Notes: a model not told the origin generated them from the sequence alone. Shown: positions 1 through 64,000, numbered from the stretch's first letter. The stretch is 64,000 nt of DNA from an uncultured Phycisphaerales bacterium (GCA_963758525.1 CAVWVQ010000003.1:1920001-1984000), one strand, 5' to 3'. Made by a program: numbers and translations.

Positions 1-1401
1 GTCCGCGGCGCCGAGGATCATTCCCCCTTGCTGGACAAACGTGCGCAGCTTGTCGACCTCCTCCGCGCTGAATGTCAGCGCCTGGTTGCCGCTGATGTAC
101 AGGATCGGAGCGTCGTGCAATTGCTCGGCGCGACGCCGAGATTCACTATCTGCCAGTTCAGCGTGGTTTCTATGCGCGGCCCGACCCAGTGTGTCAGGTT
201 CGCCACGTCACGAGGGCGCTCGTTCCAGGGGTCGATCTCTTCGGGCTTTTCCTTGTCGGCCGCCTTTTTCAATGTGACGGCATATTGCAGCTTGTTTATC
301 ATCACCGGGGCGCGCCCCCGGCTCAGGAACAACATCGCGAGGCTGGTGTCGGCCACCGGTCCGTAGGCGCCTCCCCATTCGCCAGTTTTCTTCTGCTGCT
401 GCACGGCGTTGTCGGCGCCGATGCGAAACCAGTCGACCGTCCCGAAATACGCGCCGCCCGCTTGCGGTGGCGATCCGCTCCACCCCGTACATTCCATAAT
501 AGTTCGTGCCGCCCAACAGCTCGTCGATGTGCTTCTCGACGAAAATGAGGCCGTTCTCAATATTGATGTCCGGCGCTCCGCCCAAGCATGGGTCCCATTT
601 TTTCAGCCGCAGCAGATAATCCTGCGTGATAAACAGGGATGCAACGCCGGCGCAAGTCATCGTCGGCGTCGCGGTGACGGAGTCGGTGGCGGTCGATCGA
701 TAGTTCCAACCGCCGTCATGCTGCTGCGCGCGCCGCCACCCCTTGTCGACAACGTCCCAGTATTTCTCCGGGATGTCGGCGCCTGCCTGCTCGGCCGCCC
801 AGACGCCCAGCACGCCGTACTGACTGTTGCTCCGGTCGTATGAGTAACTGCTGGCCGGTCCCCCCTCGCCAAACGCCACGACGGGCGGCTTCTGCCCCGG
901 CACGCCGTAGTTGTACCCATAGAAGCCCGCATTGGCCCCCTTCTGGATCACGCTGTTGAGGAGGAACTGCGCATCCGCGTCCCTGGCCGCGTTGCGTGAT
1001 GGAGATTCGCCAATCAGCAGCCACACCTGCGCCCGCAGCGCCACCGCATAGGTGCCGTGAAGATCCGCCTTGGTCAACCATTTCACCGCATTCTGGAGCG
1101 GCAGATTGTCTTTGGTCTTCTCCCCGGCGGCGAGCAGCGCGTAGGTCGCGATCGCGGTATGCCCGCCATAGCGGGACGTAGCGCTGAAACCTCCGTTGGA
1201 ATTCAGTCCTGCCGGATCGGGCGGTTCGGTTTCCCAGCTGCCGTCCTTCTTTTGGACCGAGTAGAGGTACTTCACACCCTTGGCAACAGCATCGTTAATC
1301 TGCTGCGGCGTTGCCGCGCGTGCCGGCGGCAGACTTGAAGCCGCGAATGCCAGCAACGCTATCAAGACTCGAATGACCCAAGGTCGAAAGTCCAGCTGCA
1401 T
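1..1401 (-). CDS. Secreted prenyltransferase/squalene-oxidase-repeat protein with probable C-terminal DUF4159-like domain; frameshift near 455, runs off window edge
   Basis: ORF 208..1401: signal peptide, 'GVKYLYSVQKKDGSW', 'YDRSNSQYGVLGVW', 'QQHDGGWNY'. Continues in the 75..560 frame ('YFGTVDWFRIGAD...TSLAMLFLSRGRAPVMINKLQY...WNERPRDVANLTHW'). Confidence 0.7.
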
Positions 1402-1611
1402 TGACCTTCTCTCCGCTCCCCCCTGCCCAAACCGTTTCCCTCGTTACTGGTATTTTACGCAAATATTCCCAAAATTACATTTCCGTTGCATGTGCGCGCC
1501 AGGCGATTCGTCAGTGCACCTGCGTTTTCTCAACGCGTTAGCGGTTACGCTCTCCTGAATGCCACCAATTCCCAAGGTCGCCGACAAGTTTGGAACAGAT
1601 CGCGGGCCCGA

Positions 1612-1932
1612 TCAGCGATAAACAAACCGCCGGTTCAGTTTCTCCCGTCGCCTGGCACAGCCGCAATCCGGGACTGACTCGCTGATACGCTGCCAGGCCG
1701 TCTGCTGGCGATAGAGTTCAACCAGGCGGCGAACTCCCGATCGGTGCAGCATCCATGCAACGGAATCGCCAAACCCACGCTGAGCAAAACGCTCCTCGGG
1801 ACATGCGTGCGCCTGCGCATGCTCGATGATGTCGCGCCCGTCCTTCAGGCAGACGCAACCTCCCATGCAATCAGTCTGACGAAACGGGCACGCGTGACAG
1901 ATCATGATGTTATGCGCAAAGATTCTCGACAT
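1612..1932 (-). CDS. Small Cys-rich phage-type protein (CxxC...GxGD...CGCxxRRExLN)
   Basis: 'CHACP', 'RGFGDSVAWML', 'DCGCARRREKLN'; last gene of the cluster. Confidence 0.65.
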   Translation of the reverse strand: MSRIFAHNIMICHACPFRQTDCMGGCVCLKDGRDIIEHAQAHACPEERFAQRGFGDSVAWMLHRSGVRRLVELYRQQTAWQRISESVPDCGCARRREKLNRRFVYR

Positions 1933-1994
1933 GATTCAGCCGTATCGCGGCCGCCCGAAGGGCCGCGTTTCCCCTGCACGAGTAAACCCGCAAT

Positions 1995-2468
1995 TCACGC
2001 ACTCAGCACGACTGATGCTCCCGTCCCCCCCGAGCACGGATTCGCGCAGATCGAATAACTCCCCGCCGGCGGGCAGATCGCGTTCGAAATCACCTCAGCC
2101 CAGACGAAGGTGATCGCCCCGTAAAGCTGCACGACCCAGCGCATGGCGCCGGTCGTGTTGTGGCAGTCAATGAGCGAGCAGAAGACTTGCCATCCAAAGG
2201 AACAGCCGCCCGGCAGGAACATGATGCCGGTGGTCCATTGGCAGTCCGTGCCGATCCGCGTGAGGGTGAAGGTTCCGTTAAGACCGGCAAGGCAGCATGC
2301 GGGTCCCGGCGAGCCCAGCCCGCTGACGGTCAGGTGATACGTCGCCGCGCACGGCGAGCCGCAACCGCCGGGGCAGTTCGCGGAGCCTGTCGCGCACGCG
2401 TTGACGAGATGGCCGGCGCCGTCGTGCAGGAGATGGCCACCGGCGCCGTGATGAAGATGACTGCTCAT
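1995..2468 (-). CDS. His/Cys-rich hypothetical protein, possible tail-tip component
   Basis: ATG at 2468 overlaps the upstream stop (ATGA). 'MSSHLHHGAGGHLLHDGAGHLVNAC...' with many Cys. Confidence 0.7.
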   Translation of the reverse strand: MSSHLHHGAGGHLLHDGAGHLVNACATGSANCPGGCGSPCAATYHLTVSGLGSPGPACCLAGLNGTFTLTRIGTDCQWTTGIMFLPGGCSFGWQVFCSLIDCHNTTGAMRWVVQLYGAITFVWAEVISNAICPPAGSYSICANPCSGGTGASVVLSA

Positions 2469-3421
2469 GGACAGGATTGCGTGGTATCGACGGTGATGCG
2501 TGTTTCGCCGGAGACGGCGATCAGCAAGCCGCGCGCGTCCAGCGAAAGCTCGCGGAGATAGGCATAGAGGACCGCGCCGCTGGTGTCCCAGAACGTGCGG
2601 GTCTGAATCCATAGATTGATCGGCGTGCCGCTGCCGGCCTTGCTCCAGCTTGCTGAATCAGCGGAAAGCGCGCCGCCGGTGCCGTCGCCGAGGGTGGCGG
2701 GAAAGGTCGTTTCGCCATAGCCGCCCCGCACCATCACAATCCAACGCGGGGTTGCTTCGGTCGTCATGCCGACCACACAACCCAAGGCAAACGTGTTCGT
2801 CTTGAGCCGGTGACCCGACACGGCGTCCTCTTCAACGTTGAGCACCAGCGCATTGTCCGCGGCCGGGGTCGTCATCCCGGCGGGCATGCTCAATGCCGTC
2901 GCGGGAGAAGCGGAGCTTGTGCCTCCAAGAATGCGACCGTTGTATTCTCCCGCCCCGGCTGCGGCGCCAGTGAGCTTCACGACGACGACCGGTGTCGGCG
3001 GCGTGTTGAAAACATATAGCTTCGCAGGCGGCGACGACCTCGAATAAAAGCCAACCACCTGCACCAGCGTCCCCGCCGGCAGCAAATGCGTCTTGCCGCT
3101 CACCTCCGCGAGGTTCGTCGCAACCAGGCATTGCGCGATTCCCGGAATCGTATCGGCGCCCGCGCTGAGCAATTGCGTCTGACCCATATTGCCCGGCGTG
3201 GCGCGATCGATGTAATACCGCGCGTCGCTGTAATTCGACCCGGATGTGCTACCACATGGTCCCGCCCGGATGACGCCCAAAAACTGCTCCGCAAACGCCG
3301 GCCGAGACCGTCCCTGCGCGGAATCGCCAATCGCCTCCGCGTAGACGTCCGCCAGTTGCGCCAACAGTGATCCAGATTCCTGATCCGGATCGTGAAATGT
3401 TTCGAGTTCTGAATCTCGCAT
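2465..3421 (-). CDS. Hypothetical virion-associated protein (318 aa)
   Basis: Long Ala/Gly/Thr-rich ORF, translationally coupled to the next gene, within the cluster. Confidence 0.7.
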   Translation of the reverse strand: MRDSELETFHDPDQESGSLLAQLADVYAEAIGDSAQGRSRPAFAEQFLGVIRAGPCGSTSGSNYSDARYYIDRATPGNMGQTQLLSAGADTIPGIAQCLVATNLAEVSGKTHLLPAGTLVQVVGFYSRSSPPAKLYVFNTPPTPVVVVKLTGAAAGAGEYNGRILGGTSSASPATALSMPAGMTTPAADNALVLNVEEDAVSGHRLKTNTFALGCVVGMTTEATPRWIVMVRGGYGETTFPATLGDGTGGALSADSASWSKAGSGTPINLWIQTRTFWDTSGAVLYAYLRELSLDARGLLIAVSGETRITVDTTQSCP

Positions 3422-3499
3422 CGAAATGTGCTTCCCGGGGTGCGCATGAGCACTTCGCGCACTGCAATTCGTCGCACATGAATAGCTGAATATTCGCGT

Positions 3500-3623
3500 C
3501 CCCGTGGCATGGGCTTCCAGCCCATGTCAGTTGCTTGGCGGGAGAGGAGACGTGGACAAGGCTAACGGTGATCTGTACTACTCTTAATGCACTTTACACG
3601 GGCTGGAAGCCCGTGCCACGGGG
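3500..3623. repeat. REPIN family A (GTGG-CAYGGG..CCCRTG doublet), copy 1
   Basis: GTGGCATGGGCTTCCAGCCCATG ... CACGGGCTGGAAGCCCGTGCCAC inverted doublet; spacer motif AATGCACTTTACAC shared with other copies. Confidence 0.85.
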
Positions 3624-3679
3624 AAGGTGCCGGTGGCACGGGCTTGCGTTTCGTGGGCAGCGTTCGCCCGGGGTGCCTC

Positions 3680-3720
3680 CAATTTTGCAATTTGCAATCC
3701 TCGTTTTGCAATTTGCAACT
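3680..3720. repeat. Short tandem heptamer-like repeats (ATTTGCA)n
   Basis: aattttgcaatttgcaatcctcgttttgcaatttgcaact. Confidence 0.6.
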
Positions 3721-3728
3721 CTGCCCCT

Positions 3729-4517
3729 CTACAACGCGCTCGGCAATCCCAGCTGCGCAAAGTCCCGCGTCGCGTAGGGAAGAATCTTCGCAACTCCCTT
3801 GTCGTTGTTCGGGCTGACCTGCACGTCGTCGGGAATCTTCCCCGAATAGCGATCGACGAAATATTCCAGCCGCGTCCAGCCGTCCGGGTCGTACTCGAAG
3901 ACATCGCGCACTTCGTATCGCGACAGATTCGCCTGGCTCTTTCCGTCGATCGATCGGCAAAGCCATGTTTTCGCCGCGCCTCCCTGCCATGCGGTCGCAT
4001 TCACGCACCGCCGGAACTTGGTGGACAGCCGCAACGGACTGGTCGGCTCGAGCCGAGTGAACTGCAGCACCGTGTTCGGCGACAAGACCGGCACCTGCAG
4101 CCGATCCTGCAGCACGTTGCCAGCCGGGTCGGTGTATTTCACCAGCATCGGAGTGCCGTCCGGATTCAGGCTCGTCAGCTTCCGCGCCGTTGACCCCGTC
4201 ACCGTGATCTGCACCGCGTTCGGCACCGGCCCCAATTCCGGCGAGCCGTAGCGCACCGTCACTCGCGCGGCAGTTCGGGAATTCTGAATCGGCTCCGCTT
4301 CCAGCGCGATCACATACAGCCCGTACACCGCAGGATGCGCGTCGCCATAGCGCGGAATCCGCGCGCCGCTGGTCCCGTCCGCCGCCGTGGCGGCTTGCGC
4401 CAGCGTATCTTTCCCCGGCAACAGACCGGAAACGTCGAACACGCGAATGAGCAGTCCGCCCTGCCGCGTGTAGAGGAACTTTGCGCCCAGAACGAGATCT
4501 TCGGTGATTTGTACCAT
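3729..4517 (-). CDS. Hypothetical protein, probable distal tail/tail-tip protein (262 aa)
   Basis: Start MVQITEDL at 4517; 'IPRYGDAHP' motif; lies downstream of the tail terminator. The function is inferred from position. Confidence 0.65.
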   Translation of the reverse strand: MVQITEDLVLGAKFLYTRQGGLLIRVFDVSGLLPGKDTLAQAATAADGTSGARIPRYGDAHPAVYGLYVIALEAEPIQNSRTAARVTVRYGSPELGPVPNAVQITVTGSTARKLTSLNPDGTPMLVKYTDPAGNVLQDRLQVPVLSPNTVLQFTRLEPTSPLRLSTKFRRCVNATAWQGGAAKTWLCRSIDGKSQANLSRYEVRDVFEYDPDGWTRLEYFVDRYSGKIPDDVQVSPNNDKGVAKILPYATRDFAQLGLPSAL

Positions 4518-4623
4518 CGGGTTTCCAACCCGTGCGGATGGCACGGGAGCAGTGAACTCTTAGTCAGCAGACATCGGTTTCCGCTATTTGGCGGATCTCG
4601 CACGGGTTAGAAATCCGTGTCAC
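4511..4623. repeat. REPIN family B (GTAC-CACGGGTT..AACCCGTG doublet)
   Basis: gtaccatcgggtttccaacccgtg ... cacgggttagaaatccgtgtcac; same family as 6763 and 10417. Confidence 0.75.
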
Positions 4624-4633
4624 GAGCGACGAG

Positions 4634-5035
4634 CTACGAGACGCTGTACGTATATGTGACCGACCATTCCCACACATCGTTGCCGGCGGCATCGTGTCGA
4701 TGCAGCAACGGCGTCGGCTCCCCGCACCGCGTGACGCTGTCATTGGTTCCGCTGGACAGCGTCAGCAGCGCGTCGTCAAAACTCCCCAGCAGCGTCTGCA
4801 TGTCGCTCCCGATGGCGTCGTGACCGATGCCGTAGGCGCTGAACCGAAGCTCGGTGTCGGTTCGGTATGGTCCGCCATACGCGTAAGAGACCTTGGATGC
4901 GACGATACGCGAGACGACGTATGGCATCGTGGTACCTTCGGGCGCGCGATCGCGGTACAGGCCGCCGGGGAATGCCGCGACCAGCGCAGCGTCGGCAATA
5001 AATTTCGCATAGATGGCATTGAGGAGGGGAAGCAT
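4634..5035 (-). CDS. Tail completion/terminator protein (gp17/DUF3168-like)
   Basis: 133 aa, 'LLNAIYAKFIADAALVAAFPGGLYRDRAPEGTTMPYVV'; size, motif and position fit. Confidence 0.7.
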   Translation of the reverse strand: MLPLLNAIYAKFIADAALVAAFPGGLYRDRAPEGTTMPYVVSRIVASKVSYAYGGPYRTDTELRFSAYGIGHDAIGSDMQTLLGSFDDALLTLSSGTNDSVTRCGEPTPLLHRHDAAGNDVWEWSVTYTYSVS

Positions 5036-5051
5036 TTTAATCAGCAGGGGC

Positions 5052-5156
5052 CGGTTCAGTGTTCAGTGTTCAGGGTTCAGGGTTCAGTGAAGACGGGGAA
5101 TCTGACCGGGTCAGTATTCATTGCATTCACCTGAACCCTGACACCCTGAACCCTCA
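5052..5156. repeat. Inverted pair of heptamer tandem arrays (GGGTTCA)n...(TGAACCC)n
   Basis: gttcagtgttcagtgttcagggttcagggttcag ... ctgaaccctgacaccctgaaccct; same unit at 63367-63501. Confidence 0.8.
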
Positions 5157-5164
5157 CTTGAATT

Positions 5165-6082
5165 CTAAGAAGCGGTCAGCGTCCCGGCGTTCACCAGGTT
5201 GTGCGTCCCAATCGTTAACTGTCCCGGATCAGCCGGGTCGAACGCGAGCACCCCGCCGGCGTGATGATTGACTGTCGTGACGATCACCCCCAGCGGATTC
5301 TGCGAAAAGTCGGCGGTTCCCGTTGGGAAAATGTTGAGCGTCGTGATCGCGGCTCCGGAGCTGGGCCGATGACTCAACGTGATGGCGCCGCCCGCATTGA
5401 TCGTGGCAATTGCCGACGATCCGCGTGTCACCGCGGTCGAACCGCTCGACACCGACAACGACCCGGAGCTGCCGCTGGCAGTTGAAAGCGTCGCGCCCGC
5501 GGCAACGGTGGCCGTCGTCCACGCGACGCCCGCACCCAAATCCACAACCGCGCTCGATCCGCTCGCATCGACCTCGCTGATCGTCGCAGTTTCCCCCGGT
5601 AGATTCGTCGCCACGCCAACGCGTCCGCCGAGCACGATCAGCCGGTTCGACGCATTGCTGCCCTTGATCCGCAACGGCTCAAGCCCGCTGTCGATGGAAG
5701 TTCCAACGTTCAATACCGTCCCGACGAACACCGCCGCGCCGAAGTCAATCTTGATGCGTCCCGAGCCGCCGGCGGTCGAGCCATCAGACGATGGCGTACC
5801 GATCGTCCAGGTTGCGGTGCCGATTTTCCAGTAACCAAACGTGCCGGTCGTACCCGTGGTGCCGATCGTTCCAGCGAAGGTCTGGCTGATCGTCATACTG
5901 TTCAGCGTCACCGCCGACATATCAACGGCGCCGATTGACGCCAGCGAAAGTCCGGCGATGGCCTGGACATAGACATCGTCGCCATTGCCCGGCGCTGTTC
6001 CCGTCGTTCCATCCGACTTCGTCCAATTCGCGCCCACCGTCGGATCGGTGGAGGAGATGCTTGACCAGAAAAATGCGGACAT
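5165..6082 (-). CDS. Gly/Ser/Thr-rich beta-strand protein, probable virion appendage (305 aa)
   Basis: GGAG RBS; 'NWTKSDGTTGTAPGNGDDVY' followed by repetitive beta-solenoid-like sequence; no signal peptide. Confidence 0.7.
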   Translation of the reverse strand: MSAFFWSSISSTDPTVGANWTKSDGTTGTAPGNGDDVYVQAIAGLSLASIGAVDMSAVTLNSMTISQTFAGTIGTTGTTGTFGYWKIGTATWTIGTPSSDGSTAGGSGRIKIDFGAAVFVGTVLNVGTSIDSGLEPLRIKGSNASNRLIVLGGRVGVATNLPGETATISEVDASGSSAVVDLGAGVAWTTATVAAGATLSTASGSSGSLSVSSGSTAVTRGSSAIATINAGGAITLSHRPSSGAAITTLNIFPTGTADFSQNPLGVIVTTVNHHAGGVLAFDPADPGQLTIGTHNLVNAGTLTAS

Positions 6083-6109
6083 AGGAGTTCTCGTTGGTTA
6101 GAAGGGAAA

Positions 6110-6265
6110 GCGTAAGAAAGGCACGAAGGCACGTAGGCACGAAGGCACGAAGGGAATGACGCGGCTGAGGCCGCGAGTCTCTCCAATTGCTTGTCTAACA
6201 AAGCGCAACACTGTCGCCGTAGCGACTCCTCCCCTTCGTGCCTCCGTGCCTTCGTGCCTTCCCCT
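6110..6265. repeat. Inverted octamer arrays (GGCACGAA)n...(TTCGTGCC)n
   Basis: ggcacgaaggcacgtaggcacgaaggcacgaa and cttcgtgcctccgtgccttcgtgcctt. Confidence 0.75.
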
Positions 6266-6619
6266 TCAATCAATCAATTCACAATCCAACTGATACAACG
6301 CCTCAGCACTGACAATACTGTTGGCAGATTTCTTGACCGCCTTGACGAGATAGACCCTGGTGCCGTCCGTCAATCGATCCCCCAGCTTTGCTCCACCGGC
6401 AACGAGCGTATCGAGATCGGAGTTGGTGAAAACGTGATAGGTGACAATCACATCGCGTCGCGCGTAGTCGGAGACAACCGACGCGCCCGCGGGAGAGACT
6501 GCACACGCGACATTCGCGAGGACCGTCGCAAACGTCCGAACGGCCGCTCCGCTGCCGTCCCGCGAAATCGTCTGCCGTTGCAATGAGAGAGATTGATCGA
6601 GTAACACGCTCATCGACAT
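6266..6619 (-). CDS. Phage head-closure / head-tail adaptor protein
   Basis: 117 aa, 'LQRQTISRDGSGAAVRTFATV', 'GDRLTDGTRVYLVKAV'; follows the connector gene. Confidence 0.7.
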   Translation of the reverse strand: MSMSVLLDQSLSLQRQTISRDGSGAAVRTFATVLANVACAVSPAGASVVSDYARRDVIVTYHVFTNSDLDTLVAGGAKLGDRLTDGTRVYLVKAVKKSANSIVSAEALYQLDCELID

Positions 6620-6654
6620 TCAATTCCAATCGTTTGGTACTACAGTTTTGTTTC

Positions 6655-6734
6655 GTACGGTGGGTGTACTCGCCCACCGTTTTGGACAGCGACAATTGCG
6701 AGAACAACTCGGTGGGCGAGCACACCCACCCTGC
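6655..6734. repeat. REP doublet (GTACGGTGGGTGTACTCGCCCACC ... GGTGGGCGAGCACACCCACCCTGC)
   Basis: Inverted pair of imperfect palindromes with GTAG-like ends. Confidence 0.7.
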
Positions 6735-6762
6735 AGGATCAGCTACTTCCCCCGGCAATTCG

Positions 6763-6785
6763 CACGGGTTGGAAACCCGTGTTAC
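6763..6785. repeat. REP family B single copy overlapping the connector stop codon
   Basis: cacgggttggaaacccgtgttac, identical to 10515-10537. Confidence 0.8.
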
Positions 6786-7714
6786 CAGTTGATCATCTTG
6801 CTGTGATCGATGTATGGGGCGGTCAGGGCCTGCACTTTTCCGGACATCTGCGAACTGGCGGTTTCCGTCTTGAGTTCGACGCTGCTGGCGCCCAGCGTCG
6901 CTTTCTTCAGCGTGTTGTTCACAAGGCTGGCCTGATACAGATCCTGCACGAGTTGCACCGTCGCCTCCTGGATCGGCTGCGGCACGGTCGTGAAGCCGGC
7001 GGTGTAATCGATACGGATGTTCAGTTGCCCGCGCGGGAAGATGCCGAACAATTCGCCGGTCTCATCGTCGAGCCGCCAGCCGGCGGATCCCCAGGAGCTT
7101 CCCTCGTCGCCCGCGTCGCCGGGCCAGGCATTCACCGGCTGAAGAGCTTCACTGTACACCTCGAGGCACGCCCCGCCGCCCAGCACACTTGCCGCTCCCT
7201 GCGATGGCTTGAAATCCGCTGACGGCCATTTGGAGAAATCCCCGGTAATCCCCTGCGGCTGAACCGCCGCCGACCAACCGGCTCCCAGCGCATTGATTGC
7301 CGCTGCCAATGCTCCGATCGTCACGTACGTTGCGTATGCGAGACTGACGCTGCTCGCGACCCCTGAGGCAACGCGCAGGAGCGTCAGACCGCTGTTTGTC
7401 GTTTCCACCGTCGCCCGCTGGTTGGTGGCGCTGTCGCCATTCCAGACACGCAGGGCCGGCTGCGGATGTCCCGCCACCCGCGTCACCTCCAGCACCGGAA
7501 ACTGCCGCAGACGGATCGGCGCATTGCGATAGACGCCGCCCGAGTAATACTCCGAGTAAGAGTTCTGCACGAAATCGCGATTGCACCGTCGCCGGATGGT
7601 GTCGCTCGCCGCCGTGATCAGCGACGCCAGGTAATCCGGCGAACTCGCCTGCAACGCGGCGAGAGCCGTGTTCTGCACCGCGCGATCGGTAGTGATCAGA
7701 TCGGGAAGGGACAT
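6782..7714 (-). CDS. Phage head-tail connector protein (gp6/gp15-like, with insertion)
   Basis: N-terminal 'LITAASDTIRRRCNRDF', 'LRQFPVLEV'; C-terminal 'FPRGQLNIRIDYTAGFTTVPQPIQEATVQLV'. Confidence 0.8.
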   Translation of the reverse strand: MSLPDLITTDRAVQNTALAALQASSPDYLASLITAASDTIRRRCNRDFVQNSYSEYYSGGVYRNAPIRLRQFPVLEVTRVAGHPQPALRVWNGDSATNQRATVETTNSGLTLLRVASGVASSVSLAYATYVTIGALAAAINALGAGWSAAVQPQGITGDFSKWPSADFKPSQGAASVLGGGACLEVYSEALQPVNAWPGDAGDEGSSWGSAGWRLDDETGELFGIFPRGQLNIRIDYTAGFTTVPQPIQEATVQLVQDLYQASLVNNTLKKATLGASSVELKTETASSQMSGKVQALTAPYIDHSKMINW

Positions 7715-7904
7715 TTAGTTTTCTCCAGGCAGACTGTGCGTGTCGACGGCATGCTCACGCCCGAAGCTTTTGAGCGTTAAAGCAAAGTTCAGTCTTCCGT
7801 TTTCAGTGTTCAGTCTTCAGTTGACGAAGCCGGACAAGTGACGGCTGGTGGGGCATCTGCCCATCTTGCAAATTGGTGATAGGAAATCCTCGACCGTCTC
7901 AAGG

Positions 7905-7910
7905 TATAAT
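7905..7910 (+). promoter_or_regulatory. Putative -10 box (TATAAT) of a leaderless promoter
   Basis: Perfect TATAAT 6 nt before GTG at 7917; no SD and no clear -35. Confidence 0.45.
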
Positions 7911-7916
7911 AAGTGT

Positions 7917-8264
7917 GTGCGTTACCTCGCTCTTGCGATTCTTCTTGCGTTCTCGATCGGGCTGTGTTTTCTGTGCCTGTTGCTCGGCGGACTGTCGTTG
8001 ATCGACTTGAGCCCCGACGGACCGTCCAGTTCCCCGTCAGCCGCTTTCCTGTTTTTTGCGGCAGCCGGCTTCTTCTTCCTGTTCACCATCGCGATGCGGT
8101 TCTTCGCACGGCCCCGACCGACGCCCTATGGAACTTGCAGGCATTGCGGCTACGACCTCCGCGCTACCCCCAATCGCTGTCCCGAATGCGGCACCATGAC
8201 CCCGAAGGTAATCGCGAACGGCCGACGGAGTGGAACTGCCACGGCGGGATATGATCGCATTTAA
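7917..8264 (+). CDS. Two-TM membrane protein with C-terminal Zn ribbon (CxxCGYDLRATPxRCPECG)
   Basis: Two hydrophobic helices then 'CRHCGYDLRATPNRCPECG'; GTG start at 7917 inferred. Confidence 0.8.
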   Translation: MRYLALAILLAFSIGLCFLCLLLGGLSLIDLSPDGPSSSPSAAFLFFAAAGFFFLFTIAMRFFARPRPTPYGTCRHCGYDLRATPNRCPECGTMTPKVIANGRRSGTATAGYDRI

Positions 8265-8286
8265 CGAGGATCAGTGATCCTCCCCG

Positions 8287-8429
8287 GAAATCGTGATTGC
8301 GCCGCCGGCGGATCATGTCGCTGGCGCCGTAATCGGCGACGCCAGATAGTCCGGTGAGTCGCTTTATAGCGCCGCCACTGCCGAAGTTTGCACCGCGCGA
8401 TCGGTGGTAATGAGATCAGGAAGTGACAT
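8287..8429 (-). pseudogene. Diverged relic of the 5' ~48 codons of the head-tail connector gene
   Basis: Translates MSLPDLITTDRAVQTSAVAAL*SDSPDYLASPITA/SDMIRRRRNHDF versus intact MSLPDLITTDRAVQNTALAALQASSPDYLASLITAASDTIRRRCNRDF; GGAG RBS retained. Confidence 0.9.
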
Positions 8430-8451
8430 AAGCAAAGCTCCTGCACCGCGT

Positions 8452-8574
8452 CCCCGTGGCACGGGCATCTTGCCCGTGCGGGCGACACGGTGGGAGAAAA
8501 CGCGTGGTATTTTTTATGATTCAGATCTTTTTACGACTGATGCACTTTTACACGGGCAGGATGCCCGTGCCACG
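8452..8574. repeat. REPIN family A, copy 2
   Basis: GTGGCACGGGCATCTTGCCCGTG ... CACGGGCAGGATGCCCGTGCCAC. Confidence 0.9.
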
Positions 8575-8759
8575 ATGAATGGTCTATGATCAGGTCGCTG
8601 GCGGCGTATGCGTGATCGCCTACCACGCCGCCCAAACATCGCAACCGCCGATCCAGTGAAGCTTCTCCCGTTCAATAGTCTCGCGACATTGTCACTCGGA
8701 CTTTGCGTCTTGAGGGGACTTGTCTGGATTTCGAGTCACACGCGGCAGAAAGGGAACCG

Positions 8760-9086
8760 GTGAAACGCAGCCTCTTCAACCTGATGCGTGGACCACGAAA
8801 CGTTCGATTCGTGGTGATTCTACTGTTGCCTGCACTTCTATTATGGGGCTGGGCGGCGCTGGATGACACGGCGCTCCGGTCTGAACGTCATGAGCACGTT
8901 ATTCGGCCGCTGGGGAGGGCATTGGCGGCAGGCTACACCCTGTTCTTTCTGATTGCGGCCGTCGTGAGCGTCCTATCCAAGCGACGGCCGAGAGCTGGGG
9001 TATGCCCCGTCTGCCGCTACGACCTCCGCGCGAGTCCCGGCCGCTGCCCAGAATGCGGGACGCAGCGCCAGAGCGCGACTCGATGA
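8760..9086 (+). CDS. Two-TM membrane protein with C-terminal Zn ribbon
   Basis: AAGGGA RBS, GTG start 'KRSLFNL', ends '[19 protein letters not shown]'. Confidence 0.8.
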
Positions 9087-9652
9087 GACGACAGCTCTTC
9101 ACCATCCTGTCGGCACTATCGCTGTTGCTCGGCGTGATGATGCTTACCGTCATGTTTCTGTGCGGTTGGCCGGAAGGTCGCTGCCATTTCCTGGGAGATC
9201 GCGGCTGGCATCACCAGTGGTTCATCGAAACCGACTACGATGGAGTCTGGCTATGCCGATGGCCGACGTATCTGTTCAACATCGGTGCAATAACATGGAT
9301 TCTGGTTTTTGCCGCGATCCCGAGCCTCGGCGCGTGGACGTGGGGCATGCGATCGCCGCGTCAAAGGCCGTTGCGGGTCCAGCACCGGCCAACGCATCTC
9401 GCCGAACTCGAACTGCCAGGCCGCGTTCTTTTCTACTGCACATCCGTCGCGATCATCTTGTTTCTGATCTCTGAACCGGCAACCATCTTACTCTTTTCGA
9501 TTGTCACACTTGTGGTCGCGGGTCTTTTGACGATTCCACGACGCATGGAGGAGAGGCGACAACGGACGCTTGAGTCGGGTTACTGTCCGACTTGCGGCTA
9601 CGACCTCCGCGCGAGTCCCGATCGATGCCCGGAGTGCGGGAAGCTCCTGTGA
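9083..9652 (+). CDS. Multi-TM membrane protein with C-terminal Zn ribbon
   Basis: ATGA overlap with the previous gene; '[16 protein letters not shown]' ... '[19 protein letters not shown]'. Confidence 0.8.
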
Positions 9653-9737
9653 CGCCAGAGGGAATCATCATCCGACAAACCCGCACGCTCGACCTCCGTC
9701 GGGCTTCGAGCTCCTAGGGCTGCGGCTGCGACATCGT

Positions 9738-9859
9738 CCCCGTGGCACGGGCATCTTGCCCATGCGAGCGGCACGGTGGGAAAAGAAACGAGGCAGTTCG
9801 TAAGATTCCGATATTCATTACTTCTGATGCACTTTACACGGGCAGGATGCCCGTGCCAC
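9738..9859. repeat. REPIN family A, copy 3
   Basis: GTGGCACGGGCATCTTGCCCATG ... CACGGGCAGGATGCCCGTGCCAC; spacer similar to copy 2. Confidence 0.9.
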
Positions 9860-9924
9860 AGCGACGCATCTCGCATGGAGGCACACCCGCGCCGAAACTA
9901 GAGAACGCCTCGCTATCAGCCGGA

Positions 9925-9961
9925 CCCGGGGCCGCGGAGGCATGTACCGCCGCGACCCCGG
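9925..9961 (-). terminator. GC-rich hairpin after capsid/cement genes (terminator or mRNA stabiliser)
   Basis: ccggggccgcggagg / ccgccgcgaccccgg stem about 20 nt past the stop; no clear U-tract. Confidence 0.35.
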
Positions 9962-9980
9962 TGGCCGATGAGGGCGCGGC

Positions 9981-10412
9981 TTAGACCGCCAGCACTCCCG
10001 CAAGATTCCGGGAGGCGGCGTTGTACGGCATCTGCTCCGCGCGGAAGAGCTTGAACTTGGCGGCGAGGAAAGCGCCGGCGGTTCCGTTCCCAACGGTAAT
10101 CGCCGGCCGGAGATAGCGCTTGCGGCTGCGGAGATCGATGTCCCATGCCCACAGCGTGTTGCTGTTGGACGATGACGGCAGCGTGCCGCTGACCGAGAAA
10201 TCGCCGCCGGCGACATCCGTCCATGTGCTGTTATCGTCGCTCTCCTGGAGCTTAAAGGTGGTCAGCCCCACGTCGGTGGCGCCCAGTGTGACTTCGAGCG
10301 TCGCATAATCGAAATTCCTCCGGTCGACGCTCGTGACCGTGAAGGAAGCGTTGTTGAGACGGGCCTGCGGAAAAATGCAGGCCACGTCCTTGCTGGTGGT
10401 TGCGGTAATCAT
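9981..10412 (-). CDS. Capsid cement/decoration protein (Bbp16-like)
   Basis: 143 aa beta-rich, directly after the capsid; 'FKLQESDDNSTWTDV', 'KRYLRP'. Confidence 0.65.
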   Translation of the reverse strand: MITATTSKDVACIFPQARLNNASFTVTSVDRRNFDYATLEVTLGATDVGLTTFKLQESDDNSTWTDVAGGDFSVSGTLPSSSNSNTLWAWDIDLRSRKRYLRPAITVGNGTAGAFLAAKFKLFRAEQMPYNAASRNLAGVLAV

Positions 10413-10416
10413 GTAG

Positions 10417-10537
10417 GTACCACGGGTTTCTAACCCGTGTCTTTCTTTTGAGAAGTAAGAGAATCAGAGCGGCGCTTTTTGCATGCAACGCCGCTCTGAC
10501 TCCCGCGTCGCCGGCACGGGTTGGAAACCCGTGTTAC
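10417..10537. repeat. REPIN family B between capsid and cement genes
   Basis: gtaccacgggtttctaacccgtg ... cacgggttggaaacccgtgttac. Confidence 0.85.
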
Positions 10538-11975
10538 GAGGCGGCGGTGACCAGGCCCACAATCGGCCCGGCAACGTTGCCAGCCGAAGCGCTCTTGGGA
10601 GTTCCCTGGCCGGCGATTGAATCGCCGACGTCGTGCACCACGATGTCGAAGCGCTCCGTCCCGCGGATGACGATCTCGTCCTGCTCGAAGGCGTTCAGCG
10701 CGTGTTCGCTCATCTGAATCGTCGTCAGGCGACGATCGCCAAGACTCGCGGCCATGCGCAGGTTGCCGAAGAGGCATGCGACCTGATTGACGGCCGAGGT
10801 CTTGGGCATCACCTGCGAGACGATCACGGGGTATCCCAGGAACGTCTTGACCAGCGCGCCGTTTTCAATCTCGGCGATGCGATTGCCGCCCGCCGCGGTG
10901 GCGAGCTTCTGCATCACCGAACCCCAGAAAAACTTGGAGCAGTACCAACTGGTCTCTCCGGGGACGTCGGCGTATTCCGGCAGAGAGCCGACCACGCGGT
11001 TGAAATCCGACAGCGCGATCGACCCATAGCCGCTGCCATACCCGGTGCCGCTGGCGGTGATGAGGCCGCTGACATTGGCGGGCGTGCCGGGAAACACATT
11101 GAGCAGCGCGTTGGTGACGCCGACGATGCCTCCATACGTGCTGGTGCCGTCGCCGGTGAAGCCGCACTGATCTTCCTTGAGCGCAAACGCATAGGCGATT
11201 TCGCCGGCCAGGTCGTCGCCGATGTTCAGCACGGCGTCTTCATTCAGCTCGTTGCTGTACTTGGTCAGAACCATCAGCTTCTTGGCCGTCATCCGCACGC
11301 GGTCCCAGGTCTTGTCCGCGAGCGTGGCCGCGGTGCTTTCGCCGACGAAGTAGGCGGTCACGCCGTTGACTCGGCGCGGATCGGAGCGGGTGTCGGAAGC
11401 CATCGGGACGATCTTCGCGTTCTGGCGAAACACGCCAAACTTCTCGCGCAGATCGATCAGGTCGTTCTGGAACTCATCGGGCACCAGGAAACCGCTGCTG
11501 GTGTTGACGTTCTCCCGCTGGGTCTTGGCGTGCACGTCATCGACGAGCGGAATTCCCTGCTTCTGACAGAAATCGACAGCGGTCTTCTTGCCGTAGACCC
11601 CCAGGCAAAACATTCCAAACCGATAGGCGCGCTCGTCGGCGTTCTTCCCCGTGAAATTGCGCAGCGAACTGTACCGCTTGGCCGTCGCCGGCACTTCAAA
11701 CGCCGGCGAGTCAGGATCGCTCGCCTGCGGAATCCCCGTACGCCGCGCCGGCGAAGATCCTTGCGCAGCTCCGCGAAACCCTCGGCCACTGCGCTCTGGA
11801 CGAACTGCGAGAGCGTCCCCTTCAGCTCTGTTGCCGCCGCGGCGATCTCCGCCGGCGCTTCGGCTTGCGAGGCCACCTCGGCATCGATGAGCGCATTGCC
11901 GGCGTCCTCTTCAATCTGCACGATCTCCCCGGCAGGATGCCCCTTCACGGCTTTCAAATACTTGATCCACATCAT
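10534..11975 (-). CDS. HK97-fold major capsid protein (apparent 1-nt frameshift near 11755)
   Basis: 'SSGFLVPDEFQNDLIDL', 'AYFVGES', 'AKKLMVLTKYSNELNED', 'TFLGYPVIVS', 'LFGNL', 'IRGTERFD'. The N-terminus MMWIKY... with GGAG RBS lies in the adjacent frame. Confidence 0.92.
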
Positions 11976-12060
11976 GGTTGTCTCCAATGCAGTCGGCGAA
12001 CGATCGCCAACTGCGGGTTGCAGGTTTTCGCAGCACCGCTTTCAGACAATGCCGCATTCA

Positions 12061-12124
12061 GTAGGGCGGGATTCATCCCGCCGTCATTTCGCTCCGCGGG
12101 ACGGCGGGATGAATCCCGCCCTAC
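12061..12124. repeat. GTAG-type REPIN family C
   Basis: GTAGGGCGGGATTCATCCCGCC ... GGCGGGATGAATCCCGCCCTAC; identical arms at 29033-29100. Confidence 0.9.
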
Positions 12125-12269
12125 TGACATTGCGCAGACAGGACTGCGCTCCGTAGGTTTTGGACGAATCGGCTGCCTGGCATCTCCAGATGACCCAGGC
12201 CTGAATGCTCCAGCCCGATGCGATCGAGCCTGCATTCCCCGGCGAGTCTTCCTGACGCCGCCAACAGCC

Positions 12270-13146
12270 TTAGCAGACGCGGCCCGTTGCCGCGCAAAAC
12301 ACATCTCTGATTTGCTGACGAACCTGCTGCGCAACCTCCGGCTGAAGGCGCGCCAGTTGACGCTCCAATGCCGTGCGCAGCGTGGCGGAGCGAACAAATG
12401 CTCCGCTCTCTTCTTCGATGATCTCTTGAGGAGTGACTTCCCCTTGCGCCGGCGGTTGCGGGCTCTTCTGCACCGCCGACATCTCCAAAAGCAACGTCGC
12501 CAGTGGCTCGTCGATCAGACCGATCTCGCGGCCCTTCGCAACCGCCTGCATCTGCGCTTCGGGATTGCACGGCACCGGAGCGACCGCATATTCCAGCCCC
12601 GCCGCCTTGTCGATGATCGGGACGCCTGCCAGTTCCGGCCGGCGTTGCCGCTCCTCGGCCGTCGCTTCGCGAATGCTCAATGGGAGGAAGCCGATGCTTT
12701 TCCCCGTGCACGTCGCCACCGGCTGCTGCATCAAATGCAGCACCGCGGACGGAAGCCACGGCGCGCCCTCACCCCAATCGGCGGGCCTGGGGGGATAGTG
12801 CGTCTTGGCAATCAGCCCGTTGCCTCGGCTGCGCATCCACCAGTTGCTTCCCACTGGAAGCTGGTCGTAGCGATGGGCAAAGGTCACCACGCGGTTGTAA
12901 CCCGACCAGTCGATGCCGCCGGGCAGCACGACTTCTCCGTCGTGGTCGAGCGCGTCGGTGGTGATCACGCTCACGTCGGTCCGCTCGCCGGGATCGAGGC
13001 GAAACTCGTCGCTCTTGCGCAATCCGCCGATAGACGAAATCCTTCGGCAGATTGCCGGCCAATTCTTCGATGCGCCGGGCAGTGCCCTCAGGCATCTGAT
13101 GGCCGCCAGGGCCTTCAACGATCGGACCGTTCATCTTGTGTTTCAT
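12270..13146 (-). CDS. HK97-type prohead protease (apparent frameshift near 13022)
   Basis: 'TTDALDHDGEVVLPGG', 'FAHRYDQLPVG', 'KSIGF', 'LEYAVAPVPCNPEA'; lies between portal and capsid. Confidence 0.85.
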
Positions 13147-13188
13147 GCCAATCTCTCTGATAGACAAAAGCGATAAAAGTCATCCCTC

Positions 13189-13269
13189 CGCGCCGAGTCT
13201 GAGGTACTCCGAAGGCTCGGATTTCTGCGCGCGATCCGAGCCTTCGGAGTACCTCAGACTCGGCGCGGG
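13189..13269. repeat. Long palindromic repeat, family E
   Basis: cgcgccgagtctgaggtactccgaaggctcgga / tccgagccttcggagtacctcagactcggcgcg; second copy at 21788-21868. Confidence 0.85.
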
Positions 13270-13287
13270 GTGGACGAATACGGGCTT

Positions 13288-14679
13288 TTACTCGGGCACG
13301 AGTGGCTTGCCCGCGCCATCGACGGCCACCATATCGGCCGGCGCCAGCGGCTGATCTCCCCACGGCACCGGGCTCAAACCGAGGCTGGCGCGAATTTCGT
13401 TGCGCGTCAGCGCGCCGCTCGCGGCCGCAGCGCGGGATTGCTCGAAGAGAAATGCTTCATCCTCGCGCACCGGGCTGTCGTAGGCGACGAACAGCCGGCC
13501 GCTCGGATCGAACATCGGCAGCAGCCGGGCGTTGAGCGTCTCCTCGTTCCGCAGGCATCTCGGAATGCCGGCATCTTTCGAGTGCGCGTAGTCCGCGGTG
13601 CGCGCCGCCGCGAGATTGGCGGCGTTGCGCTCGAGCTTCGCGTCGGGAACTCCAAAGACGTTGCAGATGTCCGTTTTGATCGAGCGGGCGCGCTCGATCT
13701 CGACGATGTCCTGCGGCGCCCACTGCAGCGGCTGCAGGGTTCCGGGAAATTCGCTGACCAGCAGCCCCCCGCGTCCCGCCTGTGAGAAGGAGGCCTTGAA
13801 CGCGCTTCGCACCCGCTGCGCCTCGGCCGATCCGATGCCGCCTCCTTCACTGTCCCCTTTTGGCGACCAGACCACGTCGGGCCGGCCCATGTTGTCCAGC
13901 ATCGCGTTGATGTGCGCGTCCTCCTTGCGGGTGATGCGGATCTTTTCGATCGACGCCATCAGCGGCGAGTATCCGCCGTAATAGGGATGGTCGGGATCGG
14001 GAAAGTGAAACTTGATCACATCGCCCGGCTGGTACCGTGCGCCAGTGCCTCCGCCATATTCGTACGCGAGAAGCAGGCGTTGCCCGGATGGGTCGCCGAT
14101 CTCGCGGACCAGGTGCGGGCGCAGGAGCCAGAGTTGCCTGGGAACGCCCAGTCCGTCCCGCTCGATCAGCCAATACGCCCGGCCGACTGACTCCAGATAG
14201 AGCTGAGTCATCCACCGCAGATCAAATCCGCACAGCCCGCCGATGTCGGGATCGGGATTGGGCCGTTTGAGCAACTCCAGCAGCGGATGATCGGTGACCT
14301 CTTCAACCAGCGTGTCGCCCGCGACGTAGTGCGCCACTCCCGGATCGTCCTTGAGGCGCTGCAGCGTTTTGCGATTGAGCGCCACCGGACGGAGATATTC
14401 CTTGGCCGTCGGTTCGCCGGGACGCGTGCGGACATACAGCCGCAGCCGCGTTGACGCGACCATGTCCGCGTTCAGCGTGGCACACGCATACGCGGTACCG
14501 ATCAGTTGCTGAACCAGCTCGCGCGGCAGCGGCGCGCGGTTCTTGCGGAACGCATCCGTGTACTGCGCGCCCAGCGGCAGCAGATCAAACCACGACTCCG
14601 CCCCGCCCGTCGGCGGCGCCTTTACGTACGTCCCATCCCCCAGCGGAGCAAGCGTCAGACTATAAATCGGTTCAAACAT
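13288..14679 (-). CDS. Phage portal protein (HK97 family)
   Basis: 'LLELLKRPNP', 'YLESVGRAYWLIERDGLGVPRQLWLLRP', 'DVIKFHFPDP...GYSPL', 'DICNVFGVP', 'LTRNEIRASLGLSP'. Confidence 0.92.
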   Translation of the reverse strand: MFEPIYSLTLAPLGDGTYVKAPPTGGAESWFDLLPLGAQYTDAFRKNRAPLPRELVQQLIGTAYACATLNADMVASTRLRLYVRTRPGEPTAKEYLRPVALNRKTLQRLKDDPGVAHYVAGDTLVEEVTDHPLLELLKRPNPDPDIGGLCGFDLRWMTQLYLESVGRAYWLIERDGLGVPRQLWLLRPHLVREIGDPSGQRLLLAYEYGGGTGARYQPGDVIKFHFPDPDHPYYGGYSPLMASIEKIRITRKEDAHINAMLDNMGRPDVVWSPKGDSEGGGIGSAEAQRVRSAFKASFSQAGRGGLLVSEFPGTLQPLQWAPQDIVEIERARSIKTDICNVFGVPDAKLERNAANLAAARTADYAHSKDAGIPRCLRNEETLNARLLPMFDPSGRLFVAYDSPVREDEAFLFEQSRAAAASGALTRNEIRASLGLSPVPWGDQPLAPADMVAVDGAGKPLVPE

Positions 14680-14697
14680 AGTGGTCTATGAACCTTT

Positions 14698-14823
14698 CCC
14701 GTGGCACGGGCGTCCCGCCCGCGTTAGCGACGTGGTGGGAGAGGCAGCCTGGAATTCCGCATCGCCAAATCTGAGTGCATCTACTTCTGATGCACCCAAC
14801 ACGGGCGGGACGCCCGTGCCACG
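14698..14823. repeat. REPIN family A, copy 4
   Basis: GTGGCACGGGCGTCCCGCCCG ... TACTTCTGATGCAC ... CACGGGCGGGACGCCCGTGCCAC. Confidence 0.85.
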
Positions 14824-14834
14824 CGGAACGGGAC

Positions 14835-16394
14835 TCAAGTTTCAGAGCTTGACGCCGCGGATACATCCATTCGCTGCACTTCCATCGCGGCATACGCCAG
14901 CGCGTCCACCTGATCCGCGTATTGCCCGCGGGGGAACAGCAGCAGCTCCTGCTCGAGTGCGAAGAGAAATGCCGCTTCGCGCGGGAAGTAAATCTGTCCA
15001 TTGGCCATTCGGATCTCGGCGGTTTCGCTGCGGGCGGCTTTGCTTCCCCTGGCCTTGATCGGCTTCACCGTCACACCGCTTCGCTTCAGCGTCTGCACGA
15101 TTCCCAGGCCGATGCCGTCCTTCTCCACGGCGATGAAGTCAACATGGAACTCCTTGAAAAGCCTGATCGCGGTCTCTGCCGCCGTGGGTGTCTGCACCTG
15201 CCCGCGAAACTGATGGACCAGAACCAGTTCATTTTCCGGAGTGACGTCCCACACCTGGATGACTGTGTAACAAGGCCGGCTGTCGCCGCCCGCTTCCGCC
15301 CCGGCCGGGTCCATCACGGCAAACCGCCGGCATGCGTCCGCGGCCACTCGCCGGGTCTTTCCCTCGGGCATGCACAGTTCGTAAGAAATTACAATCTCAT
15401 TGGCGGCAACCTTGCGATAGTAGCGAAACCATTCAGAGCGAAACCGCCCGCCTCCCGCCGGCGTCGGGCGCTGCTGAAACTGCCCGCAATAACCCTCCGG
15501 CCCCAGCCGCAGTTTCGTGTCCGCGATCTGCGCCGGCCCGACGCGGGCCGGCCAGAGCAGTTCGCCGTCGCTTGCCCGCGGGTCGGTCCAGCCGATCGAC
15601 GTAACGCAACGCCGATCGCTTTCAAACTCGGCCGGCAGCAGAAGATGCTCATAGCCGCCCTGCTTGAGCACGTGCCCGCTCAAGTCGGCCTCGTGCAGGC
15701 GCTGCATGACGATCACGCGGGCGCCGGTTCGCGGGTCGTTGAGGCGGGTGCTCATCGTCTGATCCCACCAGATCAGCGCCGCCTCGCGGGCGGCGTTGCT
15801 CTCCCGCTGATTGATGCGATGCGGATCGTCAACGATGACGCGATCGCCCCCTTCTCCGGTCGCGGCGCCTCCAACGCTCGTGGCGATGCGATGCCCGCCG
15901 CAATCATTTTCAAACCGTCCTTTCGCATGCTGGTCTTTCCTGATCTGAAAGCGATCCTGCCAGCGATGTTGAAACCAGGGCGATTGAATCAATCGGCGGC
16001 ACTTGAGCGAATCGCGAACCGACAGCGACAGCGCGTAAGCGCTGAACAGCCAGCGCCGATGCGGATGCGCAATCCATTCCCACACCGGCCAGAAGACGCA
16101 GATCGACAGGCTTTTGCAGTGACGCGGGGGAAGATTGACCAACAGGTTGCGAATCTGCCCGCGCGTCACGCCCTCAAGATGCTCGGCGATCGCGTCGAGG
16201 TGCCAGCCGGGAACGAAATCCGTCGCCGGTTCGAGAACATGCCACGCCTGGCGAATGAAGACCGAGAGCGACTTCTCCGCCCGCGCGGTCAGTTCCGCAC
16301 TGATTCTCCGGCGATCTTGGGGGCTACAGCATCTCTTGCTCTGATCGGATTCTTCGGCTGCGGACCCGGGAACTCGCTGCTGAGGAGGCTCCAT
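14835..16394 (-). CDS. Terminase large subunit
   Basis: Walker A 'NLPPRHCKS', Walker B 'GEGGDRVIVDDPH', 'VMQRLHEADLSG', nuclease 'MDPA...FPRGQYADQVDALAYA'. Confidence 0.93.
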   Translation of the reverse strand: MEPPQQRVPGSAAEESDQSKRCCSPQDRRRISAELTARAEKSLSVFIRQAWHVLEPATDFVPGWHLDAIAEHLEGVTRGQIRNLLVNLPPRHCKSLSICVFWPVWEWIAHPHRRWLFSAYALSLSVRDSLKCRRLIQSPWFQHRWQDRFQIRKDQHAKGRFENDCGGHRIATSVGGAATGEGGDRVIVDDPHRINQRESNAAREAALIWWDQTMSTRLNDPRTGARVIVMQRLHEADLSGHVLKQGGYEHLLLPAEFESDRRCVTSIGWTDPRASDGELLWPARVGPAQIADTKLRLGPEGYCGQFQQRPTPAGGGRFRSEWFRYYRKVAANEIVISYELCMPEGKTRRVAADACRRFAVMDPAGAEAGGDSRPCYTVIQVWDVTPENELVLVHQFRGQVQTPTAAETAIRLFKEFHVDFIAVEKDGIGLGIVQTLKRSGVTVKPIKARGSKAARSETAEIRMANGQIYFPREAAFLFALEQELLLFPRGQYADQVDALAYAAMEVQRMDVSAASSSET

Positions 16395-17530
16395 TCATTT
16401 CACGATCGCAACCGCTCCAAACGCGATAGCTTCCTTTAGCCGCGGCGGCCCTACATACTCGAATCCCGCGGTGATCCGCGCAGAACCGGCAGTGCGTCGC
16501 ATCCCTGGCGTGCGACTGGTTCTGCCAAGGCTCGCGGCGATCCCCGGGCCGCGGCGCATGCGCCACAACGGCGATCGCATTCTGTGGGCGATCATTCCGG
16601 GATGCGACGTGGTGCTGAAATAGGGCCGGCCGGTCGCGACGTAGAGACTGGCGACAAATTCGCTCATCGCGTTGCCGATCCCAATGCCCTGGAAATCGGG
16701 GAGACAGACGGTGCGATGCTCGCGCCACCCCGGGCGAATCGCATGCGGATGGGCCAGCACCGCGGTAAACACCGCCGGACGCCCCTGGACGGATCCGACG
16801 TAACAAGCAGCCGACCGGTGCAGATTGCCGCTTAGATAATGATGATGCTTGAAGATCGGCCAGAGTGATTGGTCCGTCCGACCGCAGCACAATTCGATGC
16901 GCGGCCGCCGAAGCCGCCCCCTTGCGAGCGTCCGGCTCGCCATGTCCAGCACCCAATTTGGCTCCAGCCAATCGACGACATCATGGTGACAAGTCACCGC
17001 GACGAGCCGCCTGGCGATACCGAGCGCCGGCCGAAAGCGAATCGCTTTTGACGTCGCGGCAGAAGCGATCTTCGCAACCGTCCGATCCACAACGCTGCTG
17101 AACTCGTCGAACACCACCAGCGGGCCGCCGAGCAGAAGCGCCGCGCCAATTCGCAGCGGAACTTCTCGCCGTTACTCAGCACCGCATGCGGCTTGAGCCA
17201 CGCCGGCGCGCTGCTGAGGCCGACGGCAGTCAGGACACGCGTGATGAGTTTGATCGGCAGCGTGCCGAAACAGTCGATCACCGCGCAATCGGTCGGCCAT
17301 GCTGCCGGCTGATAGAGACTCTCGCCGAACGCCGCGCGTGCGATTGTGCTCTTGCCAGCCCCCGAAGGGCCCACGATCACGCCGATATCCCAAGCCTCAT
17401 CGAGCCCCGGCACCTCCGCGGAGAATTGCTCGCAGGCGCGCTGCTCCACCGGCACGTCGAATAATCCCGCGACCTGCCGTACGCGAAAGCTGTCGTACAC
17501 CGGACATTCGACTGTGAGATTGAGTTGCAT
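16395..17530 (-). CDS. ABC-type ATPase fused to GNAT (Mom-like) acetyltransferase; 1-nt frameshift near 17143
   Basis: 'GPSGAGKS', 'LSNGEKFR', 'VFDEFSSVVDR', 'VTCHHDV', then 'FKHHHYL...HRTVCLPDFQGIGIG'. Adding one G restores ELARALLLGGPLVVFDEF. Confidence 0.8.
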
Positions 17531-17542
17531 GTACGTGGCACG

Positions 17543-17665
17543 CGTGGCACGGGCGTCCCGCCCGTGTCAGTTGGGTTGAAATTACGAGCAACTGGTGGTT
17601 TCGGGGAAACTGAATTCTCTTGACTCTGATGTCGTCCGCATGGGCGGCGGGACGCCCATGCCACG
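17543..17665. repeat. REPIN family A, copy 5
   Basis: GTGGCACGGGCGTCCCGCCCGTG ... CATGGGCGGCGGGACGCCCATGCCAC. Confidence 0.8.
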
Positions 17666-17669
17666 AATA

Positions 17670-18194
17670 TCAGCCCACCAGAAGGCGGCAGGCCAAGCCT
17701 TCGGTTGTCAGGCGTTCGTACAGCTTCTGCTGTTCGTCTTCGCTGCCGCATTCGACGACGATCTGAAACTGCGCGGTCCACTCCTGCTCCGTGGCCGCGG
17801 GGGCGGGCGCGGGAGATTCGCCGTTCAACTTCTCGATCTCCTTTGGCGTGAATCCGACGTCGCCCAGTTCTGCGTGCTCGAGCAATTGCGCCAGTGTTCG
17901 ATCGTCCCATTCCGCCAGCTCCGCGGTGCGGTTGTCGGCGATGGCGAACGCGGTCGCCTCCACCGATGCGAGGGAGGTCTGCACGACGCTGACGTGCGTC
18001 CAACCGAGTTCCCGGGCTGCCAGCAGTGTCCCATTTCCTGCCCGGACGACGTTCGCCGCGTCCACGACGATCGGCTTTTGCTGGCCGAAACGGGCGAGCG
18101 AGCTCTTGATCGCCTCGACGTTGCGACGCGGATGGCGGCGTGCGTTCGCGGGATCGGCAGAAAGCCGTTCGATCTCGACAAGTTCGATTTGCAT
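17670..18194 (-). CDS. Phage-type ParB/Srx N-terminal domain protein
   Basis: 'DPANARRHP', 'SLARFGQQKPIVVD', 'AGNGTLLAARELG', 'AFAIADNRTAELAEWD'. Confidence 0.85.
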   Translation of the reverse strand: MQIELVEIERLSADPANARRHPRRNVEAIKSSLARFGQQKPIVVDAANVVRAGNGTLLAARELGWTHVSVVQTSLASVEATAFAIADNRTAELAEWDDRTLAQLLEHAELGDVGFTPKEIEKLNGESPAPAPAATEQEWTAQFQIVVECGSEDEQQKLYERLTTEGLACRLLVG

Positions 18195-18215
18195 GCGGAG
18201 GAGCGTTCCAGTCGT

Positions 18216-18509
18216 TCAAATGCGTGCGACGATTCCGTGATCGATGGTCGCCGTGCTGTCGCTCTTGGCAGTGACCTGGAGAATGGAGTTGGTTCCGAGC
18301 CGGAAGTAAAGCGGCGGATCGCCGGGCGCGATGCCGACGAACTCCGTCGGAGCGTGCAATCCGCCGACGTTGACCAGCACATTTCCTGCGCTGGAGGCGC
18401 GATTTTTGACCATGTAGGTAGTGCAAGCCCCGCCATCGCCGCCGCCGGCGGCGTTGAAGAGAACGGTCGGCGTGGTCGTGAGAGAAACTCCGTTGCCCGC
18501 GGTGGCCAT
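18216..18509 (-). CDS. Small beta-rich protein, possible head spike/decoration protein
   Basis: GGAG RBS then 'MATAGNGVSLTTTPTVLF...'; the upstream part of the listed ORF runs through a palindromic repeat. Confidence 0.55.
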   Translation of the reverse strand: MATAGNGVSLTTTPTVLFNAAGGGDGGACTTYMVKNRASSAGNVLVNVGGLHAPTEFVGIAPGDPPLYFRLGTNSILQVTAKSDSTATIDHGIVARI

Positions 18510-18639
18510 GTGAGCTCCGATCGGATTGGAAACAGGAACCGGCATCCTCATAGGTTCGCGAAAATGCGAATACGCGCTCCGCTCCGCGTCGCGACTAACC
18601 TTGGGGGAAGTGAAAGAACCCCCGCACACGAGCGTCTTT

Positions 18640-18740
18640 CTCCCTCCCCTGGTACTGGGGGAGGGCCGGGGTGGGGGCGCCGAGCACTTGCCGGCGAAAA
18701 CCCCCACCCTAACCCTCCCCCGGAGTACCAGGGGAGGGGA
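18640..18740. repeat. Palindromic repeat family F (CCCTCCCCTGGTACT...AGTACCAGGGGAGGG)
   Basis: Related copies at 37040-37161, 51645-51682 and 61153-61182. Confidence 0.8.
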
Positions 18741-18862
18741 CAAGACGTGACAAAGCGCAGCCGCTTCCGCCGCTCCCGAAGGAGCCGGGTGCGCGGCGTG
18801 CAGCCGGGCAGTGGTATTCAATGGTATTCAATGCGCTGGTGCCTCCAACACTCTCCGCGATA

Positions 18863-18994
18863 TCAATCCAGGGCGAGCCCCAGCGCGATGCCGCCGATTT
18901 CAAACGGCACTTCCGCGGCGCTGGTCGTGGATCGCACAGCGGCCGCGACGAGGTAACCGGATGGAAATTCGATGAAGATGCCGTGGGGGAACAT
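18863..18994 (-). CDS. Putative 43-aa protein
   Basis: MFPHGIFIEFPSGYLVAAAVRSTTSAAEVPFEIGGIALGLALD; fills a gap in the operon and is below the ORF-track cutoff. Confidence 0.35.
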   Translation of the reverse strand: MFPHGIFIEFPSGYLVAAAVRSTTSAAEVPFEIGGIALGLALD

Positions 18995-19111
18995 GGGTGA
19001 AGAGAGGGACTAAGGGACTGAGGGACGAAGGGAATGCGGGACCAAGTGGAGAGAATATGGCACTCACCGCCGCTGGTGATTTTCTCTGGGCTCCCTTCGT
19101 CCGTCCTGCGT

Positions 19112-19573
19112 TCAATGGAGGATGGCGGACGCGGATACGGTGCCGTCTGGCTTGAACGTGACGCTGTACTTGGTGGTGGCGCCGTCCTGCTTGTAACGGG
19201 TGATGGTGCTGGTGCCGTCGCCGTTATTCACGACGTTCGCCCTGCCGGCGACAAACGCACTGAGAAGGGTTTCCAGCAGCGATCGGTACGTCACGCCGTC
19301 GAAGGTGCTGGCGGTGCTGAGCGTCGCATCGGCGCTCCCGTCCCACAGGAGCATGCCAGCGCCGTACTGGGCGCTGCTGGCAGTATCCCGGAAGCTCACG
19401 GCATACGAACCCGCGGCCAGGCCGCTGATCGTTGCCGCATTGCTGTAGATCCCGGCAGGCGCTTCGGTGAGCGGGACGGTAGCGATCAGCGACCCGCCGG
19501 CAAAAAGCAGGGCGCTGACCGTCAGTCCGGTCTGACTGACCGGGTCGAGGGGAAGCGTAAGTTCGTAAGCCAT
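19112..19573 (-). CDS. Hypothetical virion-associated protein (153 aa)
   Basis: Starts 1 nt after the fibre gene stop; beta-rich, 'LTEAPAGIYS'. Confidence 0.7.
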   Translation of the reverse strand: MAYELTLPLDPVSQTGLTVSALLFAGGSLIATVPLTEAPAGIYSNAATISGLAAGSYAVSFRDTASSAQYGAGMLLWDGSADATLSTASTFDGVTYRSLLETLLSAFVAGRANVVNNGDGTSTITRYKQDGATTKYSVTFKPDGTVSASAILH

Positions 19574-19574
19574 G

Positions 19575-21743
19575 TTATCTGAGCCTCGTCGCGTGGAGTG
19601 AACCGTATGCGCTGAGCGTCGAGACGCTGAATCCGGCTTTGGCGACCAGATAGACGGTGGTCAGCACTGCCAGATGCAGCCGACGGCTGGGGATCGGCAT
19701 CGCGGCGTCGACGGTGGTTCCGATGGCGATCGGAATTGAGGCAAACGTATCCTGAGCCCCAATGGTCGCGCTGGCGGTGGAGATGCCATGATCCAGATAT
19801 GCGGTGGTCGTCGTGGTGTCGGGATGATAGTCGACAACGCCGTCAACGAGCCAATCGCCGGCCGTCAGTGAGATGCTGGTGACGTTGGCAGCAGCTCCGC
19901 TGGTCAGCGGGACGGCCGCGCCTGATGCGACCGTCGATGCGATCTCCTCGCCGACGATACCGGCGGGCGCGGTCGAGCTGTTGGAAACTCCCTGAATTGA
20001 GATTGCCAACGGCGTCGGCGCCGCCCTGGCATTTCCAGCATTGATGTTTGCCAGCAAGCCCGCGCCGTTCCAAAGCCCGGCGACATTCAAGTGACCGCCG
20101 CCAGTGACGCTGGTCAGCGTCGGAACGTTGCCTTCATTGGTCATCGTCGTGACAAACGCGCTGGTATCGGCAGTGGGAATCAGCGTATCGCTGGCTCCGT
20201 GCCAGAGCGCGATTGCCAAATTGTTCAGCGCGTCGGGCCGCAGGTTTGGGTCGGCGATGGCGACCTGCCCCGAACTTGTGGCCGCCACGGAGACAACATC
20301 ATTCTTGTTGTAAGCTGTCCCGCTGCTGTACGTCCCTCGATTGGTGTACGTCGCGTACGGTTTGGGAAGAATTCCGCCGGGCGGCGTGATCTGCTGCCAG
20401 AAGGTGGTGTTGGTTACCGCGTTGGCGGAGTTGCTTCCCGAGAGACTCAGGTAATAGGTGAGAAACGCGCCGTTGACGGTGCTGGCGAAATTGGTTCCGC
20501 CGTTGGCGCCGGTATAGGCGGCCAACAGATTGACGACTCCCGAGATGCCCGAGAAGCTGCGAACGGGGAGCGACGCATGATTCATCGCGAAGTTCAGCAT
20601 GGTGAGCGCACCCATGCTTTGACCGATCAGATGCAGATTCTTTACGCTGCTCGGCGCCGTCGCCGGCCCCGGGAGCAAGGTCAGGAACGTATCAAGAAAT
20701 TGCTTCCAGACGCCAACCCCGATGGCCGCGCCCCAGGGCGACGCATAGTTGCTCGAATAGCTGGCGGGGTCGCCGCGCACAAACGCCATCGCAACGCCAC
20801 TGTTGCGCAGGTACGCAAAGGCCGTCCCCGAATCGGGATCCAGTAGGCGGAACCCGGTATTTTCGCTCGACGCGTTGGGATGCCCGACCAGGGCGAGATC
20901 GAATTGGGACGCTCCCGTGTAGCTCTCGGGGATGAAAACTTGTCCGGTGTTATCAATCGCCCCATCCGGCCTGGTGACGCTCACCGGGCAGATGCACGGC
21001 GGCTGGAATCGTGGATCGGCTCCTCCGCCGAGCCCGCCCTGGTTGAACAGAATGCCCTTGATGACATTGGCGGAGCTGGATTGCAGAATCTGAATCTGGC
21101 CCGTGTTCTGGTACGGCGGCGCGTGACCGCCGCTGGTGTAGCTCAACGCATATGTGTTGAACGTCTCAGCCGCCGCGTGCGAGGAAAAGTTCGCGTTGTT
21201 TTCAATCCCGCCATGGCCGAGCGGGATGGAACCGACGGAGACTTGATTCCCATCGCTGGCCGCGAAGAAATCGTAGGTCTGGCCATTCACGCATCCGTCG
21301 ATGGTGCCGATCTGCTGTCCCCCGCCGACACCGACATAGATCTGCCCGCCGGCGAATCCCACGTTGAACGATCCGTAACTGGTGTCATTGGGATTCTGAA
21401 AGCAGACGAGCGTGTTGTGCGATGCGTCACCGTTGTAGACCATCCGCACGTTCATCCGCCACGGCTTGGTCGCGTCATTGATCTTGGGCAGAAGAATAAT
21501 TCCCGACGCCTGCGTGCCATTCACGGACGACACCAGGCCGCCGCCACTCGCAATGGAAAATGCCGCGCCGCTTAGACTGAACATGGAGGCGGCGGTCTGA
21601 AACAGCGGCTCGTAAAAGCCGACCGCTCGGCTGACGGCGCTGACTCCTCCGACATTGCGGAGCGCGGCTTGCGCCGAGGGCAGATCGGCCAGATTTGCTG
21701 CCTTGGAAAGCGCGAGCGCGGAGGTTGATGGAGTTCCGGTCAT
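19575..21743 (-). CDS. Fibre/receptor-binding-like protein with central alpha/beta-hydrolase domain
   Basis: N-terminal 'SKAANLADLPSAQAALRNVG' fibre motif; 'LIGQSMGAL', 'WHGASDTLIP', 'GGGHL' triad; C-terminal 'APAGIVGE...SISLTAGDWLV'. Confidence 0.7.
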   Translation of the reverse strand: MTGTPSTSALALSKAANLADLPSAQAALRNVGGVSAVSRAVGFYEPLFQTAASMFSLSGAAFSIASGGGLVSSVNGTQASGIILLPKINDATKPWRMNVRMVYNGDASHNTLVCFQNPNDTSYGSFNVGFAGGQIYVGVGGGQQIGTIDGCVNGQTYDFFAASDGNQVSVGSIPLGHGGIENNANFSSHAAAETFNTYALSYTSGGHAPPYQNTGQIQILQSSSANVIKGILFNQGGLGGGADPRFQPPCICPVSVTRPDGAIDNTGQVFIPESYTGASQFDLALVGHPNASSENTGFRLLDPDSGTAFAYLRNSGVAMAFVRGDPASYSSNYASPWGAAIGVGVWKQFLDTFLTLLPGPATAPSSVKNLHLIGQSMGALTMLNFAMNHASLPVRSFSGISGVVNLLAAYTGANGGTNFASTVNGAFLTYYLSLSGSNSANAVTNTTFWQQITPPGGILPKPYATYTNRGTYSSGTAYNKNDVVSVAATSSGQVAIADPNLRPDALNNLAIALWHGASDTLIPTADTSAFVTTMTNEGNVPTLTSVTGGGHLNVAGLWNGAGLLANINAGNARAAPTPLAISIQGVSNSSTAPAGIVGEEIASTVASGAAVPLTSGAAANVTSISLTAGDWLVDGVVDYHPDTTTTTAYLDHGISTASATIGAQDTFASIPIAIGTTVDAAMPIPSRRLHLAVLTTVYLVAKAGFSVSTLSAYGSLHATRLR

Positions 21744-21787
21744 GATGTGATGTCTTGTCTTGTGAGCTGGAGCCCGTGTAACAGTCG

Positions 21788-21868
21788 CGCGCTGAGTCTG
21801 AGGGACTTCGAGGGCCCGGAGCGACCGTCCGAAAATCCGAGCCTTCGGAGTACCTCGGACTCGGCGTG
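21788..21868. repeat. Palindromic repeat family E, degenerate copy
   Basis: tccgagccttcggagtacctcggactcggcg arm matches 13235-13266. Confidence 0.75.
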
Positions 21869-21943
21869 GTGGGGCAATTCCTGAGGTTTTGAAACCGCCT
21901 CGAATGCGGAAGGAAGCCGCCGCAGAGAGAGGAAAACGCCGGC

Positions 21944-23226
21944 TTACTGCGCCTTGACTGATCCGTCGCTGAAAACCTGCTGCTGCCAGACAACCTTGCC
22001 ATCCATGCTCAGGGTGCTGGTGTGCGTTACCGTCGGGGCGGGCGCCAGGGCCGCGGGACTCGTCGTTGGAGGATCGACCGCTGCCGATCCCGGATCCGGA
22101 ACGGCGGGCGGGACCAGTGAACTGGGATTTGTTGCCGGCGTTCCCAGAATGGACGCCGGCTTGGCGGGCCATGCCGGCGCGGCGGGATCATTGAGGTTGT
22201 AGAGACGATCCAGGGTGGAATTAGGATCCACAATCGGCCATGGGACGCTGTCCTTTCCGAACAGCGCCCCCCGACGACGACGTTGCCGCTGGTGGTCGGG
22301 CCGGGCTGCGCGGCGCCGTTGAGGACAAACGCGCTCCAGTTCCAGACGTAGTTGTTGCTGATGGTGATATTCGCGTCCCCCATGATTTCGATGGCCGATT
22401 TCGCCCACAGATCGCGCGCCTGATTTGGCCCGTTCTGAATAATCGCGTTGCCGCTGATCGTGATGTTCGCCCCCTGACCCGCCCAGGGCGGCCCGTTTGC
22501 GCTGCTTCCGGTCGCGCAGCTGATTCCCATGTGCGAGTCGGTGTTATTGGTTACGTGCGGCAGCCAGTCGCTGATCCAGTTGTTATTGATGGTCAGATGC
22601 GTCATCCCTTTTTGCAGTTCGATGCCGATGCGCGTCGCATGCACGATGACGTTGCTGCTGATGTCGGTCCAATCACATGCCGCCGACAGATGGATCGGCT
22701 CGAACACGTTGTCAAAGGTGTTGCGGTCGTACGAGTTGTTGTTGCCGGGATATCCGTAGATTCCCTCGGCATCGAGACCGGAGAAGGAATTGTTGTCAAA
22801 GTGAGAGCCTCGCACCCCCGCGATGAACAATCCGCGATGTCCATCTCGAAAGGTATTGTCGTGGATGTTGTAAACGCCGTTCTCGCAGTGCACCTGGGCG
22901 CAGGTGCAGACGAAGCCGCTGAATTCTGTCACGGCCTTGGAGCCGGTCAGCGAGATCAGTTCCTGATTGTCGTTTGGCGCCACTCCGCCCGAGAGCGCGA
23001 GCACCGCGCCATTGCCGATGTAATGCCGCCCGGTCGGCCAGGTCGCTGCCGCGCCACCGGGATTGGTCGTCAGCATATAGTTGCCGGGCGCGAATGTGAT
23101 CGGACCAAATCCGGGTGTCGCACGCACCACTGCCGCAACATCATCTCCGGGGTGCACGTTATAATTGTCGGCCAGCGCAACGCTCGTCACGCTCAAAGTC
23201 ATCGCCAGGGATGTTAGAAACTTCAT
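21944..23226 (-). CDS. Secreted right-handed parallel beta-helix protein with Pro-rich tail; frameshift in G-run near 22270
   Basis: Signal peptide 'MKFLTSLAMTLSVTSVALA'; repeats 'IHDNTF', 'FDNNSF', 'YDRNTF', 'ISSNVI', 'INNNWI', 'ISGNAI', 'ISNNYV'. Confidence 0.75.
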
Positions 23227-23281
23227 CTTCGGCTTCTCCGGTAAAGCACGGTTCGCATTTTGAATCATTGGCGCGTTGCGT

Positions 23282-23620
23282 TCAATCGACGCGCTGCTGG
23301 AGCATCACTTTCATCGCCTTGAGATCGCCGGCGACGTTTTCGAGCACCACGCGGATTGATTCGGTCGTCAGGCGGGTCTGATCGAGCAGTTGCTCCTGAT
23401 TATCGAGGCGAACTTTCTCCTGCGCAACCAGCAGATTGGTCTGGTTGGCCTCGGATTCGACCGCGGACACCCGCACCTTGAGCGCTTCCAGCTCGATATC
23501 TGAAATATCCGCCCGCGCCTTGAGCACGCAGAAGGCCGCCGATGCCGTCGCCGCGAGCACGGTGATGTGCACCGCCAGCTCGGGGGTGACCCATCCAAAC
23601 AATCGCTGTGAAGCTGACAC
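23282..23620 (-). CDS. Single-TM coiled-coil protein (holin/spanin-like candidate)
   Basis: N-terminal hydrophobic helix followed by a heptad-rich coiled coil. Confidence 0.55.
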   Translation of the reverse strand: MSASQRLFGWVTPELAVHITVLAATASAAFCVLKARADISDIELEALKVRVSAVESEANQTNLLVAQEKVRLDNQEQLLDQTRLTTESIRVVLENVAGDLKAMKVMLQQRVD

Positions 23621-23647
23621 CGCAAGTCCTCCGGGAAGAAAACCAAT

Positions 23648-24202
23648 TCACATTGCCCGCACCGCCGCGACTCGCGCCTTTACGTCAGCGTCGAGCACAC
23701 CAGCAATTGCCCCATTTTGCGCGGGTGTCGGTTCCGGGACGGCTGCATCCAGCGCGCTCACAACCTGCTTCAAGGCCAACTGTGTCTTCGCGTGCTGTTC
23801 GAGTGCGCTGCTCGCCTGAACGTGCTTGACCGTTGCCCACACCAGTCCGATCGCCGCCAGTGCCAGCGAGCCGTACGGCACCGCGCTGACCGCGGCAGAA
23901 ACCGCGGGATCGATCTGGCCGCTCTGAGCCGACTGAATCGCGCCATCGACAACGGGCAGATACTGCTCTCCCCGGGCAATCGCCGAATCCAACTCAGCCA
24001 GCTTCGGCTCAAGCGTTTTGCGAACCGGATCAGAAACCGGGAGCGCGTCGATCTGACTCCGCAGCACAGCTTCCGAGTCCTTCGCGCTGGCAACCGCGGC
24101 GACCGTTTCCGTTCGCGCCGCCGTCAGTTTCGCAAGATCGCCGGAGGTGCATCCAGCGAGCAGCAAGCCGATCGCCATCGTTCGCATTTTCAGTCGCAGC
24201 AT
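23648..24202 (-). CDS. Lipoprotein with internal TM segment (unimolecular-spanin-like topology)
   Basis: Lipobox 'LLLAGC', helical region, hydrophobic 'AVSAVPYGSLALAAIGLVWATV'. Confidence 0.6.
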   Translation of the reverse strand: MLRLKMRTMAIGLLLAGCTSGDLAKLTAARTETVAAVASAKDSEAVLRSQIDALPVSDPVRKTLEPKLAELDSAIARGEQYLPVVDGAIQSAQSGQIDPAVSAAVSAVPYGSLALAAIGLVWATVKHVQASSALEQHAKTQLALKQVVSALDAAVPEPTPAQNGAIAGVLDADVKARVAAVRAM

Positions 24203-24235
24203 CTGTAATTTCCCTTCTATACGCACGGCCCCGAT

Positions 24236-24478
24236 TCAGGCATGGAACACCGACGAGAGTGACATGGCGTGAACGCGCCGGACTGGAAGACGCCGTGCCA
24301 ACGTTCCAGGCGGCGCGGATGCGTGCTCCGTCAGCGCCGCGCGGCGCAGCAATCTGCTGACCGCCGCCGTCTTTACACCCAGACGCCGGCCGATCCGCGC
24401 CAGCGTCCACCCTCGCTCATGGCGAAGCCGCCAGGCAAGATCGCGCCGTCCGAATCGGCTTAGCGTCATCGGTTCCAT
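24236..24478 (-). CDS. Small HTH DNA-binding protein (sigma-70 region-4-like)
   Basis: 'ERGWTLARIGRRLGVKTAAVSRLLRRA'; first gene of the cluster. Confidence 0.7.
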   Translation of the reverse strand: MEPMTLSRFGRRDLAWRLRHERGWTLARIGRRLGVKTAAVSRLLRRAALTEHASAPPGTLARRLPVRRVHAMSLSSVFHA

Positions 24479-24635
24479 GCTTCGCTCATTGGTCGTTTCG
24501 GTGTGACTCCCCAATGTATAGCGCGAATGTTTACATCAGGATCAATATCCCCTCGCGCCACCGCAACTTAGCTGGACGCAGGCGCCCTGACTTATAGCAA
24601 CCGGGCGCGGAGATGAAGAGGTTTACTGTGGGGAA

Positions 24636-24775
24636 GGAGTCAGGAGTCAGGAGTCGGTAGCCAGGAGTGAGAAGCCAGAAGCCAGGAGTCAAGCCAAAAG
24701 GACCAGGAATGCCACCACTCGGTACCTCGCATTTCTCGTTCCCCTTCTGACTCCTGACTCCTGGCTTCCGGCTTC
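24636..24775. repeat. Inverted heptamer arrays (GGAGTCA/GAAGCCA)n...(TGACTCC/TGGCTTC)n
   Basis: ggagtcaggagtcaggagtc...gaagccagaagccaggagtca and ctgactcctgactcctggcttccggcttc. Confidence 0.75.
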
Positions 24776-24881
24776 TTCCTCCACAGTAACACTCGCAGCA
24801 CCCCGATCGCCTTTCCTACCGTGCCCCGCTCGAGCGTCGTCCCAAGGCGGCGCACGTTATCCAATCTCTTCGGGAGGATTC

Positions 24882-25424
24882 ATGAGCGGTCATCGGACAA
24901 TCATCGGGAATTCCAAGTCGTCACGAGCGGGCCTGAGCAAACTGGCCGAAGCGCGACTGCGGCGTGTGTTGCGGCGGACCGCGCCCAGCGAGCCGTGGGT
25001 CGATGCACAGTTCACCACTGTCGTCGACCACGATGGACGCGACGCACAAATCCGGCGCATCCACGACACGCGCGTCTTCCCCCCCGGCGGCACGAAGACG
25101 GCCATGAGGCGGTGTCCCGAGTGCGGTGTCATCACGCCACCGACGGCATTTGAGGCAGGCAAATGCCTCGATCATGCCGAGCATGGGAATTGGGGGCGGT
25201 CTCCATCCGCCATGGCAATCGCAGCGCTGCAGCATATGAATCTGCGTCTGGCCGACTCGCCCCTTCCCAGCGAATCGGTGACGGCGCTGCGCGCGGAGAT
25301 CGCGCGGTTTCAGACGCTCCGCAACCCGGTTCGATCAAAGGCTAAACGTCGGCGCAATAAAAAACCGGCGGCTGGAAAGGGCGGGGGGAAAACCTCTCCG
25401 GGGACTGCCGCCGCTGTTCATTGA
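24882..25424 (+). CDS. Basic hypothetical protein with CxxC...CxxH Zn-finger motif
   Basis: GGAGG RBS; 'RRCPECGVITPP...KCLDH'; divergent from the cluster. Confidence 0.6.
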   Translation: MSGHRTIIGNSKSSRAGLSKLAEARLRRVLRRTAPSEPWVDAQFTTVVDHDGRDAQIRRIHDTRVFPPGGTKTAMRRCPECGVITPPTAFEAGKCLDHAEHGNWGRSPSAMAIAALQHMNLRLADSPLPSESVTALRAEIARFQTLRNPVRSKAKRRRNKKPAAGKGGGKTSPGTAAAVH

Positions 25425-25502
25425 AACGGTACGCACGGAAAACACGGATAACAAACTTCGGCGCGCGGCCGTCGCGTGCGTGACGCTTTCAACGGGGCGC
25501 GG

Positions 25503-25860
25503 TCAACCATTACCGCGGAACTGGACGGCCATCTCGTATCGGCCGTTGCTCACGGGGCGTGAGCGAATCACTTCGCAAAAATGGGTGATTGGCTTGCCGA
25601 AGCCGGTCAGGGTGATCCGGCAGTTCTGTCCGACCGCCAGCGAATCGCGGAGCAGGAACGAGACGCCGCTGAACGACTGATCGCGCGTGAGGATGTCGTC
25701 GTAGACGTCTCCGGAGTTCTGCCCGTCCAGCACGGTGAGGGAGGCCTTGCTCTGTAACGGCTTTCGATTATCCCGGCGCCGGTCCGGCAACGCAGTGACC
25801 GATGCGACGCGCCGCACCGTTCCTGCGCGGTGCCCGCTGCGGGTCGTCCGAACGACTCAT
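25503..25860 (-). CDS. PilZ-domain protein (probable frameshift near 5' end)
   Basis: RxxxR 'RRDNR' and DxSxxG 'DQSFSG' c-di-GMP motifs. Confidence 0.75.
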
Positions 25861-26105
25861 ATGCATCCTTTTCTCATTTGCTCTGTGGCACGGCAGCGCC
25901 GAAACACGCAGCCGCGGCCCCTGTACCATTCTGATTGGGGTTGCCGTCAGCGGCAACGCCTGGAAATGAAACGCCCGATTTGCCGCGACGGTGTCGCGAC
26001 CCGCAGCCCATTGTCAACATCACTAAAGCGTCCACCGCAGCGCGATTATTGTTGTCACGACTCGCCTCGATTGCAACTGCGGAAATGACTGATTTTTCTG
26101 TAGAC

Positions 26106-28127
26106 TCAGTTGGCGATCACCGCCCCAATTTGCGGAACGGGCACGACGCTCGACGCTGGGGCGGCGCTGGACGCGGGCTTCTGCTGCCGCTGCTTTTCCA
26201 GTTCTTTGAGGATGTTGTCGATTGATCGCTGGGCCTCTTCGGGCTGGTTGACCCGCAGCTCCACCAGCGATCCCGCCACCACCGGGCCCATGCTCGTCAG
26301 CAGCGCGGCAGCCCGATCGCGCCGCTTCCAGTCAGGATCGCTCAAATCCTTGATCGCTGCCCGAATCCGGTCCAACATCTCCGCTGAAGGGGCCGGCTGC
26401 GGTTGAACGTAATTCTGCAGGAGCGCCACTGGAATCGACATCTTCACGCCGCACTGCAACTGACACTCCAGCGATTCCGATTCCACTTGCCCGCTGAGCG
26501 TGGCCCCGTCCCACATCACCACCTGCACGTCCCGGCTTCCATCCGTCAGGTGATCCATCGATTTCACTTCGGCTCCGTTCACCGAAATGGTGTCGAACGC
26601 CGTATCGAGCTTTAACGTGCCCAGGAGTTTCCCAACCAGCACATCGTCGTTGGCCAGGCGGAACATCGCAGTCATGTCATCGGTCTCCGCGACTTTGCCC
26701 GCGAGCTGAATCCGACTGATCTGGCCGACGGGAAACTGCACCGTCTGATTCTTGCCCATCGCAAGCTGGGCCGGGAATACGTCCGATCCGAGCAGCCCCG
26801 CGAACCGGCTGCCGTCGATCAATTGCATCTCATGAACCGGGCTGTCTTCATTCTGCAGGATGATGCCGCCGACTTGCTCGGGCTTGAGCTCCAGTTTGCC
26901 GTATCGGGTCAATACTTCCACCGATGAGGACGGGAGTTGGATTGCGACGCGTTCTCCTTCGCGGGTCATGACCAGCGCCTTGCCGTCAAAGTTCCACTCT
27001 GCCGGCTCGGTCGTCTGCCGGCGATACCCCATGCGTGTAATCTGCGAAAGCGGGATCGAGGTCAACTGCCCGCTGGAGAGCTGGAGGTCGATCGTGCTTT
27101 TCCGAAGCTGCCCGCCCAGAATCTGACCGTCGGTGGTGATGACCAGTTGGCGCGGACGATAGCGTCCAATATTGATCAGGCCAACGACTCGTTCGACGGG
27201 GACCGAGAGCGGCCCGTACTCCGTCTGCAGATCGTAGAAGCTTTCTTTCAGCGTCCCCTTGAATTGATCTCCGGTGCGCAGCTCAACAATATCGAGCAGA
27301 TCACCGCGGAGAATTTCCACGTCGCCGACGAAATTCTCACCCCCGATGAAGTTGACGATGAGCCGGCGAAGCTGCGGCGGAATGCTCCGCATCAGTACGG
27401 CGTCCTTCATCGCGTTGACGTATGCCACGCCAGCGTCCTGCGAGGCAGCGATCGCGTGAAGGTGCATCAGCGCGACCTGCTTTCCCGGCGCGAGCGTGAG
27501 CGGCATCGAAGCTTGTGCGTAGTTGTTTCCCTGCGGCCAGGTGATCGCTGGAACGGTCTTCGCGTTATGCCCGCCGTAGATTTCGACCACCGACGCCCCG
27601 GCCCCGGTCTGCGCGATCCAGGCAATATTGTGATCCTTCTTCTTGACGTCGGCGACCATCTGCGAAGTGTTCACCCCGTAATTGAGATTCGTCTGAATCA
27701 TCAGGTTGACGGTTAGTTCCTGCGTCAAGGTGTTCTTGAAAATGTCGATGTAACGCACCGATCCTTCGGTCTGGTTGAACAGGATTCGCCGGGTGATCGA
27801 CAGGCCGTTGGCGCCCAGGCCGTCGATGATCAACTCCCCCGTCTTGGGATCAATTCGCCCCTCGTTATTGCTCTGCGCGATCTGATTCCCGTTGATCGAC
27901 AGCATTGCCCCCTGGCTGTACAGCGGAGTGTTCCCCTGCTGCTGGAGCCAGCCTCCCTGAAACACCCGCCACTGGTTGCCGCCGCTCTCGCTCAAGAGAT
28001 ATGGAAGGCTCACGGTTCCGCCGGCCGCGGGTGCGACCGCAACGGGCTGCGCCATCAACTGTCCACTCGAGGCGGCCGCCCATGCGCCGATCAATATGAT
28101 TGCCGTCGTCAATTGCATCCGCTTCAT
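26106..28127 (-). CDS. Secreted hypothetical protein with repeated small beta domains and C-terminal HEAT-like repeat
   Basis: Signal peptide; repeated 'D.VELRTGD.FKG' type units; 'DLSDPDWKRRDRA'. Confidence 0.75.
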   Translation of the reverse strand: MKRMQLTTAIILIGAWAAASSGQLMAQPVAVAPAAGGTVSLPYLLSESGGNQWRVFQGGWLQQQGNTPLYSQGAMLSINGNQIAQSNNEGRIDPKTGELIIDGLGANGLSITRRILFNQTEGSVRYIDIFKNTLTQELTVNLMIQTNLNYGVNTSQMVADVKKKDHNIAWIAQTGAGASVVEIYGGHNAKTVPAITWPQGNNYAQASMPLTLAPGKQVALMHLHAIAASQDAGVAYVNAMKDAVLMRSIPPQLRRLIVNFIGGENFVGDVEILRGDLLDIVELRTGDQFKGTLKESFYDLQTEYGPLSVPVERVVGLINIGRYRPRQLVITTDGQILGGQLRKSTIDLQLSSGQLTSIPLSQITRMGYRRQTTEPAEWNFDGKALVMTREGERVAIQLPSSSVEVLTRYGKLELKPEQVGGIILQNEDSPVHEMQLIDGSRFAGLLGSDVFPAQLAMGKNQTVQFPVGQISRIQLAGKVAETDDMTAMFRLANDDVLVGKLLGTLKLDTAFDTISVNGAEVKSMDHLTDGSRDVQVVMWDGATLSGQVESESLECQLQCGVKMSIPVALLQNYVQPQPAPSAEMLDRIRAAIKDLSDPDWKRRDRAAALLTSMGPVVAGSLVELRVNQPEEAQRSIDNILKELEKQRQQKPASSAAPASSVVPVPQIGAVIAN

Positions 28128-28191
28128 CTCATGCTCCTTGTCCGCGCCGGCCGACACTGGCCAGTTGAGGACATGCAATCCTTCCGCCCGC

Positions 28192-28893
28192 TCAAAGCAT
28201 CGTCTTCTGGAGATAAATCACTTCGCCGCTGGCGTAGCGAAGATCGCCTCGCACGCATTGGCCGATCACGCGGGCGACATCTTCCGGTTGCAGCGCCTTC
28301 TCGCAGGGATACTGCTCCGCGGAGAAGAGGGAGCGAAGCATACTGGTCTCGACCGCGCCCGGGGCAATCGTATGCACTCGAATTCCGGCCTCTGCCCCTT
28401 CGCGGGCCGCGGACAACCCGAACAGATTGATTCCCGCTTTGGCGGCGCCATAAGCCGAGAAGCCCGGAAACGGATCGCGCGCCGCGGCGGAGGAAACGTT
28501 GACAATTACGCCGCGCCGCTGCGCTTCAAACTGCTTCCAGACCGCACGGCACAAATAAAACGCCGCCGACAGATTTGTGTCGATCACCGCGTGCCATTCG
28601 TCGTCGGTCATTCCCGATATCGATCTTGCGGGAGCAAGGCCGGCACAATGCACGATCGCGTCGATGCGCCCGAACTTCACCATCGTCCGAGCGACAATGC
28701 TTTCAGCCGCTGCCGGCTTCGCCACATCCGCCTGCACAACGAATCCCGTGCCCGCCAGCACCGCCGTCTCTTCAAGCTGATTCACTGTTCGCGAAACCAG
28801 CGCCAACTGATACCCGTGCGTCGCGAGTTCGACAGCCGTGGCTCTTCCGATTCCGCGTCCCGCTCCCGTGATAATCGCCACCGGGCCGCCCAT
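28192..28893 (-). CDS. SDR family NAD(P)-dependent oxidoreductase
   Basis: 'TGAGRGIG', 'NVSS', 'YGAAK', 'IAPGAVET'. Confidence 0.92.
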   Translation of the reverse strand: MGGPVAIITGAGRGIGRATAVELATHGYQLALVSRTVNQLEETAVLAGTGFVVQADVAKPAAAESIVARTMVKFGRIDAIVHCAGLAPARSISGMTDDEWHAVIDTNLSAAFYLCRAVWKQFEAQRRGVIVNVSSAAARDPFPGFSAYGAAKAGINLFGLSAAREGAEAGIRVHTIAPGAVETSMLRSLFSAEQYPCEKALQPEDVARVIGQCVRGDLRYASGEVIYLQKTML

Positions 28894-29032
28894 GCACTGC
28901 CTTTCGTTGCGCTCATGGTAACCGCCCGCTGTTTTCCGCACTACTGTGCCTTGGTGCCTCCGTGCCTTTCCTCTCCAAAACCCCCGTGCCGGGGTGTAAC
29001 TTTTAATTGTGGCAATTGCGGACATCGCGAGG

Positions 29033-29100
29033 GTAGGGCGGGATTCATCCCGCCGTTTTCTCGGCTCGCCCACACATCGGCGGGATGAATCCCGCCCTAC
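29033..29100. repeat. GTAG-type REPIN family C
   Basis: Arms identical to 12061-12124. Confidence 0.9.
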
Positions 29101-29231
29101 TCGGAGCCAATCGCCACTTTCGAGCGCGGGGCCCCGTGCCTTTTCTTCCGGACAAATCATGTCCCGAATGGCTCCGACTCGATATGATTCGAGAAGCATT
29201 GGCGGAGAAACCAAATCGAAAGGGAGCGAGC

Positions 29232-29429
29232 ATGATCTATTCGAAGATCAGTTACGGCTATGTCGTTCAGAGCTACGACAGCGAAACCGGCGATTGCATC
29301 GAGCAGAGCTTCGTCGCCGACGGGCGAGTTGAACGTCAGGACGAGACCGGCGAGCCGATCGCCGCAGAATTGGTGGGAGAGCTGGAAAACACCGAGAAGG
29401 AATGCGCATTTGACATGGTCCAGCCGTAA
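29232..29429 (+). CDS. Small acidic hypothetical protein (65 aa)
   Basis: AGGGAG RBS; 'MIYSKISYGYVVQSYD...FDMVQP'. Confidence 0.6.
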   Translation: MIYSKISYGYVVQSYDSETGDCIEQSFVADGRVERQDETGEPIAAELVGELENTEKECAFDMVQP

Positions 29430-29444
29430 ACAAGGCAGCACATG

Positions 29445-31649
29445 TTACGGTGATGATTTCATCAAGGCTCGACCGGTGCCTGCGTCGAAAAGGCGCAACG
29501 TGCGGTCGTCGCTCCCCGACACGATGTATTTTCCGTCCGGCGAGACCGCCAGGCAATTCACGGTTGCCTGATGACCGGAGCAGCTAAACTTCAAGAGGCG
29601 CGTCGCCGTGTTCCAGACGGTAATGGAGCCATCGTGCCCCCCCGCAAGAATGGTTTGTCCATCCGGCGAGAAGATAAGGCACCAGACGGTATCTACCGTG
29701 CCAGTGAGGGCGCCGAGAGGTATTCCAGTCTGGATATCCCAGAGCTGGGCATCGGGCGCATATTGGCTGGCAGACACTGCCAGGCGACTATCCGGGGAAG
29801 CCGCGACGCGGGTGACCATCGCGTTGGTGTGGTAGCTCTTTTCCTGTTTGCCGGTGCTGAAATTCCATAGAACAAAATCACTCCAGCGTCCGGTGAGCAG
29901 CACTCGCTCCTCATCCAGAAAAGCGCCCGTGACACACCAACTGACACCGCCGTTGAAGCTTTTGACGGCTCCCGACGCAAGGTCGATGCATTGCGCACCT
30001 GGCACCGTGCATGCCAGCAACGATGCTCCGCTCGGCGAGAAGTAGACCGACAGACCGTTCGAATCCGTCGGAATCGATTTAATCGGTTGCAGGTTGGAAT
30101 CCCACAATTGCACAAGCTTTTCACCCTCGGTGCAGGACGCAAGCATTTTGCCATCGGGGGAGAATGCCAGGCTCCTGGGGACGCCTGCGGCGCTGACCGA
30201 CGTTCGGAGTTGCCCGCTCTTGAAGTCCCAGAGCCGGATCTTTTGGTCGGCCGTCCCTGAAGCCAAGACCCGCCCATCGGGAGAGAACGCGATCGCCACG
30301 ACCGGCCCGCCGTTCATTGAGAAGGGAGGTGACGCAGCGCCCGCGACACCCGTTGGCGCCGGTTCTCCGATGAAGCTGGGAACGATCGGGGCCGGCGCCG
30401 AAGCGACCGACGGAACAGCGGGCGCGGGTGCAACTGCCACACCAGCCGGGGGCGAGTAAGAAGATGACCTGTGGGATCTCTCCCGACTGATGAACATTAC
30501 TGCCGCAACGGTCGCGACGATTCCGACAGCGCCTGCCGCCACGAGATTCCGGCGGCGCACATTGGGCGGTTGGTCCCGCACAGCCGTCGGAGACATGGGC
30601 TTTCCAGACAGGTAGTTGGCGATGTCGCGCGCGAGTTCTCCCGCCGTTTGATATCGGTCGTCGCGCCGTTTCGAGAGTGCCTTGAGCACGATCGCGTCGA
30701 TCACCGCGTTTAACGTGCACTGAGATCGCAGGCGCCAACGCCTTCGTGCCTTGGCCAACCCCTTCAACTCCCGGGGGCTTGCCGCGTACGAACTGGGAGG
30801 GGGAGGCTGAGCAGTGACGATGTTATGAAGCACGTCACGCATCGTCCCGACCACTTCATAGGGAAAGCGGCCGGTCAACATCTGATAAAGGATCACTCCC
30901 AGCGCATAAACATCTGACCGGCTGTCAACTTTCGAGCCGATGCCCTCGGCCTGCTCGGGGCTGGCCCATGGGAGAGAACCAATAAACTGGCCGGTGATGG
31001 TGACCGGCTGAGGATTGTGCTCGTCAGTCATCTGCGACAGGGCCGTGCGGGCCAGCCCGAAGTCCAAAACATGCGGTTGATTGTTTTCATCGATCCGCAG
31101 ATTGGACGGCTTGAGGTCGCGATGCACAACGCCGCGGAGATGAGCTGCGTTCACGGCGTCGCAAATCATCAAAAACATTCGCAGCAGTTCCGACGGGTCC
31201 TCCGGCGGAGGCCCTTTCGCGTGATTGAAGTAATAGGCATCCAGCCAGAGGTCCAACGGCTTGCCCGAGATGTACTCCATGGTCAGGTAGCGCGCACCCT
31301 GCGCCGTGGTGCCGCTGTCGATGATCTGAACCAGATTGGGGTGCTTGAGCGCCGCAAGCACCTGCACTTCACGTTCCATCCGGGCACGCTCGCTAGGCGA
31401 GGCAAGCGCGCCCTCCTTCAGAACTTTGATTGCCACCGTGCGCCCGGTCGATTCCTGGGTCGCTTCAAAGACAACAGCCTGGCCCCCGCGGCTGATTTCG
31501 CGGCGAAGCGTATATCCAGGAATGGTGACATGCACAAAATCCAGCCGGGGCGCCTCCACGTCGCTGATCAGCGGATTCGCCCTGGTGGGATTTGCAGAAT
31601 CGATTGTTGGGCCAATATTACTCATCGACTTCCCGACATTGACCGACAC
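29445..31649 (-). CDS. Ser/Thr protein kinase with TM helix and WD40 repeats
   Basis: 'GGQAVVF', 'VAIK', 'HRDLKPSN', 'DFGLA', 'WASPEQ'; repeats 'AFSPDG...LWD'. Confidence 0.95.
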   Translation of the reverse strand: MSVNVGKSMSNIGPTIDSANPTRANPLISDVEAPRLDFVHVTIPGYTLRREISRGGQAVVFEATQESTGRTVAIKVLKEGALASPSERARMEREVQVLAALKHPNLVQIIDSGTTAQGARYLTMEYISGKPLDLWLDAYYFNHAKGPPPEDPSELLRMFLMICDAVNAAHLRGVVHRDLKPSNLRIDENNQPHVLDFGLARTALSQMTDEHNPQPVTITGQFIGSLPWASPEQAEGIGSKVDSRSDVYALGVILYQMLTGRFPYEVVGTMRDVLHNIVTAQPPPPSSYAASPRELKGLAKARRRWRLRSQCTLNAVIDAIVLKALSKRRDDRYQTAGELARDIANYLSGKPMSPTAVRDQPPNVRRRNLVAAGAVGIVATVAAVMFISRERSHRSSSYSPPAGVAVAPAPAVPSVASAPAPIVPSFIGEPAPTGVAGAASPPFSMNGGPVVAIAFSPDGRVLASGTADQKIRLWDFKSGQLRTSVSAAGVPRSLAFSPDGKMLASCTEGEKLVQLWDSNLQPIKSIPTDSNGLSVYFSPSGASLLACTVPGAQCIDLASGAVKSFNGGVSWCVTGAFLDEERVLLTGRWSDFVLWNFSTGKQEKSYHTNAMVTRVAASPDSRLAVSASQYAPDAQLWDIQTGIPLGALTGTVDTVWCLIFSPDGQTILAGGHDGSITVWNTATRLLKFSCSGHQATVNCLAVSPDGKYIVSGSDDRTLRLFDAGTGRALMKSSP

Positions 31650-31744
31650 GACAAGCTGCTTTCAAGAACCCCCTGCCTTGGTTTCTCTCCCCCTCCGTGC
31701 CGCAGTTTACCCGCCGCGGCGGGTGCCTTCGTGCCTTCCCGCGC

Positions 31745-32674
31745 TTATTTCCGGAACAACGCCAGCAGGACCAGGACGGCGATCCCCGCCATCAAGGTGT
31801 ATTTCAGGGCGTAATATCCGCGCCGATTGACTTTCTTGATGCTCTGGAAAAATTCACGCAAGCCGTAGATCCCCGAAGATACCTTGTTCAGCGCTCCGAC
31901 CTTTTCAGTATCCATGTTCTGCGCCTGCGTCACCTTCACGATGTGATGCGCCACGAAGTGATTGACGGCCCGCACGACAGGATTGCTGATCGGCCGATCG
32001 ATGTCGCAGAAGAGAATCAGCCGGGATTCGTCGGTGTCGTTATTGACGCTGTGAATGTAGGTCTCGTCAAAGATCACCGCTTCACCGTCGCGCCAGGCGT
32101 AGGGATTGCCATCCACGTAAATCCGGCAGGCGTCGGAGTTGGGCGTTTTCAACCCCAGGTGATATCGCAATGAGCCGGCGAATGGATCTCGATGCTCCCC
32201 CAGCTTGCTTTTGCCCGGCAGCAGCGCAAACAGCGCGGCATGCACCGACGGAATCGATTCGACCAGCTCCACGGTCTTTGGACAAATCTCCTTCGCCGAC
32301 GGCATGAATTCATCGTACCACTTCAGATAGAATCGCTTCCAGCCGCGCTTGAAAAACGTGTTGAACGCCAGGTCATTATGCTTGTTCGATGCCTGGATGT
32401 GTCCTCCCTCATACAGGCGAAGCGCCTCATCGCGAATCATGAGCCAGTTGTCTTTCAGCGGCTTGAGCTCGGGAAAATCCGCCAGGTCGAGAATCGGCTT
32501 GTTGGAGACGCCCGAAAAAAGATAGACCAGCGCGTTGTAAGGCGCCATGAACGTGGAATGATCCGTTAATTGTCTCGAAAATTTGTGGCGCACCCTGCCG
32601 CGAAAGTGAATGAACAGCGCGCAGGCGACCAGCAGCAGCAGCAAACCGAAAACGACAAATCGCGCGACATGCAT
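31745..32674 (-). CDS. lpxO: Aspartyl/asparaginyl beta-hydroxylase family, lipid A hydroxylase LpxO-like
   Basis: 'RQLTDHSTFMAPYN', 'GWKRFYLKWY', 'HRDPFAGSLRYHLGL', 'FDETYIH'; N- and C-terminal TM helices. Confidence 0.85.
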   Translation of the reverse strand: MHVARFVVFGLLLLLVACALFIHFRGRVRHKFSRQLTDHSTFMAPYNALVYLFSGVSNKPILDLADFPELKPLKDNWLMIRDEALRLYEGGHIQASNKHNDLAFNTFFKRGWKRFYLKWYDEFMPSAKEICPKTVELVESIPSVHAALFALLPGKSKLGEHRDPFAGSLRYHLGLKTPNSDACRIYVDGNPYAWRDGEAVIFDETYIHSVNNDTDESRLILFCDIDRPISNPVVRAVNHFVAHHIVKVTQAQNMDTEKVGALNKVSSGIYGLREFFQSIKKVNRRGYYALKYTLMAGIAVLVLLALFRK

Positions 32675-32847
32675 AGAACCTCAATGCCATCCGCCAAACG
32701 CGGCGGGAACGACCGCCATCCGAGCGCACGATTATCCGGCAACGCGGCTGGGTTGGTCAATGACCACCATTCGCGAGAGCCTTCGACCGGGTGAGTCACA
32801 TGACGCGCAGCCAGTTTCGATCATGTCGCTTCATGCACTTCTGACGA

Positions 32848-33688
32848 TCAGCCAAGTGAGCGCAACCCCATCAACAACCAAAGAAAACTCGTGCTCACGC
32901 GGCGCCGTTCTCTTTCTTCCGACTCGGCCGATGCCGGCCGGTGGATCAACCGATAGATGCCGGCGCCATAGGGATCACCAAGTTCTTCGACGATGGGCAG
33001 CAGCCGCTCCAGGGTGGCGCGCTGACAGGCACGGCCCACGTCGAACCCGAGCAGCAAGGGGCGGGCAAATTCCCAATCGAAATGTCGTCGACGACTTGCG
33101 AGAGCGGTCCTTCAACCAGTTCCGACTCGCGTCCTTCCAGCGGATAGTTTTCCACAACATGCCACAAGTCGGAGAGATCGCGGCCATCCTGATCCTTGCG
33201 ATCCGAATAGGCGACGAATTTCAGCGCGACAAGCAGTGGAACTGTGGCAACAGGCAATTTCAAATCGGCCGCCAGGTCGACTTGGGTGGCGTGCTCAAAC
33301 GCGTCGGAAAACCCAAAAACATTCATCTGCATTCCACTAACCGCCGGCGAATATGGCCGTCGTCCTCAAGGCCGCCGAAGGGCACCAAATCAATCTTGGT
33401 ACGGCTCGAAACATGGACTAATTCATGCTCATAACGCCCCTGCACAAACGCATCAGCCTGTGCTTTGAGCCTTTCACACAATTGCCGAAAGGCATCCCAG
33501 TCGGATACGCAGACGCCGAAGTCCCAGTCGGTCGTGGTGCGATGGAGCGGTATTTTGTTTGGCAAGTTGAAAACGAGCCAGCGCGCACTTGCTCCGACGG
33601 CAAAGACAGGGATTCCCACTCCTTCCGCGGCCCGCAGCAGGCTGCGCAGACAGTTGAGCTCAGTGTCGGTTATTTGGTCGTTCATCAT
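32848..33688 (-). CDS. AbiEii-like nucleotidyltransferase toxin (two apparent frameshifts, ~33340 and ~33065)
   Basis: 'VGASAR', 'RTTTDWDFGV', 'IDLVPFGGLE', 'MNVFGFSDA', 'LKFVAYSDR...RDLSDL' spread over three frames. Confidence 0.7.
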
Positions 33689-34772
33689 CGAGGATCGGCG
33701 CCAGGTATTGGTCAAAGATCAATTTCGCCGTCTCCTGAAGTCGGTTGTCCGGCGCGCCGTGAAGCAATTCTGCGTAGACGAGCAGCGGATTAATGACACG
33801 TTCGTCTTCGTGCCGTTCCCAACGCCACGCCGACATCTCTCCGAATTGTTCGAGCAGGACGATGTTTCCTGTCCGGTCGGGAATGAGCCGCATTTCCTGA
33901 ATCAGGGGCAGCAGCGGACGATGCGGCCGAATGTGAAATGCGGCCGATTGCGGGCGCAGGTGTCTTGTGACGAGAGCGGCGGCCAACTCTCCACCGACCA
34001 AAACATCCTCAGCCATCGCCTTGGGAATTCGACCGGCAAGCTCCTCAACCGGGAGTTTATCTGCCTGCCGGAATGTCTGCGGCTTCAGCCGTGGCCTCAG
34101 CCGGGTTGCGTAGCCGAACTCCCAGTGTTCAAGGAGACTTCGGGAATTGACCAGCGAGTTTTGATCGGGTGCGACGAGCCGAATGAACCCGAGACTGCGA
34201 AGATCGCTGAGAATGCGTGATATGGAACCGAGCGAGAGCCCAGCTTGCTGTTCCAACTCCCGATACCGTTTATCGATCGCGTCTGGCCGGCTCAGAAGCA
34301 GTGCAATCAATTGCAGGCCGGTCGCCTGAAAAGCTCGCGTCACCCTCTCGGATCGCTGTATTGGCTTGAAGCCGCGAAGCCAAATGTAAACAAGCGGGTC
34401 GGCGACAAAAGAGGCGTTGCCCGCCAGATCCAGATAGGAGATGCCCGCCGCACGCAATCGATCCCCAAGCGAATCGTTGATGTACGGAGCCAGCAGCAGA
34501 GGCTTCATTCCGGAGACTGCTTCTCGTTCGCGCAGGCGATGGATGATCGATGCGAGAGCGTCTACATCAAGCCGGCGCTTGGTTTCGCAGAGATAGGAAC
34601 TGCTCTGGCCGCTGGGCGATCCAATAGTCAGGCATCCATCCAAGGAATCAGCTCCGGCCGCCTTGCTCGAGTGGTCGATAAGCTCTGTTTTGCCAAATCT
34701 TTGCAGCAGAGGCTCGCACTGCTCAAAGAGTGCAAGGCCTTGACGGTTTAGGGCGTCCAGTTGGAAATGCAT
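33660..34772 (-). CDS. Type IV TA antitoxin, AbiEi-like (with wHTH)
   Basis: 'LRAAGISYLDLAGNA', HTH 'RELEQQAGLSLGSISRIL', 'GGELAA', 'PLLVYAELL'; overlaps the toxin start. Confidence 0.8.
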   Translation of the reverse strand: MHFQLDALNRQGLALFEQCEPLLQRFGKTELIDHSSKAAGADSLDGCLTIGSPSGQSSSYLCETKRRLDVDALASIIHRLREREAVSGMKPLLLAPYINDSLGDRLRAAGISYLDLAGNASFVADPLVYIWLRGFKPIQRSERVTRAFQATGLQLIALLLSRPDAIDKRYRELEQQAGLSLGSISRILSDLRSLGFIRLVAPDQNSLVNSRSLLEHWEFGYATRLRPRLKPQTFRQADKLPVEELAGRIPKAMAEDVLVGGELAAALVTRHLRPQSAAFHIRPHRPLLPLIQEMRLIPDRTGNIVLLEQFGEMSAWRWERHEDERVINPLLVYAELLHGAPDNRLQETAKLIFDQYLAPILDDERPNNRH

Positions 34773-34791
34773 GTCGTTTCGTTGTTCACTA

Positions 34792-34820
34792 TATTACACT
34801 GTTCATTCCGAATGAACAAC
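34792..34820 (-). promoter_or_regulatory. Putative TA promoter with inverted-repeat operator
   Basis: Minus strand TTGTTC-17 nt-TAATAT; perfect IR TGTTCATTC-C-GAATGAACA at 34800-34818. Confidence 0.6.
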
Positions 34821-34905
34821 GCAGAATCTGGAACAACCACACCTCCTAATCGTCAAAACCGGCCTCCGGCTTGGTAAGGCGACGACAATTTCATGGGTCG
34901 CAATT

Positions 34906-36453
34906 TTACTCCCACTCAATCGTCGCCGGCGGTTTGCTGCTGATGTCATACACCACCCGGTTCACCCCCCTAACCTCGTTAATGATCCGATTACTCATCG
35001 TGGCCAATACATCAAACGGAATGCGCGCCCAGTCAGCGGTCATGAAATCCTGGCTCTCCACGGCACGAATTGCCACCACAGAATCGTAGCTCCGCGCATC
35101 ACCCATCACCCCCACCGTCCCGATCGGCAGCAGCACCGCAAACACCTGGGCTGTTTTTCGATAGAGATTCGCGGCGATCAATTCTTCCAGAACAATCTCG
35201 TCCGCGTCGCGCAACACGCGGAGCCGTTCCGGCGTGACTTCGCCGACCACACGCACTGCCAATCCTGGCCCGGGGAATGGATGCCGCCAGACGAGATTTT
35301 CGGGAAGACCGAGCACCTCACCAACTTTTCTCACCTCATCCTTGAACAACTCCCGCAATGGCTCGACCAGTTCGAATCCAAGCTGCTCCGGCAAGCCGCC
35401 GACGTTGTGATGGAGCTTGATGTTGGCCGCCGTCCCGGCATATCCATGGCCGCTTTCGATGACATCCGGATAGAGCGTCCCCTGTGCGAGATATTTGACG
35501 CCTTCAATCCCGCCGGCTTCGCGTTTGAATGCCTCTATGAACTCTTTGCCGATGATCTTCCGCTTTTGCTGCGGATCGATCACGCCTCTCAGCTCGCGGA
35601 GAAACTGCTCTCCGGTGTCGAGGACGCGCAGGTCGATCTTGAAATGATCGCGAAATGTCTGCTCCACGAGGTTTCGCTCGTTTTTGCGCAGCAGCCCGTT
35701 GTCAACGAAGATGCAGGTGAGACGGTCGCCCACCGCGCGATGCAGGAGTGCCGCCACGACGGAGGAATCGACCCCGCCGGAAAGTCCGCAGATCACCCGC
35801 CCCGAGCCGATCTGCTCGCGCGCCCGTCCGATCGCCTGCTCGGCAAAATTCCCCATGGTCCACGAGCCGGTGCATTTGCAGATGTCGTAGAGAAAGTTGT
35901 GAAAGATCTGCTCGCCGCGCGGCGTATGCGTCACCTCCGGGTGAAACTGCACGCCGTAAAACGGGCGCGTCCGATGCCGCGCCGCTGCATACGGACACGT
36001 CGGCGTCGTAGCCAACGCCGTAAATTCCTCCGGTAATTCGTGAATCTGATCGCCATGGCTCATCCAGACGGTCGTCTCCCTCGGCAACCCATGCACCAGC
36101 GCGTCCTTCTCATCGGTGACGCTCAGCTTCGCGCGCCCATATTCTCGAGCCTTGGCCGGCTTCACCTGCCCGCCGAGAATCTGCGCCCCCAGTTGCATGC
36201 CGTAGCAAATCCCCAGCACTGGAACGCCCAGATCGAAAATGTTGGGATCGCAGCGCGCGCGCCCTGCGTCATAAACGCTGCTGGGTCCTCCGCTCAGAAT
36301 CAACCCTTTCAGCTTGAATTTGCTCAGTTCCTCCGCGCTGATTTCCGGCCGGACCAGTTCACTGTAGACGCCCTTTTCGCGCATGCGCCTGGCAATGAGC
36401 TGCGCGTACTGCGACCCAAAATCCAGAATGGGAATGACTTCGTCGTGCTGCAT
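34906..36453 (-). CDS. guaA: GMP synthase (glutamine-hydrolysing)
   Basis: '[15 protein letters not shown]', 'GICYGMQ', 'QFHPEV', 'SGGVDS', 'KPPATIEWE'. Confidence 0.98.
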
Positions 36454-36705
36454 AGGAATGAACTACCGAATTCGGCCTGCGAATGCAAAGCGATCAAGCC
36501 GCTCCGACCGCGGGCCCAGTACTTTCTCAGGTGGTTCCAGCCGACTGCTTCGGATCGGCCTGCACGGCGGGGTAAGCTTTTTTGCCTGACGTCCCGTGTG
36601 GCGTTACTCTCGATAGAACGTCATCTTTCATGCCAGACTGGAGCCGCGGTGGACCGACTCGGGCGCCATCGCTTGCAGGCTAATACGGATTTGCGTTAAG
36701 CCTTC

Positions 36706-36948
36706 ATGGAGCAATTTATGAAACCTCCCGTTGCCGTGGCAACGATAATTGCAGGCGCGCTCATCCTCTTGGCGCCGTACATCAGCAACGCCATCGGAAC
36801 GGCGATTGTTGCCTCGACCATCGCGCGTGTCGGGAAAGGTGTTGATCTTACAGGCAGTATGCCGAGCTGGTACGACGCCGCTTGTTTTGTGACCGGAATC
36901 CTGATGATTTCCGTCGGCATCGCTTCGTCACTTCGGCGGGAGCCATAA
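36706..36948 (+). CDS. Small two-TM membrane protein
   Basis: 80 aa with two hydrophobic helices. Confidence 0.55.
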   Translation: MEQFMKPPVAVATIIAGALILLAPYISNAIGTAIVASTIARVGKGVDLTGSMPSWYDAACFVTGILMISVGIASSLRREP

Positions 36949-37039
36949 GTACCTGCGATCTGGGAGGGAGTTGTCGTGGCTCAGCGACCGCGACGCGATG
37001 CGTTGTGACCGTAATTTTTGTTACTAGCAACGGCTTCTG

Positions 37040-37161
37040 GCCTCTTCTGCCGGTACTCGGAGAGAAGGTGAGGGTGATTCCGACTACCAAAGTGACTCGA
37101 CGCTCGAAAGCACTCGAAAGCACCCTCACCCCAGCCCTCTCCCGGAGTACCAGGAGAGGGG
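37040..37161. repeat. Palindromic repeat family F
   Basis: ccctcaccccagccctctcccggagtaccaggagagggg with a degenerate left arm. Confidence 0.7.
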
Positions 37162-37331
37162 GCAAGAAGCGACGATTGCGACTATTGAGGCATTGCACCC
37201 CTGCTTTCTCCCGCCTTTCAGAGAAATCATTTTTCTCTGGGATTTATGGGGATAAATGTTACTTTAGACTACGCCGCTCGCGGCATTTGCACGGGTTCAC
37301 ATCATCGACCCCTTTTGAAGGAGTTGTTCCC

Positions 37332-37568
37332 ATGAAAGAGTCTGCTTCTGCTGTTGCGGTTCTGCTTCCCGAGGCTCGCCAAGGGGAATCCGCAGGTGAG
37401 ATGCGCGTCAGCCTTGAGGCCCCCAGGTCGGCCATTCGCGATTTCGCCCATGTGCAAAACGGTTGGGGGAAGTGCTCGAAGAACGGGTGCAACTGCAATA
37501 CCTTCGAAGGCTACGGCGGCACCTGCGCCAACAGCGGTTGCGGACACAGTTTCGAAGATCACTGGTGA
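37332..37568 (+). CDS. Small protein with C-terminal Cys/His cluster (78 aa)
   Basis: AAGGAG RBS; 'CSKNGCNCNTFEGYGGTCANSGCGHSFEDHW'. Confidence 0.65.
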   Translation: MKESASAVAVLLPEARQGESAGEMRVSLEAPRSAIRDFAHVQNGWGKCSKNGCNCNTFEGYGGTCANSGCGHSFEDHW

Positions 37569-37580
37569 TGAGCACTCTCT

Positions 37581-40364
37581 CTACTGCGCGCCGAGCCGGT
37601 AGACATCGACCGCGCCTTGCGAATCAAAGACCGCGACCTCCGAGTTGCCGGCGGGTAGGACGGCTATTGGAACGCGGCTCACGTCAAACGCGCTGAGGAA
37701 CGCGAGCTTGGCGCCGCTGCGACGATAGATGTGTCCCTTGCCGCCGCCGATGGCGACGATAGACCCTTCGGGCGTGAAGCAGGTCACCACGTCCGCCAGG
37801 TCCAAAGCAATAAACTGATACTCGCCGGATTCCTGCACCACGGCGCAGCCGGAATCGAAGGCGGCGATCATTCGCGAAACAGTGAAGGGGGGATTCGGCG
37901 TCAATCGACGCACTGGGAACGGCAGTTCGATGACAGTCGACCGCGAGCTTGCGGCGTCAAAGCGGATGAGTTGATTGCCGCGGCCGATAAAGACCTTGCC
38001 CTTGCGCGCGGCCATGGGAACTGGAAGGGCCGCGTTCTCAATTGGTCCGGATTCCAGCGATATCGAATGGCTGGAGAGCACCGTCCCGGCGGCGGCGCAA
38101 CCGGCCAGTGTCATATCCGCCGCGTCGCCCCCGTGAAGAACCCAGGTAGTCCCGTTTTCGTCCCTGCATGCGCCGACGCACGTTGAGTCCATGTACGCCG
38201 GCGTGTCGACGATCATCGCGTCCTGAAACACGTCAATTCGCGGCAGGTTGAATGGTCCGATTCGATGGTCGAAGCCGACCTTGAGCGCGGCGAGCACCGC
38301 ATCGGAACCGTGTCCCGGCGCCAGCAAAAGATAATTGCGTACGATTTGAGGAAGTGAGCAGGAGGCGCTGACCGTCCGTCCGTCCCAAACGCCTCGCACC
38401 AGCGTGCAGCGCATCCCGCGCGTGCCCAGGGCAAGGAATCCGCCCGGAATGGATACCACCGTGCGGACCTCGTGGCTTTCGATGAGGCGAAACGACCTGG
38501 CAAGCGTCGGAGATCCCTTGACCGCGATCGGGGTTGTCCGCGGAGCGGGCGCCGGCTTTGAGTTCACACTCGAGAGGAACCGATTCCCATCCCGGGCCAG
38601 CAACTGATCCGCCGGAACAAGCGCGGTGACCGCAGTGACCAATGCGCGGCGCTCGGATGCGTCAGCCGACGAAAGGCGGTTCCCCGCCAGCACGCGAGCG
38701 CCGTCGGCAGAGCGGGCGCGGACGTTCGGGTTGGGATAGCCCGACGCGACGGAGCAGAAACTTTGCACCAGCGTGAGGTTCAGCGCGGAAGGAGACGGGC
38801 GATCGCGCAGCGCCGCGACTCGGCTGATCGCATCGTCGTGACGGCCGAGCCGGCCGCACATCGCGAACCATTCGCGCAGGCAGATGCCGGCTTTGTTCGA
38901 CTCGGGCCAGGTTGATGCGAGCAGGGCCATCGCCTGGTCCGGCTCAGCGAGCTTTCTCTCCAGAAGCAGCGCCGCCGCGAGTACGTCGTTGCGATGCAGC
39001 AGTTGCGCCACAGCCTGGCGGTAACATTCGCGCGATTCTTCCATCTGCCCGAGCCGTTCGTGCAGTCCCGCGGCGGTTTCGTGCAATTGCAGCGAACGAT
39101 AGAGAGGAATCGCTTCCAGCAGCAGGCCGCCTTCAGTGAGGCAATCGGCGGCCGCCCTGGGATTCTTCAACTGCGATTGGTAGATCGCTGCCGCTTCGCG
39201 GAACAACCGGCCGCGCTTAAGCGCGTCGGCCGCCGCGCCAAAATCTCCCAGCAGGTGCGCGAAGATGTACGCCGCCCGGGAGAACCGGCCGAGGTTCAGC
39301 TCGCGGTTGGCCGACTCACGATAACGGTCGCGAAGCTGCTTCTGGAGGTCGCCCGGAACCGCCCAATTGTCACTGGGGCGATCGCCCCCGAACAATTTCG
39401 AAAGGTTGAAGTCGACCGAGCGACGGCCCAGCGAATCGCTCGGAGGTGCCACGCCGCGACTGGCGACATCGCGCAGGGGCAGCGCGAACTGCAGCCCGGT
39501 ATCCGGGTCGGACTGCAGGAGCTTGAGCAGGCGGTTGAGCTCGCGATTGCGACGCTCCTGCAGCGCTTCGTCGATCGCCTTCAGTTTTGCTGTCGCCCAG
39601 CGTCGCAGCGGTCCGGCTTGCCGAGGAGGTTTTGCGCCCTTGGCGGCGGAGGGACCCTTCGCAGGCGGGGAAGATCTGCCGGACAACAGCCGCACCAGCG
39701 CCTTCATCAACGGCTGAACTGCTTTCCTGACCGCGTGCCCCATCGCATCGCGCAGCGGCGATTCATCGGGCGCAGGGGGCAGAGTTTCCTCGACGCCCGA
39801 GCCGATGTCGTCCCGGCCCATGTCGAGAATCTCCTGCATCGAGGGCAAAGCAGCGGCCAGCACGGACACCAGCGGAGGCCGTTGCGAAATCCCGGCTTCG
39901 GCCCGGCTCCAATCCGCCGGCCGCCGCGGCGGCGGGGCCAGCAGCGACTCAACGGCAATCGCATCCTCCGCGCGGAATCCGACGAGTCCCGCCGCCGGGT
40001 GCAACACCTGCACGTCCCACAAAAGATTCTCCCGCAGCTCTTGAGGTGAAATCTCCGGATCGAGACGAGCGTCCAACGGGTAGAACAGCCGGTTCTCAAG
40101 CTGCGCATAAGGCAGCGCCGCCGACACACTGGGCTTCCCCGCTTTCAACACCACCAACACGCCGCAGGGCCGCGGATCATCGATTCCACTGGGGAGTACA
40201 TAAAGTTGCGCATCGACCAATGACACATTCCACTGGGTAATTTCGTCGAGCCACCGTTCGATCTCCTCGCCCGGCGCGAACCACGCCGCCGCGTCGCGCG
40301 ACCGCCCCGGCGCGAGATTCATCGCCAACGAAAATTCGACGAGCCGCGGCTTCGGCGCCATCAT
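37581..40364 (-). CDS. MoxR-vWA-beta-propeller ternary system component (bpX3-like N-terminus, TPR-like region, beta-propeller)
   Basis: 'AAAWF...WLDEITQW...LHPAAGLVGF', 'RAAYIFAHLLGD'. Domain name assigned from recalled motifs. Confidence 0.7.
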   Translation of the reverse strand: MMAPKPRLVEFSLAMNLAPGRSRDAAAWFAPGEEIERWLDEITQWNVSLVDAQLYVLPSGIDDPRPCGVLVVLKAGKPSVSAALPYAQLENRLFYPLDARLDPEISPQELRENLLWDVQVLHPAAGLVGFRAEDAIAVESLLAPPPRRPADWSRAEAGISQRPPLVSVLAAALPSMQEILDMGRDDIGSGVEETLPPAPDESPLRDAMGHAVRKAVQPLMKALVRLLSGRSSPPAKGPSAAKGAKPPRQAGPLRRWATAKLKAIDEALQERRNRELNRLLKLLQSDPDTGLQFALPLRDVASRGVAPPSDSLGRRSVDFNLSKLFGGDRPSDNWAVPGDLQKQLRDRYRESANRELNLGRFSRAAYIFAHLLGDFGAAADALKRGRLFREAAAIYQSQLKNPRAAADCLTEGGLLLEAIPLYRSLQLHETAAGLHERLGQMEESRECYRQAVAQLLHRNDVLAAALLLERKLAEPDQAMALLASTWPESNKAGICLREWFAMCGRLGRHDDAISRVAALRDRPSPSALNLTLVQSFCSVASGYPNPNVRARSADGARVLAGNRLSSADASERRALVTAVTALVPADQLLARDGNRFLSSVNSKPAPAPRTTPIAVKGSPTLARSFRLIESHEVRTVVSIPGGFLALGTRGMRCTLVRGVWDGRTVSASCSLPQIVRNYLLLAPGHGSDAVLAALKVGFDHRIGPFNLPRIDVFQDAMIVDTPAYMDSTCVGACRDENGTTWVLHGGDAADMTLAGCAAAGTVLSSHSISLESGPIENAALPVPMAARKGKVFIGRGNQLIRFDAASSRSTVIELPFPVRRLTPNPPFTVSRMIAAFDSGCAVVQESGEYQFIALDLADVVTCFTPEGSIVAIGGGKGHIYRRSGAKLAFLSAFDVSRVPIAVLPAGNSEVAVFDSQGAVDVYRLGAQ

Positions 40365-43130
40365 CGCAGATGCTCCGTGAATCGATGGAGTAATTCGTCC
40401 AGATGCCGCGGGTCATACGACGTATCGCTGCCGTGGAAGCAGCGAGGTCCGTACACGCGGCCATCGGAAGACCAGGCAGCCAACGCTCCGTCGTTGTGCA
40501 GCACCAGTGTGATCTCCGGCACGTTGCGGTTGGCACTTTTCAAATGGAGCAGTCCGCGCGAATCGAGAAACGCCTGGCTGCCGTCGCTCCACGACGCCGC
40601 GCGCAGGTGAAATCCGGTCCCGGGCGGGCCGTCCAGGCGGTCAAACTGGCGAATCGCTCCATCACCGTCTGTCACCCGGTATCCCGAGTGGACCAGCCGC
40701 AGATCCGAACCGCACAGCTTGATTTCCAGTAGTTGTGTCGTCCCCGAGCGGAGCAAGAGATTGCCATCAGTACCGACAAGGATCGCCGAGAAATACTTGC
40801 GAAGAGATTGTGAAGGCGCAGCATATCTGCCGGTGCCGTCGAGCACTTTTCTGAGCTTCGCGGTGGTGGCAACCCACTTCGTCGACTCCGGCTCCAACTC
40901 CAGGTAGTAGTGCGTCGGTATTTTCCCAAGCGTTTTGCCAACAATTGCGCGCGCGTCTGATGTAATTCCTTCGAAGACGAGCGTGTGATCAATGCCCGGC
41001 CGTACCACTTGCGGGCTCGATGAAACGGTCCGAATTTCGCCATCGGATGCCATGAGCAGCGGGCCGTCAAATCCGATCATTTCGAAGATGGGGGCCGACC
41101 ATGGAAGTTTGGTTGGAATTTGCTCCAGCGTCAGTTTCCCGGCGTTGAGCGACAGCAGCGTGCGGGAACCGGGACTGGCAAAGAGACGGCCGCGAAGCCA
41201 TCGATGCGATGAAATATCCAATATCGCAAGCGGTTCTGCCGAATGCAGGTTGTAAGCGCGAGCAGTCTTTCGACCGATGACGAAAATCGTGTCCTCCCGC
41301 ATCGTCACGGCGCGCGGCACCTCATCGATCCCCGCCAGTTGGATGGTTGTCTGATCCGCAGTGTCTAAACCCACCACGCACAAAGTGCATGACGGCGCGC
41401 CGGCCCGCGTCGACGATGTGAACACGGATGCGAGCGCCTTGTTGTCTGTGGTAAATCGAAACAGGTCGAGCCGTCCCGTCGGCATGCGATCGCTGAGAAT
41501 GCGCGCTGCAAGCTGGGAATTGCCCCACTGCAACAACTGCCGGTCGCGCGTGAGGGCAGCCCTCTCCCCCAGACCATTTGAAACGATCTGCCGAGGCCGT
41601 GCGCCGGGCGGAAGCAGCAGCGGAAATGGATGCATGCTGAGAATCACCGGAAGGTGAGCGGACCGGTGCACGAGAGGCGGCTGGGCGCGGCGGGGAGCCC
41701 TTGGGGGCGGATTGAGAAGCTTTTCGATATCCAGCCTCGCCTGTCGAAGCAGCGATTTCCCCGCGGACGTGAGCGACCAGAGGCGAAACGTGCCGTCGCG
41801 CGCGACGGTGGCGGCATACCCTTTGAAGCGGTCAAGCTTTTGCAGCGCATTGCGAAGTTCCGGATCGTCCAACACGTCTTCCTGCGTGATCAAAAATGCT
41901 TCCGACAGATCGGCCGCTGTTGATACCTGCGCGAGAAACGCCGGCAGCGCCTGGCCGAAATGCGGCTGTGTTTCCAGCGACTCAAGATGCGCCACAAGAC
42001 CCTCGCGGGTGGTGAGGTCCACCGGAACAACCTCACTGCCCTGGGGCCGAAAGCTGCTCAGTTCACCTTGCACGTCGCCGGTGGCGGCCAGCGCCAGAGC
42101 GACGGCGGCGGCATAAATGCGGGGGACGCCCCACGTGCGAATCCCCGTGTCAATCAGCAGCACGCGACGATGCGGCGGCTCGCGGGGTGGCGACTCGCGC
42201 TGCAGATACAGCGCCTCGTTCACCGCCACGCGCACCGCCAGCGTCAGATCATCATGCGCCAGTTCACTGAGCAGAAGACGGTCCAGTTGCCCCCGGTTGG
42301 ACAAATCCGATACGCCGCCGGTGGGCAATTGCTCGTGACGGTGCAGCGACCTGGGCACATGGACGGCGGCCAGCAGGTTGCGCAAGGCGGGAAAGGCCCC
42401 CAAGCTCGGGATCATCTGCCAGATCGGCCAACAGATGATGGACCCGTTTGGCGGGACCGAGATCTTCGTCAGGCGGCCGAAGCTCCCGATCCAGTCCGGT
42501 GCGCAGCCGGAGGAGCAATCGGTCGGCATCGATTTCGTTGAGTCCCTTTTGCAATGCGTCGATGCTGTCGACCAATTCGCGGATCGCTGTGTTCGGCGGC
42601 CGAGCCAGCGCAAATGTGGCGGGATCGGCGCCCGATCGCAGCTCGACAATGACCTGCTCTGCGACGTCGCGCGACGTCGAGCGATCGCTTGCGTCGAAGA
42701 CCGCCTCGGCCAACACTGTCTTGGCCGCCAGCGGATGGCGAAGTTCCGGTGTCAGCGTGGCGACGCGATCAAGCCCCGCGATGAGCGTGGCGGTATCCCC
42801 TTCAAGGCGATGACCGATTGCGCGAAGCGTCACGCCCGCGGCACTGGTGGAATCGCTGCCCCCGGGGAGGCAAATGTCCTGCGCATGCAACAACAGTTTG
42901 CGGCTTGACGCGTTCCACCCGTCGCGTGTTGCCGCCAGCAGCAGCACGATCGCCGCAAACGGCGGCAAGCCGCGGGGCGCCAGCCGCTCGACGACGGCAA
43001 GCAGTTCCTGCCGGAAGGCGATCGTTTCACCGCTCGTCCACGCGACTCTGCTGCCGTTGTCGTCCCACGTCCACATCGATCGATGCGGCGGCAACAGATA
43101 GGCGACTGCCGCCGCGCGATGGTCGATCAT
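40361..43130 (-). CDS. bpX0-vWA-bpX1-like component (frameshift near 42380)
   Basis: 'GLPPFAAIVLLLAA', 'GGVSDLSNRGQLDRLLLSELAHDD', vWA 'LIDTGIRTWG', C-terminal 'DGSQAFLDSRGLLHLKS'. Confidence 0.7.
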
Positions 43131-43863
43131 GGTGCACCTGCCGTTTCGGCAAACGATGCGAACGACCGGCGCGCGCGCTGCGCGAAGCAGGGATCACGCT
43201 CTCTGCCGGGATCCGCTCGTAGCTGCCATCCATCGCGAATAATGCGAGATCTCCCGGCGAAAGTCTCATGCAGCGCCGGACAATTTCGGATTCGACGCGC
43301 GGCGCCCAGCCGTAGCCGCAAGGCAGCAGCAGCCCATGGCGGTCGCAGTAATACAGGCCCCGCAGGGACGGCGAGGGAGATCCGAGGATCAACGCCCGCT
43401 GGTCGCCGCTCACGGCGAATCGCAGTTGTTCCAAGCGGACTCGTGCCGCGACATCGGCATAATCCACCCACTCTCGAAGCGAAATGACCACCGCTGAGGG
43501 GGATTCTTCCTGTTGCATCCGCACCAGACGCAATGGCGCTGATGGCCCTGCGCGCGCAGGCATCGCGGCAGGTTGCGGGCAGAACCGCACGACCGACGAA
43601 AAAGGCGACCACGGTCCATCAGGCAGCCTGCCTTCGGGAATGCGCCGGCCGACCCGCGTGATCGTCCCGCCGTCGTCAGCGGCGTAACGCACAGCGTCGG
43701 GAATGCAGCGCAGAATCCGGTCGATCTCTTCGGCGCGGCCCCCGTTGCTTTTGAGCCAGACATGATCCCCCGCGTCGCACGCTTCGACGCTGTCCCGCAG
43801 ACGAAGCGCCAGTGCCGCGTGCATCGACGAGCGAGGAAATCGGACTGCCCAGCGATCGCTCAC
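43127..43863 (-). CDS. bpX2-like component (frameshift near 43170)
   Basis: GTG overlaps the MoxR stop; 'RVRLEQLRFAVS...ALILGSP...LLLPCG'; ends ATGA-coupled to the next gene. Confidence 0.6.
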
Positions 43864-45047
43864 GCCGAACCTCCCTCCAGCGGGATCGTCTTCCACAGTG
43901 AATCCACGCGCTGCTGAAGAAACTGCCGCTGCTTCTCGTCCGCCACCCACTGCACCCGGCTGGCCAGCAGCGCCAGCCGATCCTTCAACATCGCATGCTG
44001 CGCCGCCGGAATCTGAGCATCCTTCAGACGAAGATCGATGGCATCCAGATCGCGGGCCAGTTCCTCCGCGTCCGGCAACGTATTGCTGGATCGCGGATGG
44101 TCCTGCGGGTTGGGAACGGCTTCGCGCAGCGCCTCCTGCACCAGCGCCGTCAATACTTCCTGCTGCTCCAGCGTATCCCACACGTGCCGGAAGACCCACA
44201 AGTCAGAAAGAATCGCCCGCGTTCGTCCCGAGAGAAGAGCGCTGGCAGCGACAAGCCGCTGCATCTTCACGGCCCGCCGATCCGAGAACGGCAGCCCCGC
44301 GTTCCGCAGACGGTGCACGAGGCTCGACAGCGGAACTGTTGTCGCTGAGAGATCGACGTCAATCAGCGACCGGTTCAGCCGGCGGATATCTTCCACATCG
44401 AAGGGCGGCGCTTGTCCTTCCCCGTTGCCGGCCTTTTGATCGAGTTTCCAGCCCGCATGCAATACGTCTATCAGTCGATCATCCGGAACGTTCTCACACG
44501 TTGCGCGAATCAGGAACCGGTCAAACAGCGCGCCCAGCGCGTCATCCTCCGGCAAGCGGTTGCTGGCGGCAAAGACCGCAAGCGTCGGCAGCGGACGGGT
44601 TTCGCGGCCGCGCCGGAAAATGCGCTCGTTCAGCACCATCAACAGGCTGTTGAGAATCGCGCTGTTGGCGTTGAGCAGTTCGTCGAGGAATACCAGCGAC
44701 GCCTCGGGAAGCATCCCTTCGGTGTTGGTCACCAGATCCCCTTCGCGCAGCCGGCGAATGTCGAAGGGGCCGAACAATTCGTTGGGCTCGGTAAAGCGCG
44801 TCAGCAAATATTCGAATGTCCGCCCTCCGATGCGGCGGCCGAGTTCGTAGATCAGCGCGCTCTTTGCCGTGCCGGGCGGCCCCAGCAGGAAAAGATTCTC
44901 GCCGGCGGTCAGTGCGATGCCGATCAAATCGACGATCTCGTCTTTTCCGACGAAGGACCTCTTCAGCGGATCAAGCACGTCGGTGACGAGCCGTCGGCCC
45001 AGCGACGTGGCGTCTGGTTCAACTTGTCCGGAAGGCAATGTCTCCAT
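43860..45047 (-). CDS. MoxR/RavA-type AAA+ ATPase
   Basis: 'GPPGTAKS', 'YLLTRFTEPNELFGP', 'FLDE', 'ASNRLP', 'ALFDRF'. Confidence 0.92.
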   Translation of the reverse strand: METLPSGQVEPDATSLGRRLVTDVLDPLKRSFVGKDEIVDLIGIALTAGENLFLLGPPGTAKSALIYELGRRIGGRTFEYLLTRFTEPNELFGPFDIRRLREGDLVTNTEGMLPEASLVFLDELLNANSAILNSLLMVLNERIFRRGRETRPLPTLAVFAASNRLPEDDALGALFDRFLIRATCENVPDDRLIDVLHAGWKLDQKAGNGEGQAPPFDVEDIRRLNRSLIDVDLSATTVPLSSLVHRLRNAGLPFSDRRAVKMQRLVAASALLSGRTRAILSDLWVFRHVWDTLEQQEVLTALVQEALREAVPNPQDHPRSSNTLPDAEELARDLDAIDLRLKDAQIPAAQHAMLKDRLALLASRVQWVADEKQRQFLQQRVDSLWKTIPLEGGSA

Positions 45048-45772
45048 CAGGTCTGCTCCTCTATGCCCTTCATTGCTTCGCTGATCGCCGGCGCCAGCGA
45101 AGGATAGGCGCCCAGAGCAACCCGCACCGCTTCCCGAACCGTTGGCGGCTGCAAGCGCGTGGTGTCGCTTCGTTCGATGATCCGATCAACATACAACCGG
45201 CAGAGGCTCGGGTTCGAAAGAATCGGATCGAGATCGTCGGGTGCACACGTCACTCCGCTCATCCCCACGGACGAGAGCGGCCAGTGCTCTGCCATGCGCT
45301 GCAGTTGATCAACCAGCGGATCGCGCTCGCCGACGCCCCTGGCCAGACGGGTGATGTCAGGCAGATAGCGCAGAAACAGATCCGCCGAGTAGGCGCGCTC
45401 CGCTGGTGACGCGGCCGGGCAGGACGCTTCGAGCGCCTCGGAGCCGAAAGTCGCAGTGCCAACGGAGGAAGGAAGAACCGCCGGGCCCGCCACAGACGTT
45501 GCCGCCGCAATCGTTTCCGCGTCGAATTCGCGATAGACCAGAAATCGGCACGCCTTTTCGATGAACGAGAGCGCCCAGGCCGCCGTCGCGATCGACAGCC
45601 TCGGCGGAGTATGCGGCAGTTCCAACCTCTCCGCGGCATCCAGTTCCCGGATCGCCGCTTCCAGCTCTGCCGGAACTGCCGCTTCATCGCTGGGGGCGAG
45701 CGGGACAACCACCCGGCCCGTCTTCACAAGATCATGCAGAAAAGAGATCATATGATTCCCCGGGTGCTTCAT
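45047..45772 (-). CDS. bpX4-like component
   Basis: 'YSADLFLRYLPD', 'DPLV...WPLSSVG', 'LYVDRII'; adjacent to MoxR. Confidence 0.65.
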   Translation of the reverse strand: MKHPGNHMISFLHDLVKTGRVVVPLAPSDEAAVPAELEAAIRELDAAERLELPHTPPRLSIATAAWALSFIEKACRFLVYREFDAETIAAATSVAGPAVLPSSVGTATFGSEALEASCPAASPAERAYSADLFLRYLPDITRLARGVGERDPLVDQLQRMAEHWPLSSVGMSGVTCAPDDLDPILSNPSLCRLYVDRIIERSDTTRLQPPTVREAVRVALGAYPSLAPAISEAMKGIEEQT

Positions 45773-45880
45773 AAATCATCGTGTGAGCGAGGGTCGGCGC
45801 GGGTAAACGCTGCCCTACGGGTCAGCCGCTAAAAGATCTTGGGAAACATGCAGCCGCGCATGGAGATGCAGAACTTCGCT

Positions 45881-46588
45881 TTACGCGATTGTCGCTTCTG
45901 ACTGATACACCGCGGGGTCATGCACGCCGTTCGCCGCGAATCCCTTCAGTCGCAGCAGGCACGCATCGCACCGGCCGCACGCTTCGCCACGCGGCGATGG
46001 GTCGTAGCACGATGTGGTCATGGCAAAGTTCACTCCAAGCTCGAGGCCGCGCTTGACGATCTGAGCCTTGTTCAAATGCATCAACGGCGCATGAATCCGA
46101 AGTTGTTGCGCGCCTTCGACGCCCGCCTTGGTAGCGAGATTCGCCATTCGTTGGTACGCCTCGATATATTCCGGGCGGCAATCGGGATATCCGCTGTAAT
46201 CCAGGGCATTGACTCCAATGAACACGTCCGACGCCCCGAGCACTTCGGCCCACGCCAGCGCAAACGACAGGAAGATGGTGTTTCGAGCCGGCACGTACGT
46301 CACCGGAATCCCCTGCTCCATCTCCGCAACCGCGCGGTCTTTCGGAACGGCGATATCGCTGGTCAGAGCTGATCCGCCAAACAAGCGAAGATCGATGTCA
46401 ACGAACACGTGCTTCATCACGCTCAAGGCCGCAGCCACACGTTTCGCGTAATCGAGTTCCACTGCATGGCGCTGACCGTATCGGAACGACATGGCGTACA
46501 CATCGAAACCCTCGCTCCTGGCGATCGCCAGCGAGGTGGTTGAATCCAGTCCCCCGCTGAGGAGGACAACGGCAGGACGATTGCTCAT
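45881..46588 (-). CDS. queC: 7-cyano-7-deazaguanine synthase
   Basis: 'LLSGGLDS', 'YGQRH', 'TYVPARN', 'GYPDCR', 'SCY...CGRCDAC'. Confidence 0.96.
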
Positions 46589-46721
46589 GTCGACTTCTCT
46601 TTCACTTTGAACAGTTTCGAATTGTAGCTTCCACGCCGTTTCGCAAAAGCGCATCTCGACACACGCGTTAATTGGACGTCTAAACACGCACCCGCCAAAT
46701 CACCGCTCTAATCCCTGTTTT

Positions 46722-46750
46722 TTGACTGAATCTCCGCCATCGGCTATCGT
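46722..46750 (+). promoter_or_regulatory. Sigma-70-type promoter of the tRNA gene
   Basis: TTGACT-17 nt-TATCGT followed by a GC-rich stretch, 14 nt before the tRNA. Confidence 0.55.
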
Positions 46751-46764
46751 CTCCGCGCATTCCT

Positions 46765-46851
46765 GGAGGCGTGGCAGAGTGGTTGAATGCGCCGGTTTCG
46801 AAAACCGGTCGGCCCGCAAGGGTCGCGAGGGTTCGAATCCTTCCGCCTCCG
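46765..46851 (+). tRNA. tRNA-Ser (CGA)
   Basis: Acceptor GGAGGCG/CGCCTCC, anticodon arm CCGGT-TTCGAAA-ACCGG, long variable arm, T-loop GTTCGAATC; CCA not encoded. Confidence 0.95.
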
Positions 46852-47078
46852 TTGAGCACAACCGGAACATCCGATTGCGCCGGGTTCGACTCGAAAAGGC
46901 CCGCCAGATGCCCATACCAGGGAAGCAAAGGCAGCTTCGGCACAAGACCCATTCGATTGGCAATGCGGACGGTGTTTGGCGCCACGTGGTTGTACATTGC
47001 CGCAAAGGATCGCCGCGCAGTGCGCAGACTCGCGTAGATGCAGACCGCGCGATTTGGCGTCGCAGCCGAATCAAGTGG

Positions 47079-48233
47079 TTGATCGGCAGGCGCGGCGTCA
47101 AGCGATCATCGCTGGCCTGGACGCTTCCGGTTCTGATTGCCGCGTTGGCGCCGGTTGCGTTCTGCGCCGATCCCCCGCCGACGTTGCCATCAACGCAGCC
47201 CGCGGGCAACCTCGCTTGGTCCAACTCCGACACTGACACCACCCCAGCAGGCAAAGTTGCGTTTCACGGCCCGTTTTCCAACGAAACGATCAACATCACG
47301 CTCGACCAGCTTCCGCCGCACGAATACCTGGAGATTTCATTCGATTTCCTTGCGATCCGCACGCTCGACGGAAGCGTGCCGATGACGAACAACAGGCCGG
47401 TTGCTCTTGGCCCGGATTTCTTTCGACTGGGAATCTTCCAGGGACCCACGCTCTTCTACACCACCTTCAGCAACCGCCCCGACGATCCGGGGTTCGAAGA
47501 ACGTTCCAAATACCAAAATTACCCCAGCCAAGTCCCGGGGGATCATCTGCTTCCACAAACCGGTGCCCGCGAGAAAAACACGCTCGGGTACCTCTACCCG
47601 TGGCCTGGCGCGCCTAAGCCGTTTCCCTGTGATGCGACCTATCAGATCGACTTCACCATCCCGCACAGCGACTCGAAGGCGGTGGTTCAGCTTACGGGAA
47701 TGAATCTTCAGAATATCGTCGATGAGAGCTGGGGTGTCGCCAACTTCAAAGTGCGGACGTTGTCTGCCGACGAAGTCAGGCACTCCAGCACCGAAGCAAT
47801 CGCCGCCGCGTTCGCCGATTCCCTGAAAGGGGACTCCGACAACTTGCCGGGCGATTTTCAAACACTCATCCTGGGAATGGACGCCACCGCGGACTGGATC
47901 AAGGCCAATGTGGCGCCGCTGCCGATCGATGCGCAGAACGCCGAGCAGCTTGTTGCGGATCTGGCGGCAGACGACACGGAAATCGCCCGGCGCGAGTCGG
48001 CCGCCACCGCCCTGGCGGGCGTCGGGCCGGAGATGGAGCCTTACCTCCGCGACGTTCGCAACGTCGCCGTCGGCACTTTCCGTCAACGCGTCGATTGGCT
48101 GCTGCAATCCATCAGCGACACGGAGATTTTCGATGAGCGGTTGCGGCGCGTGATGCTCGCCACCCGCGTCCTGGAGATCATCGGCACTCCGCACGCGCGA
48201 GAAGTTCGCCGGCAGTTGACTCAGCAGGAGTAG
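47079..48233 (+). CDS. Secreted hypothetical protein with C-terminal HEAT-like repeats (start uncertain)
   Basis: Signal peptide 'SLAWTLPVLIAALAPVAFC', 'STQP' linker; the listed longer ORF overlaps the tRNA. Confidence 0.65.
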   Translation: MIGRRGVKRSSLAWTLPVLIAALAPVAFCADPPPTLPSTQPAGNLAWSNSDTDTTPAGKVAFHGPFSNETINITLDQLPPHEYLEISFDFLAIRTLDGSVPMTNNRPVALGPDFFRLGIFQGPTLFYTTFSNRPDDPGFEERSKYQNYPSQVPGDHLLPQTGAREKNTLGYLYPWPGAPKPFPCDATYQIDFTIPHSDSKAVVQLTGMNLQNIVDESWGVANFKVRTLSADEVRHSSTEAIAAAFADSLKGDSDNLPGDFQTLILGMDATADWIKANVAPLPIDAQNAEQLVADLAADDTEIARRESAATALAGVGPEMEPYLRDVRNVAVGTFRQRVDWLLQSISDTEIFDERLRRVMLATRVLEIIGTPHAREVRRQLTQQE

Positions 48234-48367
48234 CTGACTGTCGCTGTTTGTGATTTCTTTTTTTGTAGCCACAGCCGAGACGGCCGTGCTACGTGATGCG
48301 TCACCTGCAGTCGCGAAACTGATCAGGTCATGCGTGCGCGAGCACTTAGCCCGGATTATTCACGTGA

Positions 48368-49666
48368 CTACTGTTGCGGCGGCCCCTTTCGCAGTGCCGC
48401 GACGAGCTTTTCCGCGCGCCAGACGATCTCCAGATCCTTGTTTTTGGACGCCTGCTGCAGCTTGGGGATCGCGGCGGCGCCCAACTTCAGCAGCGCGTTG
48501 TAGGCCTCCTCGCGCTTCGACCAGGCGGGATCGCCCAATTGGACGATCAGATCGTCCATCTCGCTCCCCATCGCCGGGTCCGCATTCTTGATGATCACGA
48601 TCCCCAGCCGCGCGATTTTGCCTGGCTCCGGCACGACCTCCAGCGGGAGCAGTTGGTCATACTCAGCGTCAGCCATCAGATAAACCACTGTCAGTCGCCG
48701 CGCGTCAAACGCCTCGCTGGCGATGATTTTCGCGATCACCTTGCAGTCGCCATCTGACACGGCGGCCTGCTTCAGCGCCGGCGTCCAGTCTGCCGCAAGA
48801 TCCGCCGCCGGCGCCGGCGCTGATTGAATAAGCTGAGGCGCCACTGCAACCGCGGGCGACGTGGTGGCCGGTTGTGTCGTCACAGAAGGCTCCGTCGTCG
48901 CTTGCATCGTCGCGGCTGCCACGCTCGGCCGGGTTGCTCCCGCCGTCATGGTCGCTGGCTGAGTCGCGGCGGGTTGCGTAGTCGCCTTCTGCTCAGTCTT
49001 CACCGGCGCCATATCCCCCAGCGTCGTGCGGCGCCACATCCGATTTTCGGGCTGATAGAAGCTGAGGTTGCGCAACGTCGTATTGCTGACGTTTTTCACC
49101 ACGATCGAGTGGTCCTCGCCCCTGGTCACTTTCACCGGGCAAACGTAAGGCATATCGACGTCAAAGAGCAGAAATTTCTCGGCCGACCCCTCGGTTGGCG
49201 TGAGATCATCGGATTCCGTTTCTCGCAATGACGTGAACCAATGCGCGGGACTCACCGCCTGCAGGATGCTTGTGCCCGGACTGTCGCTCAACGTCAAATC
49301 GCGCCAAAGCAGTTGCGACGATCGCATTTGCGCCTTCGGCCAGCACGCGAGAAACTTCCCGCCGTTCATTTGCAGCCTGACATCCACCTTCGAATCGGCC
49401 CGGCCGGTCAAGCGAATGACTCCCGTTGGAGACGGGGCATTCTGCGCGTCCGCCGGCGACGCTTGCCGCCGCGAATCCACAAACTCGGGAAGCGTCGATG
49501 TCACCAGGCCGTCGGGATTCAGCCGGTTCTGCGACGCATCGAGCACGAAGACCGACCACTCATGCAATTCGAAACCCGCTGCCGCGGGTTGGGTGGTCTG
49601 GGCTCGCGCGGCGGCAGATTGCCACGCGAGCAAGATCACGACAATCGATCGAAAAGGAGTTCTCAT
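48368..49666 (-). CDS. Secreted hypothetical protein with TTQP linkers and C-terminal HEAT-like repeat
   Basis: Signal peptide; 'LHEWSVF'; 'QLGDPAWSKREEA'. Confidence 0.75.
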   Translation of the reverse strand: MRTPFRSIVVILLAWQSAAARAQTTQPAAAGFELHEWSVFVLDASQNRLNPDGLVTSTLPEFVDSRRQASPADAQNAPSPTGVIRLTGRADSKVDVRLQMNGGKFLACWPKAQMRSSQLLWRDLTLSDSPGTSILQAVSPAHWFTSLRETESDDLTPTEGSAEKFLLFDVDMPYVCPVKVTRGEDHSIVVKNVSNTTLRNLSFYQPENRMWRRTTLGDMAPVKTEQKATTQPAATQPATMTAGATRPSVAAATMQATTEPSVTTQPATTSPAVAVAPQLIQSAPAPAADLAADWTPALKQAAVSDGDCKVIAKIIASEAFDARRLTVVYLMADAEYDQLLPLEVVPEPGKIARLGIVIIKNADPAMGSEMDDLIVQLGDPAWSKREEAYNALLKLGAAAIPKLQQASKNKDLEIVWRAEKLVAALRKGPPQQ

Positions 49667-51053
49667 TGCGGCGCCTTGCGCGGAGCAGCCGTGCGTTCGC
49701 CCAGATCACGCGATCGCCCGCATCCTGACCTTTGCCAAAATCCACTTCCAGCGTCAGCGCCTGCATCCCGGTTACGTCGACGTCGATCTGGATCGGCTTC
49801 TGGTCGCCACGGGCTTCGGGGTTTTCATAAAGCGTCTTCCCATCGCCCAGCACCCGCGCAGACACGCTTCCGGTCTTCCCTTGCGGATCTTCGAATCCGA
49901 GGGTTGTCTGGAAGCGGTCAAAATTCCGCTGGATGTCGAATTGCAACAGACAGCGGGAATGGACCGCGATTCCCCTGGCATAGGTCCCGTCAGAGAGCTT
50001 CAGCGGGCCGCCCTCCAGCGAGCGATCGACTCGGAACGGAATCACCCTTCCGAAAAACGGCGTCTGTTCCACCTTCACCGGCTTGAGGTCGGAAAGATAC
50101 TCGATGCGTCCGCCGAGAAAGTCGATGGAGTTCACTTGATTCACGGGAAGTTTGATCGTGGCCCCCCAGGCGGAACGGACCGTGAGAGCTTTTCTGTCCA
50201 TGCCCGTCCACGCGCCAGTCATCACATCACCCGAACTGAGCCGCATCGCCTGGCGGAATGACTCGCTCTGCCCGGCGGTCGTCCCGCTGGCAAAGACAAT
50301 TCCCACCAGACGGGCCAACGCAATCTTTCGCTCCTCGTCTCCCATGCGGAAACGCAGCGCGTCCCCGGCGACACCAATCGCCGATCCCTTCACGGTGACC
50401 ACGTTGCCAGCTTTCTCCACAAACACAACATCATAGGCCCCGGCGTCGATTTTCATCGCGGCGGCCTTCTTCAATAGCGCGTCCGCGCCGCACCATAGTT
50501 CGAGGAGTTGATTGCCCGGAACCTCGAGCATCTGCCCTGGTGACGCGTCCAGATTCATCGTCAGCTTTTGTTCCGCCCATTGACTGAGATGGCCGTGCAG
50601 GGCGTCGCCGCTCTTGAGCATCATCAACCAGTCAATGGCCGACGCCGGACGCGATGTGGCCTGTGGCGGCGCTTCCGCAGCCGCGGGTGATGGTGTCACC
50701 GTCTGCTCCGGCTGCTCCGACGCATCTGAATCGGAGGGAGACGAGCCGCCGAAGATCGACCCCAGCGTTCCGAGAATGCTCTGCTGCCCTTCCGACGCCG
50801 GGTGCTGGGCTGCCCGCGCCGATGGTTCGCGCAGCACCACCTGCGCGATATCCGTCAGATCGATGGACATGCGCGTGGCCGGCTGCGTTGTTCCCCTGCG
50901 GTTGACGGTGAGCTTCCCGTCGGCCAGCGATATCAAATCGCCGCGGACGGTGGTCTGATCGATTAAGCGCACGGTCGCGGCGCCCAAAGACGCGCTTTGC
51001 GCCCACAAACAGATCATGCCCGCAATGAGGATTCGAACGATCGGCGTTTTCAT
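49560..51053 (-). CDS. NPCBM/NEW2 domain protein
   Basis: C-terminal 'YLSDLKP...YARGIAVHS...LEVDFG...DRVIWANARL'; 3' end possibly frameshifted. Confidence 0.8.
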   Translation of the reverse strand: MKTPIVRILIAGMICLWAQSASLGAATVRLIDQTTVRGDLISLADGKLTVNRRGTTQPATRMSIDLTDIAQVVLREPSARAAQHPASEGQQSILGTLGSIFGGSSPSDSDASEQPEQTVTPSPAAAEAPPQATSRPASAIDWLMMLKSGDALHGHLSQWAEQKLTMNLDASPGQMLEVPGNQLLELWCGADALLKKAAAMKIDAGAYDVVFVEKAGNVVTVKGSAIGVAGDALRFRMGDEERKIALARLVGIVFASGTTAGQSESFRQAMRLSSGDVMTGAWTGMDRKALTVRSAWGATIKLPVNQVNSIDFLGGRIEYLSDLKPVKVEQTPFFGRVIPFRVDRSLEGGPLKLSDGTYARGIAVHSRCLLQFDIQRNFDRFQTTLGFEDPQGKTGSVSARVLGDGKTLYENPEARGDQKPIQIDVDVTGMQALTLEVDFGKGQDAGDRVIWANARLLRARRRNENSFSIDCRDLARVAICRRASPDHPTRGSGFRIA

Positions 51054-51085
51054 GAAGGCTGATGAGTCTGAAAGGAGGCCCGATT

Positions 51086-51804
51086 TCAAGGCGCCGCCGG
51101 CTGCGTGGCCGGCCCCGTCGACGTCCCGCCAGCGTCCGCGCCGACCTGCCCATGGGCCAACTGGTTGTAATAACTCGAGAGCACCGCTTCATATCCGGGC
51201 GGGAATCCTTCAGTTTGCGATTGAAGGATCTGCTCGCGCTCTTTTGGAGGAAGCTGACCCCATACTCTGGTTCCCGCCTGTGCATCATGCAACGGCCCCT
51301 GCCCGCCGGGGCCTTTGGCAAGGGTCGAATGCTGCATCGGTTTGGTCGGATTGGGATTGCTTCCGCTTCCGCCGGCTTTGGTTTGCCTTTCCAGTTCCGT
51401 AATGATTTCGTCCAGTCCGGCCAGCACCGCTTTCTGTTTCGCCTGAACGGGCGGGCCGGTGAGCATGTCGCCCAGGTCATGTGCGATGTCGTTCATCTGC
51501 TTTGCCAGGGGCGGGAGCGGATCACCCGAGTCGACCGGCTCCTTCGGCACCTTGCTGCTGCACCGCAATTCCGGATGGTTTCTGCGCAGTCGGGAAGTGG
51601 CACTCGTCGGCCAGGCGACCTTCTGTATGCCGCCACACGCCTCTGGTCCCCTCTCCCGGTACCCCGGGAGAGCGCTGGAGTCGACGCTGCGCCAGTCGCG
51701 GCAGTTGCGAGCGGGGTAAATTCCAACGGCGTCGCTGACCAGCAAAACAATACGAAAATCGGCGCCAACCGCCGCATGCCTGATTTGGAATTGAATGCAC
51801 TCAT
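51086..51804 (-). CDS. Secreted hypothetical protein of MoxR-BatA operons (frameshift in N-terminal part)
   Basis: C-terminal 'WGQLPPKEREQILQ...FPPGYEAVLSSYYNQLA'; signal peptide in the adjacent frame. Confidence 0.6.
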
Positions 51805-51806
51805 AA

Positions 51807-53246
51807 TCAGTTCTTCCCCGTCAGCTCGGCGTCGAGGGCCTCGGTTGCCTTCAGTACGTCCAACTGACGGTCGCGGACCGCATTGATCCGCGCCTCCATC
51901 GCCGGATCAACCGATGGCGCCGTCGCCGGCACATCTCTCGGGCGGTCGCCGTCCACCCGAAGGGTCTGCACATCCACGCGCGCCTGCATCATCCGCAGCA
52001 CCTTCAACTCGGCCAGCAGCTTGTTCTTGTTCCCCTTGCAGTGACATTCCCCTGCCGGCCCGGGGTTGGATGCCAGTTGCTTGAACGTATCCAGCAAATC
52101 CTTCAGATCAGCCTCGATTTGCTTCTGGTTGGCCACGAGAACCGCGTCGGCACTGCCGGATTGAAGTTGATCGCCGACCGAAGCCATATCGGCACGAATT
52201 TCCTTCAGCGCGTCCGGCAGCGCCACACTGAATTCCGTTTGTTGAATCAGATCGATGGTCTGGTCGCAAATCCGAATAATTCCCGCCTCGTTGGGAGCCA
52301 GTTGCTGCACGCGAAGGACTGTCGTCGGATCGCCGGATGGCAAATGTCCCACCACCGCCTCGGTCGCCCCGCGCACATTCTTCTGGCGGTCGAGCATTTC
52401 GGTGAGATTCTCGATCACCTGCTTGCGCACCTCGGCCTGCAGCTCGGCGAGGATCTTCTGCTTTTCCTTCTCAAGATCGTCGTGCGCCTTCTGCATCTGA
52501 TCCACCGCCTGCTGCTGCAATCCCTGCGCGTCTGATGGCTTGCTCGCCCCCAGGCTTCCCTCCGCCAGCGACATGCTCTGCGACGCCTTGCCCAGGCCGT
52601 CGGCCGCCTTGGCGGGACCGGGCCCCAGGTCCTTGAGCGTCTGATTCAGCGCCTCGGTTGTCTGGCGGTTCTGCTTCTGCTCCTGCCCCGGCCCGGGCAT
52701 CTTCTTCGGATCGAACTGCCCGGTCTTGGCGAGATTTCCCGATTGGTCGCGCTGACGCTTTTCTTCCTTGATTGCCGCGTCCAGCTTCACCATCGCGGCG
52801 TTCAACTGCTTGAGCCGTTCCAGTTGCATCTGCAGATCGAGGTCCGCCGAGGTGAGCAGCTTCCGCAATTCTTCCAGCTTCAACAAAACCTGGGCCTGCT
52901 CTTCGTTCGCCTTGGAGAGATCCGCGATGGTCAGCCGATCCAGCACGTCGCGCATCTGTTCGATGATCAGATCTTCCCGCGCCTTACGAAGGGCCATCAG
53001 CAATCGCGATGAATCATCCGGCTCGGTCTCGCGGGTCAGGTCGGCCAGTTGAAACATCCGCTCCTGCAACTCCTGCATTTCCGCTTCCACTGTCTTCTGC
53101 TGAAATTGAACCTGATCCGCCGTCGAAGCGACCGGCGTGGCGTCAGCGCCGAATGCGGAGTGCGCGACTGTGAAAAATGGAATTAGCGCCGTGGCGACCG
53201 ACATCAACCAGGAAGTTTGTCGCAAGGAAAGTCTCATCTGAAACAT
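51807..53246 (-). CDS. Secreted coiled-coil protein
   Basis: Signal peptide; Q/E/L-rich heptads; 'LLAELKVLRMMQ'. Confidence 0.75.
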   Translation of the reverse strand: MFQMRLSLRQTSWLMSVATALIPFFTVAHSAFGADATPVASTADQVQFQQKTVEAEMQELQERMFQLADLTRETEPDDSSRLLMALRKAREDLIIEQMRDVLDRLTIADLSKANEEQAQVLLKLEELRKLLTSADLDLQMQLERLKQLNAAMVKLDAAIKEEKRQRDQSGNLAKTGQFDPKKMPGPGQEQKQNRQTTEALNQTLKDLGPGPAKAADGLGKASQSMSLAEGSLGASKPSDAQGLQQQAVDQMQKAHDDLEKEKQKILAELQAEVRKQVIENLTEMLDRQKNVRGATEAVVGHLPSGDPTTVLRVQQLAPNEAGIIRICDQTIDLIQQTEFSVALPDALKEIRADMASVGDQLQSGSADAVLVANQKQIEADLKDLLDTFKQLASNPGPAGECHCKGNKNKLLAELKVLRMMQARVDVQTLRVDGDRPRDVPATAPSVDPAMEARINAVRDRQLDVLKATEALDAELTGKN

Positions 53247-53353
53247 CGCTTCACCCCGAGATTCGTTTCGGCCTGGATCCAAGGCCGTAATTATGCCGCG
53301 GATCGCGCGATTGTCACTCATTAAATTCCCGTCAAATCACCAATCACCAGCCT

Positions 53354-55483
53354 TCACTTCTCAAAAATCCCCTCCGTTTCCTGCTTTTTCAACAGCTTCG
53401 TGCTCTGCTCGGCTTGATCCTGAATCCGGATGATCTCGTTCAACTGATTCAACACGTCCACGAAGCTGTCCCACTGCGACATCTGCTTGAGAATCTCCTC
53501 CATTTTGGCAACGATCTGCACCTGTCGATCGCCCGCGTCCGCCAGCGCCTTCGCATCCCGCGGCTTGAGGTTGTCCAGGGCGTCTTTCTGCGGCGTAAAC
53601 AGCTCGTCGTTGAGGTTCTTCAATGGCGTCAGCACGTTTTTCTCAATCAATTCATAAGCTTCATCAGTCGCCAGGGCGTTGAGCCTCATTTCCGTGACGG
53701 TCTCGGAGATCGCGGTATCGATGCCGGTCACCTCGCGCTGGATCGCTCGATTGCGATGAGCCATGTCCCCGATGGCCTCGCTTGTCGCCAGCTTTGGCAA
53801 CTCGTCGCGCATCATCCGCGCTTCGTCCGTCTGCTTGCGAAATTTGGCGCGCTCCGCCTTTTCGCGGAGCAAAATCTCGCGGAATAATTCTTCGGGCGGC
53901 ACGATCCGGAAAGTCACTTGGCGCGACTGGCTTGCCTGCGGGCCAACGTAGCAATGATCGACCGCCGTCGCGTTCACCGTCAGCAGTGATCCAGGCGGCA
54001 ATTTCATCGCCTCAAGTTCCACCGTCCGCTGCTGCTGCACTTCCAATTCCATCGTGGGAATGACCGGGCCATACAGCGACAGGGCGCTGCTCTCTGCAAT
54101 CAGGTGTCCGGCGCTGGTCGGATCAGGCCGCTCCGCCTTGAGCGCCATCCCGACGCCGGCAACGCCATAGTCGTCGCGTGCGTCGACCGTCATCGGAATC
54201 CTCGCGCACGGCGTCACGCGCTGATGAACCCCGGAATACGCCAGCGTCACCCGCGGCGGCTGATCGACCTTCAATCCAATCGCTACATCCGTCGGCGCAG
54301 ACGTCAGGCGGGCGTCGCGGGAAATCAACTCGATCTGCATCTGCACGTTCCGCTCCTGCGTCCAGTCGATTGCAAAATGCTCTTCATCGATCTGCCGCAA
54401 TTGCGACTGCGACGGCTGCGTTGTCGATGAGGCAATTCTTGCCTCGGCGATCGGCGTGTTGGAACTGAAGAGCAACTGCATCTTCGTTTGCGGCAGGAAC
54501 GACAAGTCCGCATCCGTCCCGCTGAACAGGTACGTCTGAGCCATGGCCTCGGTCGGATGCCGGGCAATCAGTTTCAAGTCGGTGATCTTCGGCCTTTCAG
54601 CGGGCCTGATGGTAAATGGCTCCATCACGTCGTCCCCGCCCCATACTTCAACTGTCGTCGCCGAACGGATTCCCGAGAAGTCATATCGATAATCGTTTGG
54701 ACCAAAGTTCGTCAGCGTCGCCCGGACCCGGTTTGCGGAACCTTCGCGAAACGCCATCGACACCTTCTCCGGCGCCAGCGTCCCCGGCTTGGCGCTGACG
54801 CGCAGCGCAAACGCCTCGCCGCTGGGCACGACGATCACGCCGTCCGTGAGCCCCGCCACCTGCAGATACGTCTTTTGCGGCCAGGGGGTGTTCGATCCCA
54901 GCATCATTCGCGCCGCCCAGAGCCGCGTGGTCGCGGGCGCGAGCAGAAAAATAAGCGCGGGCAGGATGACCGCTGCCGCGATCACGCTTGCCGCCACATT
55001 CCGTCGTCGATCATCAAGCCTGCTGCCAAAATCCAATCCCGCCAGCGCCGCATGACTTGTCGCAACCGCCTGATGCACCATCGCGGCTGATGGAGCCGAG
55101 GCGCCGTGCAGCAGCGAAGGCAAATCCAGCACAGTGGCGATGCGCGGCGCGATCGCCGCGCTGCCCGGTTTTCCGTCGAGCGCGCAGGCGAGGGTCATCG
55201 CATCCAGCTTCAGCCGCAATGGCCCGACGATTTGCTGCCATGCGAAGACAGCCAGCGCCCCCAGCGCGGAGACGAGCATCGCGATGCGCACCGGAGCAGA
55301 GAGGCGAAACGTCCGATCCGCGACAAACGTCAAAAGAGCCGCGAGGACAATCGCCGCCGCGACTTGCGCCGCGCCCTCGAGCAGCAGTCGCGACCGCACT
55401 CTGCGCCGGAACCCTGCCATGCGATCCAGCAACGACCGGCGCGCTTCATCCGGCATGATGTTGGGGAAATCGAGCACGGTCAT
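53354..55483 (-). CDS. DUF4175-like membrane protein with Ig-like and coiled-coil regions
   Basis: N-terminal TM helices; 'DQPPRV', 'ARDDYGV'. Confidence 0.7.
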   Translation of the reverse strand: MTVLDFPNIMPDEARRSLLDRMAGFRRRVRSRLLLEGAAQVAAAIVLAALLTFVADRTFRLSAPVRIAMLVSALGALAVFAWQQIVGPLRLKLDAMTLACALDGKPGSAAIAPRIATVLDLPSLLHGASAPSAAMVHQAVATSHAALAGLDFGSRLDDRRRNVAASVIAAAVILPALIFLLAPATTRLWAARMMLGSNTPWPQKTYLQVAGLTDGVIVVPSGEAFALRVSAKPGTLAPEKVSMAFREGSANRVRATLTNFGPNDYRYDFSGIRSATTVEVWGGDDVMEPFTIRPAERPKITDLKLIARHPTEAMAQTYLFSGTDADLSFLPQTKMQLLFSSNTPIAEARIASSTTQPSQSQLRQIDEEHFAIDWTQERNVQMQIELISRDARLTSAPTDVAIGLKVDQPPRVTLAYSGVHQRVTPCARIPMTVDARDDYGVAGVGMALKAERPDPTSAGHLIAESSALSLYGPVIPTMELEVQQQRTVELEAMKLPPGSLLTVNATAVDHCYVGPQASQSRQVTFRIVPPEELFREILLREKAERAKFRKQTDEARMMRDELPKLATSEAIGDMAHRNRAIQREVTGIDTAISETVTEMRLNALATDEAYELIEKNVLTPLKNLNDELFTPQKDALDNLKPRDAKALADAGDRQVQIVAKMEEILKQMSQWDSFVDVLNQLNEIIRIQDQAEQSTKLLKKQETEGIFEK

Positions 55484-55490
55484 AAAACCT

Positions 55491-57929
55491 CTACACCAAT
55501 CGCATTCGCTTCCGTAAAACCCACTCGAGAATGATCGCCGTCAGCATCGTTCCATAGATCGCCGGCGCGTCCCAGATCTCCTGGCGATCCTCCAGCGTTC
55601 TGCCTACGCGATGCGTTTTGAACGCGTCGGGAATCTCCGTCGCGTCGGCCAGTTGAAACACTCTCCCGGTCCCGGCAGAGCGCGCGATCGCCTGCAGCGT
55701 CGTCAGATCGACGGTCGGATGATCGAATTCGAGATTCGGCAATTCCACCGGCACCTCCAGCGTCGCCGCCCGCGTGCCCGCCTTCATGTCCGGCTCGCCC
55801 GCCCACACCCGAACGAGGTGCGTTCCCGCCTTTTCAACCGGAAACGTCGCTTCATACTGATGCGGATCGCTCTTTCGCGGGGTCAGCGTGATCTGTGTCG
55901 GCGTGTCATCTCCGACCTGCACTTCGCCGTGCATCGATTCGAGGCCGGCATCGCGATCCGCCGGGTTGTCAAAACTTGCCACGAGCGTCACCTGGCTCCC
56001 GGGCCGGTAGCTCGTGCGATCCGTCGTCAATGTGTAGGGATACCTGCCGCCCAGTTGCTTGCTTCGCCCGGCACGATCGACCATGTGCGCCCAGAAGCTG
56101 TCGAAGAATCGGTCGTCCAGATACCGCCACCGATACGTCGAATCGAAAGCGCAGAAAAACGTCCGGCCCGGCCCGACCAGTTGCGTCGCCAGCAATACGT
56201 GCGGTCCATATTCATTGCGCATCCGCGGATCAGCGTGCCGCGCCAGCACCGTCGCCCCCGGCCGGGGACGCGTCACCGGAAAATACCAGAACATCCCGGG
56301 CAGGCTCGACAAAATCGTTTCGTTGTCCTCCGGCCGGTCGGAAAATGTGAAGATCGGATCGCTCTTTCCTTCCGGCGTGATCTCCAGCTTCCACGGCGAC
56401 TGCGTCGAAAGCTTTACCGTCACGTCCGTGTGATACAACCCCGGCTCGACCATCACCGGCAGAAGATTCAGCCACGAGAGCGCCGGATCATCCGGCCGGT
56501 CGTACAGGTCCTTGGTATTTCGCTCGCCCGCGACGTAGATCAGCCCGCCGCCCGCCTTGGCGACAAAGTCATTGAGCAACTGTGGATAGTCCGCCGGCCA
56601 TGCGCTCGGATCGGGGTCATACAGAATGATGCAGTCAAAATCGTTGAGCTCTTCAGCCGTCTCCGGCAGTCGTTTCAGTCTCGGCGCTCCGGGTTGCTCG
56701 TAATCGGCGTCCGCCGTCTGCAGCCAGGTGCTTGCGCTGATGGCGTTGTCGCGAAGCAGCATCGCCCGGATGAATTCCACTTCGGGAAAGGTTTCCCCCG
56801 CGATAAACAGAACCTTGATCTTGTCGCGGATCGCCCGCACGTCGGTGATGGCCGAGTGATCGCTCGCCTGCAACTCCGGACCGGCGCCTTCCAGGCTGGC
56901 GCGCATTTGCAGCTTCGCCGGAGTCTCGGCGGAAAATTCGAACGTTGCCGTCTGAAGTTGCCCCGTCTCTTCCAGAACGATCGGCTGACGCCCGATTTCT
57001 TCCCACGGCCCGCCGTCGCGGGCCCGCTCCAGCACGACTGTCGCCGGCTGATGCGCCATCCCGCGCGATTCGACCAGCACGTGCAACTGATTCGGGTCGC
57101 GAACGAACACCACCGGCGATACGTCGATCTTGGTGATCTTCGCCGAGCGCGGCCCGTCGATCGTTCCCAGCGCCAGCGGAACGACGGGAACGCCTTCCGC
57201 CGCGGCAAGCTCTGCGGCCTTCGCCGGGCTCTCGCCGGCGTTGGATTGCCCGTCGGTCAGCAGCAGAATCCCCGCGACCGGCTGTCCCTGATACGCTGCG
57301 ATCGCCTGACGGATCGCCGCGCCGACGGCGGTTGCCGATCGGTCTTCGGCGACGATCGATTCATTTGGCCGTGTTGTCGGTTGCGTCGACGCGGCGCTGG
57401 TCAGTCTCGTGGCAAAATTATGGCGGCGCACCAGGCGGTCTCCGTTGGCTCCCAGCGCCGCCAACAGCCCGTTGCCCAGCGCACGCTCTCCCAGCGTGCG
57501 GCGCGACAGTCGTCGCAAGTCGTTCACTCCGCCGGTGAGTTTCAATGCCTTGGCCGTCTCCGCGGCGACATGTTCGTCCACATACGCGTCGCGCAAATCC
57601 ATCGATTCGGAGCTGTCGCTCAAAACGATCAGGTTCGACGGCACGTACTCGGTCTTATCGAAAATCAGCACCGGCTCGAGCAGCATGATCAGCACGCTCC
57701 CCAGCACGATCAGCCGGAGCAGCACGAGCGACCAGAGACTCACCGGATGAAGCGCCTTTCCCTCGCGCCGGTAGAGAAGCGACACCACCCAGATCGCGCC
57801 CGCCACTGCCACCGCCAGCAGCAGCGCGGCATCGTGCTTCGGCATCGAGAGCCATTCGAGCTTCCACACACCGCCGCGCACCCAGGAGCTCGGGCGGATG
57901 TTGAAGATGAATTCGATGAGTCTTTCCAT
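55491..57929 (-). CDS. Membrane protein with vWA and GATase-like domains
   Basis: MIDAS 'DSSESM', 'LLTDGQSN', 'GGGLIYVAG', 'DSTYRWR', C-terminal 'EWVLRKR'. Confidence 0.85.
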   Translation of the reverse strand: MERLIEFIFNIRPSSWVRGGVWKLEWLSMPKHDAALLLAVAVAGAIWVVSLLYRREGKALHPVSLWSLVLLRLIVLGSVLIMLLEPVLIFDKTEYVPSNLIVLSDSSESMDLRDAYVDEHVAAETAKALKLTGGVNDLRRLSRRTLGERALGNGLLAALGANGDRLVRRHNFATRLTSAASTQPTTRPNESIVAEDRSATAVGAAIRQAIAAYQGQPVAGILLLTDGQSNAGESPAKAAELAAAEGVPVVPLALGTIDGPRSAKITKIDVSPVVFVRDPNQLHVLVESRGMAHQPATVVLERARDGGPWEEIGRQPIVLEETGQLQTATFEFSAETPAKLQMRASLEGAGPELQASDHSAITDVRAIRDKIKVLFIAGETFPEVEFIRAMLLRDNAISASTWLQTADADYEQPGAPRLKRLPETAEELNDFDCIILYDPDPSAWPADYPQLLNDFVAKAGGGLIYVAGERNTKDLYDRPDDPALSWLNLLPVMVEPGLYHTDVTVKLSTQSPWKLEITPEGKSDPIFTFSDRPEDNETILSSLPGMFWYFPVTRPRPGATVLARHADPRMRNEYGPHVLLATQLVGPGRTFFCAFDSTYRWRYLDDRFFDSFWAHMVDRAGRSKQLGGRYPYTLTTDRTSYRPGSQVTLVASFDNPADRDAGLESMHGEVQVGDDTPTQITLTPRKSDPHQYEATFPVEKAGTHLVRVWAGEPDMKAGTRAATLEVPVELPNLEFDHPTVDLTTLQAIARSAGTGRVFQLADATEIPDAFKTHRVGRTLEDRQEIWDAPAIYGTMLTAIILEWVLRKRMRLV

Positions 57930-57939
57930 GAATCGCCGT

Positions 57940-60054
57940 CTACCGCTCGCGGCCCACATAAAACGCCAGCACGGACTCCACCACCAACAAGCTCAAAAGA
58001 GTGACCGCCAGATTTCGCCAGATCTCCCGGCCCGGCCCCGCCGCGGCCAGCGCGCCGGGGTAATAGGCGACGATACTCGCCTTGAGATTCCCGAGCAGCC
58101 CCGCGAGCTGCGATTCGATCAACGGCTCGAGATCGCTCGCGTTTTTGTCAAAGCTTGCCGCCATCTGGTGCGTCTGCTGCCTGCCCTGAGCATCGTTCCA
58201 ACTGAGCGTGTAGATCCCGGCCCGCTCCGTGTGCCAGAACTGAAACATTCCGCAACCTGTCGGGAGCACCTGCGGGGTCGGATCCCCCGGCGCGGCAACC
58301 CGGGCATTCAATTTTGGCTGATTATCGCTGGGTCGATATACCAATGTATGTCCCGCGACCAGGTTGTCCTCCCAAGGATCCGGACGCGCGACCGACAGCG
58401 CGGCCGAGCGCACTGCCAGCACAAACGTCGGATCGATCGGCCAATCCGTCCATTCCCGATCGGCCGACGTTGTGAACAGCAGCACGCGCCCTGCGCCGAA
58501 TTTTCGCTCGATCACCGCAGGGCGGCCGGCCGGATCATTCCAACGGGCCAGCACGCGCGTTCCCCAGTCATTCTTCGAAACTTCCACGCCCATCAGGCGC
58601 TTTGTCTCAATCTTGGCAAGCGCGGCGGGCGCGAGCTTCGCCAGCGCGGCCAGCGGTGAATCAGCGAATCCCTCCATCACCAGACCGCGCACCGGGCCGT
58701 CCTCGATGCGATCCAGCTTTGCGGGCAGAAGCCCTGCGCCATTGCGGAACAGGCGCTGGTTATACATTTCCGGGTCGACCTGCTCTCCGCAAAAGATCAG
58801 CAGCCCCGTGCCGTCCCTGACGAGCCGTTCGTACTCGGCAACCATCGCGGGCGACAGATTCGCCGCATCGGTGATCGCCAGTGCATCGGGCCGGTCGGGA
58901 TGAGCGGCCTGCAAATCCGTGTCGGCCCAGTGCTGGATATGCCACGGCTCCTGACCCACACTCAGTGCCAGTTGGACAAAATCTCCCGAAGATTCGAACG
59001 GCCCAGCGCCTTGGCGCCCATCAATCAAGGTCAGATTCAGCCGTTCCCGCATGTCGACGGCCAGGTGCCGCACGTTGTCGCCGTTGAGCGCGTCGTCCGG
59101 CAATGCGAAATCCAGTTGATGCTGCCCCGGCTTGGCAAGTGTCACGGAAAGCGGAACATCGGTCGTCGTCCCCGGCGACAGCGAGGGCAGCACCACCGGG
59201 CGGGATTCGCCATCCACCGTCAACACCGCCTGCGCGCCGGCGATGGTCTCTGTCGTGTCATTCTTCACCACGGCCGCAATTTTCAAAGGCACGCCCGGCA
59301 GCGCGATCGAATCCTCCTGTGAAAACTTCGCCAGAGAAACGTTCGCCGTTTTTCGCGATCCCACGTCGATCACCCGCGCCTCAATGCCCTGCGCCGCCCA
59401 GCGATTAGCCAGCTCCGTCACGCCGCTGCTCCATCCGCTGCGCCGCATATCGGTGATCAGGATGATTTCCTTCTGCGGAAACGTTGCCGTCCCCAGGCAT
59501 TCGTCGATCACCTTGAACGTCGCCGCCCAGTTGCACGCCGCGTCGGTCGTCTGCAGCGCCTGCACCTGCGCCAGCAATTTTGAAGGGTCTTCCAGGCTGG
59601 CCTCGCGAACCAAGGGCGACGCTTCGGGCGCGGTGGTTAAAAATGTGATCGAATCCTGCGACCCGGTCGCTCGCAGCACCTCGCCGGCCGCGCTCTTTCC
59701 AAGATCCATCGCCGTGCGTCCGTCCTGGCGATACCCCATTGCCAGCGAATCATCCAGCACGACGATCCGGCTCACGCGCGACCGCCGCGACAGCAACGAA
59801 CCAATGCCCGCCTTCGATAAGACGGGGCGCGCCACCGTCACAACCAGCAGAATGATCAGCAGCGTGCGCAGCAGCAGCAGGAGCAATTGTTCGATGCGAA
59901 GCCGCCGGCGGTTGTTCTTCACCGTCAGCTTCAGGTATTTCATCGGCGCCCATTCCACCAGCTCAAACCGGCGACGATTGAGCAGGTGGATGATCAACGG
60001 CACCGACGCCAGCGCCAGACCAAAGAGCACCGGAGCGGAGAGGAACTGCATCAT
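57940..60054 (-). CDS. BatA N-terminal and vWA domain protein
   Basis: 'PLIIHLLNRRR...WAPMKYL', 'VLDDSLAM', 'ITDMR'. Confidence 0.88.
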   Translation of the reverse strand: MMQFLSAPVLFGLALASVPLIIHLLNRRRFELVEWAPMKYLKLTVKNNRRRLRIEQLLLLLLRTLLIILLVVTVARPVLSKAGIGSLLSRRSRVSRIVVLDDSLAMGYRQDGRTAMDLGKSAAGEVLRATGSQDSITFLTTAPEASPLVREASLEDPSKLLAQVQALQTTDAACNWAATFKVIDECLGTATFPQKEIILITDMRRSGWSSGVTELANRWAAQGIEARVIDVGSRKTANVSLAKFSQEDSIALPGVPLKIAAVVKNDTTETIAGAQAVLTVDGESRPVVLPSLSPGTTTDVPLSVTLAKPGQHQLDFALPDDALNGDNVRHLAVDMRERLNLTLIDGRQGAGPFESSGDFVQLALSVGQEPWHIQHWADTDLQAAHPDRPDALAITDAANLSPAMVAEYERLVRDGTGLLIFCGEQVDPEMYNQRLFRNGAGLLPAKLDRIEDGPVRGLVMEGFADSPLAALAKLAPAALAKIETKRLMGVEVSKNDWGTRVLARWNDPAGRPAVIERKFGAGRVLLFTTSADREWTDWPIDPTFVLAVRSAALSVARPDPWEDNLVAGHTLVYRPSDNQPKLNARVAAPGDPTPQVLPTGCGMFQFWHTERAGIYTLSWNDAQGRQQTHQMAASFDKNASDLEPLIESQLAGLLGNLKASIVAYYPGALAAAGPGREIWRNLAVTLLSLLVVESVLAFYVGRER

Positions 60055-60992
60055 TCCCCTCCCGCGGTCGGTCCGGAGAGCTTGCCGGCGCGTCCGCTCC
60101 CGCCGCGCCCGTCGCGGCCGTGCAGATAGAAGCTCAGCGCCATTCCCAGATCATCCGTCGTTCGCAGCAGGATATGATCGATTCGCGCGTAGAGGCACCG
60201 GCTGCGCACTTCGCCGATGAACGTCTCCATCGCGCGCTTGTAAGACTGCCGAAAAGCCCGAGGCTCGGCAAACAGCTCTTCAGCCTGCGCGCCCCCTTCG
60301 ATGTCGCGGAACAGCACCGAGTCCTTGAACGGCAATTCGATCTCGTCGGGATCGAGCACCTGAAACACGATGATTTCGTGCCCCTCATGCTGAAGGCGCC
60401 CAAGGCTGTCGTAGAATTTGTCCAGATCCGTGAGCAGATCGGAGATGATGATCACCACGCCGCGGCGTTTAATCTGCCCCGCGATCTTGTTCATCACCTC
60501 GGCCAGCTCGGTTTCCCGATCGGGCCTGGTCTTCTCGATCACGTCGATGATCTTCGCGAGCTGCGACTGCGTTGCCGTCGGCCGAAGCCAGGCGCGCTCT
60601 TCCTTGTCAAAGACAACAAGTCCGATCGCGTCGCGTTGTTTGATCAGCAATGCCGCAAGGGACGCCGTGAGCGTCGCCGCATATTCAAACTTGGTCATGG
60701 CCCCCCGGCCGTATCGCATCGACCGGCTGGCATCCAGCACCAGCGTCGCGCGCAAGTCCGATTCCTGCTCGTACTGCTTGATGTGAAATCGGTTGCTCCG
60801 CGCGTACGCCCGCCAATCGAGCCGCTTCAGATCATCCCCCGGCGCATATTCCCGGTAGCTGGCAAACTCCACGCTGACGCCATGCAGCGGGCTGCGATGA
60901 ATCCCGGAGATACTCCCTTCGACGACGCGCTGTGCGCGGAGTCCCAGGGGAAGGATCCGAGCGAGAATTTGCGGGTTTAGATAGGAGGTCAT
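60051..60992 (-). CDS. DUF58 domain protein
   Basis: 'GIHRSPLHGVSVEFASYREYAPGDDLKRLDWRAYAR', 'LDASRSM', 'IISDL'. Confidence 0.92.
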   Translation of the reverse strand: MTSYLNPQILARILPLGLRAQRVVEGSISGIHRSPLHGVSVEFASYREYAPGDDLKRLDWRAYARSNRFHIKQYEQESDLRATLVLDASRSMRYGRGAMTKFEYAATLTASLAALLIKQRDAIGLVVFDKEERAWLRPTATQSQLAKIIDVIEKTRPDRETELAEVMNKIAGQIKRRGVVIIISDLLTDLDKFYDSLGRLQHEGHEIIVFQVLDPDEIELPFKDSVLFRDIEGGAQAEELFAEPRAFRQSYKRAMETFIGEVRSRCLYARIDHILLRTTDDLGMALSFYLHGRDGRGGSGRAGKLSGPTAGGE

Positions 60993-61152
60993 GTGAATTT
61001 TGTTGGTCTTCTGTCGCGATCACCGTTGATATCTGCGCCGGAATCCGCGAGGCCGGAGCGCCGCCACTGACCCCGACCATAATGCTCGTCAACCGGCGCC
61101 GACGCTGGATTCGATCGGGAAGATCGCCGCCGCTACCGACTCTTCGCCTCTT

Positions 61153-61182
61153 TCCCCCTCCCCTGGTACTCCAGGGGAGGGG
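61153..61182. repeat. Palindromic repeat family F hairpin
   Basis: tccccctcccctgg tact ccaggggagggga. Confidence 0.7.
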
Positions 61183-61199
61183 AAAAAACTCACCAGCGC

Positions 61200-62259
<1,060 letters not shown>

Positions 62260-62290
62260 GATGCTGCTCCTGTGACAGAGTGATCCCGAA

Positions 62291-63337
62291 TTATCGCTGA
62301 TAAATCGGAAGAAATTTGTAAGGCAACTGAAGAATGATCAGCGCGATGCTGGTCCCGTAGATCTGCCCCACGTCCCCCTGCCACGATCCATCCGGCTGCT
62401 GCATGTGCAGCAACTGATCGCGCGCGCCGGGGAAATAATCATTCCAGTATTTGTCGCCGGCCTGGTAGAACGCCTGCGACGCGTACAGATGCGTGTAAAA
62501 ATCGTGCCCCGACCCCTTGTTCCAGTCCCCCTTGTTCTGAACGAACTGCCCCCACACATAATTCAGGCACGAATCCGCCAGTTTGGAATCATACTCCCCG
62601 GCGTTGTACAGCGTCGCCACCGCCGCCGCTGAAATCGCGAGCCGCGGCCCGGTCGCCGAGCCCAGCGAATACTCGATCCCGCCCTCCGGCGTCTTGCACA
62701 GTTCCAGATATTTTACCGCTCCCGCCACGGTTCCCTTGGGGACGGTGAACCCGGCGTTGCTTGCCGCACGCAATCCCTGCATCTGCGTGACCGTCACCGA
62801 ACCTTCGTCGCCGCCGCCGGGAATATACGTCCAGCCCCCGAAGGCGCTCTGTCCGCGCGCGGTCAGGTCGATCGCGTTGTTAATCACTTTTTTCAATTGG
62901 TCGCGCGTCTTGAGATCGGTTTCCATCCCATAGACAGTGGATAGAAACAGCAGCGAAAAACCGTGGCCGTACATCGACCGGCTGTCGGCTTCGGCCGGCG
63001 AAGTGATCAGCCCCGACGGCCGCGCGTTGCCCAGCAGATAGAGTTCATCCCGGCGAATATTGTCCGAATAAGGTCCGCGGCTTGGCGTATCCCCATGAGA
63101 TAGAAACGCCATTCCCGCCAGCGCCGCCATCACTGTCGGGTATGCCGACCCATCCTGTCCGCCCCAGTTTCCGTCCTGCAACTGCGTTTGCGCCAAATAA
63201 TCCAGGCCCGATTTGATTGCCTTCTGCGTCTGCACGTTGATGTGTTGCGGCAACAACTCGTCCGCGCCGCAAACTCCGTCGAGAAGCAGCAGCGTCACGA
63301 TTGCCACGATCACCGCCGACTGCTTGCCAACCATCAA
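62291..63337 (-). CDS. Prenyltransferase/squalene oxidase repeat protein
   Basis: '[15 protein letters not shown]', 'MYGHGF', 'GGWTY...DEGSVT', 'QQPDGSW', 'LPIYQR'. Confidence 0.88.
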
Positions 63338-63366
63338 AATGTTCCTTCATCAAGGGATCAAGGAGC

Positions 63367-63501
63367 GTTCAGGGTCCGTAAGGGTTCAGGGTGTCAGGGT
63401 TCAGGGTTCAGGAGGGGACGGGGGGAAACTATTCGTCTCGTTTGCTCTCGCATTTCCTGAACCCTGAACCCTGAACCCTGAACCCTGACACCCTGAACCC
63501 T
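63367..63501. repeat. Inverted heptamer arrays (GGGTTCA)n...(TGAACCC)n
   Basis: gggttcagggtgtcagggttcagggttcagg ... ctgaaccctgaaccctgaaccctgaaccctgacaccctgaaccct. Confidence 0.85.
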
Positions 63502-63510
63502 CACCGACCC

Positions 63511-64000
63511 TTACTTCACAATCTCAAACGTCACGGTCAAATGGACCGAAACCGGAATTTCCCCGGGGGACGCCGAGGTGGCGACGTTTGCGTCGGAGTC
63601 GTCGCTATCCCCGGGATCAGCCCCCGTGATCATCTCCAGGTACGCCTGCCTCGGGCTGCTGGGGCCTGCCGCGGACGCACCCTGGTCTTTTACCGACATC
63701 ACCCGGCCCAGCTTCACGCCGCTGAGCGCCGCGATCCGCTCCGCCTTGGCTTTGGCATCGGCGACCGCCTGCCCATACGCCCGGTTCTCCAACTCCGCCT
63801 TGTCGGGAATCTTGAAGCTCACCAGCGCGTCGGGGGCACCGCTCTGCGCCCGCATCTGCATCTGAAAGTAGTTCGTCGCCGGCGCCGGCCCGACTGCCAG
63901 GCCCGCGTCATGGCAAGTGTCTATCAACTTCAACACCGTCTCGAGAATTTGATCCGGCTGCAGTTTGTCCACCGCTTTTATCTGAATCTTGAGTGTCTCG
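63511..64000 (-). CDS. SIMPL (DUF541) domain protein, 5' end outside window
   Basis: 'AVADAKAKAERIAALSGVKLGRVMSV', 'PGEIPVSVHLTVTF'. Confidence 0.8.
   Translation of the reverse strand, partial: ETLKIQIKAVDKLQPDQILETVLKLIDTCHDAGLAVGPAPATNYFQMQMRAQSGAPDALVSFKIPDKAELENRAYGQAVADAKAKAERIAALSGVKLGRVMSVKDQGASAAGPSSPRQAYLEMITGADPGDSDDSDANVATSASPGEIPVSVHLTVTFEIVK

Follow-up and report, generated by a model that had tools for sequence, protein, structure and literature searches.

A vertically inherited, phage-derived head, packaging and predicted tail-tip gene block in one clade of Tepidisphaeraceae: a candidate GTA-like particle locus

Gene transfer agents (GTAs) have been proven in few lineages, and the available part of PMC11841831 treats their spread outside the Alphaproteobacteria as an open question; it depicts the particles as tailed capsids with a small terminase, and the small terminases of the known GTAs as being without a DNA-binding domain. 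The viriform GTAs (RcGTA/Rhodogtaviriformidae, BaGTA and VSH-1) consist, according to the accessible text of 10.1101/2022.06.10.494566, of chromosomal caudoviricete head, packaging and neck genes with no replication or integration genes, co-diverge vertically with their hosts and are under purifying selection. The block described here resembles them in these respects. It differs in lying in a different phylum and having a separate phage origin, in being without a tail tube, tape measure, chaperone or recognisable small terminase, and in keeping ParB and ABC-GNAT genes. Among the literature entries and abstract openings searched, no GTA report was found for Planctomycetota/Planctomycetes. Like the block, the vertically inherited orthologous prophages of Sphingomonadales go back to an ancient insertion and occupy one site across genera, as stated in the available part of PMC5381585.

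The nearest relatives of the block are uncultured phages and Tepidisphaeraceae prophages (capsid identity 40–57%), while cultured phages share less than 35% identity with the capsid among the best 15 of 74 matches. The temperate siphophages of the family (IMG/VR L107, L115, L120 and L132, and the prophage of genome G130) have the same order of TerL, portal, protease, capsid, cement, adaptor, closure and terminator genes, with ParB upstream and with hub-like and Cys-rich tip genes. Unlike the block, they have retained gp10, tube and chaperone genes, together with a short tape measure gene, in the interval from terminator to hub, and they are patchy in the family; the G130 prophage, with TerL 48–49% and portal 40–41% identical to those of the block, carries replication genes, HNH and a small terminase-like gene besides. 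PBSX, a defective phage that packages host DNA but does not propagate itself, retains a contractile tail and kills. In contrast to such defective phages, the tail tube of the block is gone, with head, motor and tip conserved.

Place, content and borders of the block

The window is the whole analysed stretch of 64,000 nucleotides from an uncultured Phycisphaerales bacterium (GCA_963758525.1 CAVWVQ010000003.1:1920001-1984000). Its positions 1612–24478 hold a phage-derived block of about 23 kb (22.9 kb), mostly on the minus strand and with ORFs making up 84% of its length, which encodes ParB, ABC-GNAT, TerL, portal, protease, HK97 capsid, cement, neck and predicted tail-tip proteins (Table 1). 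An earlier note on this DNA had placed head and neck genes here, and Pfam and PHROG matches on the minus strand bore this out. Its description of a single-strand cluster is right for most genes but not for three zinc-ribbon membrane ORFs on the plus strand; likewise, the set that it called complete does run from TerL to terminator but is without small terminase, gp10, tail tube, chaperone and tape measure.

Table 1. Features of the block, in positions of the window
Feature	Position	Strand	Basis or remark
106-aa Cys-rich protein, last gene of the block	1612..1932	-	35–56% identical in orthologues
Cys-rich protein	1995..2468	-	50–79% identical in genus g1 and close loci
318-aa protein, OB-fold domains	2465..3421	-	model pLDDT 84
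262-aa two-domain protein	3729..4517	-	predicted tail-tip hub/Dit, tube-like folds; directly after terminator
Tail terminator	4634..5035	-	PF11367 E 5e-5
305-aa conserved phage-type protein	5165..6082	-	62–86% identical in orthologues
Head closure (stopper)	6266..6619	-	PF05521 E 2e-6
Head-tail adaptor	6782..7714	-	phrog_442 E 1e-21
Three inserted zinc-ribbon membrane ORFs	7848..9652	+	multi-copy host family, 12–16 tblastn hits each in genome
Broken duplicate of adaptor 5' end	8261-8429	-	stops within duplicate
Capsid cement/decoration protein, Bbp16-like	9981..10412	-	PF21190 E 2e-4; phrog_5707 E 4e-16
HK97-fold major capsid protein, N-terminal scaffold-like part	10534..11975	-	PF05065 E 1e-37
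Prohead protease	12270..13146	-	position; conserved His and Ser motifs
Portal protein, HK97 type	13288..14679	-	PF04860 E 1e-37
Terminase large subunit (TerL)	14835..16394	-	phrog_38 E 5e-84
ABC-ATPase-GNAT fusion	16395..17530	-	phrog_11143 E 9e-56 and 4e-31
ParB-like protein, small C-terminal domain	17670..18194	-	PF02195 E 0.014; TIGR00180 E 0.002
97-aa all-beta protein	18216..18509	-	73–86% identical in G001, G002, L103
153-aa all-beta protein	19112..19573	-	60% identical in L103
Fibre-like protein, hydrolase-fold middle, variable	19575..21743	-	phrog_11393 tail fibre E 2e-15, C-terminus
Secreted-type beta-helix protein, variable	21944..23268	-	PF13229 E 2e-11; phrog_2234 tail spike E 3e-4
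112-aa membrane and coiled-coil protein	23282..23620	-	G001 orthologue 50% identical; no family match
Predicted lipoprotein	23648..24226	-	lipobox-like motif seen in sequence
HTH protein, sigma70 region-4-like	24236..24469	-	PF04545 E 2e-6
REP/REPIN-type palindromes and short arrays	3499..21856	.	all intergenic
REP/REPIN sites, first half	3499, 4518, 5068, 6115, 6759, 8451, 9737	.	intergenic
REP/REPIN sites, second half	10513, 12060, 13191, 14695, 17541, 18567, 21832	.	intergenic
Weak REP/REPIN site	1947	.	intergenic

Family profile searches (Pfam, PHROG) of 37 ORFs matched no integrase, repressor pair or replication gene, and no att repeat is apparent, the longest direct repeat between the two borders being 11 nt; all four absences had been read correctly in the earlier note. 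The window has none of the features expected of a working temperate prophage, i.e. an integrase, att sites, a repressor switch, a small terminase and replication genes, and promoter and terminator scans over 23000–26200 found none. A second prophage of the same genome, at C3:4.69–4.73 Mb, has integrase and primase and was used as a control, as was the G130 prophage.

Identity across 9 relatives is 75–88% for the capsid and 65–77% for the portal, and the Walker A/B, coupling and nuclease acidic motifs of TerL, for which no solved relative was found by sequence, are retained in 9/9 orthologues. The protease had no library match; the terminator profile matches the solved terminator 9lbn_K (E 3e-4). 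The ParB-like protein has 48–62% identity to genes of related phage contigs, and the ABC-ATPase-GNAT fusion is a predicted DNA-base acylation enzyme, following PMC7824862. The 305-aa protein, with unnamed viral clusters as ESM look-alikes and homologues in the phage loci L107 and L120, is likely a repeat-fold spike or fibre. At the opposite end, the HTH protein is likely the late-operon regulator, its orthologues adjoining the block in G002 and G003 and being matched also in G001 and G146. The lipoprotein gene, without Pfam, PHROG or NCBIfam match, may have a lysis or envelope role, and small lipoprotein or membrane ORFs occupy its position in G002 and G003; the 112-aa protein is possibly encoded by a holin/spanin-type gene, and the 153-aa and 97-aa proteins are likely virion accessories.

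Lost tail parts and predicted tail-tip proteins

Searches with profiles of the tube, tape measure, chaperone, gp10 and small terminase families gave no match in G000 translated in six frames, nor in orthologous loci amounting to 479 kb. The tube profile has matches in 8/141 genomes and in 0/11 carriers of the block, although very distant forms elsewhere could escape it. The terminator gene abuts the predicted hub gene in the block, the gap between the two being 2–376 nt in 18/23 loci, whereas tube-region genes are present there in the phages L115, L120 and L132 and in the G130 prophage. Tail tube, chaperone, tape measure, gp10 and small terminase have been lost from the block. In RcGTA, tail tube and tape measure genes lie between terminator and tail tip, an arrangement that the block does not have, and long-tailed phages normally require a tape measure for DNA entry. 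Since the small terminases of known GTAs have no DNA-binding domain in the account cited above, as far as it is available, loss of a sequence-specific subunit fits unselective packaging. In G096, an HTH ORF directly upstream of TerL (phrog_7344, E 2e-11) was considered as a candidate small terminase but rejected as that of the element, though it might have been co-opted: no other orthologous locus has it in this position, and its multi-copy family occurs in 54/141 genomes whether or not they have the element.

The model of the 262-aa protein (pLDDT 88) has hub, Dit, VgrG and tube chains as its top VIA structure matches, at Z of only 4–5.5, and both domains align weakly to hub/Dit/tube chains (best Z 5.5, rmsd 3.1, 67 residues). 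A Foldseek search of the PDB had no match reaching E 0.001; the BFVD matches are uncultured Caudovirales proteins, and in phage L120 the homologue comes after the tape measure. From its gene position and these weak fold scores, the protein is predicted to be a tail-tip hub/Dit. The family forms a tight band (94/97 matches at 56–100% identity), its named members being from Tepidisphaeraceae. The possibility that it is a renamed tail tube was discarded, there being no profile match to the related tube family and the homologue coexisting with a tube in L120. The 318-aa protein has OB-fold matches at Z up to 6.9, including the phiKZ central spike (Z 5.5), and its homologue in the prophage locus L281 comes after the hub gene; position and weak fold scores again lead to its prediction as a tail-tip or spike part. 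The Cys-rich protein at 1995..2468, whose position is occupied by Cys-rich ORFs in related phages, is predicted to be a tail-tip accessory.

Inheritance, selection and insertions

Capsid or portal orthologues are present, one copy each, in 11/13 genomes of four related soil Tepidisphaeraceae genera (g1, 3/3; g4, 3/3; g2, 4/5; g68, 1/2), and close orthologues are missing from the remaining 128 of the 141 family genomes searched, where no match exceeds 56% identity. Portal, adaptor and the 305-aa gene were without match in G144, G095 and G010, as were adaptor, capsid and portal in G078, a genome that is 98% complete and that secA puts in or near the clade. In an rpoB tree of 69 of the 121 genomes that had a match, the carriers fall into a single clade (support 0.99); secA places g68 with g2 and was also used to place G096, which rpoC could not place. 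G004 was left out of all trees and enters the family tallies only as a genome without match. All orthologous loci have the same gene order. Apart from G145, represented by an rpoB fragment, the tree of the concatenated cluster genes is identical to that of rpoB, and it has 7/9 splits in common with secA+rpoB, the conflicts falling where host markers disagree or data are thin. The rpoB topology was rejected on the cluster alignment (p-AU 0.0002), most likely because the G145 fragment is misplaced.

Of the PilZ and DUF4159 flanks that the earlier note had singled out, the DUF4159 side is common to G002, G003 and L185, but PilZ was not found near the block in G002, the one relative with an assembled HTH-side flank. 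G002 nevertheless shares both flanks, and the 180-aa ORF at 24882–25424 has its counterpart there (45% over 150 aa); downstream neighbours differ in g68. The proposed check of distribution, synteny and trees accordingly yielded clade-restricted presence, shared flanks and a cluster tree that follows the host.

For the head, neck and tip sets, dN/dS is 0.07–0.28 in 17/17 pairs tested, with dS near saturation in most; the least saturated pair, L187/L188 (dS 0.4), gave 0.07–0.10. On contig L183, neck and tip genes have dN/dS of 0.09–0.11 at dS 0.85–1.24, and six host genes 0.08 at dS 0.94. Only one in-frame stop was found over all aligned copies from 27 taxa, and frameshifts amount to 2.2 per 10 kb in the block vs 1.6–1.8 in host genes. 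The protease frameshift at 13016 is missing from one otherwise identical short-read contig (depth 3.2) and is likely an assembly error. Three others in the present assembly lie outside short-read coverage: near 11750 in the capsid gene, a single ORF of ~480 aa in G001, G002 and L103; near 17140 in the ABC-GNAT gene, a single 387-aa ORF in L103; and near 22240 in the beta-helix gene. The dN/dS and frameshift checks foreseen in the earlier note thus turned out far below 1, similar to neighbouring host genes, and at the assembly background, respectively. As judged from these genome comparisons, the block is vertically inherited in one Tepidisphaeraceae clade, with purifying selection on its head, neck and tip genes; distribution, flanks, trees, dN/dS and background-rate frameshifts all support the proposal of a long-domesticated, selected element.

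The block holds 15 segments of genome-wide repeated 16-mers in 22.9 kb, while contig C3 averages 7.1 per equal window, 3% of windows reaching 15, and the integrase-bearing prophage has 2 in 40 kb. As had been proposed, the repeats spare the ORFs, 15/15 segments being intergenic with two overlapping a stop codon by 4 nt, and families are indeed common to block and host regions (12061/29033; 18713/37135/61156; 5055/63386–63488); 6/7 REP families counted have 38–228 genome copies. That REPs mark long residence is favoured by the prophage control, but the REP load is a weak clock, since the genome has 23 Y1_Tnp (RAYT-like) matches and REPs may spread fast. REPs occupy 15/16 gaps in the block vs 36% genome-wide, which is not main evidence because the gaps exist partly through REP insertion. 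GC and GC3 were uninformative as signs of amelioration, the second prophage being equally host-like (GC3 0.78 in the second prophage, 0.77 in the block and 0.75 in the genome).

Core modules are lost, inside assembled contigs, in 3/11 carriers: 1) G003 is without TerL, portal and protease but keeps capsid, neck and tip; 2) G005 is without capsid and cement but keeps portal and neck; 3) in G145 the capsid is followed by an IS and unrelated genes. Three short metagenome contigs (L195, L202 and L211) have similar deletions or rearrangements. These losses speak against an essential role, and their independence in the three carriers and in L195 and L211 would suit a slowly decaying cryptic prophage that makes no particle, the low dN/dS reflecting past selection or one or two useful genes. 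The gaps, which gather REPs, zinc-ribbon genes, toxin-antitoxin-like genes and IS, and the broken adaptor duplicate point the same way, and order-wide orthologous prophages have been described without proof of particles (PMC5381585, available part). We nevertheless hold such decay to be improbable, as only one in-frame stop was seen across four genera with dS near or above 1, dN/dS is low in every pair, each ORF is spared by the insertions and frameshifts are near the host rate.

The beta-helix, fibre and 97-aa genes have 48–68% identical copies in the second prophage (beta-helix 68%, fibre-like gene 58%), four IMG/VR contigs are orthologues with capsid identity of 77–89%, and there is more than one downstream-flank neighbourhood. 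These observations would agree with a satellite or helper-dependent element, or a mobile stub-tailed phage integrated several times, that relies on helpers, for example the C3:4.69–4.73 Mb prophage, for replication and tail parts. This explanation seems to us very improbable in view of the window without integrase, replication gene or att repeat, the single copy per genome, the host-following trees, a dS equal to that of host genes on the same contig, and a REP load above the host mean where the real prophage has almost none. Moreover, since the IMG/VR contigs share the tube-less order and L103 has no noted replication genes, they are likely chromosomal pieces.

Proposed particle and its possible roles

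We favour, with moderate confidence, the view that the block is what remains of a temperate siphophage, inherited with the host and kept by selection, and that it likely encodes a DNA-filled HK97 head with a tube-less stub tail, which would probably act as a domesticated, GTA-like particle. To judge from their gene content, the four Tepidisphaeraceae genera likely make their own stub-tailed virus-like particle, which possibly moves DNA between cells. In the proposed scheme, the HTH gene would turn the operon on in some cells, and portal, scaffold-bearing capsid and protease would form a prohead into which TerL, with no recognisable small subunit choosing a phage genome, would load chromosomal DNA, perhaps acylated by the ABC-GNAT enzyme. 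Adaptor and closure would seal the head, and the terminator ring would dock directly on the tube-fold ring of the 262-aa hub, which would bear the OB-fold and Cys-rich tip proteins. The variable beta-helix and fibre proteins, exchanged with resident prophages, would bind recipient cells, and the small membrane genes may aid release; of all these steps, DNA delivery to kin is the least certain. More tentatively, the block may be an independently tamed Planctomycetota GTA with a zero-length tail, in which the terminator caps the hub and which would package, and may mark, random host DNA and deliver it to kin.

The inheritance and selection data fit equally well a domesticated particle that does not transfer DNA, i.e. 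i) a phage decoy or interference device that hijacks or poisons head assembly or packaging, ii) a killing or adhesion particle, or iii) a DNA-storing capsid. DNA injection is uncertain without tube and tape measure, G003 and G005 keep different halves as if single parts were valuable, and the same family is infected by related temperate phages (the G130 prophage). Most carriers, however, keep motor, head, neck, tip, intact TerL motifs and ABC-GNAT, which argues for DNA-filled, sealed heads, and family profile searches matched no toxin or lytic domain in the tip genes; we rate a non-transfer role as unlikely. Should the GTA-like particles function with neither tube, tape measure nor small terminase, they would be a minimal DNA-packaging and delivery machine and would test the need for these parts in DNA entry. 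Close tailed relatives, including a prophage of the same family, make it possible to follow directly which genes were lost as a phage became a host tool.

On genomic evidence the block passes three of the six GTA criteria of Kogay et al., those assessable from genomes. Of the others, encapsidation of mostly random host DNA (criterion 2) would have as indirect signs the intact TerL and the small terminase that was not found; a head too small for the element's own genes (criterion 4) is to be set against the 23 kb that an HK97 head of normal size could hold; and delivery to other cells (criterion 6) would have an uncertain route without tube and tape measure. For virion proteins of caudoviricete derivation (criterion 1, for which sequence similarity suffices), TerL, portal, HK97 capsid, adaptor, closure and terminator, known from their genes alone, match phage families. 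For full endogenisation (criterion 3), there are no integrase, replication genes or att, and flanks are shared and repeats of host type. For mostly vertical inheritance and co-diversification (criterion 5), the cluster tree follows the host markers to the extent given above, and dS matches that of host genes on one contig.

Composition of the block and its missing tail genes

The window corresponds to G000:C3:1920001-1984000 of the source assembly (G000; 6.47 Mb, 6 contigs, 91% complete). In this genome TerL, portal and capsid are each present as a single copy, and GC is flat along the block, at about 0.59–0.64. Its gene order is listed in the table together with the other features discussed. 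No integrase, repressor pair or replication gene was matched in the block by ORF family searches and no att-like repeat longer than 11 nt was found at it, which bears out what the earlier note had stated from the sequence alone. That the block is a satellite or a mobile stub-tailed phage, a reading to be weighed against these absences and its distribution (see below), is very improbable.

Location and content of the block and of other features (window coordinates unless a contig or locus is named)
Feature	Position	Strand	Content or remark
Block, in gene order	24469 to 1612	minus	HTH, lipoprotein, small membrane protein, beta-helix protein, fibre, two small all-beta proteins; ParB-like, ABC-GNAT, TerL, portal, protease, HK97 capsid, cement, adaptor, closure; 305-aa protein, terminator, 262-aa protein, 318-aa protein, two Cys-rich proteins
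262-aa gene	3729..4517	minus	predicted hub/Dit
318-aa gene	2465..3421	minus	predicted tip/spike
Insertion	7848-9652		three zinc-ribbon membrane ORFs (host family with multiple copies); broken duplicate of the adaptor 5' end
tRNA-Ser(CGA)	46764-46852		sole tRNA of the window; distant from the block borders
Split host genes	208-1401; G000:C3:1916794-1918856; L290:12074-14205		DUF4159 protein, UvrD-like helicase, EF-G-like gene; interrupted by frameshifts
Prophage of the same phage family (L282, L283, L295)	G130:C1:1600000-1650000		full ancestral set (TerS-like, HNH, gp10, tube, tape measure); umuDC pair
Second prophage of the source genome (L291-L293)	G000:C3:4693000-4733000		integrase, excisionase, primase-like, capsid and tape-measure-like genes
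phrog_7344-like HTH genes	L274:12934-13743; G000:C3:1388764-1389510		resemble small terminases

Related phage contigs carry capsids 38–57% identical to that of the block (76 of 80 loci retained from 123). In these phages and in the G130 prophage, which is the best outgroup for the element, the order is closure, gp10, terminator, tube, chaperone, short tape measure, 262-aa homologue and Cys-rich genes. In the element, 116 nt separate the terminator from the 262-aa gene; across 23 orthologous loci this gap is 2–376 nt in 18 and 726–1121 nt in five, with no tube match in any of these five. The missing genes were sought in three ways: 1) Six-frame searches of the source genome, by profile or single query, gave nothing credible for tube, tape measure, chaperone, gp10 or small terminase (best E 0.06). 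2) Over the orthologous loci (479 kb), the profiles for tube, gp10 and small terminase, all positive on control phage loci, gave nothing credible; the tape measure and chaperone profiles also gave nothing, a weaker negative since both were silent on control phages too. 3) A 16-sequence tube profile matched none of the 11 carriers (genomes with an orthologous block) versus 8 of 141 family genomes. The tube label is based on position, on phrog_158 in the related phage L115 and on weak similarity to XkdM of PBSX (E 0.03). The head/packaging set had been called complete; this does not hold, as small terminase and gp10 were not found in these searches, nor were tube, chaperone and tape measure.

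The model of the 262-aa protein (pLDDT 88) has two beta domains, for which hub, Dit, VgrG and tube chains scored highest (Z 4–5.5); its strong matches are all uncharacterised phage proteins. The model of the 318-aa protein (pLDDT 84) contains OB folds. With these weak scores, the two modelled proteins fit a hub and a tip/spike, respectively, and the gene order and shared fold suggest that the terminator may dock directly on the predicted hub.

The zinc-ribbon-ended membrane protein family, with 12–16 matches in the source genome, has entered gaps of the block repeatedly, in many orthologous loci too; the insertions are often in tandem, on the opposite strand and adjoining REPs. Of the 141 family genomes, 54 have the phrog_7344-like HTH family, in 1–10 copies that are mostly distant from phage genes.

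Distribution, trees and losses

Among the 141 family genomes searched, capsid orthologues (79–88% identity) and portal orthologues (65–77% identity) were each found in 9 relatives. With both genes combined, carriers make up 11 of 13 genomes in four genera (g1 3/3, g4 3/3, g2 4/5 and g68 1/2); the two without a match are G144, an assembly of 800 contigs with 89% completeness, and G095, with 58% completeness. The remaining 128 genomes gave distant patchy matches only (capsid ≤56%, portal ≤41%). Named records with close capsid orthologues are Tepidisphaerales, Tepidisphaeraceae, Humisphaera sp. and Phycisphaerales bacterium, which points to a Tepidisphaeraceae-type planctomycete as host. Searched at the protein level, the 262-aa gene had 97 matches, 94 of them at 56–100% identity, and those of the 318-aa gene form a comparable band. 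The gene order is repeated in 30 metagenome loci and 4 IMG/VR contigs where these are long enough, with three exceptions (L195, L202 and L211).

In an rpoB tree of 69 taxa the carriers fall in one clade (support 0.99), which includes G144 and G010, two genomes in which the element was not found. The secA tree places g68 as the sister of g2 and puts G078, with no element match, in or beside the carrier clade. The concatenated cluster tree (11 taxa) differs from that of rpoB only in the place of G145, for which the rpoB sequence is fragmentary (about 390 residues). In AU tests (5000 replicates, a number flagged as few by the program), the cluster topology was not rejected on rpoB data (p-AU 0.28), whereas the rpoB topology was rejected on cluster data (p-AU 0.0002). 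When G096 is included, the cluster and secA+rpoB trees agree on 7 of 9 splits; the order of the three deep groups depends on whether rpoB, secA or both combined are used, the cluster siding with secA. Both this congruence and the confinement of the block to related genera agree with the long residence proposed in the earlier note. Of the two flanks named there, the DUF4159 side is shared, the gene coming after the last block gene in G002, G003 and L185, but PilZ was not found at the HTH-side flank of G002. At that flank G002 has the 180-aa ORF past the HTH end in common with the source genome, and L183 has the same further flank, from UvrD-like to frr and pyrH. G096, L187 and L188 have a common downstream neighbourhood unlike the DUF4159 one.

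In G003 (85% complete), ParB to protease are missing between HTH and capsid, and neither TerL nor portal was found anywhere in the genome; in G005 the protease is joined to the adaptor, without capsid and cement; and in G145 an IS and unrelated genes come after the capsid. Similar joins are present in L195, L202 and L211; where contigs are short, some of the joins may stem from misassembly. These losses of core modules indicate that the system is dispensable, loss or truncation having occurred several times.

Selection, repeats and frameshifts

By the Nei-Gojobori method, dN/dS between the source genome and L183, with element and host genes on one contig, was 0.09 for neck (dS 1.24), 0.11 for tip (dS 0.85) and 0.08 for host genes (dS 0.94). 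It was 0.07–0.10 between L187 and L188 (dS 0.4) and 0.07–0.28 for head, neck and tip sets over 17 pairs, one set having saturated dS. The values are far below 1 and, in the comparison with L183, like those of host genes on the same contig. Among the aligned copies of 27 taxa, taken together, a single in-frame stop was seen; the ATPase and nuclease motifs of TerL are intact in 9/9 orthologues, and the protease His and Ser motifs and the ABC-GNAT motifs in every copy covering them. It is highly probable that the block has been kept by the host under selection, as had been proposed. A decaying relic, a reading to be set beside both these values and the losses within the clade, is improbable.

TerL of G069:C249, G096:C143 and G147:C426 has in-frame insertions between or within domains, with open frames of 577–682 aa, and the G001 protease is extended in frame to about 400 aa.

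The 22.9-kb block contains 15 repeat segments, where windows of that length on C3 have a mean of 7.1, and so ranks in the top 3%; the integrase-bearing 40-kb prophage at 4.69–4.73 Mb of C3 contains two, and 0/7 of the families counted. All segments lie between ORFs, although ORFs occupy 84% of the block, so the claim that the repeats spare the ORFs is upheld. As Y1_Tnp was matched 23 times in the genome, REPs could be spreading at present; the repeats indicate residence and selection on the ORFs, not age.

Capsid (at about 11750), protease and ABC-GNAT (at about 17140) are frameshifted relative to orthologues (3 in 13.6 kb, or 2.2 per 10 kb), and a fourth frameshift lies in the beta-helix gene, at about 22240. 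Of two background sets, mostly of host genes, one has 5 shifts in 31.2 kb and the other 6 in 32.9 kb, giving about 1.6–1.8 per 10 kb of coding DNA for the assembly. Orthologues such as L103, an IMG/VR contig, have single open frames. The earlier note had made its reading depend on whether the frameshifts are real: the protease shift, the only one of the block covered, is absent from a short-read contig (depth 3.2) whose sequence is otherwise the same. The block frameshifts are likely long-read errors.

Probable function and comparison with GTAs

We lean, with some reserve, towards the reading that the block would make DNA-filled, stub-tailed particles acting like a GTA. DNA filling is favoured because an intact motor, portal, stopper and ABC-GNAT enzyme are retained, acylation of DNA bases having been predicted for the last (PMC7824862). 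Another particle-based use, e.g. phage interference or killing, when set against the same retained genes, seems rather unlikely. One GTA definition comprises six criteria (bioRxiv 10.1101/2022.06.10.494566), and the block agrees, on genomic evidence, with three of them: i) the proteins are caudoviricete-derived (criterion 1), ii) the block is endogenised (criterion 3), and iii) inheritance is mostly vertical (criterion 5). The block is a GTA candidate by its predicted way of working, but not one of RcGTA type, since the tube and tape measure of that type were not found; of the earlier note's reading, the long-kept, selected residence is supported, and the GTA itself is still a candidate. In the accounts of PMC11841831 and PMC6854486, small terminases of known GTAs lack the DNA-binding domain, whereas here no small terminase was found at all in the searched genome and loci. 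No report of the element or of any planctomycete GTA was found in the literature searched, which omits most subscription papers; the element is real, and is a variant of GTA-like systems not previously reported in that literature. Comparisons starting from the hub, the capsid and window positions 112-12111 showed no look-alike, and the element appears to stand apart.

The second prophage of the source genome, nearly free of REPs, has beta-helix, fibre and 97-aa genes in common with the block (48–68% identical), and no portal or TerL was matched in the 34 ORFs of it that were scanned. TerL homologues 43–46% identical are present in G092:C73, G093:C65 and G133:C61, with no other block gene in the fetched contigs; two of these three genomes belong to one genus (g66), which may have retained a second element.
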